Assembly (NCBI GenBank): GCA_016201265.1
Contig: JACQDD010000210.1
Location: 3,102-67,101, forward strand
Length of the DNA stretch: 64,000 nucleotides
From: Terriglobales bacterium
GTDB lineage: Bacteria; Acidobacteriota; Terriglobia; Terriglobales; Acidobacteriaceae
Reading direction: 5' to 3'
Made by a program: the position numbers and the translations under genes. Below are positions 1 to 64,000 of this stretch, one piece after another. The notes under the pieces are model-generated. The model made no database searches, had not been told where the DNA came from, and saw only the letters and a list, made by a program, of their open reading frames with translations. How positions within the stretch are numbered: position 1 is the first letter of the stretch; every line of letters begins with the position of its first letter.

Positions 1-270
1 CAGCCAGGTTTCGGGGTCGCCGCCCAGCGAGACCACGTCTGCGACGTGCGCGGCGGTGTGGCGTTTCGCCGAAATGATTTCCAGCCGGACCCGGATTCCC
101 TTTGGAACCGCGCGGTGGATGATCAATCCGCAGCCGTGGGCGTTCACCAGGGTGGTTTGGCACGGTTCAGAAAACACCAGCCCGGATTCCAGGCTGGTCA
201 TCAGGACGGGGATTTCCAACGGCAGTCTCGTACTGCGTCGAATCGCGAGCTGTTCCTGAGAAGCGCTCAC
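1..270 (-). CDS. PilZ domain protein, N-terminal part only (runs off left window edge)
   Basis: The minus-strand frame is open from GTG at 270 to position 1 (90 codons); it is absent from the ORF track because it is truncated. My translation is VSASQEQLAIRRSTRLPLEIPVLMTS...TLVNAHGCGLIIH. It shows a PilZ-type RRxxxR motif and an N-x-x-G-x-G-like second motif. Confidence 0.45.
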   Translation of the reverse strand, partial: MSASQEQLAIRRSTRLPLEIPVLMTSLESGLVFSEPCQTTLVNAHGCGLIIHRAVPKGIRVRLEIISAKRHTAAHVADVVSLGGDPETWL

Positions 271-433
271 TACCGTATCTCGACCACCCGGCCGCAAGAA
301 ACCATGCTAGAACACTGGAAAACCGGCAGGTACAAGATTCCAGCGGCGCTGGTTTCCAGTTAGGTACGTCCCGGCGACGTTGGTCAGCGATGGCGCTGGC
401 TGGTTGGTTCTCGCCGCCGGGGATGGTTCGGAA

Positions 434-661
434 TCAGCCGCCGGCTTTGACGGCAGGTTCGGCGGCCTGGAAACCGATCTTGCTGTGGGTTCCGTCGCAG
501 AAAGGCTTGTTGACCGATCCGCCGCAACGGCATAGAGAGAAGGCCGGTTTGCCGGTGAGATCGTACTTGTTACCGTTGGGGTCAACAACCTCGACGAGAC
601 CATTGGGGTCTTCAACGCGAAAAGGGCCGTTGGGGCGAACCGTGATTTTGACTTGCGCCAT
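434..661 (-). CDS. CDGSH iron-sulfur domain protein
   Basis: 75 aa. The C-terminal CRCGGSVNKPFCDGTHSKIG is the CDGSH [2Fe-2S] signature. Confidence 0.85.
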   Translation of the reverse strand: MAQVKITVRPNGPFRVEDPNGLVEVVDPNGNKYDLTGKPAFSLCRCGGSVNKPFCDGTHSKIGFQAAEPAVKAGG

Positions 662-713
662 GGAGCCTCCGGTTGGAATGGGAGATTCTAAAAACTATCA
701 CAGGTCTTGGTTC

Positions 714-797
714 AAGTTCTCGGTTCTCAGTTCTCGGTTCTCAGTCAGAAGCCAAACGGTTTTCAACTGAGAACTGGGAACCGGGAACTGAGAACTT
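714..797. repeat. Heptamer-array inverted pair (GTTCTCG/GTTCTCA units) forming a 30-bp stem hairpin
   Basis: Positions 714-744 pair with 767-797. Across 715-744 I count 25 Watson-Crick pairs, 4 G:T pairs and 1 mismatch, and a714:t797 adds one more pair; the loop is 22 nt. It lies between the ydcF-like stop and the CDGSH start. Confidence 0.9.
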
Positions 798-800
798 CTC

Positions 801-1370
801 TTACCGCCAGCGGTCTACGGCTTCCCACCAGGTGAGTTTGACCCATTCGTCGAGAGTGGTTTTGGCCCATTCGCGGTTGGTCCACCAGAAAGTGCCGAAA
901 TGGGTGGGATCCTGCGCGGCGGCGACGGTGAACTGGTACTGCGGAAGGCGGTGGCGAAAGATGCGCAAGGCGCGTCGCGAGTGGGACGCGGAGGTCACGA
1001 TCAGCACGGTGTGCACGCCGCGCGACTGGAGACAGCGGTTCACGTCGTCGCTTTCGGCGTAGGTGGAGAGGCCGGTAATGGGGCACACGGAAATGCGCTC
1101 TCTTTCCGGAAGGGAGTCGGTGTAGCGCTGTGCCACATCGGTGAGACGCTGATCGTAGACCAGGTCGCGAGCTTCCACATCCAGAAAAACGTGGGGAGCC
1201 ATTCCTTGACGGAGAAGTTGTAGAGCGTGGGCAGGGCGGACGGAAGTTTCTCCGGCAAGCACGATGATGGCGTCAGATTTTTGCGGTTCGTCCACGACGA
1301 GAAAACGGCCCGCCTGGGTGGCGAGGGCGACGAGGATCAGGAGCAAGACAAGCAGTCCACGGATGCGCAT
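801..1370 (-). CDS. YdcF/DUF218 (ElyC/SanA-like) family protein with signal anchor
   Basis: 189 aa with a hydrophobic N-terminus. The AIIVLAGE...VLIVTSASHSRRA pattern is typical of DUF218. Confidence 0.8.
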   Translation of the reverse strand: MRIRGLLVLLLILVALATQAGRFLVVDEPQKSDAIIVLAGETSVRPAHALQLLRQGMAPHVFLDVEARDLVYDQRLTDVAQRYTDSLPERERISVCPITGLSTYAESDDVNRCLQSRGVHTVLIVTSASHSRRALRIFRHRLPQYQFTVAAAQDPTHFGTFWWTNREWAKTTLDEWVKLTWWEAVDRWR

Positions 1371-1521
1371 GCTACGCGCATGTTACTAAGGAAATCGGTA
1401 TCGGGTCGAATTCGATTACGCGAGTAATCACACGATCGGGCTATTCGAAAACAATCCCGCTAAAAGCCGCGTCTTCCGCGGTGAATTCAGCGCGTTCGAT
1501 GCTAAACTTCTGGTCTGACTT

Positions 1522-2880
1522 ATGACTGCTCAACTGACCTCTTCTTCTCTCTTGGCTGACCTAAAAAGCCGCATTGAAGCCCGCAAGGCGCGGGTGGGAA
1601 TCATCGGCCTGGGCTACGTGGGATTGCCGCTGGCACTGCTCTACAGCGAACAGAAGTTTCCTGTGACGGGGTTCGACATTGACCAGAAAAAGGTCGAAAC
1701 GCTGGCCAAGGGCGGTTCGTACATCTTCCGCATTTCGCCGGAGGAGATCCAGTCGGCGAAGACGAGCGGGTTCAACGCCACGTCGGACTACGCTCGCATC
1801 ACCGAAATGGACGCCATCATTATTTGCGTGCCGACGCCGCTGAACGAGTATCACGAACCCGACCTGAGCTACATCACGAATACCGCCCACGCGGTGGCGC
1901 CGCATCTGCGCGCCGGGCAGATCGTCATTCTGGAGAGCACGACCTACCCGGGCACCACCGAAGAAGTGATGGTTCCGATCCTGGAGAAAGAGAACCGGGC
2001 GGGACTGAAGGCGTCGCGCCAGAGCGCGGCCAGTGATCAGGAATTCTGGGTTGCGTTTTCGCCGGAGCGCGAAGATCCGGGCAATACCTCAGTGGCCAGG
2101 CACGACATCCCCAAAGTGATCGGGGGCCTGGACAAGCAAGCGAGCGAAATCGCAGGGGTGTTGTACGGTTCGATCTTCCGGCGCACGGTTCCGGTGTCGT
2201 CACCGGCGGCGGCGGAGATGACGAAACTGCTGGAGAACATCTACCGCTGCGTAAATATCGCGCTGGTGAACGAACTGAAGCTGCTCTGCCTGCGCATGAA
2301 CCTGGATATCTGGGAGATCATTGACGCGGCCTCGACCAAGCCTTTCGGCTTTCACCCGTTTTATCCGGGACCGGGACTGGGCGGACATTGCATTCCGGTC
2401 GACCCGTTCTACCTGTCGTGGAAGGCGAAGGAGTTCGACTTTCGCACGCGCTTCATCGAACTGGCCGGCGAAGTCAACACGGCGATGCCGTATCACGTGA
2501 TCACTGCGACGATCAGCGCGCTGAACCAGCAGAAGAAGGCGATCAATGGGTCGAAAGTGCTGGTGCTGGGCGTCGCGTACAAGAAGGACATTGACGATCT
2601 GCGGGAATCGCCGGCGCTGACCATCATCGAACTGTTGCAGAAGGAAGGCGCGGAAGTGAGCTACCACGATCCCTACTTCCCGTTCGTGGGCCGGGGCCGC
2701 AAGTACGATTTACAGATGACGCGGTCCTCGCTCGACAACCTGGGACAGTATGACTGCGTGCTGATCGTGACCGATCACACGGATTACGACTACAAGCGGA
2801 TCGTGAACGAGGCGAAATTGGTAGTGGATTCGCGCAACGCCACGCGCGGGATCCAGAGCGAGAAGATCGTGCACTGCTAG
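1522..2880 (+). CDS. Nucleotide-sugar dehydrogenase (UDP-glucose/GDP-mannose dehydrogenase family, WecC/WbpA-like)
   Basis: 452 aa. It has an N-terminal Rossmann motif GIIGLGYVGLPLA, the catalytic region GPGLGGHCIPVDP, and the family C-terminal domain. Confidence 0.9.
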   Translation: MTAQLTSSSLLADLKSRIEARKARVGIIGLGYVGLPLALLYSEQKFPVTGFDIDQKKVETLAKGGSYIFRISPEEIQSAKTSGFNATSDYARITEMDAIIICVPTPLNEYHEPDLSYITNTAHAVAPHLRAGQIVILESTTYPGTTEEVMVPILEKENRAGLKASRQSAASDQEFWVAFSPEREDPGNTSVARHDIPKVIGGLDKQASEIAGVLYGSIFRRTVPVSSPAAAEMTKLLENIYRCVNIALVNELKLLCLRMNLDIWEIIDAASTKPFGFHPFYPGPGLGGHCIPVDPFYLSWKAKEFDFRTRFIELAGEVNTAMPYHVITATISALNQQKKAINGSKVLVLGVAYKKDIDDLRESPALTIIELLQKEGAEVSYHDPYFPFVGRGRKYDLQMTRSSLDNLGQYDCVLIVTDHTDYDYKRIVNEAKLVVDSRNATRGIQSEKIVHC

Positions 2881-2904
2881 GCCGAGAGCAGGTTTCGGTT
2901 TCGG

Positions 2905-2937
2905 GGCGGCATGCCAGTCATGCCGCCTTTTTCTTTG
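2905..2937 (+). terminator. Rho-independent terminator after the dehydrogenase gene
   Basis: GGCGGCATG-ccagt-CATGCCGCC followed by TTTTTCTTTG. Confidence 0.75.
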
Positions 2938-3058
2938 CTTTGGGGCGGGCACGGGAAGGCTTGCGCTGTGCTAGTATTCGGCGTTGGCTGCGGCCCCGTC
3001 GGGAGTGATCGGGTTCCGGGGCCGCGCACAAAACCGGCAGTTTTCATACGGTGCCCCG

Positions 3059-4309
3059 ATGAAGGATACGCTCGGAGTCCTGCTCGCCGGAGGCGCGGGC
3101 GAGCGTCTCTATCCGCTGACCCGCGATCGTGCCAAGCCGGCCGTCACCTTTGGCGGCATCTACCGCATCATTGACATCACGCTGTCGAATTGCCTGAACT
3201 CGGGCTTACGCCGCGTCCACATCCTGACCCAATACAAGGCGCTCTCTCTCAACCGGCACATCCGCGAGGGTTGGAATATCTTTGGCCGGGAGATCGGCGA
3301 GTTCATCGAAATCCTGCCGCCCATGAAGCGGGTAAGCGAGAACTGGTACATGGGAACGGCGGACGCGGTCTATCAGAACATCTATTCGATCGGCTCGGAG
3401 CAGCCGAAGCATGTGCTGATCCTGTCGGGCGATCACATCTACAAGATGGATTACGGGCGCATGCTGCAGCAGCACAAAGATGCCGGCGCCGATGTGACGG
3501 TGGCCACCATTCTGGTGGACCCGGCGGAATGCCACCATTTCGGCGTGGTCGAAATTGACCGCACCAGCCGGATCGTCGGTTTCCAGGAAAAGCCCAAGCA
3601 GACCGATCTGCGTTCGCCTTACGACCCGACGAAAATTTCGGCATCGATGGGCGTCTATCTTTTCAATACCGATGTGCTCATCCCGGTGCTGCTGAAGGAC
3701 GCCGAGGATCCGGACTCGAGCCATGACTTCGGCAAGAACATTCTGCCCAAGATGCTCGACGACTACCGTGTGTTCTCGTTCAACTTCGTGGACGAGAACA
3801 AAAAGGAAGCGCAGTACTGGCGGGACGTGGGGACGCTGGAGGCGTACTACGAAGCCAACATGGACCTGGTGTCGGTGTCGCCGGTGTTCAATCTGTACGA
3901 CGAGCACTGGCCCATCCGGACGCACCAGCGGCAGTATCCGCCGGCGAAGTTTGTCTTTGCCGAAGCGGCGCGCATGGGACACGCGCTGGATTCGCTGGTG
4001 TCCCAGGGCTGCATCATCTCGGGCGGCACGGTGCAGGAATGCGTGATCTCGCCGGATGTGCGAGTGAACTCGTTCAGCGAGGTCGAGGCGAGCATTCTGT
4101 TCTCCCACGTAAACGTGGGACGCCGTTGCAAGATCCGGAGGGCGATCCTCGACCGGGACGTGCACATTCCGGAAGGAACAACCATCGGATACGACGCCGA
4201 AGCCGACCGCGAGCGCTATTTTGTGACCGACAGCGGCATCACGGTGGTGACACGCGACTACTCGCTATTTGAGAATCCGGTGACGGTGGATTACTTTACG
4301 AGCGAGTAG
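3059..4309 (+). CDS. glgC: Glucose-1-phosphate adenylyltransferase
   Basis: MKDTLGVLLAGGAGERLYPLTRDRAKPAV is the GlgC N-terminal signature, and similarity runs the full length. I prefer the ATG at 3059 to the track start at 2984, which adds an unconserved 25 aa. Confidence 0.9.
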   Translation: MKDTLGVLLAGGAGERLYPLTRDRAKPAVTFGGIYRIIDITLSNCLNSGLRRVHILTQYKALSLNRHIREGWNIFGREIGEFIEILPPMKRVSENWYMGTADAVYQNIYSIGSEQPKHVLILSGDHIYKMDYGRMLQQHKDAGADVTVATILVDPAECHHFGVVEIDRTSRIVGFQEKPKQTDLRSPYDPTKISASMGVYLFNTDVLIPVLLKDAEDPDSSHDFGKNILPKMLDDYRVFSFNFVDENKKEAQYWRDVGTLEAYYEANMDLVSVSPVFNLYDEHWPIRTHQRQYPPAKFVFAEAARMGHALDSLVSQGCIISGGTVQECVISPDVRVNSFSEVEASILFSHVNVGRRCKIRRAILDRDVHIPEGTTIGYDAEADRERYFVTDSGITVVTRDYSLFENPVTVDYFTSE

Positions 4310-4400
4310 TTCGGAGTTCGTAGTTCGGAGTTCGGTTTCCAGGCCAAGTTTCGGTTGAACCTGGTTCACACAAACTACGAACTACCAACTACGAACTACC
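4307..4400. repeat. Heptamer-array inverted pair (GTTCGGA/GTTCGTA units) forming a roughly 29-bp stem hairpin
   Basis: Left array GTAGTTCGGAGTTCGTAGTTCGGAGTTCGG; right array CAAACTACGAACTACCAACTACGAACTACC. They pair at 25 of 29 positions with a roughly 34-nt loop. The element begins at the glgC TAG stop. Confidence 0.9.
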
Positions 4401-4407
4401 GCTTTCT

Positions 4408-5058
4408 ATGGCTTTCGACCTGCGGCGCCTTTTCAAGAAAGAAAAACAGGAACACCGGATTCTGCGGCAGATGGAGCGGGGCGACCGCCTCCAGCCGGAG
4501 TATCACCGCGCTACGCCGGAGTGTCCGCACCCGGAGTGGTGGAGCATGTTCGATTCGATGACCGCCGAGGTCGAGGTGCTGGAGTTTCTGCGCGTTGTGA
4601 TCACCACCATCAAGCCGGAACTGGTGGTGGAAACGGGGACGTTCAGCGGCATCAGCACGCTCTGGATGGCCGAGGGGCTGAAGGCCAACGGGCGCGGACG
4701 GATTATCACCTGCGAGTTCGATGCCAAGGTTTATGAGAGTGCGAAGGCGCGGATCGCCGCTTCGGGACTGGCGGAGTGGATCGAATTGCGGAATGAATCG
4801 AGCCTGGAGATGAAGGTCGAGGGTACGATTGACCTTTTTTTCAGCGACAGCGACATGCCGATCCGAGAGGAGGAGATCCGGCGGTTTTTGCCGCAGATCA
4901 ATCCGTACGGATTGATTCTGATGCATGACGCCAGCTCCCATTTGAAGATCGTGCGCGAGGCCGCGCTGAAACTGGAGCGCGAGGGGCTGATCTCGGTGGT
5001 GCTGCTGCGGACGCCGCGCGGGCTGGTGGTGGCGCAGAAGCGGGAGGGGCGGAGATAG
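4408..5058 (+). CDS. Class I SAM-dependent methyltransferase (O-methyltransferase/Methyltransf_24-like)
   Basis: 216 aa. VVETGTFSGISTLWMAEG is glycine-rich motif I, and the fold-typical DLFFSDSD and ILMHD motifs are present. Confidence 0.7.
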   Translation: MAFDLRRLFKKEKQEHRILRQMERGDRLQPEYHRATPECPHPEWWSMFDSMTAEVEVLEFLRVVITTIKPELVVETGTFSGISTLWMAEGLKANGRGRIITCEFDAKVYESAKARIAASGLAEWIELRNESSLEMKVEGTIDLFFSDSDMPIREEEIRRFLPQINPYGLILMHDASSHLKIVREAALKLEREGLISVVLLRTPRGLVVAQKREGRR

Positions 5059-5147
5059 AGCCCTGAAGGTGATCCCGAGCCTTGCGCTGTGCGCGGTTCG
5101 GCGTTACGATGCGCGCTGAATATCCTTTGCGTTTCACAGAGGTTGCC

Positions 5148-6278
5148 ATGGTTCGTGCCGCCGTCGTCGTTGCTCTTCTGTGCTTCTCGCTGTTTTCCTT
5201 CGCTCAGCTCGACAAGATTGTGATCCCGGCGGGCACGCCCGAAGATAAGGCGCTGGCCGAGATCTCGAACGAGCAGGATGCGCAGAAGAAAGTCGCCATG
5301 TACGAAGACTTCGTGCAGAAGTTTTCGGGGAATCCCGCGGCGGTGGCATATGGCAACTGGCAGATCGCGCAGTCGTACCAGACCGACGGCAATCTGGAAA
5401 AAGCACTGAGCTATGGAGACAAGGCGCTGGCAGCCGTGCCGACGAATCTCGACATCCTGGTTTCGCAGACCAACATCGCGCAGCAGATGAAATCGAACGC
5501 GAAGGTGATGGAATATGCGACGCGGGGGGGAAAAGCGTACAACTCGGTGGCGCAGACGCCGAAACCCGAGGGCATGACGGACGAGCTATTCGCGCAACGC
5601 GTTGCCGAAGCCAAGGAGAGCAACAAGAGTTCCTACGAATTCCTGGAAACGGCGGCCTTCAACACCATCGCCGATGAGAAAGACGCGAAGACGCGCATGA
5701 ACTACATCGAGCGTTTCACGCCGGCGTTTCCCGCTTCGCGCTTCGACGAGCCGGTCACGCAGTACGCGATATACACGCTGGGACAGTTGAACGATTCGGC
5801 GCGGCTGTTCTCGTACGGAGAAAAGGCGCTGGCGGCCAATCCGAACAGCATGCCGACGATGCTGCTGCTGGCGAACACATATGTGGAAGACACACGTCCG
5901 GCCAGTTGGGCAAAGGCCATCACCTACTCGCAGAAAGTGATCGAGTTGGCGAAGGCGGATGCTCCGGACGCGGACCGGTCGCGCAAACTCTCCGGGGGCG
6001 TGGCACATTCCACGCTGGGTTACGCCTACGCCAAGCAGGAAAAGGCAGCGGCGGCAATCCCGGAACTGAAAACGGCGGCGGCGCTGCTGAAGGGCCAGGA
6101 CGACGTGGCCTACGCGACTGCGCTTTACCGGCTGGGCTGGGCCTACGCGAAGACCAACAGGACCGCCGAGGCCCGCGCGGTGCTCGAAGAGGCGGTAAAG
6201 ATTCCAGGGCCGCTGCAGGGGCCGTGCCGGGAATTGCTGGCCAAGGTGAATGCCTCCAGGACCGCGAAGCCGAAATAG
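5148..6278 (+). CDS. Secreted TPR-repeat protein
   Basis: The ATG at 5148 gives the signal peptide MVRAAVVVALLCFSLFSFAQ. Repeated A-x-x-Y/ALxxxP helical TPR-like units follow. Confidence 0.7.
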   Translation: MVRAAVVVALLCFSLFSFAQLDKIVIPAGTPEDKALAEISNEQDAQKKVAMYEDFVQKFSGNPAAVAYGNWQIAQSYQTDGNLEKALSYGDKALAAVPTNLDILVSQTNIAQQMKSNAKVMEYATRGGKAYNSVAQTPKPEGMTDELFAQRVAEAKESNKSSYEFLETAAFNTIADEKDAKTRMNYIERFTPAFPASRFDEPVTQYAIYTLGQLNDSARLFSYGEKALAANPNSMPTMLLLANTYVEDTRPASWAKAITYSQKVIELAKADAPDADRSRKLSGGVAHSTLGYAYAKQEKAAAAIPELKTAAALLKGQDDVAYATALYRLGWAYAKTNRTAEARAVLEEAVKIPGPLQGPCRELLAKVNASRTAKPK

Positions 6279-6312
6279 TCGACCATCAAATATAATCTGC
6301 GCCCTCGGCCGC

Positions 6313-6386
6313 TTTCTCGGCGCTCGCGCCGTTTCAAAGCTTTTGACCGCGAGAGGACGCATAGGTCTCGCGGAGTTCGCTGAGAC
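6313..6386. repeat. Dispersed REP-like element (core AAAGCTTTTGACCGC...GAGTTCGCTG), copy A
   Basis: The core at 6336-6382 aligns at roughly 85-88% identity with 51381-51426. Confidence 0.8.
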
Positions 6387-6412
6387 GAACTTCCACCCCA
6401 CGAAAAACCGCT

Positions 6413-6970
6413 CTAGTGCTTCACCAGATCATCGGAGAGCAGGTGGGCTTTGAGGGCCAGGGTGTGGGCTCTCGGGGTGTCACCGTCTTTGAGTGCGGAA
6501 CGGGCGCCGTCCATGTAGGAGCGGATCTGACCTATCGTTTCCTGCTGCGTGGCGGTCAGCGTTCGTCCGGCAAGCTGCTTGAGATTGGTTTCCGTCGAAG
6601 TCAGCAACTGCTCTGCGTTCTGGCGCTGATGGCTGGCTTCTTCCTGCGTAATGCCGGGTACGATTTGTGCCGGAGGCTCACTCGCGCCGCCCTGATGGAC
6701 GACGATCTTGCGGGGCTCGCCGGGGGCGGTTGCCGGCTTATGAGCGCGGCGTTTGCGGGCCTTGGCTGTGGCGGGGCTCTTCTTCTTCGGAGCTTCCTTC
6801 TGGGTTGCGGGCTGGGTTTGGTTGGCGGGCGGAGACTGGGTGTTCTCCGCTGGAGTCGAAGGCGGAGCCTGCGCGGCGGAATCCGAGGGAGGAGGGGAGT
6901 CCTGTTGGGTCAGCAGGGAGCTGACGGAGAACACTGTCAGTGCGGTGGCGAGTATGCAGGCCAAGTACAT
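6413..6970 (-). CDS. Hypothetical secreted protein (Pro/Ala/Gln-rich linker plus C-terminal helical domain)
   Basis: The ORF has a signal-like MYLACILATALTVFSVSS from the internal ATG at 6970. It shows coding-like GC3, and I recognise no family. Confidence 0.5.
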   Translation of the reverse strand: MYLACILATALTVFSVSSLLTQQDSPPPSDSAAQAPPSTPAENTQSPPANQTQPATQKEAPKKKSPATAKARKRRAHKPATAPGEPRKIVVHQGGASEPPAQIVPGITQEEASHQRQNAEQLLTSTETNLKQLAGRTLTATQQETIGQIRSYMDGARSALKDGDTPRAHTLALKAHLLSDDLVKH

Positions 6971-7099
6971 CGGCCGTCCCTCCGGGACTGGACTTGAATT
7001 CCTCACTTCTCCCAGCGCTGAAGCGCGGGGCTAAGTTCGGCCGCCCCTCTTGGGGCTTGTTCAGCAGCAGGCAGCTTTAGTGTAACTCTGTGCCCGCGG

Positions 7100-8971
7100 T
7101 CACGAGCGGGCGGCGGCTTGGGTCGGGGCATTGGCAGGCTGCGTCAGCGCCGGCAGACGCAAGCGGAAGGTGGTGCCGACGCCGACGGTGGATTCGAAAT
7201 CCACCTTGCCATGGTGCCACTCTACGTACTGGGAGGCCTGCGCCAGCCCGATCCCGCTTCCGCCCTTATCTTTCCTGGTGGTGAAGTAGAGTTGAAAAAT
7301 TTTTCCCTGAAGCTCGGGAGGAATGCCGCAGCCCTGGTCGCGTACTTCGGTGAGGATAGTGTCGTCCTCGCGATGAGCGGCAAGAGTCAGCGTTCCGCCC
7401 TGGGGCATGGCCTGCACTCCGTTCAATACCAGGTTCAGAACCGCCTGCTTCATGAGATCGAAGTCGACGCGCACCAGGAGAGGCTCGCCGGGCAACTCGC
7501 GGGCCAGGCGCACGCCGTGCTGCTCGGCATCGGGGGTGGCAAGAAGCGAGACGTCTTCCAGAATTTTTCGCATATCCACCTCTTGCTCGCGGAGTTCGCG
7601 CGGGCGCGTGAAATCCACCAGGGTCTGCACCACGTCATCGAGGCGGTGGATCTCGTCGCCGATGACGTCCATATGGCGCCGGGTCTCGGGATCTGCGCGC
7701 TGCATCTTGTTCTGAAGCAATTGCAGGTGCAGCACGATGGCATTCATGGGGTTCTTGACCTCGTGGGCTACCTCTTTCGTCTGGCGGCCGCTGACCGACA
7801 GGCGGCGGGAGATTTCGATTTCATCTTCAATGCGGTGCACCGACTCGAGATCACGCATGATAAGCAGAGCCCCGATGGAGGAGCCTTTTTCGTGGATGAA
7901 ATCGAGCGAGACCTGAACGCGACGTTTGTCGGCGGCATCGAATTCGTACTGCGCAAGAGGACGTTGCTGCAGGAAAGCCGGCAGCACGACGGCACCCAAG
8001 TGGGAACCGTCGGAAAAAATCTCTTCGGCGCTGCGTCCCAGGATTTCTTGGCGGGGCCGGCCGAGGAACTTTTCCGCGGAGGCGCTGACCAGCACGACGT
8101 GGGAATCGCGGGTGAAGAGCATGAGGCCATCCTGCAGATTGGCCATGACCTGCTCGACGTTGTCCTTGAGGGCGGAGAAGATCTGGTTGGTGTCGCGGAT
8201 CTGGCGGCCGAGGTGGGCAATTTTCAAGGAGACGAGGCCGACTTCGTCGGCGGCAGAATCGTCGGCGGGCAGCATCTCGGTTGCTCCGGCGCTGGCGCTG
8301 TCGAGGTTGCGCGCGATTCTCTTTAAAGGTCCCAGGGCGACGTTCGAGATCACCGCGGACAGCACTAGCGAACAGAAGATGGCGACGACGCAGAAGAATG
8401 CTGCCTGCTGCAGGCGGGGGTTGAGTTCGTTGCGGAGAAAAACCGTCGCGACTCCGACACGGACGCTGCCGAAGGGCTGGCCGCCGAGTTCCAAGGGGAT
8501 GCTCACGTCATACACAGTGGCGGGGCTGTAGAGCATGCGCAACTGGCGGCGGAAGCCGGCATCGCGCAAGACGATCAGGTCGGGGCGAGGCGGAACGGGT
8601 TTGCCGTTGAGCGCGGGATTGGTGTCGAGGATGGCGATGCCGGTGGGATCAACGATGGCGGCGTCGTAGATGATCTGCGAATTTCCGACGACGGACTCGA
8701 GCATGTCGTTCAGGTTGGTGTCGGTCTGGAGGTAGTCGGAAACGGCGGCGCGCAGGGCCTTAGGATTGGCGGTATCGACTCGGGTGCTGGAAAGATCGGG
8801 GACGGCCTTGGAGGCGGCGTACTCCAACTGGCGGGTGAGCATGGAGGCAGTTTCGTCGGCCCAGAGCATGCGTTGCCGCAGCAATTGCGAGAGATAGATC
8901 CAGGAAAAGCCGAACACCAACGCGGTGATGAGCGTGGTGATCACGAACACGATAATGGCTTTGCGGCTCAT
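7100..8971 (-). CDS. Sensor histidine kinase (TM-periplasmic-TM, HAMP, PAS, HisKA, HATPase_c; NtrB/AtoS-like)
   Basis: 623 aa. It has the H-box EVAHEVKNPMNAI, the N-box LNLVLNGVQAM and the G-boxes DQGCGI...GGSGIGL. It lies directly downstream of the NtrC-type regulator. Confidence 0.9.
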   Translation of the reverse strand: MSRKAIIVFVITTLITALVFGFSWIYLSQLLRQRMLWADETASMLTRQLEYAASKAVPDLSSTRVDTANPKALRAAVSDYLQTDTNLNDMLESVVGNSQIIYDAAIVDPTGIAILDTNPALNGKPVPPRPDLIVLRDAGFRRQLRMLYSPATVYDVSIPLELGGQPFGSVRVGVATVFLRNELNPRLQQAAFFCVVAIFCSLVLSAVISNVALGPLKRIARNLDSASAGATEMLPADDSAADEVGLVSLKIAHLGRQIRDTNQIFSALKDNVEQVMANLQDGLMLFTRDSHVVLVSASAEKFLGRPRQEILGRSAEEIFSDGSHLGAVVLPAFLQQRPLAQYEFDAADKRRVQVSLDFIHEKGSSIGALLIMRDLESVHRIEDEIEISRRLSVSGRQTKEVAHEVKNPMNAIVLHLQLLQNKMQRADPETRRHMDVIGDEIHRLDDVVQTLVDFTRPRELREQEVDMRKILEDVSLLATPDAEQHGVRLARELPGEPLLVRVDFDLMKQAVLNLVLNGVQAMPQGGTLTLAAHREDDTILTEVRDQGCGIPPELQGKIFQLYFTTRKDKGGSGIGLAQASQYVEWHHGKVDFESTVGVGTTFRLRLPALTQPANAPTQAAARS

Positions 8972-8980
8972 GGTTAGAAA

Positions 8981-9074
8981 ACCAGTTCCCAGTTCTCAGT
9001 TCTCGGTTCTCAGCAAGAGCACAGGGGTTTCAGGCAGGACTGAAAACTGAGAACTGGGATCTGAGAACTGGTTC
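8981..9074. repeat. Heptamer-array inverted pair (same GTTCTCR unit family as 714-797)
   Basis: ACCAGTTCCCAGTTCTCAGTTCTCGGTTCTCAG ... CTGAAAACTGAGAACTGGGATCTGAGAACTGGT pair at 28 of 33 positions. The element fills the gap between the response-regulator stop (9082) and the kinase start (8971). Confidence 0.9.
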
Positions 9075-9081
9075 TTACGCG

Positions 9082-10473
<1,392 letters not shown>

Positions 10474-10759
10474 AGGCCCAAACCGTTATTATTCAGCCTG
10501 CGGCGCTGGCTCGCAACCCAGGGGAAGCGCGGGAGCATATCAATTTGAGATGCGCCTGACAGGGAGGGGGGGGAACTACGGTTGGCGACAGCCACTGGCA
10601 ATGCTGATTCGCCTTCGGTGATTCTTCCCCTTTTCGCGGAGCGCAGGCTTGCTGTAGAATTCAGAGTTCCCAGGGCGACCAAATCCTTTCGTGCCCTCAG
10701 GCTCCGTTATTCTGTTCGTTTACTACATACTTCGCAGTGGAATCGATTCGGAGGATTTT

Positions 10760-12394
10760 ATGTCACTTTGTTCCCAAACTCGCCGGAGAAGCGTGAGCGT
10801 CGCTTTGATTCTGGCCCTGGTTATGGTGTTGCTGCCGTCTTTGTTGAGTGCGCAAGACGAAAAGCCACCAAAAGCGGACTTGTTTGTTGGTTATCAGTGG
10901 CTCAATCCTGGCGGCACGGTGCCAGTGGGCTCCAATCCGCCGTTCCAGCCGCCGCCTCCGCCGGTGGCGACGAAGTTGCCGAGCATGTCGATTGGCTATG
11001 GCTCAACCGTGACCTACAACTTCGACAAGTGGTGGGGCCTGTCGCTCGATGTGGGCGGGAACTTCCAGGACAAGGCCAGCGAAAGCACGATCTCAGTGGG
11101 ACCTCGCCTGATGTGGCGGGGCGAGAACATGAACATGTTCGTGCATACCATGCTGGGGTTGAACCGCCTGAGTCCCAAGGCCGTGTCCTCGAGCAATGGC
11201 ATCGGAGCAATTCTGGGCGGCGGCATGGACATGAAGATCTGGAAGCCGCTGAGCTTGCGGCTGTTCGAGGTGGACTACGTCCTGGGGCGGCACAACTTCT
11301 CCGACGTGGCGCCGGTGACAGAGCCCGATCTTCGGCATCCGGTGCTGAATGGCGTGCGTCTGCGCACCGGTCTGGTGTTCAACTTCGGCGGCGGAGAGAA
11401 GGAAGTACCGGCAGCGGCGTCCTGCTCGATCGACCACAGCGAAGTGATGGTGGGAGAGCCGGTGCACGTGACCGTGGCCCCGAGCAATTTCAACCCGAAG
11501 CACGCGCTCACCTACGCCTGGTCGAGCACGGGCGGCAAGATCGAAGGCAAAGATACGGGTGCGTCAATCGACACCAACGGCCTGGCCGGCGGCAGCTACA
11601 CCGCGACCGCGCGGGTAAATGATCCGAAGGCCAAGAAGAACAACGAGGCGAGCTGCACGTCGAACTTCACCGTGAAAGAGCCGCCCAAGAACCCGCCGCA
11701 GATTTCCTGCTCGGCGAATCCGACGAGCGTGTTGACTGGTTCGCCCTCGACCATCACCTGCACCTGCACCAGCCCGGACAGCGTTCCCGTGACGGTGGGC
11801 GGGTGGACGTCGAGTGGCGGCAGCATTTCCGGCAGCGGAAATTCGGCGACGCTGAATACGACCGGGGCGCCGGCCGGTACGGTCACGGTGAACGCGACCT
11901 GTACCGATTCGCGCGGCCTGACGGCTTCGGCTTCGAGTTCGGTGACGGTGGAGAACCCGCCGCCGCCCCCTCCGCAGGCCAGCAAGTTGAACGAGTGCGA
12001 ATACCCGAACAAAATGAAGCCGTGGCGCGTGGATAACACCTGCAAGGCCATGCTGGATGACGCTGCGCTGAAGTTGCAGCAGGATCCTGAAGCCAAGCTG
12101 GTCGTCGTGGGCAACGCCGATCCCAAGGAGAAGCGCAAGAACCTGGCGGCGGAGCGCGCGGTCGACGTGAAGGCGTATATCTCGGGCGGCGAAGCGAAGC
12201 AGAATATTGACCCGAGCCGCATCGAGACGCGCACCGGCACCGAGGGTACGATGACCTCGGAGCAATGGATCGTCCCAGCCGGCGCCACCTTCCCCGAGGC
12301 CAGCACCACGGCCCCGGTGGATGAGACCAAAGTGAAGGCGATTCCGGACCATCCCAAGCCGGCGGCCAAGAAACCGGCCAAGAAGGCGCCGTAA
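10760..12394 (+). CDS. Outer-membrane beta-barrel / OmpA-family protein with Ig-like repeats
   Basis: The ATG at 10760 gives the signal peptide ...LLPSLLSAQD. An N-terminal barrel-like region comes first. It is followed by two or three Cys-framed Ig-like repeats. The C-terminus is OmpA-like (KLVVVGNADPKEKRKNLAAERAVDVKAYI). Confidence 0.78.
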   Translation: MSLCSQTRRRSVSVALILALVMVLLPSLLSAQDEKPPKADLFVGYQWLNPGGTVPVGSNPPFQPPPPPVATKLPSMSIGYGSTVTYNFDKWWGLSLDVGGNFQDKASESTISVGPRLMWRGENMNMFVHTMLGLNRLSPKAVSSSNGIGAILGGGMDMKIWKPLSLRLFEVDYVLGRHNFSDVAPVTEPDLRHPVLNGVRLRTGLVFNFGGGEKEVPAAASCSIDHSEVMVGEPVHVTVAPSNFNPKHALTYAWSSTGGKIEGKDTGASIDTNGLAGGSYTATARVNDPKAKKNNEASCTSNFTVKEPPKNPPQISCSANPTSVLTGSPSTITCTCTSPDSVPVTVGGWTSSGGSISGSGNSATLNTTGAPAGTVTVNATCTDSRGLTASASSSVTVENPPPPPPQASKLNECEYPNKMKPWRVDNTCKAMLDDAALKLQQDPEAKLVVVGNADPKEKRKNLAAERAVDVKAYISGGEAKQNIDPSRIETRTGTEGTMTSEQWIVPAGATFPEASTTAPVDETKVKAIPDHPKPAAKKPAKKAP

Positions 12395-12415
12395 CTTAGA
12401 AGAAAAGCACCAAGG

Positions 12416-12449
12416 GCCGGTAGGAGATACCCTACCGGCTCTTTTTTTT
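12416..12449 (+). terminator. Rho-independent terminator
   Basis: GCCGGTAGG-agatac-CCTACCGGC followed by a run of eight T. Confidence 0.85.
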
Positions 12450-12540
12450 GCGCTGTTCTTCGGTAACCTTGCCGGGTGCGTGCTAGCCTGTCAGTCTCTG
12501 GGGACAGGCGAATACTGTTCGCAGGGGTCAATTTACGCTT

Positions 12541-14535
12541 ATGAAACGGGGCGTTATCCGCAAGAGTCTGTTGGTGCTGGCTTTCGGGCTGGTGAGTACG
12601 GCGCTGCTGGCCTCCGGATCGTGGCAAGTGTTGGGTCCGGATGGCGGCGACGCGCGCAGCCTGGCCTACGATTCCCACAATCCCGACCACATGCTGCTGG
12701 GCACGAGCACGGGTCAGTTGTTTGTCTCGAACGATGCGGGACACAGCTGGTCGCGTTTTGCCCGCCTGGGTGGCGATGACTATGTGCTCGATCACATCGC
12801 GATCGATCCTCAGGATTCGAAGCGCGTGTATGTGTCGGCCTGGAGCTTGTCGAGCCAGCAGATCGGCGACATTTACCGCACCCGCGACGGCGGCAAGAAC
12901 TGGGAAACCCTGCCCGCGATGCACGGCAAGTCCATTCGCGCGATGGCGGTGTTTCACGCTAATTCGAAGGTGCTGGTAGCGGGAGCGCTGGAGGGCGTGT
13001 TCCGCAGCAAGGATGGCGGCGATAGCTGGGAGCGCATGTCGCCCGCGAATCACTCCGATATCAAAAACATTGAATCGATAGCTGTCGATCCAAAGGATTC
13101 CAACATCGTTTATGCCGGCACCTGGCACCTGGCCTGGAAGACGGCCGATGGCGGCGCCTCGTGGCAGCAGATCAAGAAGGGCATGATTGACGATTCGGAC
13201 GTGTTCTCGGTGATCGTGGACCATGCCAATCCTGCGGTGGTTTTCGCCAGCGCCTGCTCGGGCATCTACAAGAGCGAGAGCGCGGGCAACCAGTTCTCGA
13301 AGATCCAGGGCATCCCGTTTTCGGCGCGGCGCACGCGCGTGCTGAAGCAGGATCCGACCAACGAGAACATCGTTTATGCGGGCACGACGGAGGGGCTGTG
13401 GAAGACCATGGACCTGGGCAAGACCTGGAAGCGGGTGAGTAACCCGGAGATCGTGGTCAACGATGTGCTGGTTGATCCGCGGGATTCGAATCACGTGCTT
13501 CTGGCGACGGACCGCAGCGGCGTGATGGCGAGCAACGACGGAACGCAGAGCTGGTCCACGTCGAATCGGGGCTACGCGCATCGCTACGTCTCGGCCCTTC
13601 TGGCCGATGTGAAAGAAGCGGACACGTTCTACGTGGGCCTGGTGAACGACCGGGAATACGGGGGCGTTTTCTATACGCGAGACGCCGGACGCAGCTGGCT
13701 GCAGAGGAGCGCTGGGCTGGGCGGGCGTGACATTTTCTCGCTCAAGCAAGCAGCGGGCGGCACACTGGTGGCGGGAACCAATCGCGGGATGTTCTCCCTC
13801 GAGCGCAATGCCAGCGAGTGGCGTCCGATGAACGCGGTGGTGACGGAGCAGATCGTCAAGACCACGAAGAAAGGGTCGAAAAAAGCCGCGACCACAACCA
13901 TCGTGAAGAAGTCGGAACTGGATGCTCGGGTGAACGATTTGGAACTGGGCTCACAGCGCTGGCTGGCGGCGACGACCCAGGGCATCTTCAGCAGTACCGA
14001 CCAGGGTAAGACCTGGAAGGGCGGGCCGGTGCTGGGACAGAAAGACTTCGTCTCAGTGCGGGCGCAGGGGTCGTTTATGGTGGCCACCACGCGATCGAGC
14101 GCACTGGTTTCCAATGATTCGGGCGCGACCTGGAAACAGGCCGGGCTGCCTTCCTACCTGGTTGGCATCCGCGGCAGCGCGATTGCCCACGACGGTGGAA
14201 TCGTGATCGCCGCTCGCGAAGGCGTCTTCCGCAGCGGAGACAACGGCACGAGCTGGGAGCATGTCGTGAACGGGCTACCGGGGAAGGACATCACTTCGGT
14301 CAGCTTTGACGCGGCTAACAAACGGTTGCTGGCGACCAGCGATTCGACGGGCGTGATCTTCGTCAGCAGCGACAGCGGACGCTCATGGCAGCGCGGTCCG
14401 GACAGCGGATTCCCGCTGCGTCGGGTCAGCGTGGTGGGCGGACGTTTCGTGGCGGCGACTCCGTTTGACGGCGTGGTGGTACAGCCGGAAGACGGGAACA
14501 TCAGCGCTGCGGCTGGAACGGGTAGCACCAACTAG
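12541..14535 (+). CDS. Secreted BNR/Asp-box repeat protein (double beta-propeller, GH74/Ycf48-like)
   Basis: 664 aa with a signal peptide and about 11 SxDxGxxW Asp-box motifs (SNDAGHSW, TRDGGKNW, SKDGGDSW, TADGGASW, STDQGKTW, SSDSGRSW and others). Confidence 0.85.
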   Translation: MKRGVIRKSLLVLAFGLVSTALLASGSWQVLGPDGGDARSLAYDSHNPDHMLLGTSTGQLFVSNDAGHSWSRFARLGGDDYVLDHIAIDPQDSKRVYVSAWSLSSQQIGDIYRTRDGGKNWETLPAMHGKSIRAMAVFHANSKVLVAGALEGVFRSKDGGDSWERMSPANHSDIKNIESIAVDPKDSNIVYAGTWHLAWKTADGGASWQQIKKGMIDDSDVFSVIVDHANPAVVFASACSGIYKSESAGNQFSKIQGIPFSARRTRVLKQDPTNENIVYAGTTEGLWKTMDLGKTWKRVSNPEIVVNDVLVDPRDSNHVLLATDRSGVMASNDGTQSWSTSNRGYAHRYVSALLADVKEADTFYVGLVNDREYGGVFYTRDAGRSWLQRSAGLGGRDIFSLKQAAGGTLVAGTNRGMFSLERNASEWRPMNAVVTEQIVKTTKKGSKKAATTTIVKKSELDARVNDLELGSQRWLAATTQGIFSSTDQGKTWKGGPVLGQKDFVSVRAQGSFMVATTRSSALVSNDSGATWKQAGLPSYLVGIRGSAIAHDGGIVIAAREGVFRSGDNGTSWEHVVNGLPGKDITSVSFDAANKRLLATSDSTGVIFVSSDSGRSWQRGPDSGFPLRRVSVVGGRFVAATPFDGVVVQPEDGNISAAAGTGSTN

Positions 14536-14562
14536 CACTCAGCAATCAGCAGTCAGCATTCA
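14536..14562. repeat. Heptamer tandem array (CAGCAAT/CAGCAGT/CAGCATT)
   Basis: Begins directly after the TAG stop of the BNR gene and runs into the terminator stem. Confidence 0.85.
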
Positions 14563-14587
14563 GGGGAGCGGGGACGCTCCCCTTTTT
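14563..14587 (+). terminator. Rho-independent terminator
   Basis: GGGGAGCG-ggga-CGCTCCCC followed by TTTTT. Confidence 0.85.
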
Positions 14588-14611
14588 GCGTTGAGGTTGC
14601 GGTGAGAGGCT

Positions 14612-14643
14612 CAGCACTTGGCATTTAGCACTTGGCACTTAGC
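14612..14643. repeat. Heptamer tandem array (CACTTGG/CATTTAG/CACTTAG)
   Basis: CAGCACTTGGCATTTAGCACTTGGCACTTAGC. The same unit family occurs at 24450-24545, 31923-31954 and 32851-32884. Confidence 0.9.
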
Positions 14644-14796
14644 TTTTCTGTTTGCGGCCCAGGCGGGGGCGGTATTTTCTGACTTGGCGGCAAAAAGTAC
14701 ACGACTCCCCTTCGAATACTACTCATAAGTCTTTTGTTTTCAGTAGGCGTGATGGCATCCTCCGTGCGCTTCCGTAGTCCGGGAAAGGGAGACTTG

Positions 14797-15489
14797 ATGA
14801 AATTGTCCAGGGCTTCTGTAGTCGCGGTGCTGGTTCTGATTGCCGGCTTTCTGGTGGGGTGCGGGAAGGAAACTGGGGTTCCGGGCGATGATTCGGCGAG
14901 CGCCGAAGATTCGCAGAAGATGCCTTTCGATCGCGAGGCGCGGTCCGGGGGAATTTCGCCGAGCCGGTCGCTGGTGCCGACCGTCAGCAAGCTGCCGGCA
15001 GGAACGCCGATCACGGTTCGCTTGCAGGGCACGGTGTCAAGCGCGTCATCGAATGCGGGCGACAGCTTCGAGGGAACACTGGATGAGCCGATCGTGATCG
15101 AAGGGCAGACGGCGATCACTCGCGGCACGGTGGTGACGGGACGAGTGCTGGCGGCGAAAGCGTCGGGACGGCTGCATGACCCAGGCTATCTGCGGATCGC
15201 GCTGGTCAGCCTCAATGTGGAGGGGAAACCGGTGGCCATCGAGACCTCGAGCATCTTTGCTAAGGGCGGCTCCCACGAAAAGCGGAACTGGGCGATGATT
15301 GGCGGCGGGACCGGCGCCGGAGCGCTGATCGGAGGGTTGGCTGGAGGCGGCAAGGGTGCGCTGATTGGCTCGGCGGTCGGAGCGGCTGGAGGCACGGGCA
15401 CGGCCTATGCGACCGGGAAGAAGGAAGTGGCGTTTGGCGCGGAACGGCGGCTGACCTTCCGTCTGGCGCAGGCCGTGAATCTGCACTAA
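14797..15489 (+). CDS. Lipoprotein with C-terminal glycine-zipper
   Basis: The ATG at 14797 is preceded by GGGAAAGGGA. It has the signal plus lipobox LIAGFLVGC and the C-terminal glycine zipper GGGTGAGALIGGLAGGGKGALIGSAVGAAGGTG. Confidence 0.7.
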   Translation: MKLSRASVVAVLVLIAGFLVGCGKETGVPGDDSASAEDSQKMPFDREARSGGISPSRSLVPTVSKLPAGTPITVRLQGTVSSASSNAGDSFEGTLDEPIVIEGQTAITRGTVVTGRVLAAKASGRLHDPGYLRIALVSLNVEGKPVAIETSSIFAKGGSHEKRNWAMIGGGTGAGALIGGLAGGGKGALIGSAVGAAGGTGTAYATGKKEVAFGAERRLTFRLAQAVNLH

Positions 15490-15518
15490 TCCGAAGCCAT
15501 CTCATAAACCAAGGCTGT

Positions 15519-15589
15519 CCCTCGGGGGCTGAAACCCGTATTTTGGGAGGCCCCGAGCGGCACGGCGAAGCCGTGCCCTTCCCAAAACC
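15519..15589. repeat. REP-like palindromic element (nested hairpin)
   Basis: The outer stem TTTTGGGA/TCCCAAAA (15541-15587) encloses GGCACGGC-gaa-GCCGTGCC (15559-15577). Confidence 0.75.
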
Positions 15590-15899
15590 ATTTATGCGAT
15601 GGCTTTTGGAGACCACGCCGAATTGGGCGGCTACGACCTCCCGTTTTGGCAATACGTCCAACTGCTGGCTTGGACCGCCCCTCCGGAATTGTCACAATCC
15701 TACGTGACGGCACGCACTTAGCGGCGATGTGCCGAAGCTTTAGAATTCCCAAAAGAGGTGGCGTGCCACTGTTGGCGGAAAGCTGAGATGTACTTTTCCC
15801 AGCTTGAAACTGCGGTAGGTTCCCCCGCGCTGCCGATGATCCTGCTGCGCGTCTCGGCGCACCGGCCGGACCGTGAGCCCGGCCCCCAGGAAGGATCGC

Positions 15900-17426
15900 A
15901 TGAGCTTGGCGGCAAGAGCACCGTCGCGGAGTCATCGGCCCATTGAACCGGGGCCCATGGGGCACGATAGCGAATTGCGGTTCCGCGCAATGTTTGAAGG
16001 AGCCGCAATCGGGATCGGCATCTGCTCCCTCGACGGCCACATCCTGGAAGGCAACCCCGCGCTCACAAAGATGCTTGGCTACAGCCGCAAAGAACTGGCC
16101 GGCATGCATGCGCGCGAGCTTCATCCCGGCGATTTTCAGCAGGACGAAGTTTATCTCGGAGAGCTGATGCGGGGCGCGCGCGACTCCTTCGAGTTAGAAA
16201 AACGCTATCTGCGCAAGGACGGGTCCTACCTCTGGGGCCATTTGACGGTGTCGATGGTGCGCGATGCCGGGGGCGAACCCGCTTTCCTGATCGCCATGAT
16301 GGAAGACACAACCGAGCGCAAGCGCGTGGCGGAGCAACTGCGCGCAGCGGAAAAAATGGAGGTCATCGGGCGGCTGGCCGGGGGAATTGCGCACGACTTC
16401 AACAACCTGCTGACCGGCATCCTGCTGTATTGCGATCTGCTGGCGTCCGGACTGGAACCCGGGGGCCGGCTGCGACAGCACGTCGAAGAAATCCGCATGG
16501 CGGGCGAGCAAGGAGCGGCGTTAACCCAACAACTCCTGGCCATCGCCCGCAAACAGGTGCCGCAGCCGCGGCCGATTCTGCTCAACGAGGTGGTGTCATC
16601 CACCGAGAACCTGCTGCGCCGGTTGATCGGCGAGCAAATTGAACTGGTCACCGAGCCCAGCTCGAAACTCGGGAAGGTGCTGGCCGACCAGACACAGTTG
16701 CGGCAGGTCCTATTGAACCTGGTGCTGAACGCGCGCGATGCCATGCCCAACGGCGGGCGGATCACGATCAGCACCCACGCCAAGCGCCTTCCCGGCAGCG
16801 CCCAGCCTGCCGTTTCGCTGACGGTCGAGGACACGGGCTGCGGCATGGACGAGGCGACACGGGCGCGGCTGTTCGAACCATTCTTCACGACGAAAAAGCC
16901 GGGACACGGCACCGGCCTTGGGCTGGCGACGGTGCAGCGCATCGTGGGGGAGTCCGGCGGGACAATCAAAGTCGAGAGTGAAGCCGGGCACGGCACCCGG
17001 ATCGAAGTGTTTCTTCCGGCGATGAAGGTGGTCGCCGAAGTAAAGCCCGCAGCGGCCCGCACGGGGAGCGGCGAAACCATCCTGCTGGTGGACGATCATA
17101 CGAGCGCCCGCAACTCCATGCAGCGCGTCCTGCACCATGCCGGATACCGCGTCCTGCCGGCATCCAGCGGCAAACGGGCGCTGAAGGTCTTCGCGGAAAA
17201 TTTAAGTGAGGTCGATCTGCTGATTGCCGACTGGATGATGCCAGGAATGAATGGCCGGGAACTGGCCGAGAAGTTACGCCACCAGAAACCGGGATTGAGG
17301 GTGCTGCTGATTTCCGGCTACCACGACGCCCAAGGCGGGCCCGAAGGCGGCTCCGTGGCCTTGATTCGCAAGCCATTCGCCGGCAGGGCGCTGATCGAAC
17401 GTATTCATGAAGTTTTGGATTCATAG
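15900..17426 (+). CDS. Hybrid sensor histidine kinase (PAS, HisKA, HATPase_c, C-terminal REC)
   Basis: The ATG at 15900 follows AGGAAGGA. It has a PAS domain (FRAMFEGAAIGIGI...), the H-box GGIAHDFNNLL, the N-box LNLVLNARDAM, G-box DTGCGM...GTGLGLA, and a REC domain (ILLVDDH...LLIADWMMPGMNG). Confidence 0.9.
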   Translation: MSLAARAPSRSHRPIEPGPMGHDSELRFRAMFEGAAIGIGICSLDGHILEGNPALTKMLGYSRKELAGMHARELHPGDFQQDEVYLGELMRGARDSFELEKRYLRKDGSYLWGHLTVSMVRDAGGEPAFLIAMMEDTTERKRVAEQLRAAEKMEVIGRLAGGIAHDFNNLLTGILLYCDLLASGLEPGGRLRQHVEEIRMAGEQGAALTQQLLAIARKQVPQPRPILLNEVVSSTENLLRRLIGEQIELVTEPSSKLGKVLADQTQLRQVLLNLVLNARDAMPNGGRITISTHAKRLPGSAQPAVSLTVEDTGCGMDEATRARLFEPFFTTKKPGHGTGLGLATVQRIVGESGGTIKVESEAGHGTRIEVFLPAMKVVAEVKPAAARTGSGETILLVDDHTSARNSMQRVLHHAGYRVLPASSGKRALKVFAENLSEVDLLIADWMMPGMNGRELAEKLRHQKPGLRVLLISGYHDAQGGPEGGSVALIRKPFAGRALIERIHEVLDS

Positions 17427-17437
17427 GGAGGTACGCC

Positions 17438-18844
17438 ATGTTAGCCATCGAAGCTGTGGTGATCCCGGCCCCGCAAATTGAGGGGGCCAATTTCCTGAAC
17501 CTGTTGATCGTGGACGATGACCGCGCGGTGCGGGAAGCGTGCCGGGCGGTGGCCCAGTCGCTGGGCTTCAGCGCGCAAGTGGCCGAGTCGGCCGAGCAGG
17601 CCTACCGGATGCTCGACAACCAGGGCACGGACGTGATCCTGCTCGACCTGAAGCTGCCGGGAGCGGGCGGATTGGAGGCCCTGCACACCATCAAGGAGCA
17701 TCGACCCGATGCGCTGGTGGTGGTGGTCACTGGTTATGGCACGGTGCAGTCGGCGGTGCAGGCGATGAAGGATGGCGCGTACGACTACGTGACCAAGCCC
17801 TTCAGTATGGAAGAACTACGGTTGCTGCTGGAGCGGGTGGCGGGCCATCTGCGGCTGAAGACCGAGAACCGGGTGCTGCGCGAGACCATCAAGTCGCGTC
17901 AGGGCTTCGGCAACATCATCGGGCGCGCGCCGGAGATGGAAAAGCTCTACCGCATCATCGCCAAGGCTGGCCAGAGTACGCATCCGGTGCTGATTCTGGG
18001 TGAGAGCGGGACGGGCAAGGAACTGGTGGCCAAGGCCATCCACTTCAACGGGCCCCACCGCACCAAGCCGTTCATCCCGGTGGACTGCGGGTCGCTGGTG
18101 CCGACCCTGATCGAGAGCGAATTATTTGGCCACGTGCGGGGAGCGTTTACGGGTGCGACCCATCCGAAAGACGGGCTGCTGGCGATCGCGGAAGGCGGCA
18201 CGGTTTTTCTGGATGAGATCGGAGAGCTGTCCGTGGACCTGCAGGCGAAACTGCTGCGGGCGATCCAGGAGAAGGAAATTCGCCCGGTGGGAAGCGTGCG
18301 GCGGATACCGATCAATGTTCGCATACTGGCCGCGACCAACCGCGACCTGGAACAAGGGGTGGCGCAGGGCACGTTCCGGCGCGATCTGTATTTCCGGCTC
18401 AACGTGCTGACGCTGCGCATTCCTCCACTGCGGGAGCGGCGGCAGGATATCCCGTTGCTGGTCGCGCACGTGTTGGAGCGTCTGGGGCGGGACACCGGAA
18501 CGGAAAGGACGATTTCCGACGAGGCACTCAAGATCCTGCTGAACTATGACTGGCCGGGCAACGTGCGGGAACTGGAGAACTGTTTGGAGCGGGCATGCGC
18601 GCTCTCCAGTGCGGACGAAATTCAGGTCCGCGACCTGCCGACACGGGTCTATAGCGCGCCGGCGGAGTTGATCGGGCTGAACCAGCCGAGCAATGGCATC
18701 GTCCCGATCGCCGAACTGGAGAAGCAGACAATCTTGAATGCGCTGGCGCAGGTCAACGGAGACAAGATGCTGGCCGCGCGGCTGCTGGGAATCGGGAAGA
18801 CGACGTTGTATCGGAAGTTGAAGGAATACGCCTCCCAAAACTGA
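17438..18844 (+). CDS. Sigma-54-dependent response regulator (REC + AAA+ + Fis HTH)
   Basis: 468 aa. It has a GGGAGG Shine-Dalgarno sequence 8 nt upstream, Walker A GESGTGKE, GAFTGA, and the HTH DKMLAARLLGIGKTTLYRKLKEY. Confidence 0.93.
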   Translation: MLAIEAVVIPAPQIEGANFLNLLIVDDDRAVREACRAVAQSLGFSAQVAESAEQAYRMLDNQGTDVILLDLKLPGAGGLEALHTIKEHRPDALVVVVTGYGTVQSAVQAMKDGAYDYVTKPFSMEELRLLLERVAGHLRLKTENRVLRETIKSRQGFGNIIGRAPEMEKLYRIIAKAGQSTHPVLILGESGTGKELVAKAIHFNGPHRTKPFIPVDCGSLVPTLIESELFGHVRGAFTGATHPKDGLLAIAEGGTVFLDEIGELSVDLQAKLLRAIQEKEIRPVGSVRRIPINVRILAATNRDLEQGVAQGTFRRDLYFRLNVLTLRIPPLRERRQDIPLLVAHVLERLGRDTGTERTISDEALKILLNYDWPGNVRELENCLERACALSSADEIQVRDLPTRVYSAPAELIGLNQPSNGIVPIAELEKQTILNALAQVNGDKMLAARLLGIGKTTLYRKLKEYASQN

Positions 18845-18850
18845 GCGTGC

Positions 18851-19135
18851 TCAAAGAGCTTCCGGCCATTGTTGCGCGCCGTGGTAGAGGGCAAGGATCA
18901 GGATGCCGTCTTTGTCGATGGCATAAGCGGCCAGGAAGGGGGTGTTGGAAATTACTAACTCGCGGGTACCAGTCACGGGGCCTGGTCTTCCGGACATTGG
19001 AAAAGTGGCGAGTTGCTGAACGCTGGCGACGATCTGCATCGCGATCCGGTCAGCAACCTCCTCGGAGTTGGAGAGAGCAATGTAATCACGGGCGTGATCG
19101 AGCTGCCGGATCGCCTGTTCGGTCCACTCGATCAT
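18851..19135 (-). CDS. Type II toxin, RelE/ParE family
   Basis: 94 aa. It overlaps the upstream antitoxin gene by 4 bp (ATGA), and its sequence pattern (W..QA..DL..I..YI......A......I......L..FP..G) is typical of ParE. Confidence 0.8.
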   Translation of the reverse strand: MIEWTEQAIRQLDHARDYIALSNSEEVADRIAMQIVASVQQLATFPMSGRPGPVTGTRELVISNTPFLAAYAIDKDGILILALYHGAQQWPEAL

Positions 19136-19380
19136 GGGCGTGCTCGGCCCGTCCTTTTGAGCCTCCTTACAACCTCCTCATGGCTGACCACGCGGCCTTT
19201 GCGCGCTTCTTCCAGGCCCTTGCGCACGAGTGCGTCCTGATAGGCGTGCAGCTCGATGTAGTTGGTAATGGCCTGGTTGATGAGATAACTGCGCGGACGG
19301 TCCTGCGCGGCAGCCAGCGAATCGAGAGCGTCGATCTTTTCGGGGTCGGCGCGGAAGCTGATGGTTTTCTCGGCGCTCAT
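19132..19380 (-). CDS. Type II antitoxin, ribbon-helix-helix (CopG/ParD-like)
   Basis: 82 aa. It has the N-terminal beta-strand TISFRADPEKIDALD followed by helices, and sits immediately upstream of, and overlapping, the toxin gene. Confidence 0.75.
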   Translation of the reverse strand: MSAEKTISFRADPEKIDALDSLAAAQDRPRSYLINQAITNYIELHAYQDALVRKGLEEARKGRVVSHEEVVRRLKRTGRARP

Positions 19381-19468
19381 AATACAGCAACAATATCATG
19401 TATTATTTTGTATTACCACAACAGTTGGAGCGATTGGGCGACAGAGTAGTGGGAATCCAGCGCCGCCG

Positions 19469-19541
19469 CCCGAGGGCCGGGTGCCCTCGGGACAGCCGGC
19501 AAGGCTCGCCCTGAGCGAAGCCGAAGGGTGCCGGCGCTACC
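19469..19541. repeat. REP-like GC-rich palindromic element
   Basis: It contains CCCGAGGG-ccgggtg-CCCTCGGG (19469-19491), then GCCGGCA...TGCCGGC (19495-19535) ending GCTACC. Confidence 0.7.
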
Positions 19542-19665
19542 TCCTGCTTCCCAAAACTGAGCGGGGAAAGGCGGGCTGGTGCCGAAACGGGAAATCGCGA
19601 GAGACACGAGTTCGTAACTCCTTTTTTTTCAGACACTAACGTTTGGTCAGGAAGTTGCAGAAAGA

Positions 19666-20172
19666 TTGAGCATGATCCTTGTAGTGACTCCCAACCTGCG
19701 GGCCGATGAGTGCACGGCGGCGCTGCATCAGGCCACGGGCGAGGAGGTAGTTCTGGCAGAAAGTCTGCGCAAGGCCGCCACCCTGTTGCGCGCGGAATCC
19801 TACGTGGCCGTGGTCCTTGATCAGTACCTTCTGGAAACCGAGCCGGACGAGACCGAGGCGGTGATGCAGCACCTTGGGACCGCCATCCCGGTGCAAGTGA
19901 ATCTGGCCATCAGTAGCGTGGAACGGCTGGTGCGGGAGGTGCGGGCGGCGGTGCAGCGGCGCAAACGGGAAGAAGTGGCGGCGCGTCAGGCCGCCGTCAG
20001 CGCGCTGCACAGCGAACTCAATGGCACCATCACGGCGTTGCTGCTGTCCTGTGAGCTGGCGCTGGATACGCCGGGCCTGCCCTCGGCAGCAATGGAGAAG
20101 CTGGAGTCGGCCCACAGCTTGGTGCGAAAGCTGCGGTCGCAATTGCAGACCGCGGAAGCCGGCGAGGACTGA
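19666..20172 (+). CDS. Hypothetical receiver-like domain fused to a DHp-like helical hairpin (no ATPase domain)
   Basis: 168 aa with strong GC3 bias. The start is TTG at 19666 or ATG at 19672. The N-terminal ILVVTPN...VAVVLDQYL is REC-like but lacks the acidic pair. The C-terminal SALHSELNGTITALLLSCELAL resembles an H-box. Confidence 0.55.
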   Translation: MSMILVVTPNLRADECTAALHQATGEEVVLAESLRKAATLLRAESYVAVVLDQYLLETEPDETEAVMQHLGTAIPVQVNLAISSVERLVREVRAAVQRRKREEVAARQAAVSALHSELNGTITALLLSCELALDTPGLPSAAMEKLESAHSLVRKLRSQLQTAEAGED

Positions 20173-20198
20173 GGGCGCAGCGCAAACGGCGCCAGAGC

Positions 20199-22562
20199 CT
20201 AAAAGGCGAAAAGATAAGAGAGCTTGACGAAGACCACGTTGCCCAGGTCGGCGGGGTCAAGCGGCGAGTGTTTCTGGTGGTTGTATCCCAGGAAAAAAGC
20301 GCTGCGGGCGGTGAAATCGTAAGCGAGCAGCGAGTTGACGCTCAGGTTTGAGCCCAGGTGGTCGTCCTCGTACTGGAGCAGAACGCGGGCGCGCAGCTTG
20401 GGCGTGAACTGGTAGAGCCAGCGCGAGAGCAGGAAATTCCGGTTCTGATAGTGGGTGTTGTTCCCGAGCGATTCGCGAATTTGGGTTCCGCTCAGTTCCC
20501 AGCGCAGATGATCGCCGAGGCGGGCGTTCAGACCCAGCTCAATCTGTTTGCGATAGCCGTAGTAGTCCCAGTCATACTGCACCTGTTTGCCGCCCACGAA
20601 GCGCACGTGGAAGGAGAGCGCGCGATTGGTATTGCTGTTGAGAATGAAGGAATAGCGAGGAGTCAGGTACACGCGAGTCGTATTTTGGCGGGTGGTCAGT
20701 CGCGCGTCGCAGCTGGGGGTGGAATCACAAAACACGAAATCAAAGAAGCGGGTCCGGTCATAGGAATAGCGCGCGTGAGCGGACCAGAAGTTCTTGAATT
20801 GCGCGCTTAGTTCGGCGTCGGCTCCGGCGTCCTGGAATTCGCCACGGGTGCCGTTGGACTCGTCGTAGTTGAGAGTGGCAAAGAGCTGGCGGATTCCCCA
20901 ACGGTTGATGAAGGGCTTGTATTCGATCGCCATGAATCCGCTCCAGCGATCGACTTCGGGTTCAAAGCCGATCTGGCTGAGGTCCACTTCGCGTCCCAGA
21001 AACTTGCCACCGGCAACGTAAGCAAACTTCTCCGAGTCATAGGTAAACTCGGATTTCCAGCCCAGGTGCTGAGCGTTCATTCCCGGATACAGAGCGTTGG
21101 TATTGACCATCAACTGGGAAGCCCAGGAGAGGTGCTCGCCGTGGAGGATGTTCAGATCCACGGCCTGGGCGGTCTCGGCCGCGCTGAGCAGGTTGCCACT
21201 GAAATCAGCCACGACGAGCGGGGTTTGCCAGCGGTTCACGGAGATGAAGCCGACGGACGACTTGGCCAAAATGCCACGCTCGACCCGAAGCACACCGAAA
21301 ACAGCCGCCGGCGACAGTGCGTTCTGGCCGGTCTCGGGATCAGTGAAGCTGGTGCGCTGGGTAACGGCCTCCAGCGCGCCGATGGTCCAAGGGCCGCTTT
21401 TACCGGTGAGCTTGGCGCCCTGGAAAATGCTCTGCGGTTCGCCATTTGGCAGGCGCGCTCCGATGCGGCGCGAAAAAAACAAGTTCATGGGAGTGGCGAA
21501 ATAGTTGGCGCCCTCGGTGAAGAACTTTCTTTTCTCCGGGAAGAAAATTTCGAAACGGGAGATCTGAGGCGTGAACTCGTCGGCCTCGGTATCGCCAAAA
21601 TCGGGGTTGACGGTGAGGCTGGCGGTCAGGTTCTGGGTGATGCCGTAGCGCGCGTCCAGGCCGCCATTGGCGCTGGGGCCGTCAAATTTTGGCAGCCACG
21701 GTGAACTGCGGTACTTGGTGGAGAAATAAGGAATCAGTTCGAGATCGCGGCCGACGTGGACATGCTCGATTCCGGTCATGGTTCCGGCCTTGGAGGGCCG
21801 CATGGTGCCGTCGAAGCGCGTGACCGCTTGCCAGTGCGCGATCTCGTTCTTGCGGACGATGGAGCGGTTGAGGTTCAGTCCCCAGACCTGGGTCGATTCC
21901 CGAGGCAGGCGAATGCTTTTGAAGGGAATGGCGATCTCGGCGGACCATCCCCAATCATGAAGCACCGCGGCCGAGTACCAGATGCCATCCCAGGTCTCGT
22001 CGTGAACGCGGGTGAAGGTGTCCCCTCCGCTGTTGGAGCTGGTCTCGTTGCTGACGGCGTCGAACTGGACGCCGTGGGCATTCACACTGTAGTAGTAGCC
22101 GGTGCGACGGTCGTGGAAGGTATCAATGAAGACATCGACGCTATCGGAGCGAGTGAGGGCATCATGAGCTCCGAGGCGGTGAAGGATCTTTTGCGGCTCG
22201 CGATCGTAGCAGCGGAAGCCAAAGTAGATGTTGTCATCGTCGTAGAAGATGAGCGTTTCGGTTCGCTCACTGACCGGCGCACCCAGATCGGGCTCGGTCT
22301 GGGTGAAGTCGGTAAGGGGGGCGAGAGTGCTCCAGACCGGCTCGTCGAGCTTGCCATCCACTTTGATCTTGGCCGCAATCTTCTGGATATGAACCGTTCT
22401 AGCAGGTTCGCCGGGCGCGGCCCCCTGCCCATACCCTTCGGGGGCGAGGGCCAACCAGATCAACAGGATGGCAACGGAGAGCTTCAAACGGAGGTCGAAA
22501 CAGTGCGCAAATGACTGCTTACAAAGACCAGCTATTTTGCGGGAAAGCCCCGATCTACGCAA
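20199..22562 (-). CDS. Outer-membrane protein, CBM9-like N-terminal domain + DUF5916-like barrel
   Basis: 787 aa. IKVDGKLDEPVWSTLAPLTDFTQTEPDLGAPVSERTETLIFYDDDNIYFGFRCYD is the CBM9/DOMON-like signature. The C-terminus LSYLFAF is OMP-like. Confidence 0.78.
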   Translation of the reverse strand: MRRSGLSRKIAGLCKQSFAHCFDLRLKLSVAILLIWLALAPEGYGQGAAPGEPARTVHIQKIAAKIKVDGKLDEPVWSTLAPLTDFTQTEPDLGAPVSERTETLIFYDDDNIYFGFRCYDREPQKILHRLGAHDALTRSDSVDVFIDTFHDRRTGYYYSVNAHGVQFDAVSNETSSNSGGDTFTRVHDETWDGIWYSAAVLHDWGWSAEIAIPFKSIRLPRESTQVWGLNLNRSIVRKNEIAHWQAVTRFDGTMRPSKAGTMTGIEHVHVGRDLELIPYFSTKYRSSPWLPKFDGPSANGGLDARYGITQNLTASLTVNPDFGDTEADEFTPQISRFEIFFPEKRKFFTEGANYFATPMNLFFSRRIGARLPNGEPQSIFQGAKLTGKSGPWTIGALEAVTQRTSFTDPETGQNALSPAAVFGVLRVERGILAKSSVGFISVNRWQTPLVVADFSGNLLSAAETAQAVDLNILHGEHLSWASQLMVNTNALYPGMNAQHLGWKSEFTYDSEKFAYVAGGKFLGREVDLSQIGFEPEVDRWSGFMAIEYKPFINRWGIRQLFATLNYDESNGTRGEFQDAGADAELSAQFKNFWSAHARYSYDRTRFFDFVFCDSTPSCDARLTTRQNTTRVYLTPRYSFILNSNTNRALSFHVRFVGGKQVQYDWDYYGYRKQIELGLNARLGDHLRWELSGTQIRESLGNNTHYQNRNFLLSRWLYQFTPKLRARVLLQYEDDHLGSNLSVNSLLAYDFTARSAFFLGYNHQKHSPLDPADLGNVVFVKLSYLFAF

Positions 22563-22649
22563 GAAATGCTTTGTTCCCCGGGCTGCTCGACCCTAAACTA
22601 TGGATCATAGGGGCGAGGAACGCTTCCGTCCCGCAGTGCCGAGGGTTCT

Positions 22650-23768
22650 GTGCGCATTCTGGTTACGGCCGACACGTTCAGCGGGGTGTGGACCTACTCT
22701 CGGGAGCTCGTCTCCGGGCTGGTGACGCAGGGAGCCCAGGTCGTTCTGGTCAGCTTCGGCGAAATTCCACTTCCTCATCAGACGGGCTGGATGCAGGGCC
22801 TGCACGGGCTGGAATATCATCCGACGGCATTCCGCCTGGACTGGATGCAGGAAGGCGAGCAGGATTTCCATGCCGCCCAGGACTATCTGTGCGCGGTGGT
22901 CCGCGACACCCGTCCCGATCTGCTGCACCTGAATCAGCTGAGTTTTGGCGCGCTGCCGGTAGAGACGCCGCGAGTGGTCATCGCGCACGGCGACATCATC
23001 ACGTGGTGGCTAAGTGTCCATGGGCGCGAACCCGCCGCTTCGGCGTGGCTGGATTGGTATCGGGAGACGATCGTTCGCGGATTGCAGCGAGCCGAGGCGG
23101 TGGTTACGACCTCGCACTGGATGCAGGAAATGCTGCAACTGGCCTACAGCGATGAGTTCGAGGCGTGCGTCGTGGCTCCCGGGCGGAATCCGATCTATTT
23201 CAATCCCTTTGTCACCAAAGAGGAGTCGGTGCTCGCCATTGGCCGTCTTTGGGACACCGGCAAACAAGTGGCGTTGCTGACTCACCACTCCCATGGAATG
23301 CCGGTGTGCATTGTGGGTGCGGATCACACGATTCCGCCGCCACCAGTACCGATCCGAGCTGACGTGCGCGTCTCGACCGGCAAGCACGAGATTTCCGTGA
23401 AGGGCGCGCAGACCGAAGCGCAGCTGCGGACGCTCTACAGCAAGGCGACGATCTTCGCCGCGACCTCGCGCTACGAGCCCATGGGACTGGCGTCGATCGA
23501 GGCGGCGTTTTCACGGTGCGCACTGGTCGCCAACGATACTCCGGTCTATCGCGAACTCTGGGGCGATGCGGCCCTGTACTTCGAGCGGAATGACGCCGAC
23601 AGCCTGTCCGAAGTGCTGGGGCAGTTGCACCAGGACCGCGAACTGGCGCGGCTGTATGGGACGCGCGCCTACAATCGCGCCCGCGAACGCTTCACCGCCC
23701 GGCGCATGGTGGACGACTATCTCCGGTTGTACCGCCAGCTGCGCACATCCAAGGTTGCGGTGGCGTGA
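22650..23768 (+). CDS. Glycosyltransferase, GT4/GT-B fold
   Basis: 372 aa. The GTG start follows GAGGG. It has MRILVTADTFSGVWTY at the N-terminus and the C-terminal EPMGLASIEAAFSRCALVAND (E-x7-E region). Confidence 0.85.
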   Translation: MRILVTADTFSGVWTYSRELVSGLVTQGAQVVLVSFGEIPLPHQTGWMQGLHGLEYHPTAFRLDWMQEGEQDFHAAQDYLCAVVRDTRPDLLHLNQLSFGALPVETPRVVIAHGDIITWWLSVHGREPAASAWLDWYRETIVRGLQRAEAVVTTSHWMQEMLQLAYSDEFEACVVAPGRNPIYFNPFVTKEESVLAIGRLWDTGKQVALLTHHSHGMPVCIVGADHTIPPPPVPIRADVRVSTGKHEISVKGAQTEAQLRTLYSKATIFAATSRYEPMGLASIEAAFSRCALVANDTPVYRELWGDAALYFERNDADSLSEVLGQLHQDRELARLYGTRAYNRARERFTARRMVDDYLRLYRQLRTSKVAVA

Positions 23769-23771
23769 TCG

Positions 23772-23793
23772 AGACGCGGCTAGCCGCGTCTCT
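23772..23793 (+). terminator. Stem-loop after the glycosyltransferase gene (no U-tract)
   Basis: GAGACGCGG-ctag-CCGCGTCTC forms a 9-bp perfect stem. The downstream sequence is T-poor, so terminator function is uncertain. Confidence 0.35.
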
Positions 23794-23859
23794 CCTGCGA
23801 GTTCCGCATGTTATACTTTTCAAGTATCTTTCCGCTCAGATCGGACGACGGAGGACGGT

Positions 23860-24447
23860 ATCGACAAACGCTTTATCCGCATGAATGAGCGCATCCGCGC
23901 GAAGGAAGTGCGCGTGATTGGTGACGAGGGAGAACAGATCGGTATCATGCCTCCCTTCGAAGCGCTCAAGATGGCCCGCGAGAAGAACCTGGACCTGGTG
24001 GAAATTTCCCCGACCGCGCAACCTCCGGTTTGCCGCATCATGGACTATGGGAAATTCCTGTACCAGCAGGAAAAACGGGAACGCGAGGCGAAGAAACATC
24101 AGAAGACCATTACGGTCAAGGAAGTGAAGTTCCGTATCAACGTGGACGACCACGACTACGACACGAAAAAGAACCACGTGCTCCGCTTCCTGGACGAAGG
24201 CGACAAGGTCAAGGCGACCATCTTCTTCCGCGGACGGGAAATGACGCGGCAAAGTCTTGGACGCCAGATCCTGGAACGCCTGATCAAGGACGTGGAGCAC
24301 AAGGGATTGGTGGAGTTCCGCCCGCGCCAGGAAGGCAACACGCTGCACCTGATCCTGGCACCGAAAAAAGATGCCGGGGCGAAAGAAAAACCGGCGCCCC
24401 ACAAGCCCGCGCCTCCGGCTTCGCAGGGCGGCGCGCAGACAGCGTAG
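23860..24447 (+). CDS. infC: Translation initiation factor IF-3
   Basis: INERIRAKEVRVIGDEGEQIGIM...VCRIMDYGKFLYQQEKREREAKK is canonical IF-3. The probable start is the non-AUG ATC at 23860, 6 nt after GGAGGA, with ATG at 23881 as the alternative. The upstream 5' part of the track ORF overlaps the glycosyltransferase gene and is rejected. Confidence 0.88.
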   Translation: MDKRFIRMNERIRAKEVRVIGDEGEQIGIMPPFEALKMAREKNLDLVEISPTAQPPVCRIMDYGKFLYQQEKREREAKKHQKTITVKEVKFRINVDDHDYDTKKNHVLRFLDEGDKVKATIFFRGREMTRQSLGRQILERLIKDVEHKGLVEFRPRQEGNTLHLILAPKKDAGAKEKPAPHKPAPPASQGGAQTA

Positions 24448-24449
24448 AT

Positions 24450-24545
24450 CAGCACTTGGCACTTAGCACTTGGCATTTAGCCCTTTGAGGGCGGTGGCAG
24501 AGCTTTGATTTGGCCAAGTGCTAAATGCCAAGTGCTAAGTGCTGG
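24450..24545. repeat. Heptamer-array inverted pair (CACTTGG/CACTTAG/CATTTAG) forming a roughly 33-bp stem hairpin
   Basis: CAGCACTTGGCACTTAGCACTTGGCATTTAGCC ... GGCCAAGTGCTAAATGCCAAGTGCTAAGTGCTGG pair at 27 of 33 positions. It fills the infC-rpmI spacer and abuts the rpmI GGAG. Confidence 0.9.
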
Positions 24546-24552
24546 AGTTCTT

Positions 24553-24747
24553 ATGCCTAAACTGAAAACACACCGTGGCGCTGCCAAGCGCTTCAAGAAA
24601 ACCGGGACAGGAAAGGTGAAGCGCAACAAAGCATTTCTTCGCCACATCCTGACCTCGAAAGCCAAGAAGCGCAAGCGCAAGCTGGGCACTGCCACCCTGG
24701 TAAGTGATGCCGATGTTCGCAAGGTGAAGCGGATGATCCCGTACTAG
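24553..24747 (+). CDS. rpmI: 50S ribosomal protein L35
   Basis: [24 protein letters not shown] is the canonical L35 N-terminus. Confidence 0.95.
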
Positions 24748-24752
24748 AAACA

Positions 24753-24782
24753 GTCGCTAGTCGCTGGTCGCTAGTCGCTAGC
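24753..24782. repeat. Heptamer tandem array (GTCGCTA/GTCGCTG)
   Basis: GTCGCTAGTCGCTGGTCGCTAGTCGCTAGC, directly after the rpmI stop. Confidence 0.9.
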
Positions 24783-24909
24783 AAGAACCAGTCTGCGGAA
24801 GGCAACTCACTTCGCAGCGGCGCGTGAAGAGGTCAGACTTCGAAAATCCCATCGGGTAGAAGTCTCCTTACCTCCAGCCGCCAAACGAAACACAAAAAGG
24901 AGAACACTC

Positions 24910-25272
24910 ATGCCTCGTGTAAAACGCGGTACCAAACGCCGCGCCAAGCGCAAGAAAATCCTTGAACGCGCTAGTGGATATTTCCTAACTAAGTCCAAAC
25001 TCTACCGGTCCGCGAAAGAAGCGGTCGAGCGCGGCCTGAAGTTCGCCTACTCCGGACGCAAGCAGAAAAAGCGCCAATATCGCTCGATATGGATCGTGCG
25101 CATCGGCGCTGCTGCCCGACTACACGGACTGAATTACAACCAGTTCATCAGCGGGCTGAAGAAAGCCGGCGTGGAACTGGACCGCAAGATTCTGGCGGAC
25201 CTGGCGGTGAAGGATCCGGCGGGGTTTGGGAGTCTGGCGGAGCAGGCGAAGAAGGCGCACGCAGCGGCGTAG
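24910..25272 (+). CDS. rplT: 50S ribosomal protein L20
   Basis: [24 protein letters not shown] is the canonical L20 N-terminus. Confidence 0.95.
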
Positions 25273-25303
25273 CCGTCAGCATTCAGCCGTCGGCACTCAG
25301 TCC
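25273..25303. repeat. Degenerate heptamer array (CGTCAGC/ATTCAGC/CGTCGGC/ACTCAGT)
   Basis: Starts directly after the rplT TAG stop and shows 7-nt periodicity. Confidence 0.7.
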
Positions 25304-25313
25304 TTTTTCTTGC

Positions 25314-25397
25314 ATTGTCATCCTGAGCAAAGCGAAGGGCCTGCTTTCTTCTGCTACAGGAAACTGCAGATCCCTCGCTTCGCTAGGGAGTGACAAT
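25314..25397. repeat. 84-bp palindromic REP/MITE-like element (arms ATTGTCATCCTGAGC...GGGAGTGACAAT)
   Basis: The left arm ATTGTCATCCTGAGCAAAGCGAAGGGCCTGC is the imperfect reverse complement of the right arm GCAGATCCCTCGCTTCGCTAGGGAGTGACAAT. It lies 22 nt upstream of the pheS ATG. Confidence 0.88.
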
Positions 25398-25419
25398 CCT
25401 GTAGAGTATTGCTCGAAGC

Positions 25420-26535
25420 ATGCCCTACTCTGTCCCCAAACTGACCGACTTCTCTGCTGCGGCGCTCGACCGCGCGGTGCGCGAACTCCTGTCTGTGCTT
25501 GATCAAGAATCGGCAGCGGTCGGATCGGAAAATGACTGGAAGGCCTTTCGCGATCGTTGGATAGCGCGCAAGAACGGCGTCCTCACCCAACTCAATGATC
25601 TGTGGCTGAAAGCTGCCCCGAAAGATGCTAAACGCGATGTCGGTCAGCGCGTCAACGAAGTTAAGGGGAAGGTCGAGCAAACTGTTGACGCAACCCTGAA
25701 TCGCATTCAGGGCGGCGCTTCCTCGGCCAGGCTGGCGTCTGAGCGCGTGGACGTCACTCTCCCCGGCATCCGGCGGGCGCTGGGGGCGGAACATCCGGTC
25801 ATCAAGACGATGAACGAGATCATCGGCGTCTTTCGCAACCTGGGCTACTCGGTCGAAGAAGGGCCGGAGATCGAGACCGATTACTACAACTTCGAAGCGC
25901 TGAATTTTCCGCCGAACCATCCAGCGCGCGACACGCAGGACACGTTGTTCATCGCCGGACAGGAGTCAAAGCCGCTGCGCGACCGGCTGCTCTTGCGCAC
26001 GCATACCTCGCCGGTGCAGATCCGCACCATGGAAAAGATGAAGCCGCCGGTGCGGGTGGTGTGCCCGGGGAAAGTACACCGCAACGACGCGCCCGACGCC
26101 ACGCACTCGCCGATCTTCCACCAGGTTGAAGGGCTCGCGGTGGACACGAACATCACTTTCTGTGACCTGAAGGGGACGCTCGATCACGCGATGAAGGCGC
26201 TCTTTGGATCGAGCGTGAAGACGCGGTTCTATCCGTCGTTCTTCCCGTTCACCGAGCCCAGCGCTGACGTGCAGATCAGCTGCATCTTCTGCGACGGCAA
26301 GGGCACACGCGACGGCGGTCCTTGCCGCAACTGCAAGGCTAGCGGATGGATTGAGCTGCTCGGCTGCGGCATGGTGGATCCGAACGTGTACGGTTTCGTG
26401 GATTACGATCCAGCCAAGGTTTCGGGCTTCGCCTTCGGCATGGGCGTGGAGCGCATCGCGATTTTGAAGTACGGCGTGGATGATATTCAGTTGTTTTTCA
26501 ACGGGGATGTGAGGTTTTTGGAGCAGTTTGAATAG
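25420..26535 (+). CDS. pheS: Phenylalanine--tRNA ligase alpha subunit
   Basis: 371 aa. It has the class II motifs FPPNHPARDTQDTLF, LLRTHTSPVQIR and GFAFGMGVERIA. Confidence 0.95.
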   Translation: MPYSVPKLTDFSAAALDRAVRELLSVLDQESAAVGSENDWKAFRDRWIARKNGVLTQLNDLWLKAAPKDAKRDVGQRVNEVKGKVEQTVDATLNRIQGGASSARLASERVDVTLPGIRRALGAEHPVIKTMNEIIGVFRNLGYSVEEGPEIETDYYNFEALNFPPNHPARDTQDTLFIAGQESKPLRDRLLLRTHTSPVQIRTMEKMKPPVRVVCPGKVHRNDAPDATHSPIFHQVEGLAVDTNITFCDLKGTLDHAMKALFGSSVKTRFYPSFFPFTEPSADVQISCIFCDGKGTRDGGPCRNCKASGWIELLGCGMVDPNVYGFVDYDPAKVSGFAFGMGVERIAILKYGVDDIQLFFNGDVRFLEQFE

Positions 26536-26537
26536 CG

Positions 26538-26570
26538 GTCGTTGGTCGCTCGTCGTTGGTCGCTCGCGAG
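26538..26570. repeat. Heptamer array (GTCGTTG/GTCGCTC, i.e. a 14-nt unit x2)
   Basis: GTCGTTGGTCGCTCGTCGTTGGTCGCTCGCGAG, directly after the pheS TAG stop. Confidence 0.88.
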
Positions 26571-26580
26571 TGCTATCTGG

Positions 26581-26665
26581 TTTGTCATTCCGAGCACAGC
26601 GAGGAATCTGCAGTTCGTGTGCGCACGAGACACTGCAGATCCCTCGCTTCGCTCGGGATGACAAT
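26581..26665. repeat. 85-bp palindromic REP/MITE-like element, second copy of the 25314-25397 family
   Basis: TTTGTCATTCCGAGCACAGCGAGGAATCTGCAG ... CTGCAGATCCCTCGCTTCGCTCGGGATGACAAT. The arms pair at 28 of 33 positions. The right arm is nearly identical to that of the first copy. Confidence 0.9.
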
Positions 26666-26703
26666 TCGAAATCGGTCGGGTTGGACTAAGTGCTAATTGC
26701 TGA

Positions 26704-28734
26704 ATGAAAATCTCTCCCCATTGGCTGCGCGACTTCGTTGACCTTCCGGTTGACTACCGCCGTCTTGCGGATGAACTGACGCTCGCGGGCATCGCGGTCG
26801 AAGGCATTTCGGGCGAGCGCGAAAATACCGTCTTCGAGATGGAGATCACGACCAATCGTCCCGATGCTATGAATCATTACGGCGTGGCGCGCGAGGTCTC
26901 GGCGTTGTACGATCTGCCGCTCAGGCCGATTGAGGCCAAGCTGCCTGCGGCGAAAGGGAAATCCGACGTTACGATTGAGATTCAGGATCCCGAGCTTTGT
27001 CCGCGCTTCACTGCTCAGGAAATTCGCAATGCCACCATCAAGGCCTCGCCGACGAAGATTGCCAATCGCCTCGCCCTCCTGGACCAGCGCCCGATCAGCA
27101 ACGCTGTTGACGCCACCAACTACGTTCTGTGGGAGAGCGGCAAACCGACGCACGTCTTCGATCTCGACCTGCTTGAAGGGCGCAAGCTGGTGATTCGCCG
27201 GGCCGCGGACGGCGAGACTCTGAAGACGCTCGACGGCGTTGATCGCCAGCTCACGACTGAAGATCTGGTCGTGGCCGACGCGAAGAAACCCGTCGGGCTC
27301 GCCGGTGTCATGGGCGGCTACGACGCCATGATCACCGAGCAGACGCGGAACATTCTGATTGAATCGGCGTGGTGGGACCCGGTCACCGTTAGGCGCATGT
27401 CGAAGCGCCACGGACTGCACACCGACGCTTCGCACCGTTTCGAGCGCGGCGCGGATTTCGAGTCCACTGTCCTCTCGACGAACCGGGTGGCGCAGCTGAT
27501 CCTCGAATCTGGCGGCGGGGAGCTGATCGGCAGCGTCATCGACGTGATCGCGCGGAAGCTCGACCTGGCTCCGATCGAACTCGATCGCCGGGAAGTCAGG
27601 CGCATCCTCGGCGAAGAGCTGAGCGACCTGGAGATCAGCCGCATCCTGACTCGACTTGGTTTCGTGCTCCTTTCCGGCCCCGAGGGTGGTTACCTGGTGC
27701 ACATCCCCAGCTGGCGGCTCGATATCGAGCGCGAGATTGACCTGATCGAAGAAATTGCGCGCCTGCACGGTTACGACAAGTTTGCCAATACTTTGCCCGC
27801 CTGCACTGGCGGAGTCATCGACCAGCCCGACGCCGCCAAAGACTCGCGGCTGCGCTCTTCTCTGCTGGCGCTCGGCTACAACGAAGGCATCTCGCTGACG
27901 TTCGTTTCCAAGGACGATGCGAAGCGGTTTTCGGCGGCTCCCGAGATCGATCTTGCCAACCCGATCAGCGACGAAGCTTCGGTCATGAGGACATCCATGC
28001 TCCCGGGCATGCTGAACATGCTGGCCTACAACCTGAATCGCGGCACGGATAATGTGCGGCTGTTCGAAGCCGGGAATGTATTCGAAGCGGCGGGAGCGAA
28101 GACCGTCGAGTTGAAACGTCTATGCGTCGGCGCGACGGGAAAGGCTGCGGAGGGCGGAGCCCACCAGCCGGCCCGGCCGCTGTCATTCTTTGATCTGAAG
28201 GGTGATGTGGAAGACCTGCTGGCAGCGTTTACATCCTGGACGCTGTACTACGACGCGAACACAGCCGATTACTACCATCCCGGGCGCTCAGCGCGCGCGG
28301 TGATGGACGGCACAACGGTGGCTCAGTTCGGCCAGCTTCACCCCGACGTGGCAGCGGCCCGCAAGCTGCGTCAGGACGTTTTCGTTGGGGAAATCTTCCT
28401 CGACAGGCTCTACCAGCACGACTTGCGACAAGTGCGCTATGAGGCGTTGCCGCGCTTCCCTGGCGTGGAGCGTGACTTCTCGTTCGTCTTTGGCGATGCC
28501 GTCGTCTTCGAGAAGATTCGCCAGAGCGTTGTCGGTTTGGGTATTGCGGAGCTGCAGAGTTTCATTCCAGTGGAGATTTTCCGCGGGGAGAAGGTTGGCG
28601 TGGGCGAGTATTCGATCCTGGTGCGGGCCAAGTTTCAGTCCGCCGAGCGCACTCTGCGAGATGACGAGGTAGCGAAGTGGTGTAGGCAGATCGGCAGAGC
28701 CCTGGAATCACTGGGTGGCGTGCAGCGCGTTTAA
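26704..28734 (+). CDS. pheT: Phenylalanine--tRNA ligase beta subunit (short form lacking the B2 OB-fold tRNA-binding domain)
   Basis: 676 aa. MKISPHWLRDFVDL...LAGIAVEGISGE runs directly into TVFEMEITTNRPDAMNHYGVAREV. The B3/4, B5, B6/7 and C-terminal FDX-ACB-like regions are present. Confidence 0.92.
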   Translation: MKISPHWLRDFVDLPVDYRRLADELTLAGIAVEGISGERENTVFEMEITTNRPDAMNHYGVAREVSALYDLPLRPIEAKLPAAKGKSDVTIEIQDPELCPRFTAQEIRNATIKASPTKIANRLALLDQRPISNAVDATNYVLWESGKPTHVFDLDLLEGRKLVIRRAADGETLKTLDGVDRQLTTEDLVVADAKKPVGLAGVMGGYDAMITEQTRNILIESAWWDPVTVRRMSKRHGLHTDASHRFERGADFESTVLSTNRVAQLILESGGGELIGSVIDVIARKLDLAPIELDRREVRRILGEELSDLEISRILTRLGFVLLSGPEGGYLVHIPSWRLDIEREIDLIEEIARLHGYDKFANTLPACTGGVIDQPDAAKDSRLRSSLLALGYNEGISLTFVSKDDAKRFSAAPEIDLANPISDEASVMRTSMLPGMLNMLAYNLNRGTDNVRLFEAGNVFEAAGAKTVELKRLCVGATGKAAEGGAHQPARPLSFFDLKGDVEDLLAAFTSWTLYYDANTADYYHPGRSARAVMDGTTVAQFGQLHPDVAAARKLRQDVFVGEIFLDRLYQHDLRQVRYEALPRFPGVERDFSFVFGDAVVFEKIRQSVVGLGIAELQSFIPVEIFRGEKVGVGEYSILVRAKFQSAERTLRDDEVAKWCRQIGRALESLGGVQRV

Positions 28735-28737
28735 GCT

Positions 28738-29568
28738 ATGAGAGAGACCATAGCCGCCATGCGAACGGAACGAGTTCTGCCTGTCGACGACGTCGCTCTG
28801 TCGTATTGCGAGGCAGGCGATGGCCGCAAGGCCGTGTTGCTGATTCACGGGCATCCTTTCAACCGCACAATGTGGCATCCGCAGGTGCGGTTCTTAAAAG
28901 CCACCTACCGCGTGGTCGTTCCGGATTTACGGGGTTACGGGAAGAGTTCATTGCCAGCCGGGTGCCGCGAAACGAGGCTGGAGACATTTGCCGCGGACAA
29001 CCTGGCGCTGATGGACGCTCTCGGCGTATCGAAGTTTGTGCTCGGCGGTCTCTCGATGGGCGGCCAGATTGTGCTCGAAATGTTCCGGCAAGCTCCTGAT
29101 CGTATCGAGGCTCTGTTGCTTGCGGATACCTTCGCAGGGCTTGATAGCGCAGAACGAAAACAACTGCGTTTCACGACCGCAGATCGCCTGGAACGGGAAG
29201 GAATGGAGGGATACGCCCGTGAAGAACTAACGAAGATGATCACACCCGCCAATGCCGAACGGCTCCCCGATGTCGCGGCACACGTAATGGAAATGATGAC
29301 CACAACCCCACGCTCGGGAGCTGCGGCGGCGCTCCGCGGACGCGCGCAACGCATCGACTATCTCCCAACACTTCGGGAAATTCGGCTGCCGACCCTCGTG
29401 GCCGTGGGAAGAGAAGACGCCTATACGCCCGTGGCTTTAGCTGAGCAACTACACGCAGACATTCTCGGATCGAAGCTCGCCGTGATCGAAGGTGCCGGGC
29501 ACATGCCGAATTTGGAGCAACCCGATGCTTTCAACGCAGTCTTGGGAGCGTGGATGCAAGGGCTGTGA
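28738..29568 (+). CDS. Alpha/beta hydrolase
   Basis: 276 aa. It has the HG oxyanion motif LLIHGHPFN, the nucleophile elbow GLSMGG and a C-terminal GAGHMPNLEQP. Confidence 0.85.
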   Translation: MRETIAAMRTERVLPVDDVALSYCEAGDGRKAVLLIHGHPFNRTMWHPQVRFLKATYRVVVPDLRGYGKSSLPAGCRETRLETFAADNLALMDALGVSKFVLGGLSMGGQIVLEMFRQAPDRIEALLLADTFAGLDSAERKQLRFTTADRLEREGMEGYAREELTKMITPANAERLPDVAAHVMEMMTTTPRSGAAAALRGRAQRIDYLPTLREIRLPTLVAVGREDAYTPVALAEQLHADILGSKLAVIEGAGHMPNLEQPDAFNAVLGAWMQGL

Positions 29569-29663
29569 TGTATATCAGGTGATACGCTCCGGTTGTCCAC
29601 CCCGCCGGACACCCGAAGGCGGCTGTCCCTACGTGAGCATTTCCTGTGCTAGTCTGACTCTCC

Positions 29664-30863
29664 ATGGCACAGCTTTCTGGCCTTCCCAAACACTATCTCA
29701 GCGACAAGGTGGAGCATTTTACCGAGTCCGTGATCCGCGAGATGACCCGCCAGGCGATGCAGTATGGCGCCATCAATCTGGCGCAGGGGTTTCCGGATTT
29801 TTCCGCTCCCGCGGAGATCAAGCAAGCCGCACAGGATGCCATCGCGGCCGACGTGAACCAATACGCTATTACCTGGGGCGCGAAGAATCTGCGCAATGCC
29901 ATCGCCCGGCAGATGCAGGAGTGGCAGGGGATTCACGTCGATCCGGAGAAGGAAATCGTGGTGTGCTGCGGCTCGACCGAAGCGATGATCGCCACGCTTC
30001 TTGCCGTTTGCAACAAGGGTGACGAAGTCGTGGTCTTCGAGCCCTTCTACGAGAACTATGGGCCGGACTCGGTCCTGAGCGGGGCCAAACCGCGATTCGT
30101 CAGTTTGCGTCCGCCGCAGACACCCGAAGGCGATTGGACCTTTGACGAACAGGAACTTCGCGAGGCGTTCCAACACCACACCAAGGCGATCATCCTGAAC
30201 ACGCCCAACAACCCGACGGGCAAAGTTTTCAATCGGAAGGAACTCGAACTGATCCGCGACCTGTGCGTCGAGTACAACGTGCTCGCCATCACGGACGAGA
30301 TCTACGAGCACATTCTGTACGACGGTGCCCAACATATTTCGATTGCGCGCCTTGAGGGCATGCGCGAGCGCACCATCACGATCAACGGGCTCTCGAAGAG
30401 CTACAGCGTGACGGGTTGGCGTGTGGGCTGGGCGGTGGCGCCGCCAGCGATCACGAACGCCATCCGCAAAGTGCACGACTTTCTCACCGTGGGCGCACCC
30501 GCTCCTTTACAGGAGGCCGGGGCGGCCGCCCTGGGCCTGCCTGCGCGTTACTATCACGAATTGGCGGAGAAATACCGGACGCGGCGCGACCACCTGATTC
30601 CCGCGCTCGAGAATGCCGGTTTCCGCTGCTATCGGCCCTGGGGCGCGTACTACGTGATGACCGACATCAGCGGCTTCGGGTTCAAGAGCGACGTGGAGTT
30701 CGCCGGCTGCCTGGTGAAAGAAATCGGGATCGCTTGTGTGCCGGGATCGAGCTTCTACCAGCACCCGAAAGACGGATCCCAACAGGTACGTTTCGCCTTC
30801 TGCAAGAAGCCTGAGACCCTGGACGAGGCGGCGCGGCGGCTGTCCAAACTGCTTCGAAAGTAG
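29664..30863 (+). CDS. PLP-dependent aminotransferase, class I (YbdL/kynurenine aminotransferase-like)
   Basis: 399 aa. INLAQGFPDF, NTPNNPTGKVF and the SKSYSVTGWRVGW lysine motif are present. Confidence 0.9.
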   Translation: MAQLSGLPKHYLSDKVEHFTESVIREMTRQAMQYGAINLAQGFPDFSAPAEIKQAAQDAIAADVNQYAITWGAKNLRNAIARQMQEWQGIHVDPEKEIVVCCGSTEAMIATLLAVCNKGDEVVVFEPFYENYGPDSVLSGAKPRFVSLRPPQTPEGDWTFDEQELREAFQHHTKAIILNTPNNPTGKVFNRKELELIRDLCVEYNVLAITDEIYEHILYDGAQHISIARLEGMRERTITINGLSKSYSVTGWRVGWAVAPPAITNAIRKVHDFLTVGAPAPLQEAGAAALGLPARYYHELAEKYRTRRDHLIPALENAGFRCYRPWGAYYVMTDISGFGFKSDVEFAGCLVKEIGIACVPGSSFYQHPKDGSQQVRFAFCKKPETLDEAARRLSKLLRK

Positions 30864-30929
30864 CGCAAATTCCACAGGGAACTGCGCTATACTTCGCCTC
30901 AATGCCGGGAGAAATTCCCCCGAAAGCGA

Positions 30930-31238
30930 GTGGCGCTCATGTCCGTGAAAGCCGAGGAAGAGGTATCTGCCCAGGTTCCTGCTGAAGATTTTCAAGCGCT
31001 GGAAGAGAAGGTTTATCGCACCATTGAGTTATACAAGGCCGCCAAAGAAGCCCGGGCCGCCGCCGAGCGCGACGTCAAGCGCCTGCGGGAGCAACTCGAA
31101 GAGCGCGAGGAAGAGAACGAAAACATGCGCCGCGAACTGGTAAAGCTGCGCAAGGAGCGCGAGGAGATTCGGGGGCGGGTGGAAAAAATGCTGACCCAGA
31201 TGGAAAGCCTGGCGCAGGAACAAGCGGCGGCCAGCTAA
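30930..31238 (+). CDS. Coiled-coil protein, ZapB-like
   Basis: 102 aa (or from ATG at 30939). It has an Glu/Arg/Lys-rich heptad-like coiled coil and sits immediately upstream of zapA. Confidence 0.55.
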   Translation: MALMSVKAEEEVSAQVPAEDFQALEEKVYRTIELYKAAKEARAAAERDVKRLREQLEEREEENENMRRELVKLRKEREEIRGRVEKMLTQMESLAQEQAAAS

Positions 31239-31273
31239 AACATCGCGGGGAGAATCCCCAGCGCAGGAGTGAA

Positions 31274-31609
31274 ATGGCGACGGCGACCAAGCAACCACCG
31301 ACCAAGGATGCCGCGAACGGAAGCGTGCGGGTGGAGATCTTCGACCAGGTCTACAACCTGCGCGGTTCGGATGCGGACTACATTCTGAAACTCGCCGAGT
31401 ATGTGGACATGAAGATGCGCGCGGTCTCCGAGCAGACCGCCACAGTCGATTCGGTGCGGCTGGCCGTTTTGGCTGCCCTAAATATTGCGGACGAATATCA
31501 TCTGCTGAAGCGGCGCGTGGAGGTGCCGGCGCCGGAAGTCCGGCAGCGCGCTAGTAAACTGGAGAGCGCGCTCGACGAAGTTTTGCAAGATACCCGCCGC
31601 ACCGGGTGA
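31274..31609 (+). CDS. zapA: Cell division protein ZapA
   Basis: 111 aa. VRVEIFDQVYNLRGSDADYILKLAEYVDMKMRAV...LAVLAALNIADEY matches the ZapA pattern. Confidence 0.8.
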   Translation: MATATKQPPTKDAANGSVRVEIFDQVYNLRGSDADYILKLAEYVDMKMRAVSEQTATVDSVRLAVLAALNIADEYHLLKRRVEVPAPEVRQRASKLESALDEVLQDTRRTG

Positions 31610-31922
31610 AGTCCTTCGTAACCTGCCGTTCCTGCGAGATCGCAGACGCGTAGCAACCTTCCTGCCAACTATTTGTGTTTTGCCTCTTGCGAATCTCTGA
31701 GGGATTTCCTAGCATCGAACTGGAAAGCCGGCCTGCTAGGTTGGTGCTGGTGGTCACCGATTTTTGAACCAATGCAGAATGAACGGGGACTCGACTCGAA
31801 CTAGGATCCGGTGTGCCATGTTCCGCCATGCGGAAAGGCCTAAAGGGTCTCGGCGGGTTCCCAACGTCTAACAGGCGGGTTCATTCTCGGCCCATCAACA
31901 CGGCGGTGCGGGTCGGCTTTTT

Positions 31923-31954
31923 CAGCACTTGGCACTTGGCATTTAGCACTTGGC
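31923..31954. repeat. Heptamer tandem array (CACTTGG/CATTTAG)
   Basis: CAGCACTTGGCACTTGGCATTTAGCACTTGGC, preceded by GGCTTTTTC. Confidence 0.88.
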
Positions 31955-32053
31955 TCTTGTGCTTCACGACGAGAATGCTTCCTGGGACCTGTGACCTCCT
32001 CTCCTGCTAGACTTCTGTCAGTACACTGCCCAAACCGGAGCATCTAAACCAAC

Positions 32054-32860
32054 GTGTTTCCCCGACTCTTCCACATTGGCAGCTTCAACCTGCCCACCTA
32101 CGGATTCCTGGTCGCGGCTGGCGTACTCATTGGGCTCTGGATCAGCGTGCGCAATTCCGAGAAACAGGGGATCAATGGCGATGACGCCTGGAACCTGGGC
32201 ATTCTCGTGGTTCTGGCGGGTATCGTAGGCGCCAAACTCCTGCTCATCGTCAACGAGTGGGACAACTATGCTGGCAATCTTAGACAGATCTTCAGTCTGA
32301 ACACCTTGCAGTCGGGGGGAGTTTTTTCCGGTGGCCTGATAGGGGCGCTGCTGATGGCAGCCTGGTATATGCGCCGTCACCGGATGCCGGCTTTGCGGAC
32401 CTGCGACGGATTTGCGCCCGGCCTCGCGTTTGGACACGTGCTCGGACGATTTGGTTGCTTTTCCGCCGGCTGCTGTTTTGGCAAAGAGACCCATCATTCC
32501 TGGGGCGTGATTTTTGCCAACCCTCTGGCCCACGACTGGTCGGGAACTCCGTTGGGAAAGTCGCTGGAACCCACGCAACTGATCGAAGCCGCGGCTGAGT
32601 TTTTCAATTTTGTTCTTCTGATGTGGCTGCTCAAGCGCAAGAAGTTCGACGGGCAAGTGTTTGGCAGCTTCATGATCCTTTACGGGATCGAGCGGTACTT
32701 CATCGAGTTTCTGCGCGGTGATCCGGGGCGCGGCTTGGTGTTCGGCGGGCTGATGACTGGGACGCAGCTGATTTCCATCTTCCTCGTGATCGGCGGCGGG
32801 CTGATCTGGTGGCTGAAGAGTGGAACGTCGAAGGCATTGGCGGCGGAAAGCGGCACTTAG
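32054..32860 (+). CDS. lgt: Prolipoprotein diacylglyceryl transferase
   Basis: 268 aa with a GTG start. It has multiple TM helices, and GRFGCFSAGCCFGKET is the Lgt signature. Confidence 0.9.
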   Translation: MFPRLFHIGSFNLPTYGFLVAAGVLIGLWISVRNSEKQGINGDDAWNLGILVVLAGIVGAKLLLIVNEWDNYAGNLRQIFSLNTLQSGGVFSGGLIGALLMAAWYMRRHRMPALRTCDGFAPGLAFGHVLGRFGCFSAGCCFGKETHHSWGVIFANPLAHDWSGTPLGKSLEPTQLIEAAAEFFNFVLLMWLLKRKKFDGQVFGSFMILYGIERYFIEFLRGDPGRGLVFGGLMTGTQLISIFLVIGGGLIWWLKSGTSKALAAESGT

Positions 32861-32884
32861 CACTTGGCACTTAGCCTTTAGCTC
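32851..32884. repeat. Heptamer tandem array (CACTTAG/CACTTGG) spanning the lgt stop codon
   Basis: CGGCACTTAGCACTTGGCACTTAGCCTTTAGCTC. It lies between the convergent lgt and ligD genes. Confidence 0.88.
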
Positions 32885-32892
32885 AACACCCG

Positions 32893-34755
32893 CTATTCGC
32901 TACTTGGCAATGCGCCTTCCAGTCTGCACTCCTTCGGATCCTTGTCGAACCGCAGCCCGAGAAACACGGGCGCGCGCAGCTTCATTCCTCCTTCGGCGGT
33001 CTCGTGCGTCCACTCGGAGAACTTGATCTCGGCCATCAGTTCCGGGCGCACGAAGTGGACCTGGTGCAGGCCGCCGATCTCGCCATGAAACGGGTTGGTC
33101 TTCGTTTCGAGTGGGCGCAGACGCTCGAATATCTGCTTCAAACTTTTCTGATCGAAGCCGCTGCCGGCCTGGCCCACGTGGATGAGGCGTCCGCGCTTAT
33201 CGTAGAGGCCGAGCACCACCGAGCCGAAATATTGGCGGCTGCCTTCCGGGTCGGTGTAGCCGCCGATGACGCACTCCTGTCGCTGCGTGATCTTGATCTT
33301 CAGCCATTCCCGCGACCGTTCCTCCTGATAAACGCTGTCGCGCTTCTTGGCGACGATCCCTTCCAGGCCGCGCTGCTTGGCCGCGTCAAACAGGGCGCGG
33401 CCTTTTTCGGCATAGTGGTCAGAGAAGTGGACAACGTCTCCGTTTTCTAGCACGGACTGGAGCAGTTCTTTACGTTTCTCCAGGCTCACCCGGCGCAGGT
33501 CGTAGCCGTCGAGGTAAAGCAGGTCGAAGGCGTAGTACAGGACCGGAACTCCTTCGCGGCGCGGGAGGCGGCGTTTACCGGGCTGGAATCTGGTGCGCTG
33601 CTGCATCAGGCTGAACGACGGACGGCCGTGTTCGTCGAGGGCAACGATCTCTCCGTCGAGGACGGCGCGCCGGGCCTTTACGCACTTGGGCAAGTCGCGG
33701 AGTTCGGGAAACTGCGCGCTGAGATCGTTCTGGTTGCGCGAGACCAGACGCACGGCGCGGTCTGCGATGAAGGCGATGGCGCGATAGCCGTCCCACTTGA
33801 TCTCGAACAGCCAGCCGGGATTGTCGAAAGGCTCGTCAATAGAGGTGGCGAGCATCGGGTGGATCGCGGTGGGCATGGGCTTCTCGACGGCACCGGGTAA
33901 ACCCTTTACCACAGAGGACACAGGGGACACAGAGGAGTTCTTGTTTGTTACCCTCGATGGGGATGCCGGTCTCGCGCTAGCAGCGGCGCGTCGTCCGGAT
34001 GCGCTCTTCTTCTTGCTTTTCTCTGTGTCCCCTGTGTCCTCTGTGGTTAAGGCTTTTCGCTTTTTGTCGGCGCGCGCCACAGCCTCCGCCAACCAAGCGG
34101 CTTTCAACTTGCCGCGCGTCGCTGGGCGGCTGCTGGTCCATTCTGCCGAACCTTGGTCTCCGGCGATCTCGGCCATGGTGCGGCCGGTCAGCACTGAGGT
34201 GTCGTACTGGTCGATGTCGAATCCGGCGACGATGTCGTTGTCTTTCTTCTTGATCAGGAGCCATTCGGTTCCCTTGCTTCCCGGCCGGCGGCCCGTGATG
34301 TGCACCAGCGCGAAGTCGCCGTTCAGCCGCTTCCCTTTCAGCCGGAATTTGAGATCGCCCTTGGCCAACATGGCGGCAGCTTCTTTTTCCGTGCCGGGGA
34401 CGTACTCTCCGTTTACAGGAACCGGAGAGAGCGGTTGCCAGGTACCCACGTCCCAGACCATCACCGTCCCGCCGCCGTAGTTGCCTTCGGGGATGGTGCC
34501 TTCGAAATCGAAATACGAGACGGGATGATCTTCCACCTGCATGGCCAGGCGCTTGTCGGCGGGATCGAGTGAAGGGCCTTTGGGGACGGCCCACGATTTC
34601 AGCACGCCTTCCATTTCCAGGCGGAAGTCGTAATGCAAGCGGGTGGCAGCGTGGCACTGCACGACGAAGCGATGCTTCGACTGCTTTTCAATTTTCGGCG
34701 GGGGTTCAGGCGTTTCCTCGAAGCGCCGTTTTCGTTTGTATTCCTCGAGGGACAT
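32893..34755 (-). CDS. ligD: ATP-dependent DNA ligase LigD (3'-phosphoesterase + ligase domains; no polymerase domain)
   Basis: 620 aa. The N-terminal [33 protein letters not shown] is the phosphoesterase-domain signature. The ligase motif I is EIKWDGYR. An OB-fold domain follows. Confidence 0.9.
33906..34050. repeat. 29-bp near-perfect inverted repeat with 86-bp spacer, inside the ligD coding sequence
   Basis: 33906-33934 (TTACCACAGAGGACACAGGGGACACAGAG) is the reverse complement of 34021-34050 (CTCTGTGTCCCCTGTGTCCTCTGTGGTTAA) apart from one indel. The flank GGTTAAGGCTTTTCGC resembles the dispersed core GGTTAAAGCTTTTGACCGC. Confidence 0.9.
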
Positions 34756-34766
34756 GGTGGGTATTG

Positions 34767-34834
34767 TAGTTCGGAGTTCGGAGTTCGGAGTTCGGAGTTC
34801 GCAAAACGCCCTCTACACCGAACTACGAACTACG
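34767..34834. repeat. Heptamer array (GAGTTCG x5) with a short inverted partner
   Basis: GTAGTTCGGAGTTCGGAGTTCGGAGTTCGGAGTTCGC ... CACCGAACTACGAACTACG. It lies in the divergent ligD/NUDIX intergenic region. Confidence 0.88.
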
Positions 34835-34859
34835 TTCTGGCTGTACACTGCCTCTTCGT

Positions 34860-35294
34860 ATGAGCCGTGAGTACCCTGACAATCCCCTGGTGGGCGTGGG
34901 CGCCGTCATTGTCCAGGACGGTCGCGTCCTGCTGATCCGGCGAGGGCAGGCGCCATTGCTGGGCGATTGGTCGTTGCCAGGGGGCGTGCTGGAGTGCGGG
35001 GAGACGCTGCGGGAAGCGACGATCCGCGAGGCTCGTGAAGAAACCGGGCTGGTGGTGGAATCGATCGAGATGTTAGGCGTGTATGAGCGCATCATCCGAG
35101 CGGAGGATGGGCGCACCCGCTATCACTATGTTTTGATCGATTTCCTCTGCCGTCCCCTTGCCGGCAACCTGAAGGCAGGCAGCGACGCCGCCGACGTCCG
35201 GTGGTTCGCCCCGGAGGAATTACCCGGCCTGAAGCTCCCCGCGGATACACTCGAAGTGATCCATCGGGGACTTCAAGCGCCTGCAGATCGGTAG
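34860..35294 (+). CDS. NUDIX hydrolase
   Basis: 144 aa with the Nudix box GGVLECGETLREATIREAREETGL. Confidence 0.87.
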   Translation: MSREYPDNPLVGVGAVIVQDGRVLLIRRGQAPLLGDWSLPGGVLECGETLREATIREAREETGLVVESIEMLGVYERIIRAEDGRTRYHYVLIDFLCRPLAGNLKAGSDAADVRWFAPEELPGLKLPADTLEVIHRGLQAPADR

Positions 35295-35295
35295 T

Positions 35296-36354
35296 TCAGC
35301 TCGCGACCGCTTCGGAAGGAGCCTGCGCGTTGATTCTGGGCCGGGCCTGAAGCGGTACCCGCTCGCCTGTGAACTCCAGATGGCGTTTCTGCGCATAAAT
35401 CCACAGGTGCCAGCCCCAGCGTGAAGCAAGTCGGTCTTCGATCGAGTGCGGAAGCACCTTTCCGATGCCTGGCAGCCAATTTGGATTCCAGAACATTACT
35501 TCAGTCCTGATGTTCTGGAATTGCCAGAACATCCGTCGGGCCGACGCCCTTGAGAATACCTGCGAGAGTGGGTTATCGGGCCCGTCAGTATTTCGGTTGA
35601 GCATGTTCTGCATGTTGAGGTAGGAACCGGAGTCTTGCTTGATGAGCTCCGCGTGGCGCCGCAGTTCTTCCACCGGCTCCCCCCATATCATCTGCGCCAA
35701 CTTGAAGCCCACCTCAGTCTTCAACAGGCGTGCCCGGAAACGACGGACGACCCGCAGGTTGACCTGGTAGTTGAATGAATCGCGGTAGTACAGCATGATC
35801 ACGGCACGGCCCCCGGGAGCAAGCACGCGGTGAACCTCCTGGACGCTCCGGGCTGTGTCAGGCGTGTGGTGAAGTACGCCGTGGGAATATACGAGATCAA
35901 ACGAGCCGTTAGCAAAGGGCAGGTCTTCGGCATCGGCCTGGACAAAACGCCCTTCGAGTTTCTCCAACTGAAATCGCCGCTGCGTCAGGTTCACCGCTGC
36001 GTTGGTGAGATCGACAGCGGTGTAGTGTGCACCGGCACGCGCAAAGCGTTCGGCTTCGCTGCCACAGCCGCAGCCTACTTCAAGCACCCGCAAGCCTTTT
36101 GTTTTCTCGAACTCTACTGCCGAGTGCAACCGAGGGTGCATCTTATAGCGGTGCTCGTCGAGGGTCTTATAGAAGGCAGGGGTTCCTGGCTGCTCGGTGG
36201 TAAAGCATGAGTCACAAGGCGAGTTCTGCCAGAAATTCTGAACCTTTTTCTTGAAACTAAGCGAGTCTACCGATTGCTTCGTTCCGGCACTCGTCTGCGC
36301 ATTGCTTTGAATTTGGACGACTGGCGGTAGCTCCGCTTCGATGACCCGTACCAT
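35296..36354 (-). CDS. Class I SAM-dependent methyltransferase (Methyltransf_11-like)
   Basis: It has motif I VLEVGCGCGSEAERFA and motif II/III DLVYSHGVLHH. I prefer the ATG at 36354 (MVRVIEAE...); the track ORF extends to 36477. Confidence 0.8.
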   Translation of the reverse strand: MVRVIEAELPPVVQIQSNAQTSAGTKQSVDSLSFKKKVQNFWQNSPCDSCFTTEQPGTPAFYKTLDEHRYKMHPRLHSAVEFEKTKGLRVLEVGCGCGSEAERFARAGAHYTAVDLTNAAVNLTQRRFQLEKLEGRFVQADAEDLPFANGSFDLVYSHGVLHHTPDTARSVQEVHRVLAPGGRAVIMLYYRDSFNYQVNLRVVRRFRARLLKTEVGFKLAQMIWGEPVEELRRHAELIKQDSGSYLNMQNMLNRNTDGPDNPLSQVFSRASARRMFWQFQNIRTEVMFWNPNWLPGIGKVLPHSIEDRLASRWGWHLWIYAQKRHLEFTGERVPLQARPRINAQAPSEAVAS

Positions 36355-36505
36355 GGCACGCCCCCAAAAAGTCGGGATCCGGGTCGAACTACATTCTTGG
36401 GGGCCATGTTGCTCCCGGCGGCTCAGCCATGCTGTGACGCAGATCACATCACAACGTACAGGCAAATTTTCGCTCAAATGTCTGGAACGTTTCGTTCGGC
36501 CATGT

Positions 36506-37618
36506 TCACTCCACCATCTTGGCGACGTGCACCGGAAAGCCGGTCTTAGGCAACAACGAAATCAGTTCGAACACCTTGAAGCCGTTGCCGGTGATCTCGG
36601 TTTGCCGATACACGCCGGGCTCGGTATCGGCCGTTTCGTGGCGGCCCTGGAGGTCGTCCAGGAACTTCTGCGCCTGACGGGTGCTGGCTTCTCCAGCTTT
36701 GGCACGGGTCACCACCGCCTCGGTGGCATAAGAGCGCACCAGCTTCGGCCAGTACTTCTGGAGCAACTGGGTGCTGGCAAAGATGTCGGCCCAGACCACC
36801 TCGCCGTTCACGGCTACCACCACTCCGACAGCATTCTTGTCGCGCAACTGGCGAATCACGCTTTCGTAAGAGCGCTGCATCGGCGCAGCGACCGCATCAA
36901 CCTCTTTCTGAACTTCCTTGTTTCCCATGACGCGCGCGTAGGAGGTGGTGGAATTCACCTGGGGAGCAGCCCCGGTCACCTCGACCGTTTCCGCCATGGC
37001 ACGCTGCGACTTGCGGACTTCGTTCCAGACCTGCTGCTGGTCCTTGGCGGCCATCGCTTTGCTGCGCACGGCAGGAGAAGCGAGAAGCGCAAGGCCGCCG
37101 CTGGCCGAGTTGTCGAACTGGTATTTCCCGTTTGCCGGCACCCAGCGTCCGGGCTCAACACAGAAGACGCTCAGATCGACGGGGTCGCTTTCAGCAGGCA
37201 CAATGCGATCTTTGCCGATCACGCGATCCTGCTTGCCGCCAGTGACAATCTCTCCGGCAAGCAGCAGAAGCGGACGTTTAGAGTTGTTGACCAGTACGAG
37301 CTGGTTGACTTCGGCGTCGCGCACGGGACGAGGCGTAGGGCGGCCTCCAGGACGGCGTCGGATCAAGCCCTGCGCCTGTCCGGCCTCGGCCACCACGACT
37401 TCCCCGCTGCGCAGGCCCTCATCGAGGGTGAGAAACTGTCCCGTGTCGTACGACTTGCTGGCTACCACGGGAAAGACAGTCAGGTTGCCGCTGCGAATGG
37501 GATCGAGCAAAGCGTAACCAGACGTTTGAGTAACTTCGCCGGCGCGCACCCGACACGGAATGGCAACGACCGCCAGCACCAGCAAAGCAATTCCTGCAAC
37601 TGCCACGACTAAGCGCAT
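36506..37618 (-). CDS. Secreted/anchored protein; N-terminal half resembles the DUF6569 (ARPP-1-like) family (recalled from memory, unverified)
   Basis: The ATG at 37618 gives MRLVVAVAGIALLVLAVVAI. The motifs GNLTVFPVV, FLTLDEGLRSGEVVV, LLLLAGEIVTGGKQDRV and SVFCVEPGRW are present. Confidence 0.68.
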   Translation of the reverse strand: MRLVVAVAGIALLVLAVVAIPCRVRAGEVTQTSGYALLDPIRSGNLTVFPVVASKSYDTGQFLTLDEGLRSGEVVVAEAGQAQGLIRRRPGGRPTPRPVRDAEVNQLVLVNNSKRPLLLLAGEIVTGGKQDRVIGKDRIVPAESDPVDLSVFCVEPGRWVPANGKYQFDNSASGGLALLASPAVRSKAMAAKDQQQVWNEVRKSQRAMAETVEVTGAAPQVNSTTSYARVMGNKEVQKEVDAVAAPMQRSYESVIRQLRDKNAVGVVVAVNGEVVWADIFASTQLLQKYWPKLVRSYATEAVVTRAKAGEASTRQAQKFLDDLQGRHETADTEPGVYRQTEITGNGFKVFELISLLPKTGFPVHVAKMVE

Positions 37619-37803
37619 AGAGACCTCCGGGCAGAAAAGCACGAAAACCCGCGGTTCCCCGAATCCCACCCCAGCACGCCAAAATCGGGCGTGCCGGGGC
37701 CATGTGCAGGCCTTCCAGGAGGTTGCTTTCCTGCCTCGATAAGCGGAGAACGAGCGAATTTCGAGGTCTTGCGTCTAATAAATTGCTAGCATCTGAGAGG
37801 GAC

Positions 37804-38721
37804 ATGCCCGGACCCGCCCAACCCGGCTTAGGGGACAAGGAAGCGCACGCGCTGCACCAGCGCAGCGGGGCCGAGGCCTACGGTATGGACTGTGGGCAGT
37901 TTGCGGCCATCCTGCGCGAGATTCAGGACAAGTATCTGCCCCGGGCCTCGCCCGCCGAGGCCGCCGCTTTCTGCGCCGGTTTGCGCCTGGAGGAACTGGC
38001 CCTGGCACGCGCCTGCGCCGCCGGAAACGAACGCGCGTGGCAGGACTTCGTCAACCGCTACCAGCAAAAATTGCATGCCATGGCGCTGCATATCACGCGC
38101 GACGGCGTACATGCTTCGGAACTGGCCGATTCGCTGTTCGCCGACTTGTACGGCATGAATACGCGAGATGGAGTCCGCCACTCGAAGCTCCTCTTTTACA
38201 CCGGGCGCGGGTCGCTCGAAGGCTGGCTGCGCACGGTGATGGCGCAGGAATTCATCAACCGCTATCGCAAGCAGAAGCGTGTTGTCAGTCTTGACGAGCA
38301 GGAAGAAGAAGGTGTCCAGTTTACGGCCCGCAATCCCGAACCGGTGCTCACCGCAGATCCCCGGTTGGAGGCCGCAACTGACCAGGCCCTGGCCGAACTT
38401 TCGTCAGAGGACCGCTATGTGCTGGCGGCGTACTATTTGGACGGCCGCACCCTGGCCGAGATCGCGCGCGTGCTCGGACTGCACGAATCGAGCATCAGCC
38501 GGCGGCTGGATCGGGTCTCGACCGGGCTACGGAAGCGGATTCTGGCCTGCCTGCGGGAGCGCGGAATGAGCCATGCGCAGGCCACCGAAGCGCTGGAAAC
38601 CGACGTGCGGGACGTGCAGTTGGACCTCCGGACTCGCCTGGCGCAAGATTCCGGGGCGAAAGCGTTCCCTGGAGGAAAGGTCTCCGCGCCCGGAGCGGGC
38701 ACGGACGGAAGCCATGTCTGA
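37804..38721 (+). CDS. ECF-type RNA polymerase sigma-70 family factor with long N-terminal extension
   Basis: Region 2 is AWQDFVNRYQQKLHAMALHI...GSLEGWLRTVMAQEFINRYRK. Region 4 is LSSEDRYVLAAYYLDGRTLAEIARVLGLHESSISRRLDRV. About 70 aa lie ahead of region 2. Confidence 0.85.
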   Translation: MPGPAQPGLGDKEAHALHQRSGAEAYGMDCGQFAAILREIQDKYLPRASPAEAAAFCAGLRLEELALARACAAGNERAWQDFVNRYQQKLHAMALHITRDGVHASELADSLFADLYGMNTRDGVRHSKLLFYTGRGSLEGWLRTVMAQEFINRYRKQKRVVSLDEQEEEGVQFTARNPEPVLTADPRLEAATDQALAELSSEDRYVLAAYYLDGRTLAEIARVLGLHESSISRRLDRVSTGLRKRILACLRERGMSHAQATEALETDVRDVQLDLRTRLAQDSGAKAFPGGKVSAPGAGTDGSHV

Positions 38722-40000
38722 CGTCCCCAAAATCGTGTACGACCGCCTGCGGGCCGGCACCCCGGTCGGAGCGCATCCCGATGCGGATGTGCTCGCGGCT
38801 TTTGCCGAACAGGTTCTGCCGGCAGCGGAATGCGAGGACGTGGTGCAGCATCTGGCGCGCTGCCGGGATTGCCGCGAAGTCCTCGCGCTCAGCCTGCCTC
38901 CAATGGAAGCCGTAGCCAAACCTGAGGCGGATAGGGAGGTTGTGGCTGCGGTACCGGTGTCTGCGGGCCGGGCTAGCGCTGAACCGCGAAACTGGTTGGC
39001 CTGGACAAACCTGCGCTGGGCAGCTCTGGCTGCAGGCGTCGTGGTAGTAGCTTCGGTACTGATGCTGCGACCGGGGAAGCAGCCCGAGTCCATGGTCGCA
39101 ACTGTAAACCGGCAGGCTGAGAACGCCGTGCCGGCTACTTCTGACGCCAAGCCGACCGTGTCTTCAGCCGACCAGCCTGCGGAGTCCGCGGCGGCCAAAG
39201 CGGTGAAACCGGATACCTCAATACTGCGCGAAAGGCCCGTGCTTGGAATGGTGGAATCCCCGCCTGCGCGCACGCAGACACCGGCGCTCCCGGCCGCATC
39301 CGGGGCTCTGGCAGATAACAAACGCGTGGATGCGTTGGCGCTGGACAAGCGGGCCGCGAAAATCCCGGCAGCTCCGGCCGTCAGCGCAAGCGGCGGGATC
39401 GCAGCGCCTGAGCACGTTGGAGTCTCTTCCGAGACGGTTGAAGTCACCAACGAAGCTGCCTCCATGGCCCAGGCCGCGCCCGCGCAAAACAGACTGATGG
39501 CCCGAAGCGAGCTCTCGGCCCCGATTCAGAAGGCGAAAGTCGCAACCAAGGAAGAGACAGAGCTGAAAGCCCAGACCAAGGACGCCGAGGCGCAGAAAAA
39601 ACAACTGAAGAGCGCCATCGCGGCCCCGGACAGGGCATTTGGCGCACGCAAACTGCAATCAAAGGATGTGGCGGCCCAGTGGAACTTCGCGCAAGGCATG
39701 CTGAGGCGCTCGCTGGACGGAGGCGCGAGCTGGCAGACCACTCTGCAACTGGACCGTCCACTGCTCTGCTTCGGTGCCCAGGGGAGCGATGTCTGGGCTG
39801 GTGGCCAAGCCGGCACTCTGTTCCACTCCTCGGACGGCGGCACGACCTGGGTCCAGGTACAACCGTCCACGAAAGCCGAGTCGCTCAGCACCGATATCGT
39901 GGCGATCGAAATTCGTGGTCCGGCAGAGATCGTCCTTTCCACCAGCACCAAGGAATCATGGACTACCGCCGACGGCGGCAAAACCTGGGAGAAAAAGTGA
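38714..40000 (+). CDS. Anti-sigma factor (zf-HC2, one TM) with an extracytoplasmic BNR/Ycf48-like partial propeller
   Basis: The ATG at 38714 overlaps the sigma-factor stop (ATGTCTGA). It has the HLARCRDC motif (H-x3-C-x2-C), the TM segment WAALAAGVVVVASVLML, and the C-terminal Asp-boxes SLDGGASW, SSDGGTTW and TADGGKTW. Confidence 0.75.
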   Translation: MSDVPKIVYDRLRAGTPVGAHPDADVLAAFAEQVLPAAECEDVVQHLARCRDCREVLALSLPPMEAVAKPEADREVVAAVPVSAGRASAEPRNWLAWTNLRWAALAAGVVVVASVLMLRPGKQPESMVATVNRQAENAVPATSDAKPTVSSADQPAESAAAKAVKPDTSILRERPVLGMVESPPARTQTPALPAASGALADNKRVDALALDKRAAKIPAAPAVSASGGIAAPEHVGVSSETVEVTNEAASMAQAAPAQNRLMARSELSAPIQKAKVATKEETELKAQTKDAEAQKKQLKSAIAAPDRAFGARKLQSKDVAAQWNFAQGMLRRSLDGGASWQTTLQLDRPLLCFGAQGSDVWAGGQAGTLFHSSDGGTTWVQVQPSTKAESLSTDIVAIEIRGPAEIVLSTSTKESWTTADGGKTWEKK

Positions 40001-40932
40001 TCCGAGCGCTGCGGTTGCTGTCTCTCCTGGCCGTACTTGCGGGCGTCAGTGTGGCGCAGCAATCCGGAGAGCCGATCCGTCCGGAATGGTGCCGTCAACT
40101 TCCGCGGCCGGAGTACAAGACACTTGAGCGCGTTCTAGACAATGAGCCCTGGTTTGAGATCTACCGCATCCGGCCGGGCGTATTCGCCATCTACGAGCCG
40201 AAACAGTTTGAAGAAGTCATCTCCTATCTGATTCTGGGCGAAAAACGCGCGCTCTTGTTCGACACCGGCCTGGGCGTGGGAAAGATCAGCGCGGTTGTTG
40301 CCCGGCTGACGCCGCTGCCCGTCTCAGTGATCAATTCGCATACTCATTTCGATCATGTCGGCGGCAATGCCGAGTTCCAGGAGATCTGGAATCGCGATCT
40401 GCTTTACACGCGAAAGAACATGCGTGGTCAGAGCAACATCTACTTGCGCGATGCGCTCGCGCCTGAACGTCTGTGCGGAGCGCTTCCGGCGGGTGCGAGC
40501 GCGAAGTCATACTCGATTCGACCATGGAAGAGCGCGCACACTTTGCGGGACAGCGAGAGGTTTGACCTCGGCGGCCGCGTGGTGGAAGTCCTCTTCACTC
40601 CCGGACACACGCCGGACTCTCTTTCCCTGCTCGATCGCAGAAATGGACTGCTCTTCACTGGCGACACCTTCTATCCCGGTCCGATTTACCTCTTCGTTCC
40701 GGAGACCGACTTCGCCGCTTACGTGCGGTCGGTTGAGCGGCTGGCTGCGCTCGAGCCACAGATCAAGCTGCTGCTACCGGCGCACAACGTGCCGGTGGCT
40801 GAGCCGGTTTTTCTGAAACGCCTTGCCGAAGCAGTCGAACTTGTGAAAAACGGCAAGGCCAAGCCCCAGGTAACCGAAGGCCACCGCGAATACCTCTTCG
40901 ATGGCTTTTCCCTTTTACTTTCAGGTAAATAG
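39997..40932 (+). CDS. Secreted MBL-fold metallo-hydrolase
   Basis: The GTG at 39997 overlaps the anti-sigma stop (GTGA) and gives the signal peptide VIRALRLLSLLAVLAGVSVAQQ. It has NSHTHFDHVGGN (HxHxDH) and FTPGHTPDS. Confidence 0.85.
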   Translation: MIRALRLLSLLAVLAGVSVAQQSGEPIRPEWCRQLPRPEYKTLERVLDNEPWFEIYRIRPGVFAIYEPKQFEEVISYLILGEKRALLFDTGLGVGKISAVVARLTPLPVSVINSHTHFDHVGGNAEFQEIWNRDLLYTRKNMRGQSNIYLRDALAPERLCGALPAGASAKSYSIRPWKSAHTLRDSERFDLGGRVVEVLFTPGHTPDSLSLLDRRNGLLFTGDTFYPGPIYLFVPETDFAAYVRSVERLAALEPQIKLLLPAHNVPVAEPVFLKRLAEAVELVKNGKAKPQVTEGHREYLFDGFSLLLSGK

Positions 40933-41086
40933 AGCCGCCCTGACCGGCGTTTCCGCGGTTACGGCCGGTGCTCGCACGTTCGGTACTGTTATCCACGATG
41001 ACGTTACGGAAGTGACATTTACAGTTGGGCCAACCGGACATAGGATGAGCACGTGGTTTGGCAGACCTGGGGGAGGGCTGCCAGAG

Positions 41087-41120
41087 GCGTCTTGAGCGTT
41101 TTCGCTCAAGGCGCTTTTTT
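41087..41120. terminator. Terminator hairpin between the convergent MBL and GH144 genes (T-run on the + strand only)
   Basis: GCGTCTTGAGCG-tttt-CGCTCAAGGCGC followed by TTTTTT. The stem is 12 bp with one G:T pair. Confidence 0.8.
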
Positions 41121-41142
41121 ATTGGCTGGAGAACGTTGGGGA

Positions 41143-42471
41143 CTACTGCAGCTTTACCGCCTGAAAGGCGTTCTGGACTTCCGGGTTTGTCATGAAGGTA
41201 TTCCAGACGAACTTGGTGCGCTGATTCTCTGCCATCAGCATGGTGATCCCCACATCGATTCCGATCACGTCGGGATCGTACCACCCCTTCAGCGGATTGA
41301 AGGCATCCACAAATCCATAACGCTGCCAGGCCTTCGGATACTTCGTGCGGATGTTCCGCAGCACGGCCAAACAGTCACTGGCCGCAAAAGCGAGAGAGCC
41401 GCCAGTAGCGCAGGGCACGATGCTGCCGTCGATCGGCCCCATGGAAGGCGGCCCACCCCAGGCGACGTATCCCTGGGCTGAATCCGATGACGTGATGCCC
41501 CACAGGTTCGGCTGGTAATCCGAGAACTGGCTCTGCAGCGAAAGGCAGAACAGTTTGTGCGCCTGCGTCGCGGTCACGGAGTTGTTGAAATAATTCGTGT
41601 ATTTGTCGGTCTTGTTCCGGAAGTCGAACCAAGCGTGGGAAAACTGGTGAATAAAGAGAGGGGCGCTCATGTTCGTGATGTAAGTGAGCCCCTGATAGGT
41701 GAGAGTTGGCCGCGCAAACGCATCCCAGGAGGAAGCCGGAACGGGGTTGGTTGGAGAACCAATGGCCAGCAGGTAGATCATCATCAGCTCGCTATAAGTG
41801 TCCCAGCGGCTGGTGATGAAGCCGTTCTCGGGAGTCCACCCCATGGAAAAAGCCGCGCCCCCGTTGAGCATCCAGGGCCAGTTCACGCGGTTGTAGATCT
41901 GGGTGGCGAGGCTCTGAATCTGCGCATCCTGAAAATATTGCCGGCAGGTGAGCACGCCGCAAAGCAGGATCGAGGTATCAATGGAAGAGAGTTCGCTGTT
42001 AAACGCGCGGGCTCCCGTGTTCATGTCGATGAAGTGATAGCAAAAACCGTTGACGTTGGTGAGTTGATTGAGCAAAAAGTCGAGCGTGGTCGCGACCCGG
42101 GACTTGATCTGCGCGGCGTCGCCGTAACTGCGCTTATGAGCGATGCACAATGCGGTCAATCCGAATCCTGTGGCCGCGATGCTGGATACGGTGCGGCTGT
42201 CGTTGCCGGCGGCGAGCGCCCGGTCTTTCACCTGCCCGGTCGCAGGGCTGGCTTGTTCCCAGAAAAACTGAAAAATAGCGCGCTGGATTTGATCCAGAAA
42301 TTCGTCATCCGACACGGGCGGAGGTGGAGGCGGAGGACCGGCCGAACCCCCTCCACCGCACGAGACCAGCGCCATGGCGAAGTTCAGGGCGGGATAGGCC
42401 ATCGCGGCCCGGGCCGAATATCCCAACAGTTCGCGGCGGGCGAGCGGACGAGTCAACAGCAGCGGTTTCAT
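41143..42471 (-). CDS. Glucoamylase-like (alpha/alpha)6 glycoside hydrolase, GH144 / DUF3131-like (endo-beta-1,2-glucanase family) lipoprotein
   Basis: 442 aa. It has a Tat-like RRELL plus the lipobox ALVSC. The motifs FFWEQASPATGQVKDR, SIAATGFGLTAL, YHFIDMNTG, FSMGWTPENGF, WGITSSDS and GIDVGITMLMAEN are characteristic of this family as I recall it. Confidence 0.75.
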   Translation of the reverse strand: MKPLLLTRPLARRELLGYSARAAMAYPALNFAMALVSCGGGGSAGPPPPPPPVSDDEFLDQIQRAIFQFFWEQASPATGQVKDRALAAGNDSRTVSSIAATGFGLTALCIAHKRSYGDAAQIKSRVATTLDFLLNQLTNVNGFCYHFIDMNTGARAFNSELSSIDTSILLCGVLTCRQYFQDAQIQSLATQIYNRVNWPWMLNGGAAFSMGWTPENGFITSRWDTYSELMMIYLLAIGSPTNPVPASSWDAFARPTLTYQGLTYITNMSAPLFIHQFSHAWFDFRNKTDKYTNYFNNSVTATQAHKLFCLSLQSQFSDYQPNLWGITSSDSAQGYVAWGGPPSMGPIDGSIVPCATGGSLAFAASDCLAVLRNIRTKYPKAWQRYGFVDAFNPLKGWYDPDVIGIDVGITMLMAENQRTKFVWNTFMTNPEVQNAFQAVKLQ

Positions 42472-42493
42472 AGGTATCTCAACCCTGGCCCGT

Positions 42494-44020
42494 CTAACGA
42501 CCGTTCTTCAGTTCCAGCAGCACGAGTCCGTGGGCCGGGATCTCGATCGTGAGCGATCCATTTCTGAGCTCGTAAGTCTGCGGCGCCGGGAGTTGGGCCG
42601 CACTGCGCAGCTGGCGGATCTGCGCCTCCGTAGGATAGCGCGGCGAACCCATGGCTTGGTAGGCGGTGTGAACATTCCCGTTCACCGAATCTACTCGCGA
42701 CACCTGCACGCGGGAGGGGCCGGCTCCGCGGAAGGCAAATCTCACTTCCTGCGGCGCGCCCGGGAGCCCCGGCGGCGCCATGTTCCAGGCGGCAACCACC
42801 AGCGTGCCGTCCTTGCGGCGGGTGACCAGGGCAGACTCGGAGGCCAGCGCCAGGCGCTCGTCTCCGAGCCCGTGGAGCAGCCGGAACACGTTGTACGCCG
42901 GCTTCGGGATCCCCCTCTCGGCGATCAGGCCAAAGCCGCCGTAGAACGGCTGCTTGACCACTCCCTGTTCTTCGAATACGTCGGAGAATGTCCAGTACGA
43001 CATCTCGTCGACCAGGCCGTCGCACTGGCGGATGGTGTCGGCCAGCCACGGTCCCATGTACGCCGTGTCCGTCACTTCCGGTTCGTTCATGTAGCTGGCG
43101 TTGAATTCACTCCAGAATAGAGGCAGGTTGGGCATGGCCGATGCTTTGATCTGCTCATGAACCTTGCTCACGGCCCGGCATACCATGCGGTCGCGCGGGA
43201 TCGTTTCGTGGGTTCCAAAAACGTCTTCCGACTTGTCGTTCCCATACACGTGCGAGGAGACGAAGTCGACAGGAACATTGTTGTCTGCACAGTGTTTGAT
43301 GAAAACGTCGGCCCAAGCCGCCTGTGCGGTTGACGGCCCGCCGACGCGCAGCCGGGGGCTCACTGCTTTGATGGCCCGCGCGGTGTGGTCGTACAACTCA
43401 AAATATGTTGCTTGCCGCGGATCGCCTCCCCAGAAATCAAGGTTGGGCTCGTTCCAGACCTCGAAGTACCACTTGGAAACTTCGTCGATCCCGTAGCGGT
43501 CGACCAGATGTTTCATAAGTTGAGTAATCAGGTCGTCCCACTTGCCGTAGTCCTTGGGTGGCGCGACATTCTGCTTGTACCAGAAGGCATGAAAAATCTG
43601 ACTCGCGGCCAGCTTCTTCGGCATGAAGCTGATCTCGACAAACGGCCGCACGCCATTGGCCAGCAGGCCATCGTAAACCTGGTCCACGTAGGAGAAGTTG
43701 TAAATCGGCTGCTCTTGTGGGTCCTCGTCGTAGACGCCCATCTCGTCGTGAAAGAGCGCGTGGAAGCGGACGTACTGCATGTCGGTGATCTGCTTGACCT
43801 CGCGCAGATCCTGGCGGTAGCTGTCCCGCAATGAGAGGACGGCGCGCCCGGAGCCGAACATGTGCTCCCAGAAGTGGGGGAAGGGGTGGGCGGGGGCATG
43901 AGCGTCGATCACCACAGTCGGCCCGGAAACGGCCTGCGCCGCCCCGATCCGAGGCATCAGCAAAGGGAGCAGCAAACTTAGAAAAACAATTATGTAAAAG
44001 ACCCGCTCGCGATTCTTCAT
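42494..44020 (-). CDS. Glycoside hydrolase family 39 (beta-xylosidase-like), secreted
   Basis: The ATG at 44020 gives MKNRERVFYIIVFLSLLLPLLM. It has FWEHMFGSGRA, YVRFHALFHD, the acid/base region WYFEVWNEPNL, and the nucleophile region LFWSEFN. Confidence 0.83.
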   Translation of the reverse strand: MKNRERVFYIIVFLSLLLPLLMPRIGAAQAVSGPTVVIDAHAPAHPFPHFWEHMFGSGRAVLSLRDSYRQDLREVKQITDMQYVRFHALFHDEMGVYDEDPQEQPIYNFSYVDQVYDGLLANGVRPFVEISFMPKKLAASQIFHAFWYKQNVAPPKDYGKWDDLITQLMKHLVDRYGIDEVSKWYFEVWNEPNLDFWGGDPRQATYFELYDHTARAIKAVSPRLRVGGPSTAQAAWADVFIKHCADNNVPVDFVSSHVYGNDKSEDVFGTHETIPRDRMVCRAVSKVHEQIKASAMPNLPLFWSEFNASYMNEPEVTDTAYMGPWLADTIRQCDGLVDEMSYWTFSDVFEEQGVVKQPFYGGFGLIAERGIPKPAYNVFRLLHGLGDERLALASESALVTRRKDGTLVVAAWNMAPPGLPGAPQEVRFAFRGAGPSRVQVSRVDSVNGNVHTAYQAMGSPRYPTEAQIRQLRSAAQLPAPQTYELRNGSLTIEIPAHGLVLLELKNGR

Positions 44021-44111
44021 CCTCGATCCTTGCCTGTGGGGTCCGGACGAGAGGCTCTGCGGGGAGCCCCTCATCCGATTCTAAGGTCTTGCGTGAGGCA
44101 GGTTCCTTCAA

Positions 44112-46307
44112 TTACGGCTGCATCTGAACTTGTCCCGAATAGCTAGTTGAGCAGCCAGCACTGGTCTTAAACTGCCCGTAGACGCGGAAACTCGGCGTAC
44201 CCACCGGGAGCCGAGATGCCGTGATGTTTGATCCGTCATTTCCTGTGGGGGGACTGCAATATTCATAACCACAGTAAGAACCCGTTGCGAAGGTCCCGAC
44301 GGAGTCGAACAACGTCCACGTGTACTGACCTCCTGCAGGGTCACTTGGTTCCACCAAGAAATGCCACTGAAGAGAGTTGAGATTCCCTCCTCCGAAGAAG
44401 GAGGCAGTTCCGCAGGTGGTATATGTCTGCAACGTCCACGACCAACTGTTTGACACAACGAGCGTAACGGGCACGCTCTGGACAAGGTTTCCGCTCGTAC
44501 CGGTAATGGTGAGGGTGTAGGTCCCAAACGGAGTGTTGCTGGACGTTGAAACGTTCAACGTTGACGATCCGGCTCCGTTCGGTATGGAAGCTGGGTTGAA
44601 GCTGGCGCTTGCCCCAGTTGGCAAACCGGCCACCGTGAGACTGACAGTTCCAGTGAAACCGCAACCCGGCGTCGAGGTTACCGTGTAGTTGGCACCGTCC
44701 CCAGGATGAATCCTCTGGGAGCTAGGTGTGGCGGACAGGGAAAAATTGCCAGTATTGCTAAATTTGAAGTTGGCAATCCGTGTGTTCCAGTTGAAGCTGC
44801 CGTTCGACTTGATGTACTCCTGCGTATACCAGAAAGTGCAGTCGTCCACTGGATCGACGGCCATTGCGCTGTAATCCCCCCAGCGGCTCAGGCCGCTGGT
44901 CTGCGAACCCGTTCCGTTCACAATTAATTGCTCTGTTTCCATCGTCCCAGCCGGATCGCCTGGTATTCGTCCGGTGAAGTAGATGGAGGGGAATACCGAA
45001 CCGCTGGAAACGCTGTAGCCGAGGGCCATGTCCCCGACATGGTCCATGGCAACGCTGCCCATCCAGCGCGTATTCGAGTCCGGACTGAACGTGCCCTGCT
45101 GGAACACGGCAGGTGTTCCGTTGGGATTACGCACTTCGTACCAACGCTCGCCGGTCGTGATCGAGTGGTTCACCACTAGGGCCTCATGCCCATCGGTGAA
45201 CTTGCGATATGCCAGCCGGTACATGAGACGGTCTCCCAGAGCGTCCAGTTTTTGCGTCGTTCCCGGCTGGACCACGCACGCGGAGAAACACTGCGGAGTG
45301 AAAGCGGCTACTGACAACGTCGTGGGACCCGTAAAGGTGGAACTCGCCGGATTGGTGAAGTTCACATGGAACTTCCACAGCCGCAGCGAGCTGCTGCCGA
45401 AGTTCATGAAGAAAGCCTGCTCACCAGCAGCGGGCTGAATGGTTCCGTCCATATCGGAAGGAAGCAGGCTGCCGATCAAAGATCCTTGTTGAAAGCAGAC
45501 GATCGTGGCCGCTTGACCGGCCAGCATCTTGCTCCGGTCCATCGCGCACGCGTCAGCGCCCACAAAGCCGCCGGCGTACATGTTGAAAGAGATGTAATAC
45601 GCGTCCGGCCAGACCCCCAGCTTCGGATAATCCGGGAAGTTCGCGAATTGGAAGGCGTACCGATTGTAAGTGCCGGTGGCGTCGGAGGTGGTCGAAACCG
45701 CCACGCACTGCAGGTATGGCGTCGTGCTGACGGAGAACTGCGTGAAGATCCAACGGTTCGCTATTTTGTCGTACTGTACGATTGGGTCACCGTCGTTGTT
45801 AGACTGACATCCGCCACCGAAGCCTGCCCAAAGGGCATTTCCTGGCGTCGGTCCGGCTACCAGTGCGCCGGAGGTCTTGCTAAAAACTGCAAACTCGGCA
45901 TTGACCCACTGGACATATTGGGTCGCCCCCACCGTTCCGTTAGTATCCGGCGGTGCGTATTGCATGAGGAACCCGTATTGTCCGAGACCCAGACCTTCAA
46001 AATTCAGTCCTAAGGTCGCTGCCACTGGTGCCAGAACTTTTTGCTGCAGGGCCGCGTCCGGGGCTGCGTATTGGGGCATTTCCGTGGCTGGTCCCGTAGG
46101 GAGCACTTTCAACACACGCGGTGAAAACTGATTTGGCTGCGCCGGTGTCAATCTCGCGAGATCCGCCAGCGGAGGCGAGACGTCATGCTTCACTTCCCTA
46201 ATTACATGCAACGTCGGCTGGGCTACCGCCGACACCTGGAGCATTGTGAAAAACATCACGGCAACACAGAACGCCGCGCAAAAGGGAGGAGAGTTCCTTC
46301 TGTCCAT
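44112..46307 (-). CDS. Secreted hypothetical protein (propeller-like N-terminal region + C-terminal Ig-like domains)
   Basis: 731 aa with a signal peptide. I recall the conserved-looking blocks PPDTNGTVGATQYVQWVN, DPIVQYDKIANRW and RWGDYSAMAVDP from uncharacterised proteins. The Ig-like segment is TGTVSLTVAGLPTGASASFNPASI...YTLTITGTS. Confidence 0.72.
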   Translation of the reverse strand: MDRRNSPPFCAAFCVAVMFFTMLQVSAVAQPTLHVIREVKHDVSPPLADLARLTPAQPNQFSPRVLKVLPTGPATEMPQYAAPDAALQQKVLAPVAATLGLNFEGLGLGQYGFLMQYAPPDTNGTVGATQYVQWVNAEFAVFSKTSGALVAGPTPGNALWAGFGGGCQSNNDGDPIVQYDKIANRWIFTQFSVSTTPYLQCVAVSTTSDATGTYNRYAFQFANFPDYPKLGVWPDAYYISFNMYAGGFVGADACAMDRSKMLAGQAATIVCFQQGSLIGSLLPSDMDGTIQPAAGEQAFFMNFGSSSLRLWKFHVNFTNPASSTFTGPTTLSVAAFTPQCFSACVVQPGTTQKLDALGDRLMYRLAYRKFTDGHEALVVNHSITTGERWYEVRNPNGTPAVFQQGTFSPDSNTRWMGSVAMDHVGDMALGYSVSSGSVFPSIYFTGRIPGDPAGTMETEQLIVNGTGSQTSGLSRWGDYSAMAVDPVDDCTFWYTQEYIKSNGSFNWNTRIANFKFSNTGNFSLSATPSSQRIHPGDGANYTVTSTPGCGFTGTVSLTVAGLPTGASASFNPASIPNGAGSSTLNVSTSSNTPFGTYTLTITGTSGNLVQSVPVTLVVSNSWSWTLQTYTTCGTASFFGGGNLNSLQWHFLVEPSDPAGGQYTWTLFDSVGTFATGSYCGYEYCSPPTGNDGSNITASRLPVGTPSFRVYGQFKTSAGCSTSYSGQVQMQP

Positions 46308-46401
46308 AGCGACCTCCGATAGTCACTGAGTTCTCAATGGGGGGAGCAAGACCGGGCGATGAACTACAGTTCACCGACCGTGAGTAGCTCGCGATAAAGG
46401 C

Positions 46402-49400
46402 CTAAAAGTTGAGCCGCGCTTGGAATTCAACCACGCGGCCGGCGAAAGCACCACCAGCCGTTCCAAAGTGGTTGTCCCTGATATTCGTGCTCGGAGTGCT
46501 GTACCCGAATCCGTTCAGGTTCAGCTTGTTGAACAAGTTGAAGAAGTTCGCCCGGAAATCGATCCTGGCCCCTTCACCGGTGATGAACGGCACGCGCGTT
46601 TCCTTGCCGAGACTCACGTCGAACGCCTGGTAACGCGGACCGCGGAACGAATTCCGTTTCACAAACGGTGGACCCGAACTGGTCATGTCAAAATATGCCG
46701 AGCCTCCATTCGGGAAATTGCCGCCTGGCTTTTGGAAGGTCGAAGTGCTGTAGTCCTGACCAGCGCCGCCCAAGTAGGCTTTTGGCAGCGAAGGACAGAT
46801 ATTGTTTGTGCCGCTCGGCACCGGCGGGCAGCCCCATCCCATTACGGCGCTCCACGGGAACCCGGAATGGAACTGGAAGGTAGGATCAATGTGCCAGCCG
46901 CCAAGGAGTTTGTATGTCCAACTGTCCTTGCTCCCCGGGAACGGGAGATCCCACAGAGCAGAGAGCGAGAAGCTATGGGTGGCGTCAAAATCCGACGGAC
47001 CAAAGTCGCCCGCATTCTGGTTGAGCGGATAGAACTGGTTGGTGTAGCCACCCGCGCCTTCGCCGGTGACCGTGTCCATACTCTTGCTCCAGCGATACTT
47101 CGCGAACATCTGTACCCCATGGGAAAAGTTGCGTTTCAGATTCGCCAGCAGCGCGTTGTAGTGGGCTTTGGCGTCGGTGGATGGGAAGTACACGGCACCG
47201 TAGTGCGCGTTCGCGTGTTGGTAGACGTTTTCGAGGTTGACGATTCTCAGAATCCGGTGACTGGAACTGCCCTGATAGCCCAGCGTGGCCACGAAATCGT
47301 GCGGCAGTTCATATTGGAAATCCAGGGAGTAGCTATACACGTAGGGTGTGCTGAAGTTTTGCGGTGCTCCCCAGATCTCCACTTTCCCGTAAGGGCCTCC
47401 GGTATTGGGATCAAAAGCCAGGGCCGGATTCGCAGGATAGCCAGTGATCGAATGCTGGCTGGAGCCCTGCACAACCACGATTTGGTTGCCGACACCGTTG
47501 GGAGCATAGGGGAGGGCCATCCAGCAGTTGGCCAGCAGGTCGTAAGTGTTGACGGCGTCTGCCGAGCACTTGTCAGTGGGGATGGAGCTCGTGCCTGCAG
47601 CGGCGCAACAGATACCATAACGGAAGACAAAGGGCGCATTTACGCGGCTGATACCGGTCATGGTATCCGTAATCCGGTTGTAGCCAACGCCAAAGCCACC
47701 CCGGAAAACGGCCCTGTTACTGAATTTAGACGGGCTCCAGGCAAAACCGAGGCGCGGACTGAAGTTGTTCTTGTCGGACGGGTAGAGAGGGTTCGAAACC
47801 TTTACCGTAGCGTTCGCTAGGCCGTCCACATAGTCACTCACCGGATTCAGGAATAAGTTGGCCAGCTGACCGTGCTTGTCGGAAAGCGGACTGAAATATT
47901 CGTAGCGCAGCCCGATGTTTATGGTGAGGTTCGAGCGCAGTTTGAGGTCATCCTGAATGAACCATGCGATATCGTGTTGCCGGAAATACTTGTGATTATC
48001 AGTAAACGCTCCGGTAATCGGGTTCGCGTTCACGCCTTCATAAATAGGAGCACCGTTAGCTAGTTCCCAGATCCCATGGTAAGCGTAGATCGGACGCTGG
48101 TCACCGAACATATAGTCGGTATTGTCCTGGATCCAGTTATAGTTGAAACCAGCCTTCAGGCCATGACGGCCGTGAACTTTACTGAGGACATCGCGGAACT
48201 CAAACTGGTTTTGGGCAAACACTCCCGGCGAGTTATCCCCCTGAGGGGGTCCCCAGAAGTTCACGTCCAAAGGTATGCCCTCCAACTTCATCTCTGGCAG
48301 ACCCCAATCAAGCTGGGAGTTGATCTTGTATTCGTTGTTGCTCCAGCGAGTAGCATTGAAACGCGCCTCGTTCAGTAGGCTGGGCGAGAAGTTCCGGTTC
48401 CACAGAAACGTCACGAGACCGTTGCGCCATTTCGAGTTAATGTCCTGGTTCACACGGGCATTACCCGTGCTCGGTTGCGTGTAGTCATATGGCGTGAGGT
48501 AAAAGCTGCCCGCAAACTGGTTCTTGCCGTGGTTGAAGTCGATGCGCGTGTTGTACTGGTTTCCGCTTAGCGTACTGGGGTTGAGAAAGAGGACCTTTTG
48601 CATGTCGGGAACGCCATCGAATCCGCCGGCGGTGGTGTCACTCACGCAGCAGGTGTTCTGGAGAATGTTCCAGGTCGGAACATATTGGCCATAGGTCCAC
48701 GTGGGATCAGCACCGGTGATGCCGAGCCCGCCAAGGTCCACGCCGCCAGAGATCACCTGGCACCCAGAGCCATCCGCACCCTGGACCTCTCCCGGTGAAT
48801 AGGTATAGTTGGGCCATTGCCCCTTGAAGTCATTGCAATCCGGCGTGAGTACCTGCAGGATGCGTGGCTGGTTGTTCGTCGCCGTGAGGAGTGCAGTCTC
48901 GACGGAGTTGGGGCGTGTGTTCTTCATGAAGTCCACAAACTGCTGAGCCTCGATGTACTGAGTCTTGTTGGTGCTGCTGTGTTTCCGGTTTCCCTCGTAG
49001 GAAAAGAAAAAGAAGATCTTATCTTTCCAGATCGGGCCACCGATACTGCCGCCGAACTGGCGGTTCTTGTTGCTGACGCGCTCAGTACAGTTATGCGGGG
49101 TGTCTGCCGGACAGGTGCCATCCGCCAGACGGCCGTCCGAGTATCCACCCCAGCGGCTGTAGGCGTTCAACCCTGGCTCATCGTAATCGAAGAAGCCTGA
49201 GCCGTGGAACTGGTTGGTGCCGGTCTTCGAAATCGCTTTGATCTGAGCGCCAGTGTTGCGTCCGTCTTCAGCCGAGTAGTCGGTGGAGAGAATCTTCACT
49301 TCGGCGATAGACTCCTGGTTTGGAGTCAGGACGGCAGCGCCGCCCCAGGTGAGACTGTTGACGCTGGCGCCGTCAATCGTGAAGTTGTTGCCGCTGGGAC

Positions 49401-50019
49401 GCTGGCCGTTGGCGGTGACCTGCACCACGTTTTCCACCGAAAAAATAGAGTTCGTGGAAGCGCCCGGACCGGACGTATTGTAGAAGTTCGCCGCCGAGCC
49501 GATTCCGGTGCGCGCGCCGTCCCCGAACACACCAGGCGCCAGCCGCAGCAGTTCATACGGGTCGCGCCCGTAGGAAGGCATCCGCTGAATGTCTTTGGCG
49601 GTAATTTCGGCGCTGATGTTCGCATTCTCGGTCTCCGCGCCGGCGGCTGTCACCGTCACCGTCACCGTCTCCATCACCCCGCCCGGTTCCAGCGTCACAT
49701 TCAGGCCGCGCACGCTCTCGGCCACAACCTGCACCTCCTTGGCGGTGCTCTTCTTGAAGTGCCCCGAGGTGACTTCGACCGTATAGACGCCGGGAATCAG
49801 CGCCGAAACGCGATAGAAGCCGGTATCGCCCGCAACCGTGGACCGGCTCACGCCCGTCGCCTGGTTGGTAACCGTGATGGTGGCGCCGGGGACGACGGCG
49901 CCGCTCTTGTCACTGATGGTTCCCTGGATGCTCGCGCCATACTGCGCCATCATGGACGCAGAGAGCAACAACACGAGCGACAGCAGCATGGCACATCGCA
50001 GAACGTGGGTACGGCTCAT
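46402..50019 (-). CDS. TonB-dependent receptor with N-terminal carboxypeptidase-regulatory-like domain
   Basis: The ATG at 50019 follows GGAGG. It has a signal peptide, then IQGTISDKSGAVVPGATITVTNQATG (CarboxypepD_reg), a plug region, and a large barrel ending FQARLNF. Confidence 0.9.
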   Translation of the reverse strand: MSRTHVLRCAMLLSLVLLLSASMMAQYGASIQGTISDKSGAVVPGATITVTNQATGVSRSTVAGDTGFYRVSALIPGVYTVEVTSGHFKKSTAKEVQVVAESVRGLNVTLEPGGVMETVTVTVTAAGAETENANISAEITAKDIQRMPSYGRDPYELLRLAPGVFGDGARTGIGSAANFYNTSGPGASTNSIFSVENVVQVTANGQRPSGNNFTIDGASVNSLTWGGAAVLTPNQESIAEVKILSTDYSAEDGRNTGAQIKAISKTGTNQFHGSGFFDYDEPGLNAYSRWGGYSDGRLADGTCPADTPHNCTERVSNKNRQFGGSIGGPIWKDKIFFFFSYEGNRKHSSTNKTQYIEAQQFVDFMKNTRPNSVETALLTATNNQPRILQVLTPDCNDFKGQWPNYTYSPGEVQGADGSGCQVISGGVDLGGLGITGADPTWTYGQYVPTWNILQNTCCVSDTTAGGFDGVPDMQKVLFLNPSTLSGNQYNTRIDFNHGKNQFAGSFYLTPYDYTQPSTGNARVNQDINSKWRNGLVTFLWNRNFSPSLLNEARFNATRWSNNEYKINSQLDWGLPEMKLEGIPLDVNFWGPPQGDNSPGVFAQNQFEFRDVLSKVHGRHGLKAGFNYNWIQDNTDYMFGDQRPIYAYHGIWELANGAPIYEGVNANPITGAFTDNHKYFRQHDIAWFIQDDLKLRSNLTINIGLRYEYFSPLSDKHGQLANLFLNPVSDYVDGLANATVKVSNPLYPSDKNNFSPRLGFAWSPSKFSNRAVFRGGFGVGYNRITDTMTGISRVNAPFVFRYGICCAAAGTSSIPTDKCSADAVNTYDLLANCWMALPYAPNGVGNQIVVVQGSSQHSITGYPANPALAFDPNTGGPYGKVEIWGAPQNFSTPYVYSYSLDFQYELPHDFVATLGYQGSSSHRILRIVNLENVYQHANAHYGAVYFPSTDAKAHYNALLANLKRNFSHGVQMFAKYRWSKSMDTVTGEGAGGYTNQFYPLNQNAGDFGPSDFDATHSFSLSALWDLPFPGSKDSWTYKLLGGWHIDPTFQFHSGFPWSAVMGWGCPPVPSGTNNICPSLPKAYLGGAGQDYSTSTFQKPGGNFPNGGSAYFDMTSSGPPFVKRNSFRGPRYQAFDVSLGKETRVPFITGEGARIDFRANFFNLFNKLNLNGFGYSTPSTNIRDNHFGTAGGAFAGRVVEFQARLNF

Positions 50020-50142
50020 GGCAGCCTCCGAAGCAATTTCTTCCAATTTTTGGATTTATCAGACCGCGGAATCTATGGTTTCCTAAAACACTACTAAACT
50101 GATTTAGTACACGCTCGGCCTTATAGCATTGTTTCCCGCAGC

Positions 50143-51294
50143 GTGTCAAGAGTTTCCCGCGCCGGCCAAAACAACCGGCCAACAACCCCCTTGCTCTTGC
50201 CTCTTCGGCTGTGCGAGACTGCGCCCGTGCCCCCTCGCAAGAAGCCCGGCCGAATCGCGCCGGGAGGCGACGGCCGCCCCAAGCCGCGAGTTACGCTCAA
50301 GGTCCTGGCGGACCACCTTGGTCTTTCGCCGGCCACGGTTTCGCTCGTCATGAATCAGGCCCCGGTGGCCGATACCATCCCCCGGGCGACCCAGGAGCGT
50401 ATTTTCGCCGCCGCCCGGGAACTGAACTACCGTCCCAGTTTCGCCGCGCGCTTTGCCCGCACTCAGCGCAGCTTTACCGTCGGCGTGATCGTTCCCGAGG
50501 TCAGCGAAGGCTATGCCGCCCTGGTCATGAGCGGGATCGAGGACCATCTGCTCAAGGAAGGTTATTTCTACCTGGTGGCCAGCCATCGCCACCGCGACGA
50601 CCTGATTGATGAATATCCCAACCTGCTGCTGGGGCGCTCGGTGGACGGGTTGATCGCCGTGGACACGCCATGGCGTCACCAGCTACCCATTCCGGTGGTG
50701 ACCGTCTCCGGCCATAACGGGTCGAATGGTGTCACCAACATTCTGCTCGACCATAAGCATGCCGCCGAACTGGCGCTGCGCCACTTGCAGCAACTCGGCC
50801 ACGAACGCATCGCCGTCATCAAGGGACAGGAGTTCAGTTCCGATACTGAGGTCCGGTGGAAGTCGATTGCCGACGCCGCCGCGCGCCTCGGTCTGCGGTT
50901 GTACCCCAACTTGACGGTGCAACTGCAGAGCGACCTGGCCGGCCCGCAGCTCGGCTATCGCGTAACCAAGCGCCTGCTGGAACGAAAAGAAAAATTCACG
51001 GCCCTGTTCGCGTTCAATGACATCTCCGCCATCGGCGCGATCGGAGCCTTGCGGGACTCAAAGCTGGAAGTCCCCAGGGACGTCTCGGTGGTGGGTTTTG
51101 ACGACATTCAGAGCGCGGCGTTTCAGAATCCGCGGCTGACGACCATCCGCCAGCCGTTGCGGAAAATGGGGATGGTTGCCGCCGAGAATCTGCTGCGCCG
51201 CATCGCCCGGCCGGATGATGATTCTTACCCACGCGAGATTGTGGTGGAGCCGGAGCTGGTGGTGCGCGAATCCACCGCGCGCGCGGCTGGCTAG
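50143..51294 (+). CDS. LacI family transcriptional regulator
   Basis: It has the HTH VTLKVLADHLGLSPATVSLVMNQ and a periplasmic-binding-protein-like effector domain. The start is uncertain: GTG at 50143 or in-frame GTG at 50227. Confidence 0.85.
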   Translation: MSRVSRAGQNNRPTTPLLLPLRLCETAPVPPRKKPGRIAPGGDGRPKPRVTLKVLADHLGLSPATVSLVMNQAPVADTIPRATQERIFAAARELNYRPSFAARFARTQRSFTVGVIVPEVSEGYAALVMSGIEDHLLKEGYFYLVASHRHRDDLIDEYPNLLLGRSVDGLIAVDTPWRHQLPIPVVTVSGHNGSNGVTNILLDHKHAAELALRHLQQLGHERIAVIKGQEFSSDTEVRWKSIADAAARLGLRLYPNLTVQLQSDLAGPQLGYRVTKRLLERKEKFTALFAFNDISAIGAIGALRDSKLEVPRDVSVVGFDDIQSAAFQNPRLTTIRQPLRKMGMVAAENLLRRIARPDDDSYPREIVVEPELVVRESTARAAG

Positions 51295-51333
51295 CTCATT
51301 GTAAGAGTTTCTGTGGGAACAGATTGTCCCGCG

Positions 51334-51429
51334 ATTTTCTCGGCGTCCTCCGCGATTTTTTCTCCGCGCTCCCTGCGGTTAAAGCTTTTGACCGCCGAGG
51401 ACGCAGAGGTCCCGCAGAGTTCGCTGGAA
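51334..51429. repeat. Dispersed REP-like element, copy B (CTCCGCGCTCCCTGCGGTTAAAGCTTTTGACCGCCGAGGACGCAGAGG)
   Basis: The palindrome is centred on AAAGCTTT. The core at 51381-51426 is about 85-88% identical to 6336-6382. Confidence 0.8.
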
Positions 51430-51444
51430 CCGGCTTCCGTTTTC

Positions 51445-52356
51445 TCACTTGCTCGCGGCTGATTGGGCCGTGCCGAACACGGCATCCACCGTCGCTACAA
51501 TCTGTTCCATGGCGCCGTCGATATCCATGGTGAAGCGAGCCAGGTCCATGTCAGCAAGCGCGGGATGGGTCTTCGCCAGAGTTTGCCACGCCAATTCGCC
51601 GCCCAGCTCCATCCCCATGATCTCGTCGTAACCGTAACCCAGGTAGCGCACGCGGCAGAGCAGATCGCCTAAGTGAACCAGGCAAACCAGGGGCTGTGGG
51701 GCCGGCAGGAGTTCCACATTGTGGTGACCGTAAGCGACGTCGGACAAATCCCGCGGCAGTCCCCAGTGCTCAGCCAGCATCTTTCCGCTCTCGCAATGCG
51801 TGAACCCCAGGATCTCCTCTTCGCACAGATGGAGGGCGCGGCGCTGCTCGGTGGCCGACTGCAGGCACTTGCGAAAATCTTTGGTACAGAGCAACGAATT
51901 CACCAGAATGCCCAGGTCATGTAGCAATCCTCCCAGGTAGGCCTTTTCGGGTTCGGCATAACCGATTCGTTGCGCCATTCGTTGCGTGACTAGAGCACAG
52001 CCCAGGGAATGCCGCCAGAACGCGACCGGCTCGAACACCCACTTGTCTTTCGGTATCACCCGATTGATGCACAATCCGAACAGCATGGACCGCACTCTTT
52101 GCAGGCCGAGCGCCATGACCGCAGCGCGCACCGTTTCCACCTCGCGGCATCCGAACAGGGGAGAATTCGCCATGCGCAAGCACTGGGCCGCGATGGCTCC
52201 GTCGTAGGAAACCAGCTCCACTACCTTGTCGAAGCTGATTTTCTCGGCCGGCATACGCAGAATCTCGAGGAGCGGCTGCAGGATTACGGGCGCCGTCGAA
52301 ATCGAATCCAGCTTCTTGACCTGCTCCTGCAGTTTTTCGAGCTTTTGGGCGGTCAT
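51445..52356 (-). CDS. HDOD domain protein
   Basis: The ATG at 52356 overlaps the cheR TGA (ATGA) and follows GGTGGAGG. PVILQPLLEIL...DGAIAAQCLRMANSPLFG...AFWRHSLGCALV...LGGLLHDLGILV is the HDOD pattern. Confidence 0.85.
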   Translation of the reverse strand: MTAQKLEKLQEQVKKLDSISTAPVILQPLLEILRMPAEKISFDKVVELVSYDGAIAAQCLRMANSPLFGCREVETVRAAVMALGLQRVRSMLFGLCINRVIPKDKWVFEPVAFWRHSLGCALVTQRMAQRIGYAEPEKAYLGGLLHDLGILVNSLLCTKDFRKCLQSATEQRRALHLCEEEILGFTHCESGKMLAEHWGLPRDLSDVAYGHHNVELLPAPQPLVCLVHLGDLLCRVRYLGYGYDEIMGMELGGELAWQTLAKTHPALADMDLARFTMDIDGAMEQIVATVDAVFGTAQSAASK

Positions 52357-53324
52357 TTCTTGCCTCCACCGGCGGCGCCGGCCAGCGCCTTGCAGTACGC
52401 GGTCGCCCCGGGGAAATGGACCAGGCGAAAGGTGTCGTCCACCTGAAACAGCGATTCGGCGTGTCCCAGGAAGAGGTAGCCGTTGGGCAGCAGGTTGGAA
52501 TAAAAGTGCTGCACCACCCGGCGCTTCGACGCCAGATCGAAATAGATCAGCACATTGCAGCAAAAGATCACGTCCATGCCTTTCAGAAACACCATCTTGC
52601 TGTCATCGCTGAGGTTGACCCGGTCAAAGCGAATCTGCGATTTGAGTTGGTCGGTGACCTGCAGTCTCTTTTCGTCGTGGACCTTGAAGTATTTTCTTCG
52701 CAGCAGTTCGCTGGTGTTGCGCAACGCGTACTCGCCGTAAATACCCGCCTTGGCAGCTTCCAGCGAGTTGTCGTTCAGGTCGGTGGCCAGAATGTCGAAG
52801 CTCCAGCCAGCCAGCAGTTTCTCGCTTTCTTCCAGCAAAAACATGGCCAGCGTGTAGGGCTCCTCTCCGGTCGAGCAACCGGCGTTCCAGAAGCGCAGGC
52901 GCTTGAAACCCATCGCGCTCTTGGCTTGCACGATCTGGGGAAGAATCACGTTGCGCAGCGCCTCCAGATGCGGAGGACTGCGGAACATGTAGGTCTCGCC
53001 AATGGTGATTTCGTTCAACAGCAGGCGCAGCTCGGCGTCGCGGTTTCCGCGCAGCGTGAGGTGCTCGAGATACTCCGAGGCGGTCTTCGCGCCGACCACG
53101 CTCATGCGGCGGGCAGATCGCGATACCAGGAGATAGAGTTTTTCTTCCGGCTGATAGATGCCCGACATCCGGTAGATCAGATCGCGAATCTTCAAGTACG
53201 CCGGATCGCTGGAAACGGGTTCCGGAATTGCCGTCGGCATCGCTTTTGCGGCTTCGATCGCCATGGTCGTGTCTTTCGCCGGCCCCTGCTTCCCGGCATG
53301 GGGTTCTTGCCTCCCGGCGCTCAT
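52353..53324 (-). CDS. cheR: Chemotaxis protein methyltransferase CheR
   Basis: It has [27 protein letters not shown] and [13 protein letters not shown]. The ATG at 53324 overlaps the cheB TGA (ATGA); ATG at 53264 is the alternative. The longer track ORF overlaps cheB and is rejected. Confidence 0.9.
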
Positions 53325-54385
53325 CGGGCGAGCGAAGCGAGGCGGCTGCAAGCCACCCGCCGCACCACCTCCGCGCCAATCTCGCCCAGCGGGCAAATGC
53401 GGTCGGCCTGGCCGGCCGCAACCACATTTCCGGGCATACCCCAGACGACCGAAGTGGCTTCGTCCTGGACGACCACTTCTCCGCCCGCCTCCCGGATGAC
53501 CCCCGCCCCCCGCGTGCCGTCCGCCCCCATACCGGTAAGCACCACCGCCAGCGCGTTCGCGCCGTAGGCCTGGGCAACCGAGCGAAACAACACGTCCACT
53601 GCCGGCCGGCAGGAATTTTCCGGCGGCTCCTGATCGAGATTCAGCACTACTTCCGTTCCCTTCCGCGCCACGGTCATGTGATAGTCGCCGCGCGCGATCC
53701 ACACCTGTCCTGGTTCGAGCGTCTTCCCGGCCTCTCCTTCCCGCACCGTGAGCACGGAGCGAGAATCCAGACGCTCGGCCAGCAGGCGCGTGAACAGCGG
53801 TGGCGTGTGCTGCACGATCACCACGGGCACGGGAAAATCTTCCGGGAGGTGCGGAATCACCGCCGCCAACGCGTTGGGCCCCCCGGTGGAGGTCCCAATC
53901 GCGAGAATGTCGATGCGTTGACCACCCGGTTTTCTCTTGAGCGGGGAGACGGTCAGCGCGGGCACAGCAGGGCTGCGCCGGCCCGCCAGGGAAATGATCT
54001 TGGCGACTAGCTCCTGCCGTACCTGCTCCATCGCGCTGGCCAGACTTTCACTATTGCTCGGCTTCGTCGCGTAATCGGAAGCGCCCAGCGACAACGCCTC
54101 CAGCGTGATGGCTGCTCCCCGTTCGGTCAGGGTGCTGAACATGATCACCGGCAACTTGGGGTACAGCTTGCGGATCTCCACCAGGGTCTGGATCCCATTC
54201 AACCCGGGCATCTCGATGTCCAGCGTGATCACGTCCGGATTCAATTGCGGAATCTTGGCCAGAGCGATCGCCCCGCTGGAAGCCGTTCCGGCGACCGTGA
54301 TTTCCGCGCTGGCGGCGAGGGCTTCGCACAACAGCTTACGCACGACCACGGAATCGTCCACGATTAGAACCCGAACCGGTAGCAT
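53321..54385 (-). CDS. cheB: Protein-glutamate methylesterase CheB (REC + methylesterase)
   Basis: 354 aa. It has [12 protein letters not shown]...[14 protein letters not shown] (REC) and [10 protein letters not shown]...VQHTPP...LTGMGADG (catalytic Ser-His-Asp regions). Confidence 0.92.
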
Positions 54386-54405
54386 GGGATGTTCACTTTT
54401 TTGCC

Positions 54406-54436
54406 GCGGATGCTGCGTTCTTAGCGCAGCATCCGC
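54406..54436. other. Perfect 12-bp stem-loop in the mcp-cheB spacer
   Basis: GCGGATGCTGCG-ttcttag-CGCAGCATCCGC. On the operon (minus) strand it is followed by an A-run, not a U-run. Confidence 0.85.
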
Positions 54437-54464
54437 AGGTTACGTATGAAGTGACCGCCGCGCT

Positions 54465-57182
54465 TTACGAACCTGCCCCGGCGCTCATTGCCCTCGAGGC
54501 TTGCGGCCTCGCCTGATGCCCAGAGTGTGCATCATTCTCAATCTTGAATTGCGAAACCAGTTCGCGCAGCTTGGTCGACATCTGTGCCAAGGACTGTGCC
54601 GCCTTCAGCGAGTCGTTGGCCCCATGGGTCGTGCTCTTCGCCGCCTCCGCCACGCCGGCGATGTTCTGGCTGATCTCGCCCGAACCGCGCGCCGCTTCGC
54701 TGACGTTGCGGGACATTTCGTTGGTCGTGGCGTTTTGCTCTTCCACGGCGGTGGCGATCGTGTTGGAGATGTCGTTCACCTGCTTGATCACCTCGCCGAT
54801 CTGACTGATGGCGTCAACCGCGCTCTTGGTGTCGCCCTGGATCGCCTCAATCTTGCGGCTGATGTCCTCCGTCGCCTTGGCCGTCTGCTTAGCCAGTTCC
54901 TTGACCTCGTTGGCCACCACCGCAAAACCCTTGCCGGCTTCGCCGGCGCGGGCGGCTTCGATGGTGGCATTCAAGGCCAGCAGATTGGTCTGCTGGGCAA
55001 TCGAGGTGATGACCTTGATGACCTGCCCAATTTCGGTGCTGGAATCTCCCAGTTTGCTCACGATCTGGTTGGTATCTTCCGCCACCTTGACCGCACTGGT
55101 GGCGACCTTCGCCGATTCATGAGCGTTCTTGGCGATTTCCTTGATGCTGGCACTCATTTCTTCGGTGCCGGTCGCCACGGTCTGGAGGTTCTTGTTGACT
55201 TGCTCAGCCCCAGCCGAAACTACGTTGGCTTGTGCCGAGGTTTCTTCCGCGTTGGCGCTCATCTGCTGGCTGGTGGCCGTCAGTTCCTCCGCGGAACTCG
55301 ACAGCGCCTGCGCGTTCTGCCCGAGCGTCTCCATGCTTCCCCGGAGCGTGTCGGCCGTCTTGTTGGTTGCTTTCCCGACCTCCGCGAAGACTCCCTGGTA
55401 CGTCCCCCGGACGCGACGCGTGTAGTCGTTCGCTGCCATCAACTGCAGAACCTCATTGGCCTCAACTAACCCACCCAGGCCATCGATACAAGCGTTGAGG
55501 TTGTTCTTGATGGTGTTGAAATCCCCGTTGTAGGTGTCCGTGATCTTGGGCGGCACGTCGCCCTTGGAGATCTGGTCCACGTACTTGGCCGCCACGTTCA
55601 AAGGCCCGATCACCGCGTCCAGGGTCTCGTTCACTCCCTGCACGATCTTGCGGTAGTCGCCCTGGTGCATGCCGGCATCGGCCCGCGTCGCCAGCTTGCC
55701 CTCCACCGCCGCCTTCGACAGCATGCCGGCATCGGCCACCAGCGCGTTCACTGCGTCGATGCACTGGTTCAGATTGTTCTTGATGGTGTTGAAGTCGCCG
55801 TTGTAGTTGTTTGTGATCTTCGGTGGGATTTCGCCCTTGCTGATCTTGTCGACGAAGTCGGCAGCCACATTCAGGGGCCCGATCACGGCGTCCAGCGTGG
55901 CGTTGACGCCCTCGACGACCTTGCGGTAGTCGCCCTGGTGCTTGCCGGCGTCAGCCCGCGTCGCCAGCTTACCCTCCACCGCCGCCTTCGACAGCATGGC
56001 AGCGTCGGCCAGCATTGCGTTCAGTGCCAACTTCTGTTGCGTGACGTCGGTGGCGTACTTCACCACTTTGAAGGGCTTGCCGTGCAAATCCATGATGGGG
56101 TTGCAGGAAGCCTGAATCCAGACTTCCGTCCCGCCCTTGCCCAGCCGCTTGTACTCGGCCGCCTGGTACTCGCCCCGGTTCAGCTTGGCCCAGAACTCCT
56201 TGTAGTCCGCGCTCTGCCGGTAGGCTTCATCCACGAACATGCTGTGATGCTTGCCCTTGACCTCTTCCAGGGTGTAGCCCAGGGCCTTGAGGAAGTTCTC
56301 GTTGGCTTGGACAACCGTTCCGTCCATCTGAAATTCGACCACCGCCTGCGACTTGCCGATGGCGGCAATCTGGCCGGCATAGTCCGCGTTTTGCACTTCC
56401 AGCCGCAGCTTCTCCGTGACCACATCCCAGGTGACCATGGGTCCCAAGTAGTTCTGCTGAGCGTCATATATGGGACTGACGAGAAGACTCAGGGTCTCCG
56501 GCCCCAGCTGGATGTTCGCCTGATGGGGCAGGTTCTTGGGATCGCTGAGCAGACGACGCGGGTGCGCGGGATTCTTGTGGAAAATGTCGATCGAACTTCC
56601 CAGGACATCGTCCACCTTGCAGGGCAGCAGGTGTGCAAGCGTGCTCAGAGTTCTCTTCGAAGCGGCGTTCATGTAGCGGATAATGAAATCGGCGTCGGCC
56701 CGCATTACATTGATGGGAGAATTTTCCACCATCTGCTGGAACATGAGAGCTTCCTTGTTATCCGCCGCGAGGGAGTCTTCCGAAGACACGGTATTCACGA
56801 TCTCGGCAGCAAGCGCCTGTACAAGGGCGACAATCTCGTCGATGGCAGTGTCGTCCACATGCAGCGACTTGAGGCTGGCCACCAGATGCTGCGCGACTCG
56901 GTCGAAATGACGCTGTTCGATATGCAGACCGGCGTGAAGTTCACGCATACCGGGCCCCTTGTAGCGGGCCGGCCCGCCAAGCGCCTGGGAAAAGAACGCG
57001 ACTTGCTGCTCCTTCAGCCGTTTCATGTTGACCCCGGCGAAGAATGGACGAAGGACGACGTCTCCCAGGATACGGACATACATCCCTTCCACGGCTGCAC
57101 GGACGGCGTTTTCGCCGCCGATGGTCTCATAAATGGTTGCTACGGCGGCTCCGCCGCTATTTCCGTTGCGCTTGCCTCTCAT
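54465..57182 (-). CDS. Soluble methyl-accepting chemotaxis protein: truncated haemoglobin (group I) + 2 PAS + duplicated HAMP-like module + MA domain
   Basis: 905 aa with no TM segment. The N-terminus is globin-like: [72 protein letters not shown]. The C-terminal signalling domain includes [37 protein letters not shown]. Confidence 0.9.
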
Positions 57183-57215
57183 TTGCAGATCTCCCTTTGC
57201 TTGTGAACTTTGATT

Positions 57216-57590
57216 TCAAAGCATCCAACTAGTTACGTAATTCGTAACTCGAGCAGCCCCGAATACCCATGCCACGCGGCGATGCCAGGGGCGATACCGT
57301 TCATTTCCTCTTCGGATGTAAATGCCCAATGGCGCCATGGCGACGTAAGTAGCCAACACCAGTACAGAGGCCGCGACGTGCACAAATAACGATAGCGAAG
57401 GGCAAGTCATGGTCTTGTGGATGGCCCCGCGCGTCGCTTCGATCATGGCCAACGCCGATAGATCCAGACCGAAAGCCGTGCTCATGAGCCAGACGTGCAA
57501 CTCTCGTCGCCGGCGAAGCATGAAACCGCAAGCCAGCAACAGCAGCGTCAGTGTGGACAGTGCCCTAAACATCGATATTCGACCTTTCAT
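57216..57590 (-). CDS. Small integral membrane protein (3-4 TM helices, several His), unknown family
   Basis: 124 aa. Its ATG lies 3 nt after the cheW stop and it ends 33 nt before the mcp start. It has hydrophobic helices and I recognise no family. Confidence 0.55.
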   Translation of the reverse strand: MKGRISMFRALSTLTLLLLACGFMLRRRRELHVWLMSTAFGLDLSALAMIEATRGAIHKTMTCPSLSLFVHVAASVLVLATYVAMAPLGIYIRRGNERYRPWHRRVAWVFGAARVTNYVTSWML

Positions 57591-57593
57591 CCG

Positions 57594-58043
57594 CTATTGC
57601 ACCGAGCGGGCAGCCTCTCCTCCGCTCACGGTTCGTTCCGTGTCGAGTACGAGCAGTAGGCGTTCTTGCAGCTTGTACACTCCGCGTACCAACTCCCGCG
57701 CCTCGCCTTTCAAGGTTTCCGGCGGAGGCTCAAAGCAGCCTTCCTCGACCTCAAGCACATCCCCAATCTCATCCACCAGGAAGCTCACCGCCCCATCATC
57801 GGTGCGCACGACAACATTCATGGGCAGTTGGTACTCCGGACGGTCCTCCATGCCAAAGCGCCGACGCAAATCCAACGCCATCACGATCTGTCCCCGCAAA
57901 TTAATGAGTCCGCGAATGACCTGGGGCATGAGGGGTACTCGGGTCATCTCCTGGTAGCGGATCACCTCCTGCACCTGCTGCACGGGCACCCCGAAGAACT
58001 GATCTCTGAGGAAAAATGTGCAAAATTGCTGTATGTTCGCCAC
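57594..58043 (-). CDS. cheW: Chemotaxis coupling protein CheW
   Basis: 149 aa. FCTFFLRDQFFGVPVQQVQEVI...INLRGQIVMALDLRRRFG...VSFLVDEIGDVLEV is the CheW pattern. Confidence 0.9.
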   Translation of the reverse strand: MANIQQFCTFFLRDQFFGVPVQQVQEVIRYQEMTRVPLMPQVIRGLINLRGQIVMALDLRRRFGMEDRPEYQLPMNVVVRTDDGAVSFLVDEIGDVLEVEEGCFEPPPETLKGEARELVRGVYKLQERLLLVLDTERTVSGGEAARSVQ

Positions 58044-58058
58044 CAGTGTTCTCTCTCC

Positions 58059-60776
58059 TTACGTCTGAACCCCTGCTGACAACTGGCTGCCATCGGCCGC
58101 CGCGATCAGGCCCGGTACATCCAGAATGTCGGTAACGCGTTTCTGGATCACGGCCGAGCCCAGCACGCCTTTACGTTCGGTTTGGCGCTGCATGACAAAC
58201 GATTCCTCGACGATGTCCAGAATGCGGTCCACCACCAGCCCCACACTTCGCCCTTGGTCGGCATAGACCACGACATGCAACGATTCCTGGCCGGCCTCAG
58301 CCGCCTTCCGGCGCTTGGTCTGCAGCACTTCGGAAACCCAGACGAGGGGCATGATCTGCCCCCGGTACTGCACCGCTTCCTGGTCGCCGGCGACCTCGAT
58401 GGTGTCGCGGGGAAATTCCTCGAGGCGCGCCACCAGGGAGAGGTCGATGGCCATTCTCCCGTTTTCCCCGTACTGGAACAGCAGCACGGCATTGCGCTGA
58501 TTCCCGTCGGCAACCCCGAGCGACTGCTTTCCTTCTTTTTCCGCCAGAGCACGGTCCCGGACTTCACTGACCACGTGGGCGCGCTGCGCCAGGCCCAGCA
58601 CATCGAGAATCAGGGCCACCCGGCCGTCTCCCATGATCGTCGCCCCGGCGTAGGCGTTGACGCTCTTCAACTGTTTGCTGAGCGGCTTGACCACGATCTC
58701 CTCGGTGTCGTTGATTTCGTCCACGACCAGCCCAAACTGCTGGTCACCGGCCCGCAGCACCACGATGTTGGCGTTCTGGGTCTCAAGGGCCTTCTTTTCC
58801 ACAACCGTCAGCAGCTCGATAATCTTCTTGGAGAGTGGCTCCACCTTGCTGAACTCGCGCTGGGCCTGGCTCTGGTTGCCATTCACGTTGAGAACGACGA
58901 TTTCCCGCACGAGTTCATGAAAGTGCTTGTGCGTCGCTTCCAGCGCCTGCATCTCGTCGATGCTGCCGTAGTCTTTCAGGCCAGCCGAATAGAGCCATTT
59001 CCCCAAGGCACACTCCGTGGGAGAACCCGCTTGCTCCACCGTCATCGTGGTCTTACCGTCCAGAAGCTGTCGGAGCCGGCCGATCCACTGCTCGTGCTTG
59101 TGCCGGGCCTGGGTGAAATCCAGTGATTCCCATTTGGAACTGGAAGTTGTTGGCGCGGCTGCCGCGTCCTGCGCTTGGGCGTCGGCTTTCAGTTCCCGGT
59201 TTAAATACACGAGGGGAAGGAGTTGCCCCCGCAGCCGGTGGACCGGCGCGCCATTGACCAGTTCAATGCCCTTGCGCGCCTGTTCTCCTTCCAGGCGCAC
59301 CAGTTCGAGCAGACTGACCTGCGGGATGGCGTAGCGGTCGCCGGTGGTGGTCACGATCAAGGCGGGGATGATGGCCAGGGTCAGCGGAATCTTCATGCGT
59401 ACGGTGGAGCCCTGTCCCGGCTTCGACTGCACGTCCACGGTACCGCCGATCTTTTCGATGTTGGTCTTCACCACGTCCATGCCCACGCCCCGGCCGGAAA
59501 CGTTGGTGACTTTTTCCGCCGTGGAGAAGCCCGGCAGGAAGATGAGGTTGGTAATCTCGCGCTCGGTCATCCGTGCTGCCTGATCGGCGCTGACCAGCGC
59601 CTTTTGCATGGCCTTGGTGCGGATTTTTTCGTAGTCCAGTCCGGCGCCGTCGTCGGTGATTTCGATGTTGACCTGCCCGCCCTCGTGAAAGGCCCGCAAG
59701 AACAGCCGGCCCTCTGGGTTCTTGCCCGCCGCGATCCGCGCCTCGGGACTTTCGATGCCGTGGTCCACGGAGTTGCGCACGATGTGGGTGAGCGGGTCCT
59801 TGACGGCCTCAATGATCGTCTTGTCGAGCTCGGTTTCCTTGCCTTCCATCTCGATGCGGACCTGTTTGCCGCAGCCCAGCGCCACATCCCGCACGGTGCG
59901 CGGGAACTTGCTCCAGATGTTGCCGATGGGCTGCATGCGGGTCTTCATTACGCCTTCCTGCAGCTCGGTGGTAATGAGGTTGAGCCGCTGGCTGGTGGCC
60001 AAGAGTCCGCTGTCTTCGCTGGAATTGGTAAATTGCACGATCTGGTTGCGGAGCAGGACCAGTTCGCCGACCCGGTTCATCAGCCGGTCGAGCTGGTTAA
60101 CGTCGACCCGAATGGTGCTGTCGCTGGCGCTCTGCCCGCGGGCCTGCTGCTGGACATTCAGCGCTTCGAGCACATCCTGCGGCTTCACGGCTCCCTTTTC
60201 CACCAGAATCTCGCCGACGTGCCGCGGGTCTCCCGCCTTTTGCTGCTCCACGGCGTCGTAGACCTCGCTTACCTTCGCCGCGCCCCGCTTGATTAGGATG
60301 TCGCCGATGCTAGGTACGGGATGCGGCGCATCGTTTTGCTGGGCTTCCTCTTTGGCCGGCGCCGGGTCGGGAGCCGGGTTCGGTTCCGCCTTCGGCTGGA
60401 GCAGCCGCGTCAAGGTGGCGATCAGTTCCTGGTCGTTGCGCTCACCTTCGTTGCCCGTGGCTTCAATGCTTCCCAGCATGTGGCGAACCGCATCCACCAT
60501 GGCCAGCAATGCGGTCGTAATTTCAGGGCTCAGCGTGAGCTGGCCATCACGCAGACGCGCCAGCAGGTTTTCCCCCACGTGGGCGACGGCTTCGAGCTTG
60601 CTGAACGCGAGAAATCCCGAAGTGCCTTTGATGGTGTGAATGGTGCGAAACACGCTCGCCAGGATTTCCTGGTCGGAGGGATGCTTTTCCAGTTCCACCA
60701 GGTCGCGGTCGAGCCGGTCCAGGTTCTCGTAACTTTCGACCAGAAACTCTTTGACGATGTCGTCGGAATCGTTCAT
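58059..60776 (-). CDS. cheA: Chemotaxis histidine kinase CheA, atypical (P1, MshEN-like repeats instead of P2, P3, P4, P5 interrupted by a CZB domain, extra CheW-like domain)
   Basis: 905 aa. It has the Hpt motif FRTIHTIKGTSG, the N-box HIVRNSVDHGIE, G1 DDGAGL and G2 GRGVGMDVV. The P5 halves lie at aa 472-530 and 669-729. The CZB motifs are HEQW / CALGKW / HKHFH. A second CheW-like domain spans aa 760-895. Confidence 0.92.
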   Translation of the reverse strand: MNDSDDIVKEFLVESYENLDRLDRDLVELEKHPSDQEILASVFRTIHTIKGTSGFLAFSKLEAVAHVGENLLARLRDGQLTLSPEITTALLAMVDAVRHMLGSIEATGNEGERNDQELIATLTRLLQPKAEPNPAPDPAPAKEEAQQNDAPHPVPSIGDILIKRGAAKVSEVYDAVEQQKAGDPRHVGEILVEKGAVKPQDVLEALNVQQQARGQSASDSTIRVDVNQLDRLMNRVGELVLLRNQIVQFTNSSEDSGLLATSQRLNLITTELQEGVMKTRMQPIGNIWSKFPRTVRDVALGCGKQVRIEMEGKETELDKTIIEAVKDPLTHIVRNSVDHGIESPEARIAAGKNPEGRLFLRAFHEGGQVNIEITDDGAGLDYEKIRTKAMQKALVSADQAARMTEREITNLIFLPGFSTAEKVTNVSGRGVGMDVVKTNIEKIGGTVDVQSKPGQGSTVRMKIPLTLAIIPALIVTTTGDRYAIPQVSLLELVRLEGEQARKGIELVNGAPVHRLRGQLLPLVYLNRELKADAQAQDAAAAPTTSSSKWESLDFTQARHKHEQWIGRLRQLLDGKTTMTVEQAGSPTECALGKWLYSAGLKDYGSIDEMQALEATHKHFHELVREIVVLNVNGNQSQAQREFSKVEPLSKKIIELLTVVEKKALETQNANIVVLRAGDQQFGLVVDEINDTEEIVVKPLSKQLKSVNAYAGATIMGDGRVALILDVLGLAQRAHVVSEVRDRALAEKEGKQSLGVADGNQRNAVLLFQYGENGRMAIDLSLVARLEEFPRDTIEVAGDQEAVQYRGQIMPLVWVSEVLQTKRRKAAEAGQESLHVVVYADQGRSVGLVVDRILDIVEESFVMQRQTERKGVLGSAVIQKRVTDILDVPGLIAAADGSQLSAGVQT

Positions 60777-61128
60777 GGCAAGTTACCCTCTCAATCGGCG
60801 GAATCATTTCCGGGCTTGAACCCAAAGGTCTCCCCTGCGCTGAAGCCGGTGTCCAGCCGCGCTGCCGCAATCTCGCCGGAAGCTGTCATCAGATTAGAAA
60901 AAGCTCAAAGAAGAATCCGAGAGCCCTACCCGGAGAGCAAGTTCCGGGCCGAGGAACACAGGAAGGGATTCAGACCCGCACCTTCGGGGGAGAACCTAAA
61001 GGACGGGCAGAAAAGTGATGGGAAAAGAAACAATCCATCGGCCGGCCGACCGCGGCCACAAGTCTATTGCCCGGATCGCTACCGAACTCGATTGGCCCGG
61101 TACGCGGTTCGATCCTTGTCATCACCTC

Positions 61129-61543
61129 TCACCGCCGTCGGTCTGACACGTACGCGGGCGTGATCTTGTCGACCGACGTCGTGCCCGCCTGCCGCATGAT
61201 GCCTTCCAGCTCGCGGCGCAGGATGGCCAGCACCGCCTCAACTCCGGGTTGTCCGAAAGCGGCCACCCCCAAGCACTACGTTCGCTCGATACTTGAGTGA
61301 CGCTGGACTCCAGGCGGTACTGCCAATCCCATCCAGACCTGTTTTCGTCAACAGGCGTTCATGCGTATCGTGACGGAGAACCTCGCACCTCATCCCTCTA
61401 TACCTGACCTCGAAGTGAAAGTAATTGTGAGGGGAGGACGGGAACAATACGAGTACGCCATCAGCGAGGATATCTTCGGCTTGGCGCGCATACGGGACCA
61501 GATCCTTTTCTGCAATCAGGTCCTCAGCCGCCACTGGCCCCAA
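61129..61543 (-). pseudogene. Decayed remnant of an FMN-dependent alpha-hydroxy-acid dehydrogenase (C-terminal part, frameshifted)
   Basis: My minus-strand translation of about 61129-61275 gives VAAFGQPGVEAVLAILRRELEGIMRQAGTTSVDKITPAYVSDRRR*. This matches the conserved C-terminal helix pattern of LldD/glycolate-oxidase enzymes. The frame is preceded by an in-frame TAG. The upstream 101-aa ORF, in another frame, ends ...RANVVLGGGRF, which resembles the preceding conserved segment. Confidence 0.35.
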
Positions 61544-61678
61544 TGCATCGGACAGGAAACGGTCTCCATGGCCAAAACGCTGATCGCTCGGGCACGATGG
61601 CTCCTCCCTGTGTCGAAGGTGACCAGCTCGGCAGCTGGCGTTGCGCTCTTTCCGCTCATCGGCGCAAAATCCTCGGCA

Positions 61679-62521
61679 CTAAAATGGAAACCGCACCGTC
61701 GTCACCCAATTCCGGTCGTAGTTGTGGAATTTCGTAGCGGCAATCTGGACGCCCCCGCCAAAAGCAAGTCCCAATCTCTTCCATAAATGCAGACGCCCAA
61801 CCATCAAGCCGGGAGACAAGAACACCTGTTTCTTTCCGTCGTTCTTGCCGTTGGCCCAGAATGTTGAGTTGACCCCTAACTCGGGCCATAGCTTCTTCAA
61901 TATTCTGTATTGGAAGGCAGCGTTGAACGCCACCGGGGTTCCAATTGTGGTGATGTCTCCGGTCGGCAGGGTCACGCCAACCGTACTCTGGACATCAAAA
62001 TTGCCCCATCCCTTTCCCAGCCCGAGTGAGGGTGTAAGCAGCGCATGGGCAGCCCCATTTGAGTAGGAACCGGTGGGTACTGTTGCCCCGAACAACGCAG
62101 TCACGATGTAGTTTCCCCGCTTTTCGTTCCCCGCAGCAGCGCGATACTTGAACAAAAACCCCATGTCGCCGAACCCGTCGCGAATCTGCGGACTGCTGTG
62201 GGTGATGTAGGGAGGCAGGCTTACCAGAACCTCGACTCTTTCCGCCGGGATCAGCTCCAGTCCTCTACCACTGCCGTAATTGGTGGTTGTCAAACTCGCC
62301 TTCGATTGCCATCCGATGTCATAACGAACCTGCTGCACCAAGCGAGGGGTTACCGTGAACACCGGGGCCATCCAATGGGGCTGGTCCGCTTCTGCGCGGG
62401 AAGAACGTTGGAACCATTTGCCGACAAAGTCATCGCCCGGAGATTGAGATGGAGCGGTTTGCGGCCATGCAGGTGCACTGAAGAGGCTTAATGAAATGAG
62501 TACGACGATAGAGACTTTCAA
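61679..62521 (-). CDS. Outer-membrane beta-barrel protein (MetA-pathway/phenol-degradation-like transporter family)
   Basis: 280 aa with a signal peptide ending AWPQ, alternating beta-strand pattern, and a terminal Phe (VRFPF). Confidence 0.72.
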   Translation of the reverse strand: MKVSIVVLISLSLFSAPAWPQTAPSQSPGDDFVGKWFQRSSRAEADQPHWMAPVFTVTPRLVQQVRYDIGWQSKASLTTTNYGSGRGLELIPAERVEVLVSLPPYITHSSPQIRDGFGDMGFLFKYRAAAGNEKRGNYIVTALFGATVPTGSYSNGAAHALLTPSLGLGKGWGNFDVQSTVGVTLPTGDITTIGTPVAFNAAFQYRILKKLWPELGVNSTFWANGKNDGKKQVFLSPGLMVGRLHLWKRLGLAFGGGVQIAATKFHNYDRNWVTTVRFPF

Positions 62522-62583
62522 GTTGTTCTCCGTGACCCGAGCAAAAGCCGCGTGTGCACCGCTGCCCAGTTATTTTCTCAGCG

Positions 62584-63963
62584 TCATCTTCTGTTCTGTG
62601 TCTCTGGGGCCGACGCGAGCTGGCCAGCCAAGGCCGGTGCTTCACGCGTGTACTTCAGAACCCATACAACCGCGAGGCCAAACAGTGCGAGGAAAACAAA
62701 AACGATGAAACCAATCGCGTAGCCGCGCGTGCCGAGATCGTGAACCGCAAAGCCCAGCACCGGCGGGATGACAAAGCCACCGAGAGCTCCCAGACCACCC
62801 ACCCAGCCAGCGGCTCCTCCGACCGCCTGGGGAACTTCCTGCGGGACTAGCTTAAAGACGGCGGCGTTGCACACCCCCATTCCGACAGCCAGAAGAATTT
62901 CCCCGGGGAGCGCAAGTTCCAACTGGGTGGAGCCGGTCATGACCACGGCTCCAATCACCATTACCAGGAGGGCGAGAATGGCGGTATTTTCGCCGCCCTC
63001 GCGGAGGCGATCCGATAACATGCCGCCCCCAATGCGGATTGCCGAGGCCAGCACTGAGTACACGGCCGTCAGCAACCCAGCCTTTACCGCGCTGACGCCG
63101 AAATAGGAGCGCCAGTAGGTCGGCAACCAGGCAGTCAGAGCGATGAAACCGCCGAAGGTGGTGAAGTAAACCCAAACCAAAGCCCACGTCTTCCAGGTGC
63201 GCGCCGAGATACGGAGACTTTCGACTAAACTCCCCGCCGGGAACAAGAACTGCCCTTTCTCGCGGGCGATCCGGCGCGCTTCTTCCGCCTCAACTCCCCG
63301 GCTTTGCAACTGAAAAAACCAGGCGTTGCGGCCAAGCACCGCGTAAAGAACTGTGCCCGCTGCCAGGAAAACAAGCCACGCGGTATACGATCCGGCGAGG
63401 CCCAAGCTGACCAACGCGATCGGAAGTAAGAAGGAAAAGAGTCCAGGCGCCAGGTTTCCAACGCCTGCAAAGATCGCCAGCGCCCGGCCTTGTTTCGCCT
63501 GGGGGAACCAATAGGAAACCTGACTGATTCCCACCGAAAAGGTCGCAATGCCGCAACCGGAGAGAATACCCAGAGCCAGCAGAAGCGGATAAAGCTCCCG
63601 AGAAAGCCGGTCCGGGTACAAGAAGTAAATCACGAGTAGGAGACCGACCATGCCCAGCAACGATAAGGCGAGCAACACCAGAAACGGCTTGCGCCCCCCC
63701 GTGGTATCGACCCAAGCCGAAAACGGAATCCGGAGCAGCGAGCCGGAGAGAGCCGGCGCGGCCACCAGGAACCCCACCATGACGGGCGACAGATGCATCA
63801 CTTCTTGAAACTTGCTGGCGGTCGGACCGAACAGCGCGACCGCCGCGAAACCGGCGAAGAATCCCAGCGTAGCTGCGAACAAGCTCCGATTCGGTGTGCC
63901 TATAAGTTGATTCACGACTTCAGACTCCTTTCTTCCAAGTGTGTTACTCAGCATGCCCCGCAT
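62584..63963 (-). CDS. MFS transporter, NarK/NasA (nitrate/nitrite)-like
   Basis: 459 aa with about 12 TM helices. SGSLLRIPFSAWVDTTGGRKP and the second-half GGALGGFVIPP glycine-rich motifs resemble the NNP family. Confidence 0.8.
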   Translation of the reverse strand: MRGMLSNTLGRKESEVVNQLIGTPNRSLFAATLGFFAGFAAVALFGPTASKFQEVMHLSPVMVGFLVAAPALSGSLLRIPFSAWVDTTGGRKPFLVLLALSLLGMVGLLLVIYFLYPDRLSRELYPLLLALGILSGCGIATFSVGISQVSYWFPQAKQGRALAIFAGVGNLAPGLFSFLLPIALVSLGLAGSYTAWLVFLAAGTVLYAVLGRNAWFFQLQSRGVEAEEARRIAREKGQFLFPAGSLVESLRISARTWKTWALVWVYFTTFGGFIALTAWLPTYWRSYFGVSAVKAGLLTAVYSVLASAIRIGGGMLSDRLREGGENTAILALLVMVIGAVVMTGSTQLELALPGEILLAVGMGVCNAAVFKLVPQEVPQAVGGAAGWVGGLGALGGFVIPPVLGFAVHDLGTRGYAIGFIVFVFLALFGLAVVWVLKYTREAPALAGQLASAPETQNRR

Positions 63964-64000
63964 CCAGCTCCCTTGCTCCCATGATTGCGGTTACCGTTCC

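Follow-up and report, generated by a model that had tools for sequence, protein, structure and literature searches.

What are the short arrays of tandem heptamers that lie between genes in the 64-kb stretch of DNA from a soil acidobacterium of the Terriglobales analysed here (the window, at its full length), and how did they come to be placed as they are? An earlier note on this DNA had listed 12 such sites, and Tandem Repeats Finder returned a period-7 (or 14) array at all 12. Our own strict scan (at least three copies and at least 85% self-match) detected 14 period-7 arrays in the window vs 0–2 each for periods 5, 6 and 8–12. Across 100 dinucleotide-preserving shuffles of the window the mean was 0.26 and the maximum 4, so the family is real and stands above the expectation from composition. 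All arrays are confined to 0.7–35 kb, and, in agreement with the note, neither Tandem Repeats Finder nor our scan found any in the 35–64 kb portion. Around the constant 7-nt period, unit sequences differ between loci as had been described. In the window CACTTRG is found at five loci, and GTTCTCR and GTTCGKA at two each. The reported alternation of two unit variants holds without exception (100% match at period 14) at 715–745, 4306–4334, 4373–4400 and 26538–26566, with 87–94% match at the remaining sites (Tandem Repeats Finder). The weakest array, at 25273–25303, reaches 87% at period 14 and falls under the strict threshold; an extra weak reverse array, CTAAGTGCTAATTGCTGA, adjoins the pheT ATG (26686–26703).

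Table 1. Heptamer arrays and hairpins of the window, with folded regions (dG in kcal/mol) and neighbouring features.
Feature	Position	Strand	Units or arms	Fold	Setting
Inverted GTTCTCR hairpin	714–797		arms 715–745, 765–797; loop about 18 nt (Tandem Repeats Finder and fold)	705–810: stem 31 bp in two blocks; dG -58.7 on +, -43.4 on -; z -10	between DUF218 stop (801–803, minus) and CDGSH gene start (661)
Inverted GTTCGKA hairpin	4306–4400		arms 4306–4336, 4370–4400	4300–4410: stem about 29 bp; dG -46 / -54	nucleotidyl-transferase TAG stop (4307–4309) is first unit; 7 nt between 3' arm end and methyltransferase ATG (4408)
Inverted GTTCTCR hairpin	8981–9074		arms 8981–9013, 9039–9074	8975–9080: dG -47 / -50	sigma-54 response-regulator stop (9082–9084, minus); histidine-kinase ATG (8971, minus)
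Single forward array	14534–14563	+	CAGCADT x4.3		starts within BNR/sortilin TAG stop; canonical terminator directly behind
Single forward array	14612–14643	+	CACTTRG/CATTTAG x4.5		past terminator, before next + gene (14734)
Inverted CACTTRG hairpin	24450–24545		arms 24450–24482, 24513–24545	24445–24552: 23 perfect bp; dG -53	begins 3 nt past infC stop, finishes 7 nt short of rpmI ATG
Single forward array	24751–24782	+	GTCGCTR x4.3		begins 4 nt past rpmI (L35) stop
Weaker forward array	25270–25303	+	TAGCCGT CAGCATT CAGCCGT CGGCACT CAG		first unit holds rplT (L20) TAG stop
Single forward array	26538–26570	+	GTCGYTS, exact 14-nt period		begins 2 nt past pheS stop
Weak reverse array	26686–26703	+	CTAAGTG CTAATTG CTGA		abuts pheT ATG; non-complementary to forward array of pheS-pheT spacer
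Single forward array	31923–31954	+	CACTTRG x4.5		directly past 3' end of 6S RNA candidate (31727–31918)
Single forward array	32851–32884	+	CACTTRG		includes lgt TAG stop (32858–32860); convergent lgt/ligD spacer
Asymmetric hairpin	34764–34834		GTTCGGA x4.9 (34767–34801), CGAACTA x2.3 (34819–34834)	34760–34840: stem about 15 bp; dG -29; z -2.6 to -3.5	divergent ligD/NUDIX spacer

Folding bore out the five inverted pairs that the earlier note had described, giving hairpins with stems of 15–31 bp, loops of 17–38 nt and moderate GC content (Table 1). The arrays do lie after stop codons and within operons, and they are not ordinary terminators, since the canonical terminators of the window are separate features, namely short GC-rich hairpins with T-runs. 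Rho-independent termination might be read from the position of arrays past stop codons and from the TTTT past the 8981–9074 hairpin on the minus strand, yet it is an extremely improbable account: such stems, loops and GC content speak against it, four of the five hairpins are without a T-run, arrays separate obligatorily co-expressed genes (pheS-pheT, rpmI-rplT), and a textbook terminator (14562–14583) stands directly behind the array at 14534–14563.

A census of relatives, covering 1.41 Mb from 80 Terriglobales loci, yielded 140 period-7 arrays, compared with 32, 14, 8, 7, 1, 0 and 0 for periods 5, 6, 8, 9, 10, 11 and 12, respectively. As heptanucleotide simple-sequence repeats they are STRR-like, and within the Acidobacteriota they form a trait shared lineage-wide by part of the Terriglobales. 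Relaxed arrays were counted in 26 of 58 infC-rpmI spacers, 20 of 68 rpmI-rplT, 24 of 64 rplT-pheS and 21 of 45 pheS-pheT spacers, with 0.1–0.4 in shuffles. They recur at the same junctions across genomes with coding DNA just 70–85% identical, presence or absence varying among relatives, and the same junctions hold arrays with different units even at 91–93% PheS identity between genomes. Directly past the 6S RNA, a forward heptamer array was found in all five of the nearest relatives examined, each with a different unit; the lgt 3' end carries an array in three of four relatives examined (L005, L008 and L012), and related GGTCGTT and AGCTNTT arrays occupy the place matching the pheS-stop array (26538–26570). 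In the relative L088 (93% DNA identity) a C-G pair of the infC-rpmI stem is replaced by A-T, the one compensatory change; further differences are A/G flips at the variable R position of the rpmI-stop array (24751–24782) and two extra units at the post-rplT array (25270–25303). L002 shares the 714–797 hairpin, its orthologous spacer having the same unit at a different copy number (8 vs 3 copies). At 99.8% identity the arrays did not differ, which gives no sign of rapid slippage; the 14534–14563 array is identical in Logan contig L001. Units were shared by 15.3% of same-genome array pairs vs 7.5% of pairs between genomes (permutation p < 0.002).

This orthologous persistence under unit turnover and a fixed polarity are the strongest regularities of the family, and both had been missed by the earlier note. 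Forward arrays, which read (YRG-N4)n on the sense strand, begin a median of 2 nt past the stop codon (typically 0–6 nt; 46 stop-proximal vs 2 start-proximal), and the complementary (N4-CYR)n reverse arrays finish a median of 13 nt ahead of the start codon (25 start-proximal vs 6 stop-proximal). All 24 single arrays of the rplT-pheS spacers lie at the stop, with 0 reverse, and outside the infC-pheT operon the rule was obeyed by 27 arrays and broken by 5. Neighbouring arrays with the same unit were inverted in 16 cases vs 0 direct. Complementary stop-side and start-side arrays fold into a 15–31-bp hairpin occupying most of the spacer; among the 29 relaxed pairs listed, YRG-type units lie in the 5' arm (by inspection), and this arm was the more pyrimidine-rich in 23. 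In the window the sense-strand fold test was mixed, with the antisense stronger at 705–810 and 4300–4410, the sense stronger at one site and no difference between strands at two. Among relatives the sense strand was the better folder in 38 infC-rpmI and 30 pheS-pheT spacers vs 14 and 11 for the antisense, and the sense folds of these two spacers carry about 45% more G-U pairs. This bias and the G-U excess hint at action at the RNA level. Forward and reverse arrays that share one spacer are often non-complementary (window pheS-pheT, L090, L095), and the hairpin is therefore not the whole story; nor is occlusion of the ribosome-binding site general, since numerous relatives have an ordinary GAGGA Shine-Dalgarno sequence outside the 3' arm.

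The earlier note described the arrays as intergenic. An exclusively intergenic placement is correct for the window but not for relatives, where the same arrays lie in frame within a loop of PheT and within linkers of a MiaB-family enzyme. The period of 7, which the note took to be out of frame, does not exclude arrays from genes, because three heptamers span 21 nt and thus 7 codons. In coding regions the arrays would be neutral passengers of protein linkers where no in-frame stop arises.

In-frame arrays of this kind, including those in the MiaB-family gene whose arms flank a conserved native GFIPL motif, suit a reading in which the family is purely a mutational by-product: heptamer slippage, as a general replication bias, acts in unconstrained sequence and has no DNA or RNA function, and the adjacency to stops and starts means just that arrays expand up to coding sequence. 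Other repeat families also gather in the infC-pheT spacers, units and copy number drift among relatives, and in many bacteria no other long simple-sequence repeats are as over-represented as heptamers (Mrazek 2007, as cited in PMC4679880 and PMC4692102). We treat this reading as a serious, if rather unlikely, possibility. Neutral arrays of 3–5 units should decay, yet the same junctions keep them despite the coding divergence noted above. Arrays are oriented far from randomly with respect to the gene, same-unit neighbours are invariably inverted, and the compensatory stem change in L088 and the sense-strand G-U excess also speak against a lack of function.

Near-identical ~32-nt arms at several loci within one genome, together with presence/absence differences among relatives, could instead reflect non-autonomous mobile elements (MITE-, REP/REPIN- or RPE-like), with ~30-nt arms or whole hairpins copied by a transposase encoded elsewhere. 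In-frame occurrence would then recall the Rickettsia palindromic elements (RPEs) reportedly described by Ogata et al. in 2000, which form hairpins and likewise lie in frame at permissive surface or linker regions of genes. RPEs, however, are 100–150 bp long and of conserved sequence, whereas the arms here are tandem heptamers flanking native coding sequence, and since those of the MiaB-family gene surround a native peptide the hairpin was not inserted there as one piece. REP/BIME/REPIN elements of enterobacteria and pseudomonads resemble the arrays as extragenic palindromes past stops, within operons and rarely in promoters, but are set apart by sequence conservation, a GTAG or CGTC tag and an associated RAYT transposase, and lack a 7-nt period within the element; in the Terriglobales arrays sequence is free and only period and polarity are constant, GTAG tags being limited to the GTTCGKA family. 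Although Acidobacteria encode TIR-associated tyrosine transposases (PMC3733652), the genes encoded in the window include no transposase, as the note had observed. No target-site duplications were found, loops of window hairpins with the same unit are unrelated sequences, arm length changes by whole units, and orthologous sites retain an array while its unit changes, a pattern more readily expected from evolution in place than from recurrent insertion. A mobile origin thus seems improbable to us.

The constant period, the semi-conserved YRG core and the free N4 would also be expected of binding-site arrays, in which every 7 nt a YAG/YGG triplet is recognised by a multimeric protein that binds RNA (or DNA) and the arrays mark cistron ends and starts within a post-transcriptional network. 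Such a protein would be of the kind of HutP, with its UAG-N4 repeats, or of TRAP, with its NAG repeats. The sense-strand polarity holds for single, partnerless arrays too, and in several genomes rpmI is immediately preceded by an AACTGAG-type array regardless of the forward arm, matching in orientation and position the TAACTGA repeats of Beggiatoaceae, for which MacGregor proposed this idea (PMC4679880); L005 has TAACTGA itself. We nevertheless consider such a role doubtful, as it comes without a candidate protein, the triplets are base-paired inside hairpins, units are highly variable and arrays are tolerated within coding sequence.

The explanation that we favour, and judge on balance to be probable from comparative sequence data, is that slippage-driven heptamer repeats have been retained as cistron-boundary RNA structures. 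Slipped-strand mispairing would create and homogenise arrays at the DNA level, with 3–5 units and occasionally 12–26, and intrastrand template switching probably maintains complementarity between the two arms of a pair; the two processes would leave units uniform within an array, common within one genome and different between genomes. The arrays persist where added sequence is tolerated, with fixed polarity at gene boundaries. In transcripts they are most likely cistron-boundary structures like enterobacterial REP elements, and would shield the upstream message from 3' decay or serve as processing sites. Roles in mRNA 3' protection have been proposed for REP elements, and Liang, Rudd and Deutscher (2015) reportedly assigned to REPs a role in translation termination when the stop codon is no more than 15 nt away. 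The arrays start no more than a ribosome footprint from the stop codon, so an additional influence on termination and on coupling to the following cistron is possible. Arrays also adjoin canonical terminators, follow a non-coding RNA and lie in a divergent promoter region and within coding sequence, and translational coupling cannot apply there. A precedent exists in the cyanobacterial 7-bp STRR hairpins between hupS and hupL, for which transcript stability or translational coupling was proposed (PMC2670836).

The arrays are an acidobacterial counterpart of the cyanobacterial STRR heptamer repeats; we found no published report of such heptamer arrays in Acidobacteriota. The STRR heptamers were reportedly described by Mazel et al. 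in 1990 and Vioque in 1997. In both groups there are tandem 7-nt units in several families per genome and many dispersed, mainly intergenic loci, with inverted arrays forming hairpins between co-transcribed genes (hupS-hupL; PMC2670836), and STRRs also occur within a functional gene (RNase P RNA), as arrays here occur within genes. The host group and the units differ, although STRR1 (CCCCAGT) and STRR3 (CAACAGT) contain CAG too. Unlike STRRs, the Terriglobales arrays are short (3–5 units) and often show the 14-nt alternation of two variants, and the fixed stop/start polarity and in-frame occupation of protein linkers documented here go beyond STRRs.

The class is not unprecedented, as heptamer arrays with inverted pairs and intercistronic hairpins are known elsewhere (PMC2670836, PMC4692102, PMC4679880). 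The GGGAATC repeats of Xanthomonas and GGGGAYT repeats of Nostoc (Rehm 2015, PMC4692102) share the intergenic over-representation of heptamers, some inverted pairs, occupation of the same spacers in related strains with varying length and sequence, and polymerase slippage as the proposed origin; their G-rich units were investigated for G-quadruplex formation, whereas the Terriglobales units are not G-runs. Closer in placement are the TAACTGA direct repeats of marine Beggiatoaceae, some Cyanobacteria and some Bacteroidetes (MacGregor 2015, PMC4679880), which likewise form arrays of 2–6 copies, mainly between genes inside ribosomal-protein and pheS operons. These repeats directly precede start codons, in the sense orientation of the reverse arrays here, or overlap upstream stops, and a small number fall within ORFs and are translated. 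In Beggiatoaceae there is essentially a single unit and just one inverted pair, whereas dozens of units occur here and same-unit neighbours are inverted as a rule. The commonest Terriglobales unit, AACTGAG (TCAGTTC in the window), is one base off TAACTGA/TCAGTTA.

A self-match scan of the window (minimum 3 copies and 85% match) detected 14 arrays with a period of 7 nt, compared with 1, 2, 0, 1, 0, 0 and 0 arrays of periods 5, 6, 8, 9, 10, 11 and 12, respectively; 100 dinucleotide-preserving shuffles of the window yielded a mean of 0.26 period-7 arrays (maximum 4). Tandem Repeats Finder gave period-7 or period-14 arrays at every one of the 12 sites listed in the earlier note, whose sequences read as described. 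The alternation of two unit variants described in the same note was exact at period 14 in four arrays, and its five proposed inverted pairs all folded into long stems (Table). In total, 12–14 array loci with ∼6 units were found in 35 kb of the window, all between 0.7 and 35 kb, which agrees with the reported lack of arrays in the remainder (35–64 kb). Operons for sugar utilisation and chemotaxis lie densely packed in this half and leave few real spacers; an array was present in 0 of its approximately 6–10 spacers versus 11 of about 23 in the first half. The sign of the GC skew switches near 49–50 kb, within the array-free part.

The survey was extended to 80 pheS loci from GTDB genomes (1.41 Mb fetched), the closest of which encode PheS proteins 91–93% identical to that of the window. 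Together with the Acido-Lenti-1 RNA, these loci place the window in the Terriglobales. Period-7 arrays numbered 140, against 32, 14, 8, 7, 1, 0 and 0 for periods 5, 6, 8, 9, 10, 11 and 12. More than 60 canonical units were represented, many consisting of YRG plus four free bases, and their distribution was patchy, with 6–9 arrays per 21 kb in some genomes and none in many Acidobacteriaceae sensu stricto. The arrays are a real, strongly non-random and lineage-wide feature. Long homogeneous arrays in some relatives (AGCCCTG ×12 to ×26; CAGTTCT ×13) demonstrate that expansion far past the usual 3–5 units does occur. The gene junctions occupied in the window, as mapped using Pfam, are listed in the Table together with the other features discussed here.

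Table. Features of the window, of orthologous operon spacers and of loci from related Terriglobales genomes (positions in nt of the window unless a locus of a relative is named).
Feature	Position	Strand	Remarks	Source
Array			junction of DUF218 and CDGSH genes	Pfam
Array			nucleotidyl-transferase/methyltransferase junction; first repeat unit formed by TAG stop	Pfam
Array			junction of sigma-54 response regulator and its histidine kinase	Pfam
Array			3' of BNR/sortilin gene	Pfam
Arrays			all spacers of infC-rpmI-rplT-pheS-pheT	Pfam
Array			3' of 6S RNA candidate	
Array			spans lgt stop	Pfam
Array			divergent ligD/NUDIX spacer	Pfam
Array hairpin	705-810		two-block stem, 31 bp; dG -58.7 kcal/mol; z = -10	
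Array hairpin	24445-24552		perfect stem, 23 bp	
Array hairpin	34760-34840		stem ~15 bp	
Array	25273-25303		weak member among the listed arrays	
Reverse array	26686-26703		additional, weak; adjoins pheT start codon	
Relaxed array, infC-rpmI spacer			26/58 genomes	
Relaxed array, rpmI-rplT spacer			20/68 genomes	
Relaxed array, rplT-pheS spacer			24/64 genomes	
Relaxed array, pheS-pheT spacer			21/45 genomes	
Long homogeneous array	L067 3380-3462			
Long homogeneous array	L074 1036-1216			
Long homogeneous array	L052 19430-19520			
Textbook terminators	2903-2929; 12412-12443; 14562-14583		apart from arrays	
Acido-Lenti-1 RNA	7011-7057	+		
6S RNA candidate	31727-31918	+	3' of zapA; E = 1.7e-5; 39.8 bits (gathering score 46.4 not reached)	
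33-nt deletion	25511-25543		in-frame pheS segment missing from JACOSE010000209.1	
Palindromic MITE-like element, ~85 nt	25315-25399; 26582-26667		TTGTCATCCTGAGC..AAGCGAAGG ... CCCTCGCTTCGCT.GGGA.TGACAA	
rplT-upstream element	24791-24887		GTCTGCGG..CCGCAGC GGCGCGTGAAGAGG-(variable hairpin)-CCTTACCTCCAGCCGCC, then AAAAAGGAG, then ATG	
ligD	32893-34755	-		
Inverted repeat inside ligD	33909-33934; 34021-34046		CCACAGAGGACACAGGGGACACAGAG; perfect, 26 bp; internal 9-nt period	
Repeat in two convergent spacers	6336-6385; 51381-51430		AAAGCTTTTGACCGC.GAGGACGCA.AGGTC.CGC.GAGTTCGCTG	
Tandem duplication, 273 nt	55494-56027		globin-coupled MCP gene; 83% identity	

Arrays were termed forward when CAG, TAG, TGG or CGG recurred on the sense strand, and reverse when the complement did. 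Of the forward arrays, 46 were close to the upstream stop and 2 to the downstream start (median 2 nt from the stop); of the reverse arrays, 25 were close to the start and 6 to the stop (median 13 nt from the ATG). All 24 rplT-pheS arrays were single and at the stop, none of them reverse; outside the operon, 27 arrays conformed to this polarity and 5 broke it. All 16 cases of neighbouring arrays with the same unit were inverted, with no direct pair among them. In the 29 listed relaxed inverted pairs YRG-type units were read in the 5' arm, which was the arm richer in pyrimidine in 23. Because a dyad reads alike on both strands, the polarity of an array pair belongs to the element itself. For single arrays, an orientation bias emerged only with the YRG and CYR motif definition; purine/pyrimidine orientation relative to transcription was unbiased (32 vs 32). 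Growth of arrays from a TAG stop was considered and rejected, as the stop stood in the YRG register in just 9 of 50 cases, and stop usage of array-followed genes (TAG 60%, TAA 24%, TGA 16%) equalled the background. In the window, roughly one predicted stop codon in two is TAG, a share that is probably unusual for a 60% GC genome.

Persistence at orthologous junctions was assessed in the four operon spacers with a relaxed period-7 criterion, for which shuffles gave 0.1–0.4 (Table). Units at the same spacer were wholly different, even among close relatives. Those of infC-rpmI read AGCACTT/GGCACTT in the window and CAGCTAT/CAGCCGT, CAGTTGT and AGCTTTT/GGCTCTT in the related loci L002, L005 and L018, the change affecting both arms jointly in each case. 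Outside the operon, in relatives whose coding DNA is only 70–85% identical to that of the window, a forward array lay directly 3' of the 6S RNA in 5/5 relatives examined (with a different unit in each), the lgt 3' end carried an array in 3/4, and the 714–797 hairpin was common to the window and L002, with 3 and 8 copies, respectively. The comparison of orthologous spacers for copy number that the earlier note had proposed uncovered variation in both length and sequence.

At shorter evolutionary distance, exact-protein look-ups identified a near-identical MAG contig (JACOSE010000209.1; GCA_016179015.1), ∼99.8% identical to the window and one 33-nt deletion apart, and one relative at 93% identity; no array changes were found between the window and the MAG contig. 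At 93% identity (locus L088), the infC-rpmI stem exhibited two changes, a compensatory C-G to A-T exchange and an uncompensated one; 3' of rpmI, the array flipped A/G precisely at the variable position, and the one 3' of rplT was longer by two units. A single metagenome scan using the 5' end of rpmI recovered only remoter relatives and other phyla, with no strain-level variants. Across relatives, the sense strand folded better than the antisense strand in the two hairpin-rich spacers (38 vs 14 and 30 vs 11) and had ∼45% more G-U pairs, which together are a modest sign of transcript-level constraint; for the five hairpins of the window itself the outcome was mixed. Forward and reverse arrays of one spacer are sometimes without complementarity. 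We lean slightly towards a reading in which slippage would generate the arrays; at cistron boundaries they would be kept as RNA structures of fixed polarity, and in protein linkers they would be tolerated. The functional part is what we infer. A main rival is that the arrays are a purely neutral by-product.

Arrays also occur inside genes. In nine relatives a heptamer array encodes the part of PheT that loops out from AIYDLPLK to FPITVEEPQLCPRF, with all three phases read (e.g. CAGTTCT ×4 as QFSVLSSQFSA, CAGCTCT as QLSALSS and GGCTTCC as GFRLPAS). Two linkers of a MiaB-family methylthiotransferase (UPF0004 plus radical SAM) likewise contain arrays, here inverted, with stems of up to ∼35 bp inside the reading frame. 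In the relative L020 the arms lie on either side of the conserved GFIPLTSL motif, so that the hairpin was not acquired as one insert. Trans-mobilised mini-elements are a second main rival. Array pairs within one mismatch were more frequent within genomes (15.3%) than between them (7.5%; permutation p < 0.002); the earlier statement that the window lacks a transposase was upheld by the Pfam gene map, with none encoded in 64 kb, RAYT (Y1 transposase) included. An assignment to MITEs was rejected, as flanking direct repeats were absent, the loops of same-unit hairpins were unrelated, and the MiaB-family arms flank native coding sequence. REP/BIME elements share one conserved palindrome in all copies and a GTAG or CGTC end tag, whereas stems here differ between loci and GTAG occurs only in the GTTCGKA arrays.

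The view that the arrays are not simply terminators was supported by a terminator scan, which called none of the arrays or heptamer hairpins but did call canonical sites at 2903, 12412 and 14562. The last of these is directly behind an array, and hence the array itself is not the terminator. The combination that defines a Rho-independent terminator (short GC-rich stem, small loop and an immediately adjoining U-tract, where a transcription unit ends) was lacking in the heptamer hairpins. No Rfam family matched the hairpins at the gathering threshold, the sole match in the window being Acido-Lenti-1, elsewhere, and at E ≤ 1 they matched only spurious microRNA-precursor models.

The arrays are a new case within the known but unexplained class of heptanucleotide tandem repeats (STRRs or long SSRs), with which they share head-to-tail units in at least 3 copies, an excess over chance and over other periods, many dispersed and mainly non-coding loci with several unit families, and orthologous loci that vary in length and sequence between related strains. 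They differ from cyanobacterial STRRs in the strict sense in their Terriglobales host and in their units, which are not STRR1–3 (CCCCAGT, TTGGTCA and CAACAGT, of heterocystous cyanobacteria). Tandem heptamers have reportedly been known from cyanobacteria since 1990. A literature search found no heptamer or tandem-repeat report for Acidobacteriota. Cyanobacterial STRRs, with repeats of 7 bp, form hairpins, for example between hupS and hupL, with a suggested role in transcript stability or translational coupling (PMC2670836). The GGGAATC repeats of Xanthomonas and GGGGAYT repeats of Nostoc include inverted pairs and recur in the same spacers from one related strain to another, varying in length and sequence (PMC4692102). 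According to Mrazek 2007, as cited in PMC4679880 and PMC4692102, the long simple-sequence repeats of many bacteria are most often heptanucleotides, with polymerase slippage the proposed cause. Beggiatoaceae TAACTGA repeats lie just 5' of start codons, in ribosomal-protein and pheS operons and occasionally in ORFs (PMC4679880). The window units differ from this family (MacGregor 2015) by at least one mismatch (TCAGTTC vs TCAGTTA), and TAACTGA itself was found only as one unit of an array in L005.

The third main rival holds that the arrays are binding sites for a putative multimeric protein. In a broader and rather improbable version, the arrays would serve in cis in post-transcriptional control that is conserved across phyla. 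A putative multimeric RNA-binding protein, spaced as in HutP, would read a YAG/YGG that recurs every 7 nt on the sense strand immediately behind the 3' ends of genes, and the complement of this triplet immediately before starts; processing and translation of adjacent cistrons would depend on whether the hairpin is formed or open; and a shared reader, not chance, would explain why AACTGAG, the commonest unit, is nearly identical to the TAACTGA found in Beggiatoaceae, Cyanobacteria and Bacteroidetes. Terriglobales, with many relatives sequenced, are a second case of heptamer repeats, very dense and phylogenetically far from the first. The sequence itself shows three regularities (stop/start polarity, exclusively inverted same-unit pairing, and junction persistence despite unit turnover), and these make RNA boundary structure, protein-binding array and slippage debris testable alternatives. 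The arrays also affect annotation by supplying stop codons, lengthening operon spacers and making 7-residue repeats in protein linkers.

Other elements were observed in the window. The two copies of the ∼85-nt palindromic element, ∼80% identical, are directly behind the heptamer arrays of rplT-pheS and pheS-pheT, and this family occupies both spacers in many relatives. The core motif (GCGCGYGAAGAGG) of the conserved element upstream of rplT was present in 33 fetched loci, nearly always directly 5' of rplT; the element had no Rfam match and is a candidate for a Terriglobales leader of ribosomal protein L20. A further repeat is found in two convergent spacers (Table). Within LigD, the inverted repeat is translated in frame in the linker that joins the phosphoesterase domain to the ligase domain, and represents a second kind of periodic-armed intragenic hairpin. 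Lastly, the tandem duplication in the globin-coupled MCP gene corresponds to two HAMP_2 domains.

Follow-up and report, generated by a model that had tools for sequence, protein, structure and literature searches.

The LigD gene and the hairpin in its linker

The window analyzed here, the whole 64,000-nucleotide stretch of Terriglobales DNA, contains on its reverse strand a ligD gene with a long inverted repeat inside its open reading frame. The features of the gene, by position in the window, are as follows.

32893..34755 (-): ligD open reading frame, host of the hairpin, 620 aa, from the ORF listing and matches to Pfam, NCBIfam and the PDB
34021..34056 (-): 5' arm, coding strand, AAAGCCTTAACC(ACAGAGGAC)(ACAGGGGAC)ACAGAG, codons 234-245 (K234-E245), tandem 9-nt (three-codon) units with a period of 9
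33935..34020 (-): loop of 86 nt, codons 246-273, fast-evolving
33899..33934 (-): 3' arm, coding strand, CTCTGTGTCCCCTGTGTCCTCTGTGGTAAAGGGTTT, spanning base 3 of codon 274 through codon 286 (S274-L286)

The product of the gene is LigD, with 3'-phosphoesterase (PE) and ATP-dependent ligase domains. Pfam searches identified LigD_N (PF13298) at residues 33-151, the ligase domain (PF01068) at residues 300-488 and the C-terminal domain (PF04679) at residues 507-605. In addition, the NCBIfam models TIGR02777 and TIGR02779 exceeded their cut-offs, and PDB chains, whose sequence matches were used to set the domain limits, covered residues 3-199 and 300-610. No polymerase domain was identified in the 620-residue product. 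The reading frame was unbroken through the element and both flanking domains were intact. From the PE motif to the KxDG motif of the ligase there were 148 aa, compared to a median of 85.5 aa in 134 distant LigD representatives. The linker is above the usual length, as the initial annotation had proposed, although LigD linkers vary widely (33-178 aa in the same representatives). The AlphaFold2 model, for which 32 close relatives were used, was of low quality (mean pLDDT of 41) and uninformative on linker disorder.

The repeat search delimited two gapless arms of 36 nt that were 86 nt apart and complementary at 34 of 36 positions (94%), the mismatches being at arm positions 4 and 9. This repeat had previously been described as 29 bp in length with one indel; its spacing and its location entirely inside the ligD ORF were confirmed, but the arms are longer and contain no indel. 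The hairpin corresponds to codons 234-286, in the linker that joins the phosphoesterase domain to the ligase domain, and its arms are translated as had been reported. The 3' arm is offset by one base from the 5' arm in the ligD reading frame, so that the third base of a codon in one arm is paired with the third base of a codon in the other. Within the window the arm sequence had only two sites, the ligD arms themselves, versus none expected from 100 shuffles, and the inverted-repeat score of the linker was 30, whereas 60 shuffles of its codons gave 6.7 ± 0.8 and at most 9. The computed fold of the sense RNA had an energy of -91.5 kcal/mol (z = -7.8), which bears out the strong mRNA hairpin that had been predicted, and a 36-bp stem within the mRNA of a repair gene may affect its expression. 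The ligD linker had no match in Rfam even at E <= 10. A scan for terminators and promoters around ligD returned nothing relevant, the stem-loop exceeding the length of the terminator model. No target-site duplication or direct repeat was visible at the ends of the ligD arms, where flanking duplications had been envisaged.

Conservation of the hairpin and constraint on its arms

Across Terriglobales LigD orthologues of 64-89% identity the hairpin occupies one and the same linker position and reading frame, and it was found in each of the three deep clades formed by 84 orthologues. Relatives at 76-89% identity had linker motifs in common with the LigD of the window. Among 80 species at 64-77% identity, the inverted repeat of the linker beat all codon shuffles in 35 and most of the others had degraded arms, such that arms were degraded or lost in approximately half of the species. 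The frames of the two arms were constant (frame 0 and frame 2, respectively) in nearly all species, and the flanking residues, KKRKAL.. and ..VKxLxGA, ran on continuously into the arms. The hairpin was missing from the 134 more distant LigD representatives with the exception of the closest one. None of the orthologues had an "empty" site within an otherwise similar linker. An origin by gene fusion, in which an intergenic hairpin was caught between separate PE and ligase genes, was not supported, because the distant LigDs are already fused and do not have the motif. The neighboring intergenic heptamer hairpin was kept in 4 of 70 species, versus at least 35 of 80 for the linker hairpin.

The hairpin segment has a mosaic history. 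The domains of the window's LigD were nearest to those of the orthologue L081 (0.90), yet its loop aligned with that of L084 (76% identity) and not with that of L081 (42%). The loops of the window and L084 are homologous although no pair among the five close relatives is more distant than these two. The arms of L081 matched those of L082, and its loop was unrelated to the loops of its close relatives. Additional arm copies were present within the linkers of L001, L008, L012, L013 and L075. On the tree, two arm types (T-type and A-type) alternated between sister taxa, but since the segment has undergone recombination these numerous switches are not independent events.

The two ligD arms covary, with both changing together across orthologues (ACA/TGT versus GCG/CGC). 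Because the family consensus described below served as the anchor for aligning the arms, which inflates pairing at fixed positions, our claims of covariation concern wildcard positions only: 132 cells had changed on both sides, versus 70 ± 7 in shuffles (none of 500 reached this value) and 28-62 in slid controls. The odds ratio for R:Y pairs of the arms was 19 (p = 2e-14). The synonymous codons of the arms are also held to the repeat consensus. The ratio of GAG to the alternative codon for Glu was 143:10 in arm codons, versus 526:564 at conserved domain positions of the same genes; the corresponding ratios were 48:7 versus 641:639 for GAC (Asp) and 225:2 versus 556:230 for TCN (Ser). In some species the same repeat was read frame-shifted, producing the peptide TEEHRG. 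Nucleotide-level constraint on the arms is clear from these data, but nothing in them shows an advantage for LigD, so that the domestication raised in the initial annotation would be a possibility only. Sense-strand G.U cells (117) were not above A.C cells (147), a comparison that gave no strand-specific RNA signature in the ligD arms and that we counted in favor of a symmetric, DNA-level process. The persistence of the hairpin (at least 35 of 80 species versus 4 of 70 for its intergenic neighbor) and the synonymous constraint would fit a selected function equally well.

A dispersed family of 9-mer hairpins and its nuclease gene

The ligD hairpin belongs to a family that is dispersed across phyla. 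We defined the family in this analysis by tandem 9-mers, (RCRGAGGAC)n, closed by ACC...GGT, with arms that are mirror-complementary unit by unit. Each ligD arm fitted this pattern with one mismatch. The ends of the ligD arms are AAAGCCTTAACC and GGTAAAGGGTTT, whereas family arms elsewhere end in TTCACC and GGTGAA. A second member was identified in the window, between the convergent ORFs 50143-51294 (+) and 51445-52563 (-).

51338..51413 (no strand assigned): intergenic family member with A-type units, GCNGAGGAC and GTCCTCNGC, whose arms meet at GGTTAAAGC-TTTTGACC

The initial annotation had related an intergenic core at 51361-51395 to the ligD arms, and this held: the A-type arm consensus derived from orthologues matched 51362-51385 with one mismatch (none expected), and the family pattern had four matches in the window, versus 0.09 expected, only in the ligD arms and this 51.3-kb element. 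A bare 13-mer performed at chance level as a test of this link (three matches versus 1.6 expected) and was replaced by the unit-based and orthologue-derived patterns.

A metagenome scan identified 120 family loci, none of which was in or near ligD. At least 62 of these, at unrelated sites, were hairpins with both family arms, with loops of 13-170 nt and flanking GC contents of 0.39-0.74, and the loops were unrelated between copies (only four similar loop pairs among 50). Named hosts were Bacteroides, Gemmatirosa (23 and 17 places on two megaplasmids) and Rhodovastum, and arms from Acidobacteriota, Bacteroidota and Gemmatimonadota are close to identical with one another. An arm in B. finegoldii was identical to window positions 34021-34047 over 27 of 27 nt, in DNA that is non-coding in Bacteroides. 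Stop-free frames spanned 12 of the 62 metagenome hairpins, although these appear to be spurious GC-rich frames or upstream regions. A pattern search of the window identified no in-frame copies in its other genes, a check that the initial annotation had proposed, and ligD was the only clear in-frame case among the window and the metagenome hairpins examined. Rfam searches with family members from other phyla produced only sub-threshold matches to generic miRNA hairpin models, and literature searches, for the arm sequence as well as for GxxExxY/PF13366, turned up no account of the family.

Other copies of the family carry as cargo a gene for a GxxExxY protein (PF13366) of the PD-(D/E)XK nuclease superfamily. 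Family arms enclosed a PF13366/TIGR04256 gene in B. finegoldii, Gemmatirosa (arms of 32 nt, 100% complementary) and three Terriglobia MAGs. The literature describes GxxExxY/PF13366 proteins as "function unknown, multiple transfers". The ligD copy had neither a GxxExxY ORF nor a remnant of one, and no GxxExxY gene was identified in the ligD flanks or the window, so the nuclease is linked to the ligD copy by association only. A search of the metagenome loci for partner arms farther away, with cargo between them, was uninformative apart from locus L135. We also considered PF05635 as a cargo of the 9-mer family, but no homologue was identified in the 120 metagenome loci or the window; PF05635 genes were instead found in heptamer and octamer hairpins.

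Several known systems have features in common with this family. Palindromic selfish repeats inside genes are already known, from Rickettsia palindromic elements (RPEs) and from REPs in repair genes. Ogata and colleagues are said to have described RPEs in 2000 as inserted in frame in protein-coding genes; a summary of RPEs is given in PMC3733652. As in those elements, a dispersed palindrome is carried within an ORF that remains intact, its translation adds an apparently harmless segment to a flexible region of the protein, and orthologues have it in common. The likeness is in the way of working only, as the host phylum and the repeat architecture differ: the stems of the ligD family are tandem 9-mers, occur in several phyla and have nuclease-bearing full-length forms.

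REPs also occur inside ORFs of replication and repair genes, and REP/REPIN-RAYT systems have occasional in-gene copies, including in the DNA ligase of O. terrae, possibly in flexible linkers (PMC3733652, PMC3116915). Like these, the 9-mer family consists of short dispersed palindromes, mostly between convergent genes, with a protein gene flanked by inverted copies. The initial description of the ligD repeat as REP-like was apt in that the family is palindromic and dispersed, but the members are not REPs in the strict sense. They have no GTAG or CGTC tag at the end of the palindrome, their arms are tandem oligomers that are nearly identical across phyla whereas REPs are species-specific, and they have long loops that bear no relation to one another from copy to copy. 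As cargo they have a PD-(D/E)XK protein (PF13366) and not an IS200/IS605-like tyrosine transposase; no RAYT gene was found among the genes between family arms, all of which were PF13366 nucleases. MITEs are comparable in that they lack a gene and have inverted repeats at their borders similar to the termini of a larger, gene-bearing element, but the interiors of the ligD family are not conserved, no target-site duplication was seen and the partner gene is no recognized transposase.

The same stem anatomy is shown by the intervening sequence (IVS) of the Coxiella burnetii 23S rRNA, which has a terminal-inverted-repeat stem with tandem short repeats of variable number (PMC4990558). Such an IVS has a small loop ORF (S23p/PF05635) or none, and is regarded as a selfish element tolerated in an essential transcript (PMC4990558). 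An inverted-repeat stem containing tandem short repeats, with an optional ORF in the loop, is likewise what we found in the ligD hairpin and its family. Beyond rRNA, this anatomy was also observed with PF05635 genes in Terriglobales, Gemmatirosa and Nostoc. In contrast to an IVS, the ligD hairpin is not in helix 25 or 45 of 23S rRNA, its host is protein-coding so that the frame must hold, its family's cargo is PF13366 and not PF05635, and excision by RNase III is a feature of the IVS.

Origin and maintenance of the ligD hairpin

Based on these data, the ligD hairpin is probably an ancient, tolerated, gene-less copy of a selfish palindromic DNA element that has been kept palindromic and near the family consensus by a process at the DNA level. 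Full-length forms of the family carry the small PD-(D/E)XK nuclease gene in the loop, and its product presumably has a role in the life of the element. One copy may have entered, we infer by insertion, or may have arisen in, the DNA for the disordered PE-ligase linker in an ancestor of this Terriglobales clade, and would have been inherited at that site ever since. Its survival within a coding region would depend on the three-codon period and on the arms being one base out of register, as a consequence of which the arms would encode harmless acidic (T/A-E-D) and Ser-rich (S-S-V/A) peptides with wobble positions pairing with wobble positions. A process on the DNA duplex would maintain arm complementarity and closeness to the consensus, candidates being unit slippage, switching of templates inside the palindrome, and exchange with other copies or alleles by gene conversion or recombination. 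The element is presumably neutral for LigD, and selection on the protein would only filter for in-frame, stop-free outcomes. We counted against this reading that the ligD site has no direct sign of mobility, that is, no target-site duplication and no empty-site orthologue. An origin of the hairpin in situ is also conceivable, since the linkers of outgroup LigDs vary in length (33-178 aa).

A possible, if doubtful, alternative is that the 36-bp stem is a co-opted regulatory structure, selected for its action in the ligD transcript (as an RNase III target that destroys untranslated mRNA as in rRNA intervening sequences, or as a translational pause between domains) or as a DNA-level signal. The deep conservation at one site with compensatory changes, the constraint on synonymous sites of the arms, the very stable fold, and a retention far better than that of the neighboring intergenic hairpin are all consistent with such a function, and by analogy the Coxiella IVS, which has a like stem anatomy, is excised by RNase III (PMC4990558). 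Selection for pairing in the sense RNA would nevertheless be expected to produce an excess of G.U over A.C, contrary to our counts, and the arms are degraded or lost in about half of the species while the loop is unconstrained. Moreover, arms of identical sequence are found in other phyla, between genes and at unrelated locations, and the sequence is therefore not tailored to ligD. The alternation of arm types between sister taxa, the unrelated loop of L081, the extra arm copies in five linkers, and the almost perfect, consensus-like arms of the window beside the degraded arms of many relatives led us to consider repeated independent insertion or overwriting, with the linker as a hot spot struck again by family copies or ectopic conversion. 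We regard this as unlikely because position and reading frame are alike in nearly all species, the flanking residues are continuous with the arms, the window and L084 have homologous loops even though they make up the most distant pair of the five relatives, and no empty-site orthologue was seen.

Two further explanations we consider very improbable. If the acidic TED and Ser-rich SSV repeats, which are recognizable as peptides in most orthologues, were selected only as linker peptides, the complementarity would be a by-product. This is already contradicted by the pairing, codon and Bacteroides evidence: T pairs with V and A with A, position by position as base pairing dictates (e.g., in L057), the choice among synonymous codons is far more rigid than the codon usage of the gene itself would give, some species encode the same nucleotide repeat in another frame, and the same 27 nt occur in non-coding Bacteroides DNA. 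A recent, lineage-specific insertion of a mobile palindrome, as the initial annotation can be read to imply, would agree with the nearly perfect arms (34/36) in this genome and with the related element elsewhere in the window, but the orthologue alignment placed the hairpin at the same site and in the same frame in all three deep clades of the 84 LigDs compared. A linker sequence common to orthologues was the very outcome that the initial annotation had named as refuting an insertion, and this reading is thus already contradicted.

What the probable reading, an ancient copy maintained at the DNA level, adds to the known cases is a time-resolved example in which one copy has occupied one codon-exact site across an entire order, with co-evolving arms and pinned synonymous codons. 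A site kept so long and codons pinned in this manner imply that, over very long periods, the sequence of a protein linker can be dominated by a constraint that is not a coding one. Caution is warranted with annotated low-complexity "linkers" and N-terminal extensions in these phyla, as these can be translated repeat arms. For the large orphan GxxExxY/PF13366 nuclease family, the reading also suggests a function that can be tested, namely partnership with a hairpin repeat, in parallel with RAYT-REPIN and S23p-rRNA IVS.

More speculatively, and with considerable doubt on our part, tandem-oligomer hairpins may form one undescribed cross-phylum class that includes the ligD 9-mers, the tandem-heptamer hairpins with which the intergenic regions of the window are filled, cyanobacterial heptamer repeats and rRNA intervening sequences. 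The cargo proteins (PF13366 PD-(D/E)XK nuclease or PF05635 four-helix bundle) would recognize the hairpin or cruciform and drive a homing-like gene conversion, which would explain why arms are identical across phyla. The ligD copy would then be a continually renewed target, and may have been co-opted so that stem formation acts as a gate on synthesis of the end-joining ligase, e.g., through cutting by RNase III of mRNA that is not being translated.

The linker hairpin and its age in LigD

The inverted repeat lies entirely within the ligD ORF, whose product has a LigD 3'-phosphoesterase (PE) domain and an ATP-dependent ligase domain, without a polymerase domain. Its parts, named 5' and 3' on the coding strand, are:

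32893-34755 (-): ligD ORF, 620 aa
34021-34056 (-): 5' arm, 36 nt, read as K234-E245 (12 residues)
33935-34020 (-): loop, 86 nt, residues 246-273
33899-33934 (-): 3' arm, 36 nt, read as S274-L286 (13 residues)

The initial annotation had described a 29-bp inverted repeat with one indel. The inverted repeat itself was confirmed, but the arms were longer and cleaner than described, with 34 of 36 nt paired without gaps. The inverted-repeat score was 30 (6.7 +/- 0.8 when the codons of this linker were shuffled), and the sense RNA had a predicted fold of -91.5 kcal/mol (shuffles -55.6 +/- 4.6, z = -7.8). Tandem Repeats Finder reported each arm as a short array of period 9, and the arm sequence had no occurrence elsewhere in the window (0 expected, 100 shuffles). 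Solved structures matched ORF residues 3-199 and 300-610, and the hairpin, spanning codons 234-286, was outside any solved domain.

The best 120 LigD relatives were all 606-665 aa long, and Terriglobales MAG relatives (75-89% identity) had the same two linker motifs as the window. These motifs come in two matched flavours, one being LTAENAENAEK with SSAISASSAVK. We sampled 80 orthologous loci from different species (64-77% identity) plus four closer loci. The linker inverted repeat beat all 60 codon shuffles in 35 of the 80 species, and in most of the remainder the arms were degraded yet recognisable. Loop length varied from about 20 to 190 nt, while the reading frame was near-constant (5' arm frame 0, 3' arm frame 2). 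The idea of a recent insertion was not borne out: a LigD tree from which the linker had been left out has three deep clades, and the hairpin occurred in each of them, at the same site and in the same frame. Of 150 distant LigD representatives, only P0122, the closest at 56% identity, had the motifs. The PE domain is 148 aa away from the ligase KxDG motif in the window, compared with a median of 85.5 aa in these representatives. As judged from this distribution, the hairpin is ancestral to this Terriglobales clade and absent outside it, a pattern that fits an old insertion. Birth of the hairpin in situ, inside an already variable LigD linker, is a possible alternative.

The linkers of L001, L008, L012, L013 and L075 contain an additional 5'-arm motif (example ALNAEDAEKKALTAENAEK), which shows that the arms can duplicate locally within the linker. 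The L075 linker had one A-type (GCG/CGC, Ala-encoding) and one T-type (ACA/TGT, Thr-encoding) 5' arm.

Upstream of the ligD start codon (ATG at 34755(-)), a -10-like box, TACAAT, was observed at a distance of 7-8 nt (window 34756-34780). A box at this position was seen in nearly all 70 species examined, as TAGAAT or TAAAAT in other clades, and suggests that the ligD mRNA may be leaderless, because the spacing is too short for a Shine-Dalgarno sequence. The box of one clade is part of ...GTGGTTAAAT, a sequence similar to the end of an arm of the 9-mer family.

Nucleotide-level constraint in the arms and recombination or overwriting in the hairpin segment

The 5' arm reads (A/G)CN GAG GAC and the 3' arm is its reverse complement, one base out of register, so that third codon positions pair with each other and first positions pair with second ones. 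Thr codons (ACN) of the 5' arm were matched by Val (GTG) on the 3' side and Ala codons (GCN) by Ala (GCG), a correspondence that held at each position, also in mixed hairpins (for example L057). In an alignment of 62 arm pairs anchored solely on non-wildcard positions, 132 cells had double-sided changes, compared with 70 +/- 7 in shuffles (0/500) and 28-62 with slid partners. The three R:Y pairs were A:T in 40 cases, G:C in 91, A:C in 17 and G:T in 11 (odds ratio 19, p = 2e-14). Among close relatives, paired synonymous bases switched jointly in all three units (ACA with TCT/CCT in the window, ACG with TCC/CCC in L084).

Codon usage was compared with conserved domain positions of the same genes in the same species. 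Glu GAG:GAA was 143:10 in the arms versus 526:564 in the domains, Asp GAC:GAT was 48:7 versus 641:639, and Ser TCN:AGY was 225:2 versus 556:230. In some species the same nucleotide repeat was read in another frame, giving ...TEEHRG.... The paired co-changes, the skewed synonymous codons and these other-frame readings together rule out peptide-level selection alone as the cause of the arms.

Selection on pairing in the sense mRNA would predict that imperfect pairs are mostly G.U. In sense orientation the imperfect cells comprised 117 G.U and 147 A.C, and by this count there was no strand-specific signature in the ligD arm pairs. Arm maintenance looks symmetric, which would be expected if it operates on duplex DNA.

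In domain-coding DNA, L081 was the nearest relative of the window (0.90-0.91) and L084 the most distant (0.80-0.83), whereas the window's loop was nearest to that of L084 (0.76) and unrelated to that of L081 (0.42). The L081 arms in turn matched those of L082 (0.86-0.94), and the L081 loop matched none of the other close relatives. On this comparison, the hairpin segment is therefore subject to recombination or overwriting, and the number of T-type/A-type switches on the tree is therefore an upper bound on independent events.

The 9-mer family and its nuclease-bearing forms

The proposal that the ligD arms are related to an intergenic element at 51361-51395 was upheld: the A-type arm consensus derived from orthologues matched 51362-51385 with one mismatch (0 expected), and the pattern ACCRCNGAGGACRCNGAGG matched, in the window, only the two ligD arms and this element (4 matches versus 0.09 expected), which sits between convergent ORFs. 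Further members were found in the flanks of orthologous loci (L071:1205-1310, L069:2925-2975). Searching metagenome contigs with a pattern of two units identified at least 120 loci, of which at least 62 were hairpins with both family arms (arms 20-45 nt, loops 13-170 nt), typically ending in TTCACC... / ...GGTGAA. Among the metagenome matches listed, flank GC ranged from 0.39 to 0.74, the loops of different copies were unrelated (4 similar pairs among 50), and none of the 120 was in or near ligD.

Hosts in annotated records were Bacteroides finegoldii, B. ovatus, Rhodovastum and Gemmatirosa kalamazoonensis, whose two megaplasmids have the family at 23 and 17 places. One B. finegoldii copy lies between convergent genes and begins directly after a stop codon; its arm, CTCTGTGTCCCCTGTGTCCTCTGTGGT, shares 27 identical nt with window 34021-34047. 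Another 9-mer hairpin (L209:8745-8895) lies within the 5' end, as annotated, of a CDS (8731-9846) for a "zinc ribbon domain-containing protein", representing either a mis-called start codon or another translated copy. The B. finegoldii NZ_OY7259xx records (L205, L209) are labelled plasmid, yet are probably chromosome fragments because they carry nusB, yajC, pth, thrA, thrC and radA. Rfam had no family for the 9-mer hairpins, and a full-text literature search by arm sequence returned nothing relevant.

Some arms enclose a GxxExxY (PF13366) PD-(D/E)XK nuclease gene.

Nuclease-bearing elements (host; arms; gene)
B. finegoldii (L209); 9-mer-family, ~435 nt apart; PF13366 PDDEXK_3 (E = 2e-43) / TIGR04256 GxxExxY, 124 aa
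Gemmatirosa (L211); 9-mer-family, 32 nt, 100% complementary, 503 nt apart; GxxExxY
Terriglobia MAGs (L215-L217); CTTTACCACAGAGGGCACAGAG... / ...CTCTGTGTCCTCTGTGGTAAAG, 31-34 nt, 82-88% complementary, 390-530 nt apart; GxxExxY
Bernardetia (L212); related tandem-oligomer arms; GxxExxY
Sphingomonas parapaucimobilis (L213); related tandem-oligomer arms; GxxExxY

In Gemmatirosa each flank of the gene is a complete hairpin by itself. The Terriglobia element is flanked by thiolase and acyl-CoA dehydrogenase genes, and that of Sphingomonas lies between fabD and fabG. These elements, with their arms, were inserted between adjacent genes of the same pathway, probably inside operons and apparently without disruption. 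Gene callers include the element's 5' arm in the Terriglobia GxxExxY ORFs, which lengthens them to 142 aa (versus ~125). In the literature searched, PF13366 appeared only as "unknown; multiple transfers" (PMC3424549). From its association with the arms, the nuclease may spread or homogenise them. Neither the ligD loops nor the window had any remnant of a GxxExxY gene, and the ligD copy is therefore a gene-less hairpin.

Heptamer hairpins and interpretation of the ligD copy

The intergenic regions of the window are rich in hairpins of the same architecture as that in ligD, with a period of 7 instead of 9.

Tandem-heptamer hairpins or single arms in the window
715-796
4306-4400
8983-9070
14534-14643
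24451-24543
24752-24781
25271-25300
26538-26566
31925-31959
32853-32875
34768-34834

Unit families recurring across loci were GCACTTR, AGTTCGG, GTTCTCR and GTCGCTR, and the region 700-805 had a fold of -57 kcal/mol (z = -9.3). The hairpin at 34768-34834, just upstream of ligD and before a divergent NUDIX gene, is common to the window, L081 and L001; most other species have other units or lack it. As an inverted repeat at this position was retained in only 4 of 70 species, intergenic heptamer-class hairpins have, by this measure, a much more rapid turnover than the hairpin in the ligD linker.

A small ORF within a stem of tandem short repeats is also true of PF05635 (S23p, four-helix-bundle) genes. 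In L083, a close Terriglobales relative, such a gene (12766-13275; 23S_rRNA_IVP / four-helix-bundle, weakly Avd-like) is in the loop of a heptamer hairpin (GGTGTCA units) adjoining lgt; it is absent from the other relatives and from the window counterpart (31609-32054), where there is a single heptamer arm only. Gemmatirosa (L206) has the same arrangement with octamers, and Nostoc punctiforme (L208) has it with heptamers. This ORF-in-stem anatomy has also been described for the Coxiella 23S rRNA intervening sequence, which is excised by RNase III (PMC4990558). An rRNA intervening sequence was rejected as the identity of the ligD hairpin.

The best-supported interpretation is that the ligD hairpin is an ancient, gene-less copy of a selfish 9-mer hairpin family, situated in frame in the LigD linker. 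It would be tolerated since the 9-nt period and wobble-to-wobble register would leave the frame open and yield innocuous peptides, and concerted evolution at the DNA level could keep the arms palindromic and near the family consensus. We keep alive a functional reading, as synonymous constraint in the arms is strong and the linker hairpin is far better retained than its intergenic neighbor upstream. However, a function specific to ligD is at odds with the lack of excess G.U pairs, with arm decay in roughly half the lineages, and with the occurrence of these arms at unrelated intergenic sites of other phyla.

The ligD hairpin works like a Rickettsia palindromic element or a REP inside a gene. 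Di Nocera et al. reported REPs inside replication and repair genes, a DNA ligase among them, and suggested that in-gene REPs occupy flexible linkers (PMC3733652). The ligD hairpin differs from REPs in the strict sense by having neither a GTAG or CGTC tag nor a RAYT partner, and from MITEs in that its interior is not conserved and no target-site duplication was seen. What is new is the tandem-9-mer family itself, with its near-identity across phyla and PF13366 cargo, and its order-wide, codon-exact retention in ligD with co-evolving arms.

Elsewhere in the window, the only Rfam family above threshold was the Acido-Lenti-1 RNA at 7011-7057 (+) (39.8 bits, gathering score 37). Two tandem copies of a 272-273-nt unit (83% identity) at 55483-56027 probably represent a duplication internal to a coding region.

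Follow-up and report, generated by a model that had tools for sequence, protein, structure and literature searches.

A Terriglobia chemotaxis operon without an adjacent cheY: probably an unusual variant of flagellar chemotaxis

Does a chemotaxis-type operon that lacks cheY represent a new kind of pathway, or does it belong to a flagellar system whose response regulator is encoded elsewhere? The question is raised by seven genes in a 64-kb stretch of DNA (the window) from an uncultured soil acidobacterium, which read as an intact chemotaxis-type signalling unit. The original prediction took them for a CheY-less pathway of alternative function, combining parts in a way that had not been described. 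Our analyses of the encoded proteins and of 79 related genome loci, mapped with the window's own domains, indicate that the system is probably an unusual variant of flagellar chemotaxis and not a new kind of pathway, and that the CheY-less description is probably untrue of the kind.

Gene content of the operon and its surroundings

The operon comprises the following genes, given in the order of transcription:

58059-60776, minus strand, cheA: 905 aa; Hpt, H-kinase_dim, HATPase_c, CheW and CZB domains (Pfam)
57594-58043, minus strand, cheW: 149 aa; CheW domain (Pfam E 9e-33)
57216-57590, minus strand, small membrane protein gene: 124 aa; two hydrophobic stretches
54465-57182, minus strand, mcp: 905 aa; Bac_globin, PAS, two HAMP_2 and MCPsignal domains (Pfam)
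53321-54385, minus strand, cheB: 354 aa; REC and methylesterase domains (Pfam)
52353-53324, minus strand, cheR: 323 aa with the ATG at 53324 as start, 303 aa with 53264; CheR_N and CheR domains (Pfam)
51445-52356, minus strand, HDOD gene: 303 aa; HDOD domain (Pfam E 1e-46)

Open reading frame calls bore out the predicted genes, their order and their spacing on the minus strand, with gaps of 15, 3, 33 and 79 nt. Of the two predicted ATGA overlaps, the one between cheR and the HDOD gene is real and recurs in relatives; the one between cheB and cheR depends on a cheR start at 53324, and a start at 53264 fits equally well (homologous CheRs have 300-306 aa), in which case the two genes are 56 nt apart. 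All seven reading frames and all catalytic motifs are intact, those of CheB being readable as DIEMP, GTSTGG, QH and GMGADG. Purifying selection acts on all six comparable genes (dN/dS 0.05-0.22), and this is true also against L084, a relative without an adjacent cheY-cheX pair. Pfam analysis of the seven proteins, in which the core matches all lay above the curated cut-offs, recovered a Che core of CheA (Hpt, dimerisation, HATPase and P5), CheW, MCP, CheB and CheR. It also supported the CZB, globin and HDOD assignments, and it gave neither a P2 nor a REC match in CheA, which has a single Hpt.

The prediction that no output gene and no flagellar or pilus gene lies near the operon likewise stood. 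Neither cheY nor cheX, nor any gene for flagella or pili, occurs in the whole 64 kb. A cognate CheY just outside the window would have told against the prediction, and the 6.7 kb past the window's end (contained in locus L001) hold only MFS and alternative-complex-III-type genes, with no cheY or cheX. The only other REC domains in the 64 kb lie 33-51 kb from the operon, in two sigma-54 activators and one hybrid histidine kinase. Neither the cluster nor its relatives contain a GGDEF or other output gene, save the HDOD gene and, in nine relatives, an EAL-HDOD gene between cheW and mcp. With its single Hpt, no REC in CheA, and no pilus or GGDEF genes, the operon shows the hallmarks of neither the Tfp class (multiple Hpt and REC domains, pilG/H/I/J neighbours) nor the ACF class (a non-motility output module, often a CheA-REC hybrid).

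The small membrane protein is an optional member of the cluster. It has hydrophobic stretches at aa 5-25 and 61-92 (the latter of 32 aa) and a sub-threshold DUF420 match (Pfam 18 bits; cut-off 30.5). Its homologues hold the same position in two relatives (L051 and L064), and other relatives have a different gene there or none.

Sensor modules of the receptor and the kinase

As predicted, the single receptor is cytoplasmic and carries a haemoglobin domain, with a Bac_globin match (Pfam E 5e-24) and no hydrophobic or transmembrane segment in the protein. It consists of a group-1 truncated haemoglobin (aa 16-129, nt 56796-57137), two PAS domains, two HAMP_2 domains and an MCP signalling domain. 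The alignment of the globin with trHbN (5ab8/1idr, E ~3e-26; MYVRI corresponds to FYVRV and MRELH to MKQVH) needs no gaps, and the globin has the 2-on-2 profile, Tyr B10 and proximal His of group-1 truncated haemoglobins. HemAT-type aerotaxis receptors are likewise soluble MCPs with an N-terminal haem-globin sensor; however, HemAT has a sensor globin, whereas the globin found here is of the truncated type, closest to mycobacterial trHbN, and is followed by the PAS and HAMP_2 pairs. The protein is likely a sensor of O2, NO or redox state. Its C-arm is three heptads shorter than that of TM1143, a 44H receptor, and by this rough measure of length the MCP is therefore ~38H.

The domain order of CheA, in which no hydrophobic segment was found, is P1/Hpt, a MshEN-like module, P3, P4, P5, into which a CZB is inserted, and a further CheW-like domain at the C-terminus. 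The phospho-accepting His47 is invariant and the catalytic motifs are present; the AlphaFold2 (AF2) model has a mean pLDDT of 69. Three parts of the protein are set apart here:

60150..60311, minus strand, MshEN/GSPII-type four-helix module: CheA aa 156-209, at the position normally taken by P2
58896..59096, minus strand, CZB zinc-binding domain: Pfam aa 561-627, E 8e-14; helical bundle aa 554-665
58092..58493, minus strand, second, C-terminal CheW-like domain: aa ~762-895

The MshEN/GSPII-type (c-di-GMP-binding-type) module at the P2 position was not part of the original prediction. It is built of tandem 24-residue motifs, SIGDILIKRGAAKVSEVYDAVEQQ and HVGEILVEKGAVKPQDVLEALNVQ, which start at CheA aa 156 and 186 and are separated by a 6-residue spacer. 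Pfam T2SSE_N gave no match to it. A profile of 30 homologues matched PilF (6f8l, E 3e-13), PilB (1e-3) and MshE (5htl, E 0.0036) in the PDB, the MshE alignment covering the c-di-GMP-binding residues 8-61. The AF2 model of the module (pLDDT 86.5, four helices) was then compared by Foldseek, and the best 15 matches were all MshE, PilF-GSPII or PilB-N (5htl: TM 0.71, rmsd 1.2-1.3 Å). Profile and Foldseek results thus agree on a four-helix fold homologous to MshE residues 9-61. The published motif consists of two tandem 24-residue copies of (R/K/L)LGxxhhxxGhhxxxxLxxxLxxQ with a 5-residue spacer. Tandem motifs and four-helix fold are common to the module and to the MshEN/GSPII domain (PMC5013675; PilF GSPII-B, PMC11731258), but the window has the N-terminal four-helix half only, a spacer of 6 instead of 5 residues, and Ser and His at position 1, where MshEN has Arg, Lys or Leu. 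Relatives have Asn/His or Arg at this position, and in some, among them P0015, both copies conform to the published relaxed motif; c-di-GMP binding by the window's module is putative. The module would possibly bring c-di-GMP input to CheA directly, in parallel to the receptor. MshEN fused to CheA or to CheX is among the architectures listed by Wang et al. 2016 (PMC5013675).

The second feature new relative to the prediction, which had placed a CZB in CheA, is that this domain lies inside P5. The CZB scores 52 bits in Pfam (PF13682; cut-off 29.4), and the regular expression Hxx[WFYL]x21-28Cx[LFMVI]Gx[WFLVI]x18-27HxxxH matches at CheA aa 561-620, with the zinc motif H561...C589-x-L-G-x-W...H616-xxx-H620 intact. 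Across 51 homologues the three His ligands (H561, H616, H620) do not vary, and conservation of C589 is 90% or higher. Thermotoga maritima CheA (2ch4) aligns on either side of an insertion of ~128 aa, and AF2 puts the CZB helices (aa 554-665) between P5 strands 468-524 and 669-696. This zinc-thiolate domain is thus spliced into the loop joining the two P5 subdomains, beside the part of P5 that contacts the receptor and CheW, where it would modulate CheA directly by zinc or oxidant, in parallel to the receptor. Known CZB proteins comprise TlpD-like receptors and a 'CheW-CZB' architecture, and CheA-CZB is not described as such in the CZB survey (Perkins et al. 2021, PMC8262984). The window's CZB has the same zinc motif with the redox-active Cys, and shares with the CheW-CZB subgroup an Ala at position 2 after this Cys; whereas those CZBs are appended to a receptor or to CheW, this one is spliced into P5 of a full CheA. 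Pfam CheW matches CheA in three stretches, and the C-terminal β-domain has an AF2 pLDDT of 72-83.

Family descent and the missing cheY

The search for similar operons in other genomes that the original prediction had proposed revealed a large Terriglobia family with conserved gene order, which occurs in many uncultured species; one scan of species-representative genomes yielded 581 confirmed stretches. The family order in Terriglobia is cheA-cheW-mcp-cheB-cheR-HDOD, and HDOD follows cheR in 46 of the 79 related loci. Downstream sequence was long enough to be informative in 40 loci. In 24 of these, HDOD is faced by a convergent cheX-cheY pair at a distance of at most 2 kb, in most cases 20-230 bp; an adjacent pair is absent in the other 16, as in the window. 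The partner gene of the convergent cheY is CheX (PF13690) by precomputed Pfam annotation. CZB-type CheAs with a convergent pair include P0007 (81% identical to the window's CheA), L046 (77%) and that of the P0131 organism, the CheY of which is found on 345 contigs. CheY identity is 85-100% among the best 120 matches listed, whereas the CheAs listed or fetched are only 50-88% identical. Such extreme conservation of CheY is consistent with a target that is itself conserved, as the motor switch is.

A neighbor-joining tree of 76 CheAs shows loci with the convergent cheY-cheX pair dispersed over the whole HDOD clade; the basal CZB-bearing clades have the order mcp-cheY-cheB-cheR-cheX. In these basal loci, which form the deeper sister, cheY lies inside the operon and the operon adjoins flagellin (fliC), fliD and fliS genes (Pfam-confirmed). 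No flagellar gene was found beside any HDOD-type locus.

A candidate promoter element precedes the window's cheA:

60793..60819, minus strand, FliA (sigma-28)-type motif TCAAG-N15-GCCGATT; its end lies 16 nt before the ATG of cheA

The pattern searched was [TC][TAC]AAG-N13-17-[GAT][CT]CGAT[AGT], and a promoter call means a match to this consensus. It occurs upstream of cheA in 31 of 80 regions (the 79 related loci and the window), compared with 0.95 on average and at most 4 in shuffled controls and 0 in the reverse complement. The whole window contains only 2 matches on both strands. FliA-type motifs also precede 17 of 21 convergent cheY-cheX operons and, in the basal loci, flagellin, fliD and the internal cheY. 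The window's motif is unusually near the start codon; seven relatives share its -41 to -43 geometry.

These data run against the claim that the system is by kind CheY-less and of alternative function. Sisters with CheAs 77-81% identical and of the same CZB architecture have cheY-cheX convergent behind HDOD, cheY of the deeper clade stands in the operon beside fliC-fliD-fliS, and the window's own cheA has a FliA-type motif. Nor does the missing P2 domain signal a missing CheY, as had been proposed: the MshEN-like module is found in family members whether or not cheY is adjacent, and because the cheY-adjacent relatives lack P2 too, its absence is not a marker of lacking CheY. Since close relatives keep an adjacent cheY-cheX pair, the missing CheY is probably a local quirk of gene order and not a new kind of pathway. 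Given the sister cheY-cheX pairs and the FliA-type motifs, a flagellar-regulon pathway with CheY and CheX encoded elsewhere is the most likely explanation. Specifically, we put a probability of roughly 0.58 on the locus being an intact member of the Terriglobia che family that belongs, by descent and still, to the flagellar (FliA/sigma-28) regulon, with its cheY-cheX elsewhere in the genome.

The closest known counterparts are CheX-type flagellar chemotaxis systems (CheA-CheW-MCP-CheY-CheB-CheR-CheX). The window shares with them the complete core, the FliA-type motif and a single-Hpt CheA without REC, and its relatives have the CheY and CheX partners; it differs in that its locus lacks cheY and cheX, has HDOD added after cheR and is not beside flagellar genes. 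By this scheme CheA would phosphorylate CheB and a highly conserved single-domain CheY; in most relatives the gene of this CheY shares a convergent, FliA-promoted operon directly behind HDOD with that of the phosphatase CheX. In the window's genome this pair would have separated from the cluster, lying elsewhere, and CheY~P would act on the flagellar motor.

The HDOD protein and alternative readings

The HDOD protein matches Pfam PF08668 over profile positions 4-195 of 196 and, along its full length, PDB 3hc1 (E 3e-36), the closest solved structure, an uncharacterised HDOD-domain protein. Pfam found no receiver domain in it. Its start overlaps the cheR stop (ATGA), an overlap kept in five annotated relatives (L084, L086, L089, L090 and L097), and its dN/dS is 0.14-0.21. 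Translational coupling of HDOD to cheR across the family is new relative to the original prediction, which had proposed the protein as a pathway component; as a conserved and translationally coupled member of the cluster, it is indeed a reasonable one. It would be made stoichiometrically with CheR, as a pathway accessory or effector, and may, by analogy with the common REC-HDOD fusions, act as a CheY~P partner. Geobacter 'group alpha' che clusters (cheA, cheW, cheB, cheR) always include a stand-alone HD-domain protein whose role is unknown; they have no mcp and are reported to be restricted to Geobacteraceae (Tran et al. 2008, PMC2577667). The stand-alone HD protein is common to both, the window has an mcp, and the likeness is one of resemblance only. 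With these clusters, CheW-CZB proteins and MshEN-CheA fusions already in the literature, the view that the combination is wholly undescribed does not hold.

Several observations weigh against a CheY encoded elsewhere: the 64 kb and the further 6.7 kb contain no cheY or cheX, the window has no flagellar gene, 16 of the 40 informative relatives have no adjacent pair, and the cluster of the two nearest relatives is eroded. They raise the possibility that the lineage is truly CheY-less, having lost cheY-cheX, with CheA~P signalling to CheB only and HDOD acting as a phosphorylation-independent output, or with the operon a remnant being lost. In keeping with this, cheY and cheX are absent from more than 70 kb, and eroded clusters occur among the nearest relatives that lack an adjacent pair: L097 has lost cheB and half of cheR, and L096 keeps only cheA-cheW-cheB. 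Weak evidence comes from the 4.32-Mb contig carrying the 77%-identical CheA P0020, on which none of the best 120 CheY or CheX homologues listed lies. In addition, HDOD is invariably kept and coupled to cheR. However, purifying selection acts on the window's intact seven reading frames and catalytic motifs even when L084 is the comparison, HDOD has no receiver domain to take the phosphoryl group, the FliA-type motif persists, and sisters at 77-81% identity retain cheY-cheX. Moreover, unlinked cheY genes are common in bacteria. We therefore consider true loss of CheY unlikely.

An alternative function linked to c-di-GMP, in which the pathway would control not the motor but biofilm, EPS or c-di-GMP turnover and the MshEN-like module and HDOD would form the c-di-GMP interface, appears quite improbable. 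The module within CheA would suit such a function, as would the EAL-HDOD gene of nine relatives, the HDOD-type loci without flagellar neighbours and the Geobacter cluster of unknown function with its HD-domain protein; the HD-GYP c-di-GMP phosphodiesterases are members of the HD superfamily, as is HDOD. It is opposed by the FliA-type promoters before cheA and the partner cheY-cheX, by descent from a fliC-fliD-fliS-linked cluster, by the extreme conservation of the output CheY (85-100% among the best 120 matches), by Ser and His in place of R/K/L at position 1 of both motifs and by a cluster without a GGDEF output gene. Very doubtful is the composite proposal that the kinase is a multi-input sensor (c-di-GMP through the MshEN-like module, zinc or oxidant through CZB), that HDOD is its effector and that the window's lineage signals without CheY.

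Terriglobia rank with the most abundant bacteria of soils and, to our knowledge, almost nothing has been established experimentally about how they navigate. The known routes by which zinc or oxidants and c-di-GMP reach chemotaxis run via receptors, PilZ proteins or CheY-like proteins. This family puts two recognised small-molecule sensor modules into the chemotaxis kinase itself, a CZB in P5 and a c-di-GMP-receptor-type module at the P2 site. If functional, the modules would give zinc or oxidants and c-di-GMP a direct route into CheA, and the widespread but functionally obscure HDOD domain, fixed here to CheR, would gain a defined pathway context.

The seven-gene operon and its surroundings

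Seven co-directional ORFs occupy positions 51445-60776 of the minus strand, exactly as the original prediction gave them: cheA, cheW, a gene for a small membrane protein, mcp, cheB, cheR and an HDOD gene. The intergenic gaps are 15, 3, 33 and 79 nt, and the cheR stop codon overlaps the HDOD start (ATGA). A second ATGA overlap that had been proposed, between cheB and cheR, depends on the choice of cheR start: it is there with 53324, but 53264 suits the homologue lengths equally well. Every proposed domain call was supported by Pfam. Specifically, CheA contains Hpt, H-kinase_dim, HATPase_c, CheW and CZB domains, with no Pfam match for P2 or REC; CheW consists of a CheW domain alone; the MCP contains Bac_globin, PAS, two HAMP_2 and MCPsignal domains; CheB combines REC with the methylesterase; CheR matches CheR alone; and the last gene encodes an HDOD protein (E = 1e-46). 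Membership of the Tfp and ACF classes was ruled out on Pfam architecture. The heptad class of the MCP is an estimate only, taken from pairwise-alignment offsets, and carries no weight in the argument.

No hydrophobic segments were found in the MCP or CheA. The globin of the MCP belongs to the group-1 truncated haemoglobins; its alignment to mycobacterial trHbN needs no gaps (E ~3e-26) and retains Tyr B10 as well as the proximal His; a literature search found nothing specific on MCPs carrying truncated haemoglobins. The small protein (124 aa) has hydrophobic stretches at residues 5-25 and 61-92 and a sub-threshold DUF420 match. Such a protein lies at the cheW-mcp junction in the window (57216-57590, minus strand) and in two distantly related loci (L051, 12894-13403; L064, 12806-13201); elsewhere the junction holds a Gpr1/YaaH-type membrane protein or no gene (L086, L084).

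The window derives from a MAG of an uncultured Terriglobia bacterium (Acidobacteriota). We searched the 64 kb with Pfam on called ORFs and with CheY, CheB-REC and CheX queries against the six-frame translation. The original prediction had placed no cheY near the operon, and there is none in the 64 kb; the only other receiver domains belong to two sigma-54 activators and a hybrid PAS kinase, 33-51 kb from the operon. Nor did CheX (Pfam and six-frame queries) or flagellar and pilus genes (Pfam on ORFs) appear across the 64 kb. Signalling genes are grouped at 7103-18841, where a histidine kinase is found with a PAS hybrid kinase-REC protein and two sigma-54 activators of the NtrC type. Pfam had no match for two window ORFs, one of 784 aa (11599-13950) and the other of 433 aa (36311-37609). 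The operon is flanked by a LacI regulator, a TonB-type receptor with glycoside hydrolases, a Phenol_MetA_deg-family outer-membrane protein and an MFS transporter, and a metagenome contig that runs 6.7 kb beyond the window end adds only MFS and alternative-complex-III-type genes. Directly behind the HDOD gene, at the site of the relatives' cheX-cheY, lies a polysaccharide-utilisation-like block (41146-51294) with a glucoamylase-like gene, a GH39 gene, a gene for a 736-aa protein, a CarboxypepD_reg/TonB-type outer-membrane receptor and a convergent LacI regulator. The Phenol_MetA_deg protein recurs with che clusters: in the window it lies just upstream of cheA (61679-62521, minus strand), and in several relatives between cheW and mcp (listed: L012, 13204-14304; L065, 12881-13819; L073, 7631-8578).

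Sensory modules of CheA

Three features of CheA go beyond the first reading: an MshEN-like module, a CZB domain inside P5 and a second CheW-like domain (residues 762-895). The MshEN-like module lies at the position of P2 (residues 156-209) and consists of two tandem 24-residue motifs whose starts are 30 residues apart. In Pfam, T2SSE_N and all other models were blank over this linker at E ≤ 10; the homology was visible only when a family profile was compared with PDB sequences and in a structure search. The profile matched the GSPII domain of PilF (E = 3e-13), PilB, and Vibrio cholerae MshE (E = 0.0036), the last precisely over c-di-GMP-binding residues 8-61. An AF2 model of the module is a four-helix bundle (pLDDT 86.5), the 15 best PDB matches of which are all MshE, PilF-GSPII or PilB-N structures (5htl, TM 0.71, rmsd 1.2-1.3 Å). 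MshEN fusions to CheA and CheX were already listed by Wang et al. 2016 (PMC5013675). Position 1 of the MshEN motif, which stacks against guanine, may be R, K or L; the two motifs here have Ser and His at this position and a 6-residue rather than a 5-residue spacer. Given these substitutions and the longer spacer, the module in this CheA is only a candidate c-di-GMP binder. The original prediction had listed the missing P2 among the lacking output components; since the same module occurs in family members both with and without linked cheY, the absence of P2 is uninformative about CheY.

The CZB domain is inserted in P5: Thermotoga maritima CheA aligns on either side of an insertion of ~128 residues between the P5 subdomains, and in the full-length CheA model four helices (554-665) lie between strands 468-524 and 669-696. 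The zinc motif is intact; across 51 homologues its three histidines (H561, H616, H620) never vary, and C589 is kept in at least 90%. Perkins et al. 2021 (PMC8262984) describe a "CheW-CZB" class that makes up 1.4% of CZB proteins, but a CZB within CheA, as found here, is absent from that description.

A family with a convergent cheY-cheX pair and a FliA-type promoter motif

Relatives of this CheA are very numerous, with at least 8,000 scored candidates. Scanning species-representative genomes yielded 581 confirmed stretches with a CheA relative, and 80 of these loci were taken and mapped with the window's own domains plus CheY. In 46 loci the order is cheA-cheW-(optional small gene)-one to four mcp-cheB-cheR-HDOD, and the family CheA comes in two forms, of ~900 aa with CZB and ~785 aa without it. 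Two loci (L010 and L049, 10001-21000) carry two cheA-cheW-mcp units of the family in tandem, and genome CAWHVM01 has CZB-type and CZB-less clusters at separate sites (L019, L076). We found no literature on this operon type in Acidobacteria.

Forty loci extend 2.5 kb or more past HDOD, and in 24 of them a convergent two-gene operon comes next, usually 20-230 bp away. Its products are a single-domain CheY, which is highly conserved, and the phosphatase CheX (ExxN-22-P motif; PF13690). This pair adjoins CZB-type CheAs 81% (P0007) and 77% (L046) identical to that of the window; a further instance comes from an abundant organism, the CheY of which was found on 345 contigs. The other 16 loci, like the window, have no adjacent pair. 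In L089, a locus whose CheA is 81% identical, the convergent operon reads HDOD (233 aa; 19639-20340, minus strand)-37-aa ORF (19146-19259, minus strand)-cheY (19055-18669, minus strand)-cheX (18672-18184, minus strand), so that cheY there comes after another, shorter HDOD protein.

The regions upstream of cheA are strongly enriched in a motif that fits the consensus for sigma-28/FliA, TAAAG-N~15-GCCGATAA, which is conserved widely. The pattern [TC][TAC]AAG-N13-17-[GAT][CT]CGAT[AGT] matched 31 of 80 cheA upstream regions (79 related loci and the window), compared with a mean of 0.95 and a maximum of 4 in shuffles, and had no match on the opposite strand of the same regions. In flagellum-linked loci it stands immediately before flagellin, fliD, cheA and the internal cheY, and is therefore the late flagellar promoter of these organisms. 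A near-perfect version, TAAAGT...GCCGATA, precedes 17 of 21 convergent cheY-cheX operons. On both strands of the window (128 kb) the pattern occurs only twice:

60793-60819, FliA-type motif TCAAGCCCGGAAATGATTCCGCCGATT, a consensus match ending 16 nt before the cheA start codon
50819-50845, plus strand, inside the LacI-family gene, most likely a chance match

The geometry of the first match is common to seven other loci. This predicted promoter in front of cheA speaks for placing the operon in the flagellar regulon. Other scans were near chance: one sigma-70 promoter site in the operon against 2.0 expected, and 16 intrinsic-terminator sites against 10.2 ± 3.0, none informative. Upstream of cheA, the sigma-54 consensus gave only scattered two-mismatch matches.

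Evolution, the HDOD protein and the fate of CheY

When 76 CheAs were placed in a neighbour-joining tree that left out the CZB columns, the basal clades proved all to have CZB and the order cheA-cheW-mcp-cheY-cheB-cheR-cheX, without HDOD, and to lie directly downstream of flagellin, fliD and fliS (Pfam-confirmed). In these flagellum-linked sister clusters cheX is followed by the gene for a conserved protein of 132 aa that Pfam does not recognise (L012, 20243-20638; L030, 21452-21847). Two loci, L037 and L062, have the internal cheY and the terminal HDOD together. HDOD is present in the large derived clade, throughout which the convergent cheY-cheX pair is scattered, indicating that the pair is ancestral there; CheAs with and without CZB are interspersed in this clade, which suggests that CZB was lost repeatedly.

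The HDOD protein has a full-length match to 3hc1, an uncharacterised HDOD structure (E = 3e-36). The overlap of its start with the cheR stop is shared with five annotated relatives, and in L037 HDOD, cheX and cheY form a single co-directional run. Since HDOD is commonly fused to REC in response regulators, the simplest guess would be that the HDOD protein acts after CheY~P or CheR, or jointly with one of them. The stand-alone HDOD proteins GsmR, SadB, Cj0248 and PSPTO_4229 have been tied to flagellar motility, with no mechanism given, and our literature search for HDOD together with CheA or CheY found only motility-screen papers. Geobacter "group alpha" che clusters are similar in that they always contain a stand-alone HD-domain protein (PMC2577667). 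In nine loci an EAL-HDOD gene lies between cheW and mcp on the opposite strand (e.g., L011, 13345-14613, minus strand), which hints at a c-di-GMP link for the family.

The original prediction of a CheY-less kind of pathway does not hold for the family, given the adjacent cheY-cheX in 24 of 40 loci and the cheY inside the operon in the basal clades. For the window, the evidence best supports a chemotaxis operon of the flagellar regulon that belongs to a Terriglobia-wide family and whose cognate cheY-cheX would be unlinked from the cluster in this genome. Decay of the operon to pseudogenes was ruled out by intact ORFs and motifs and by dN/dS values of 0.05-0.22, which show that its genes are constrained. 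A real loss of CheY in this lineage is the less likely alternative. The window CheA clusters with L004, L005 and L007, all without an adjacent pair, while its tree neighbours L046 and P0007 have one. The two nearest relatives are eroded clusters: L097 (84% CheA identity, 6568-10096) has lost cheB and half of cheR, leaving a 163-aa fragment, and L096 (80%, 10001-14453) retains only cheA-cheW-cheB, followed by unrelated genes. Among the best 120 of 2,931-7,846 matches, no cheY or cheX came from the window's own MAG or from the 4.32-Mb contig ERZ25039538:contig_2896, which carries the homologue P0020; the search for unlinked genes returned one linked case, P0127 and P0007 on a single 42,732-bp contig.

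The probable flagellar-regulon operon is distinguished by its sensor-laden CheA, truncated-haemoglobin receptor and CheR-coupled HDOD protein. The original prediction had considered this combination undescribed: each part is known separately from surveys, and what is new is the combination and the family, which we found nowhere described.
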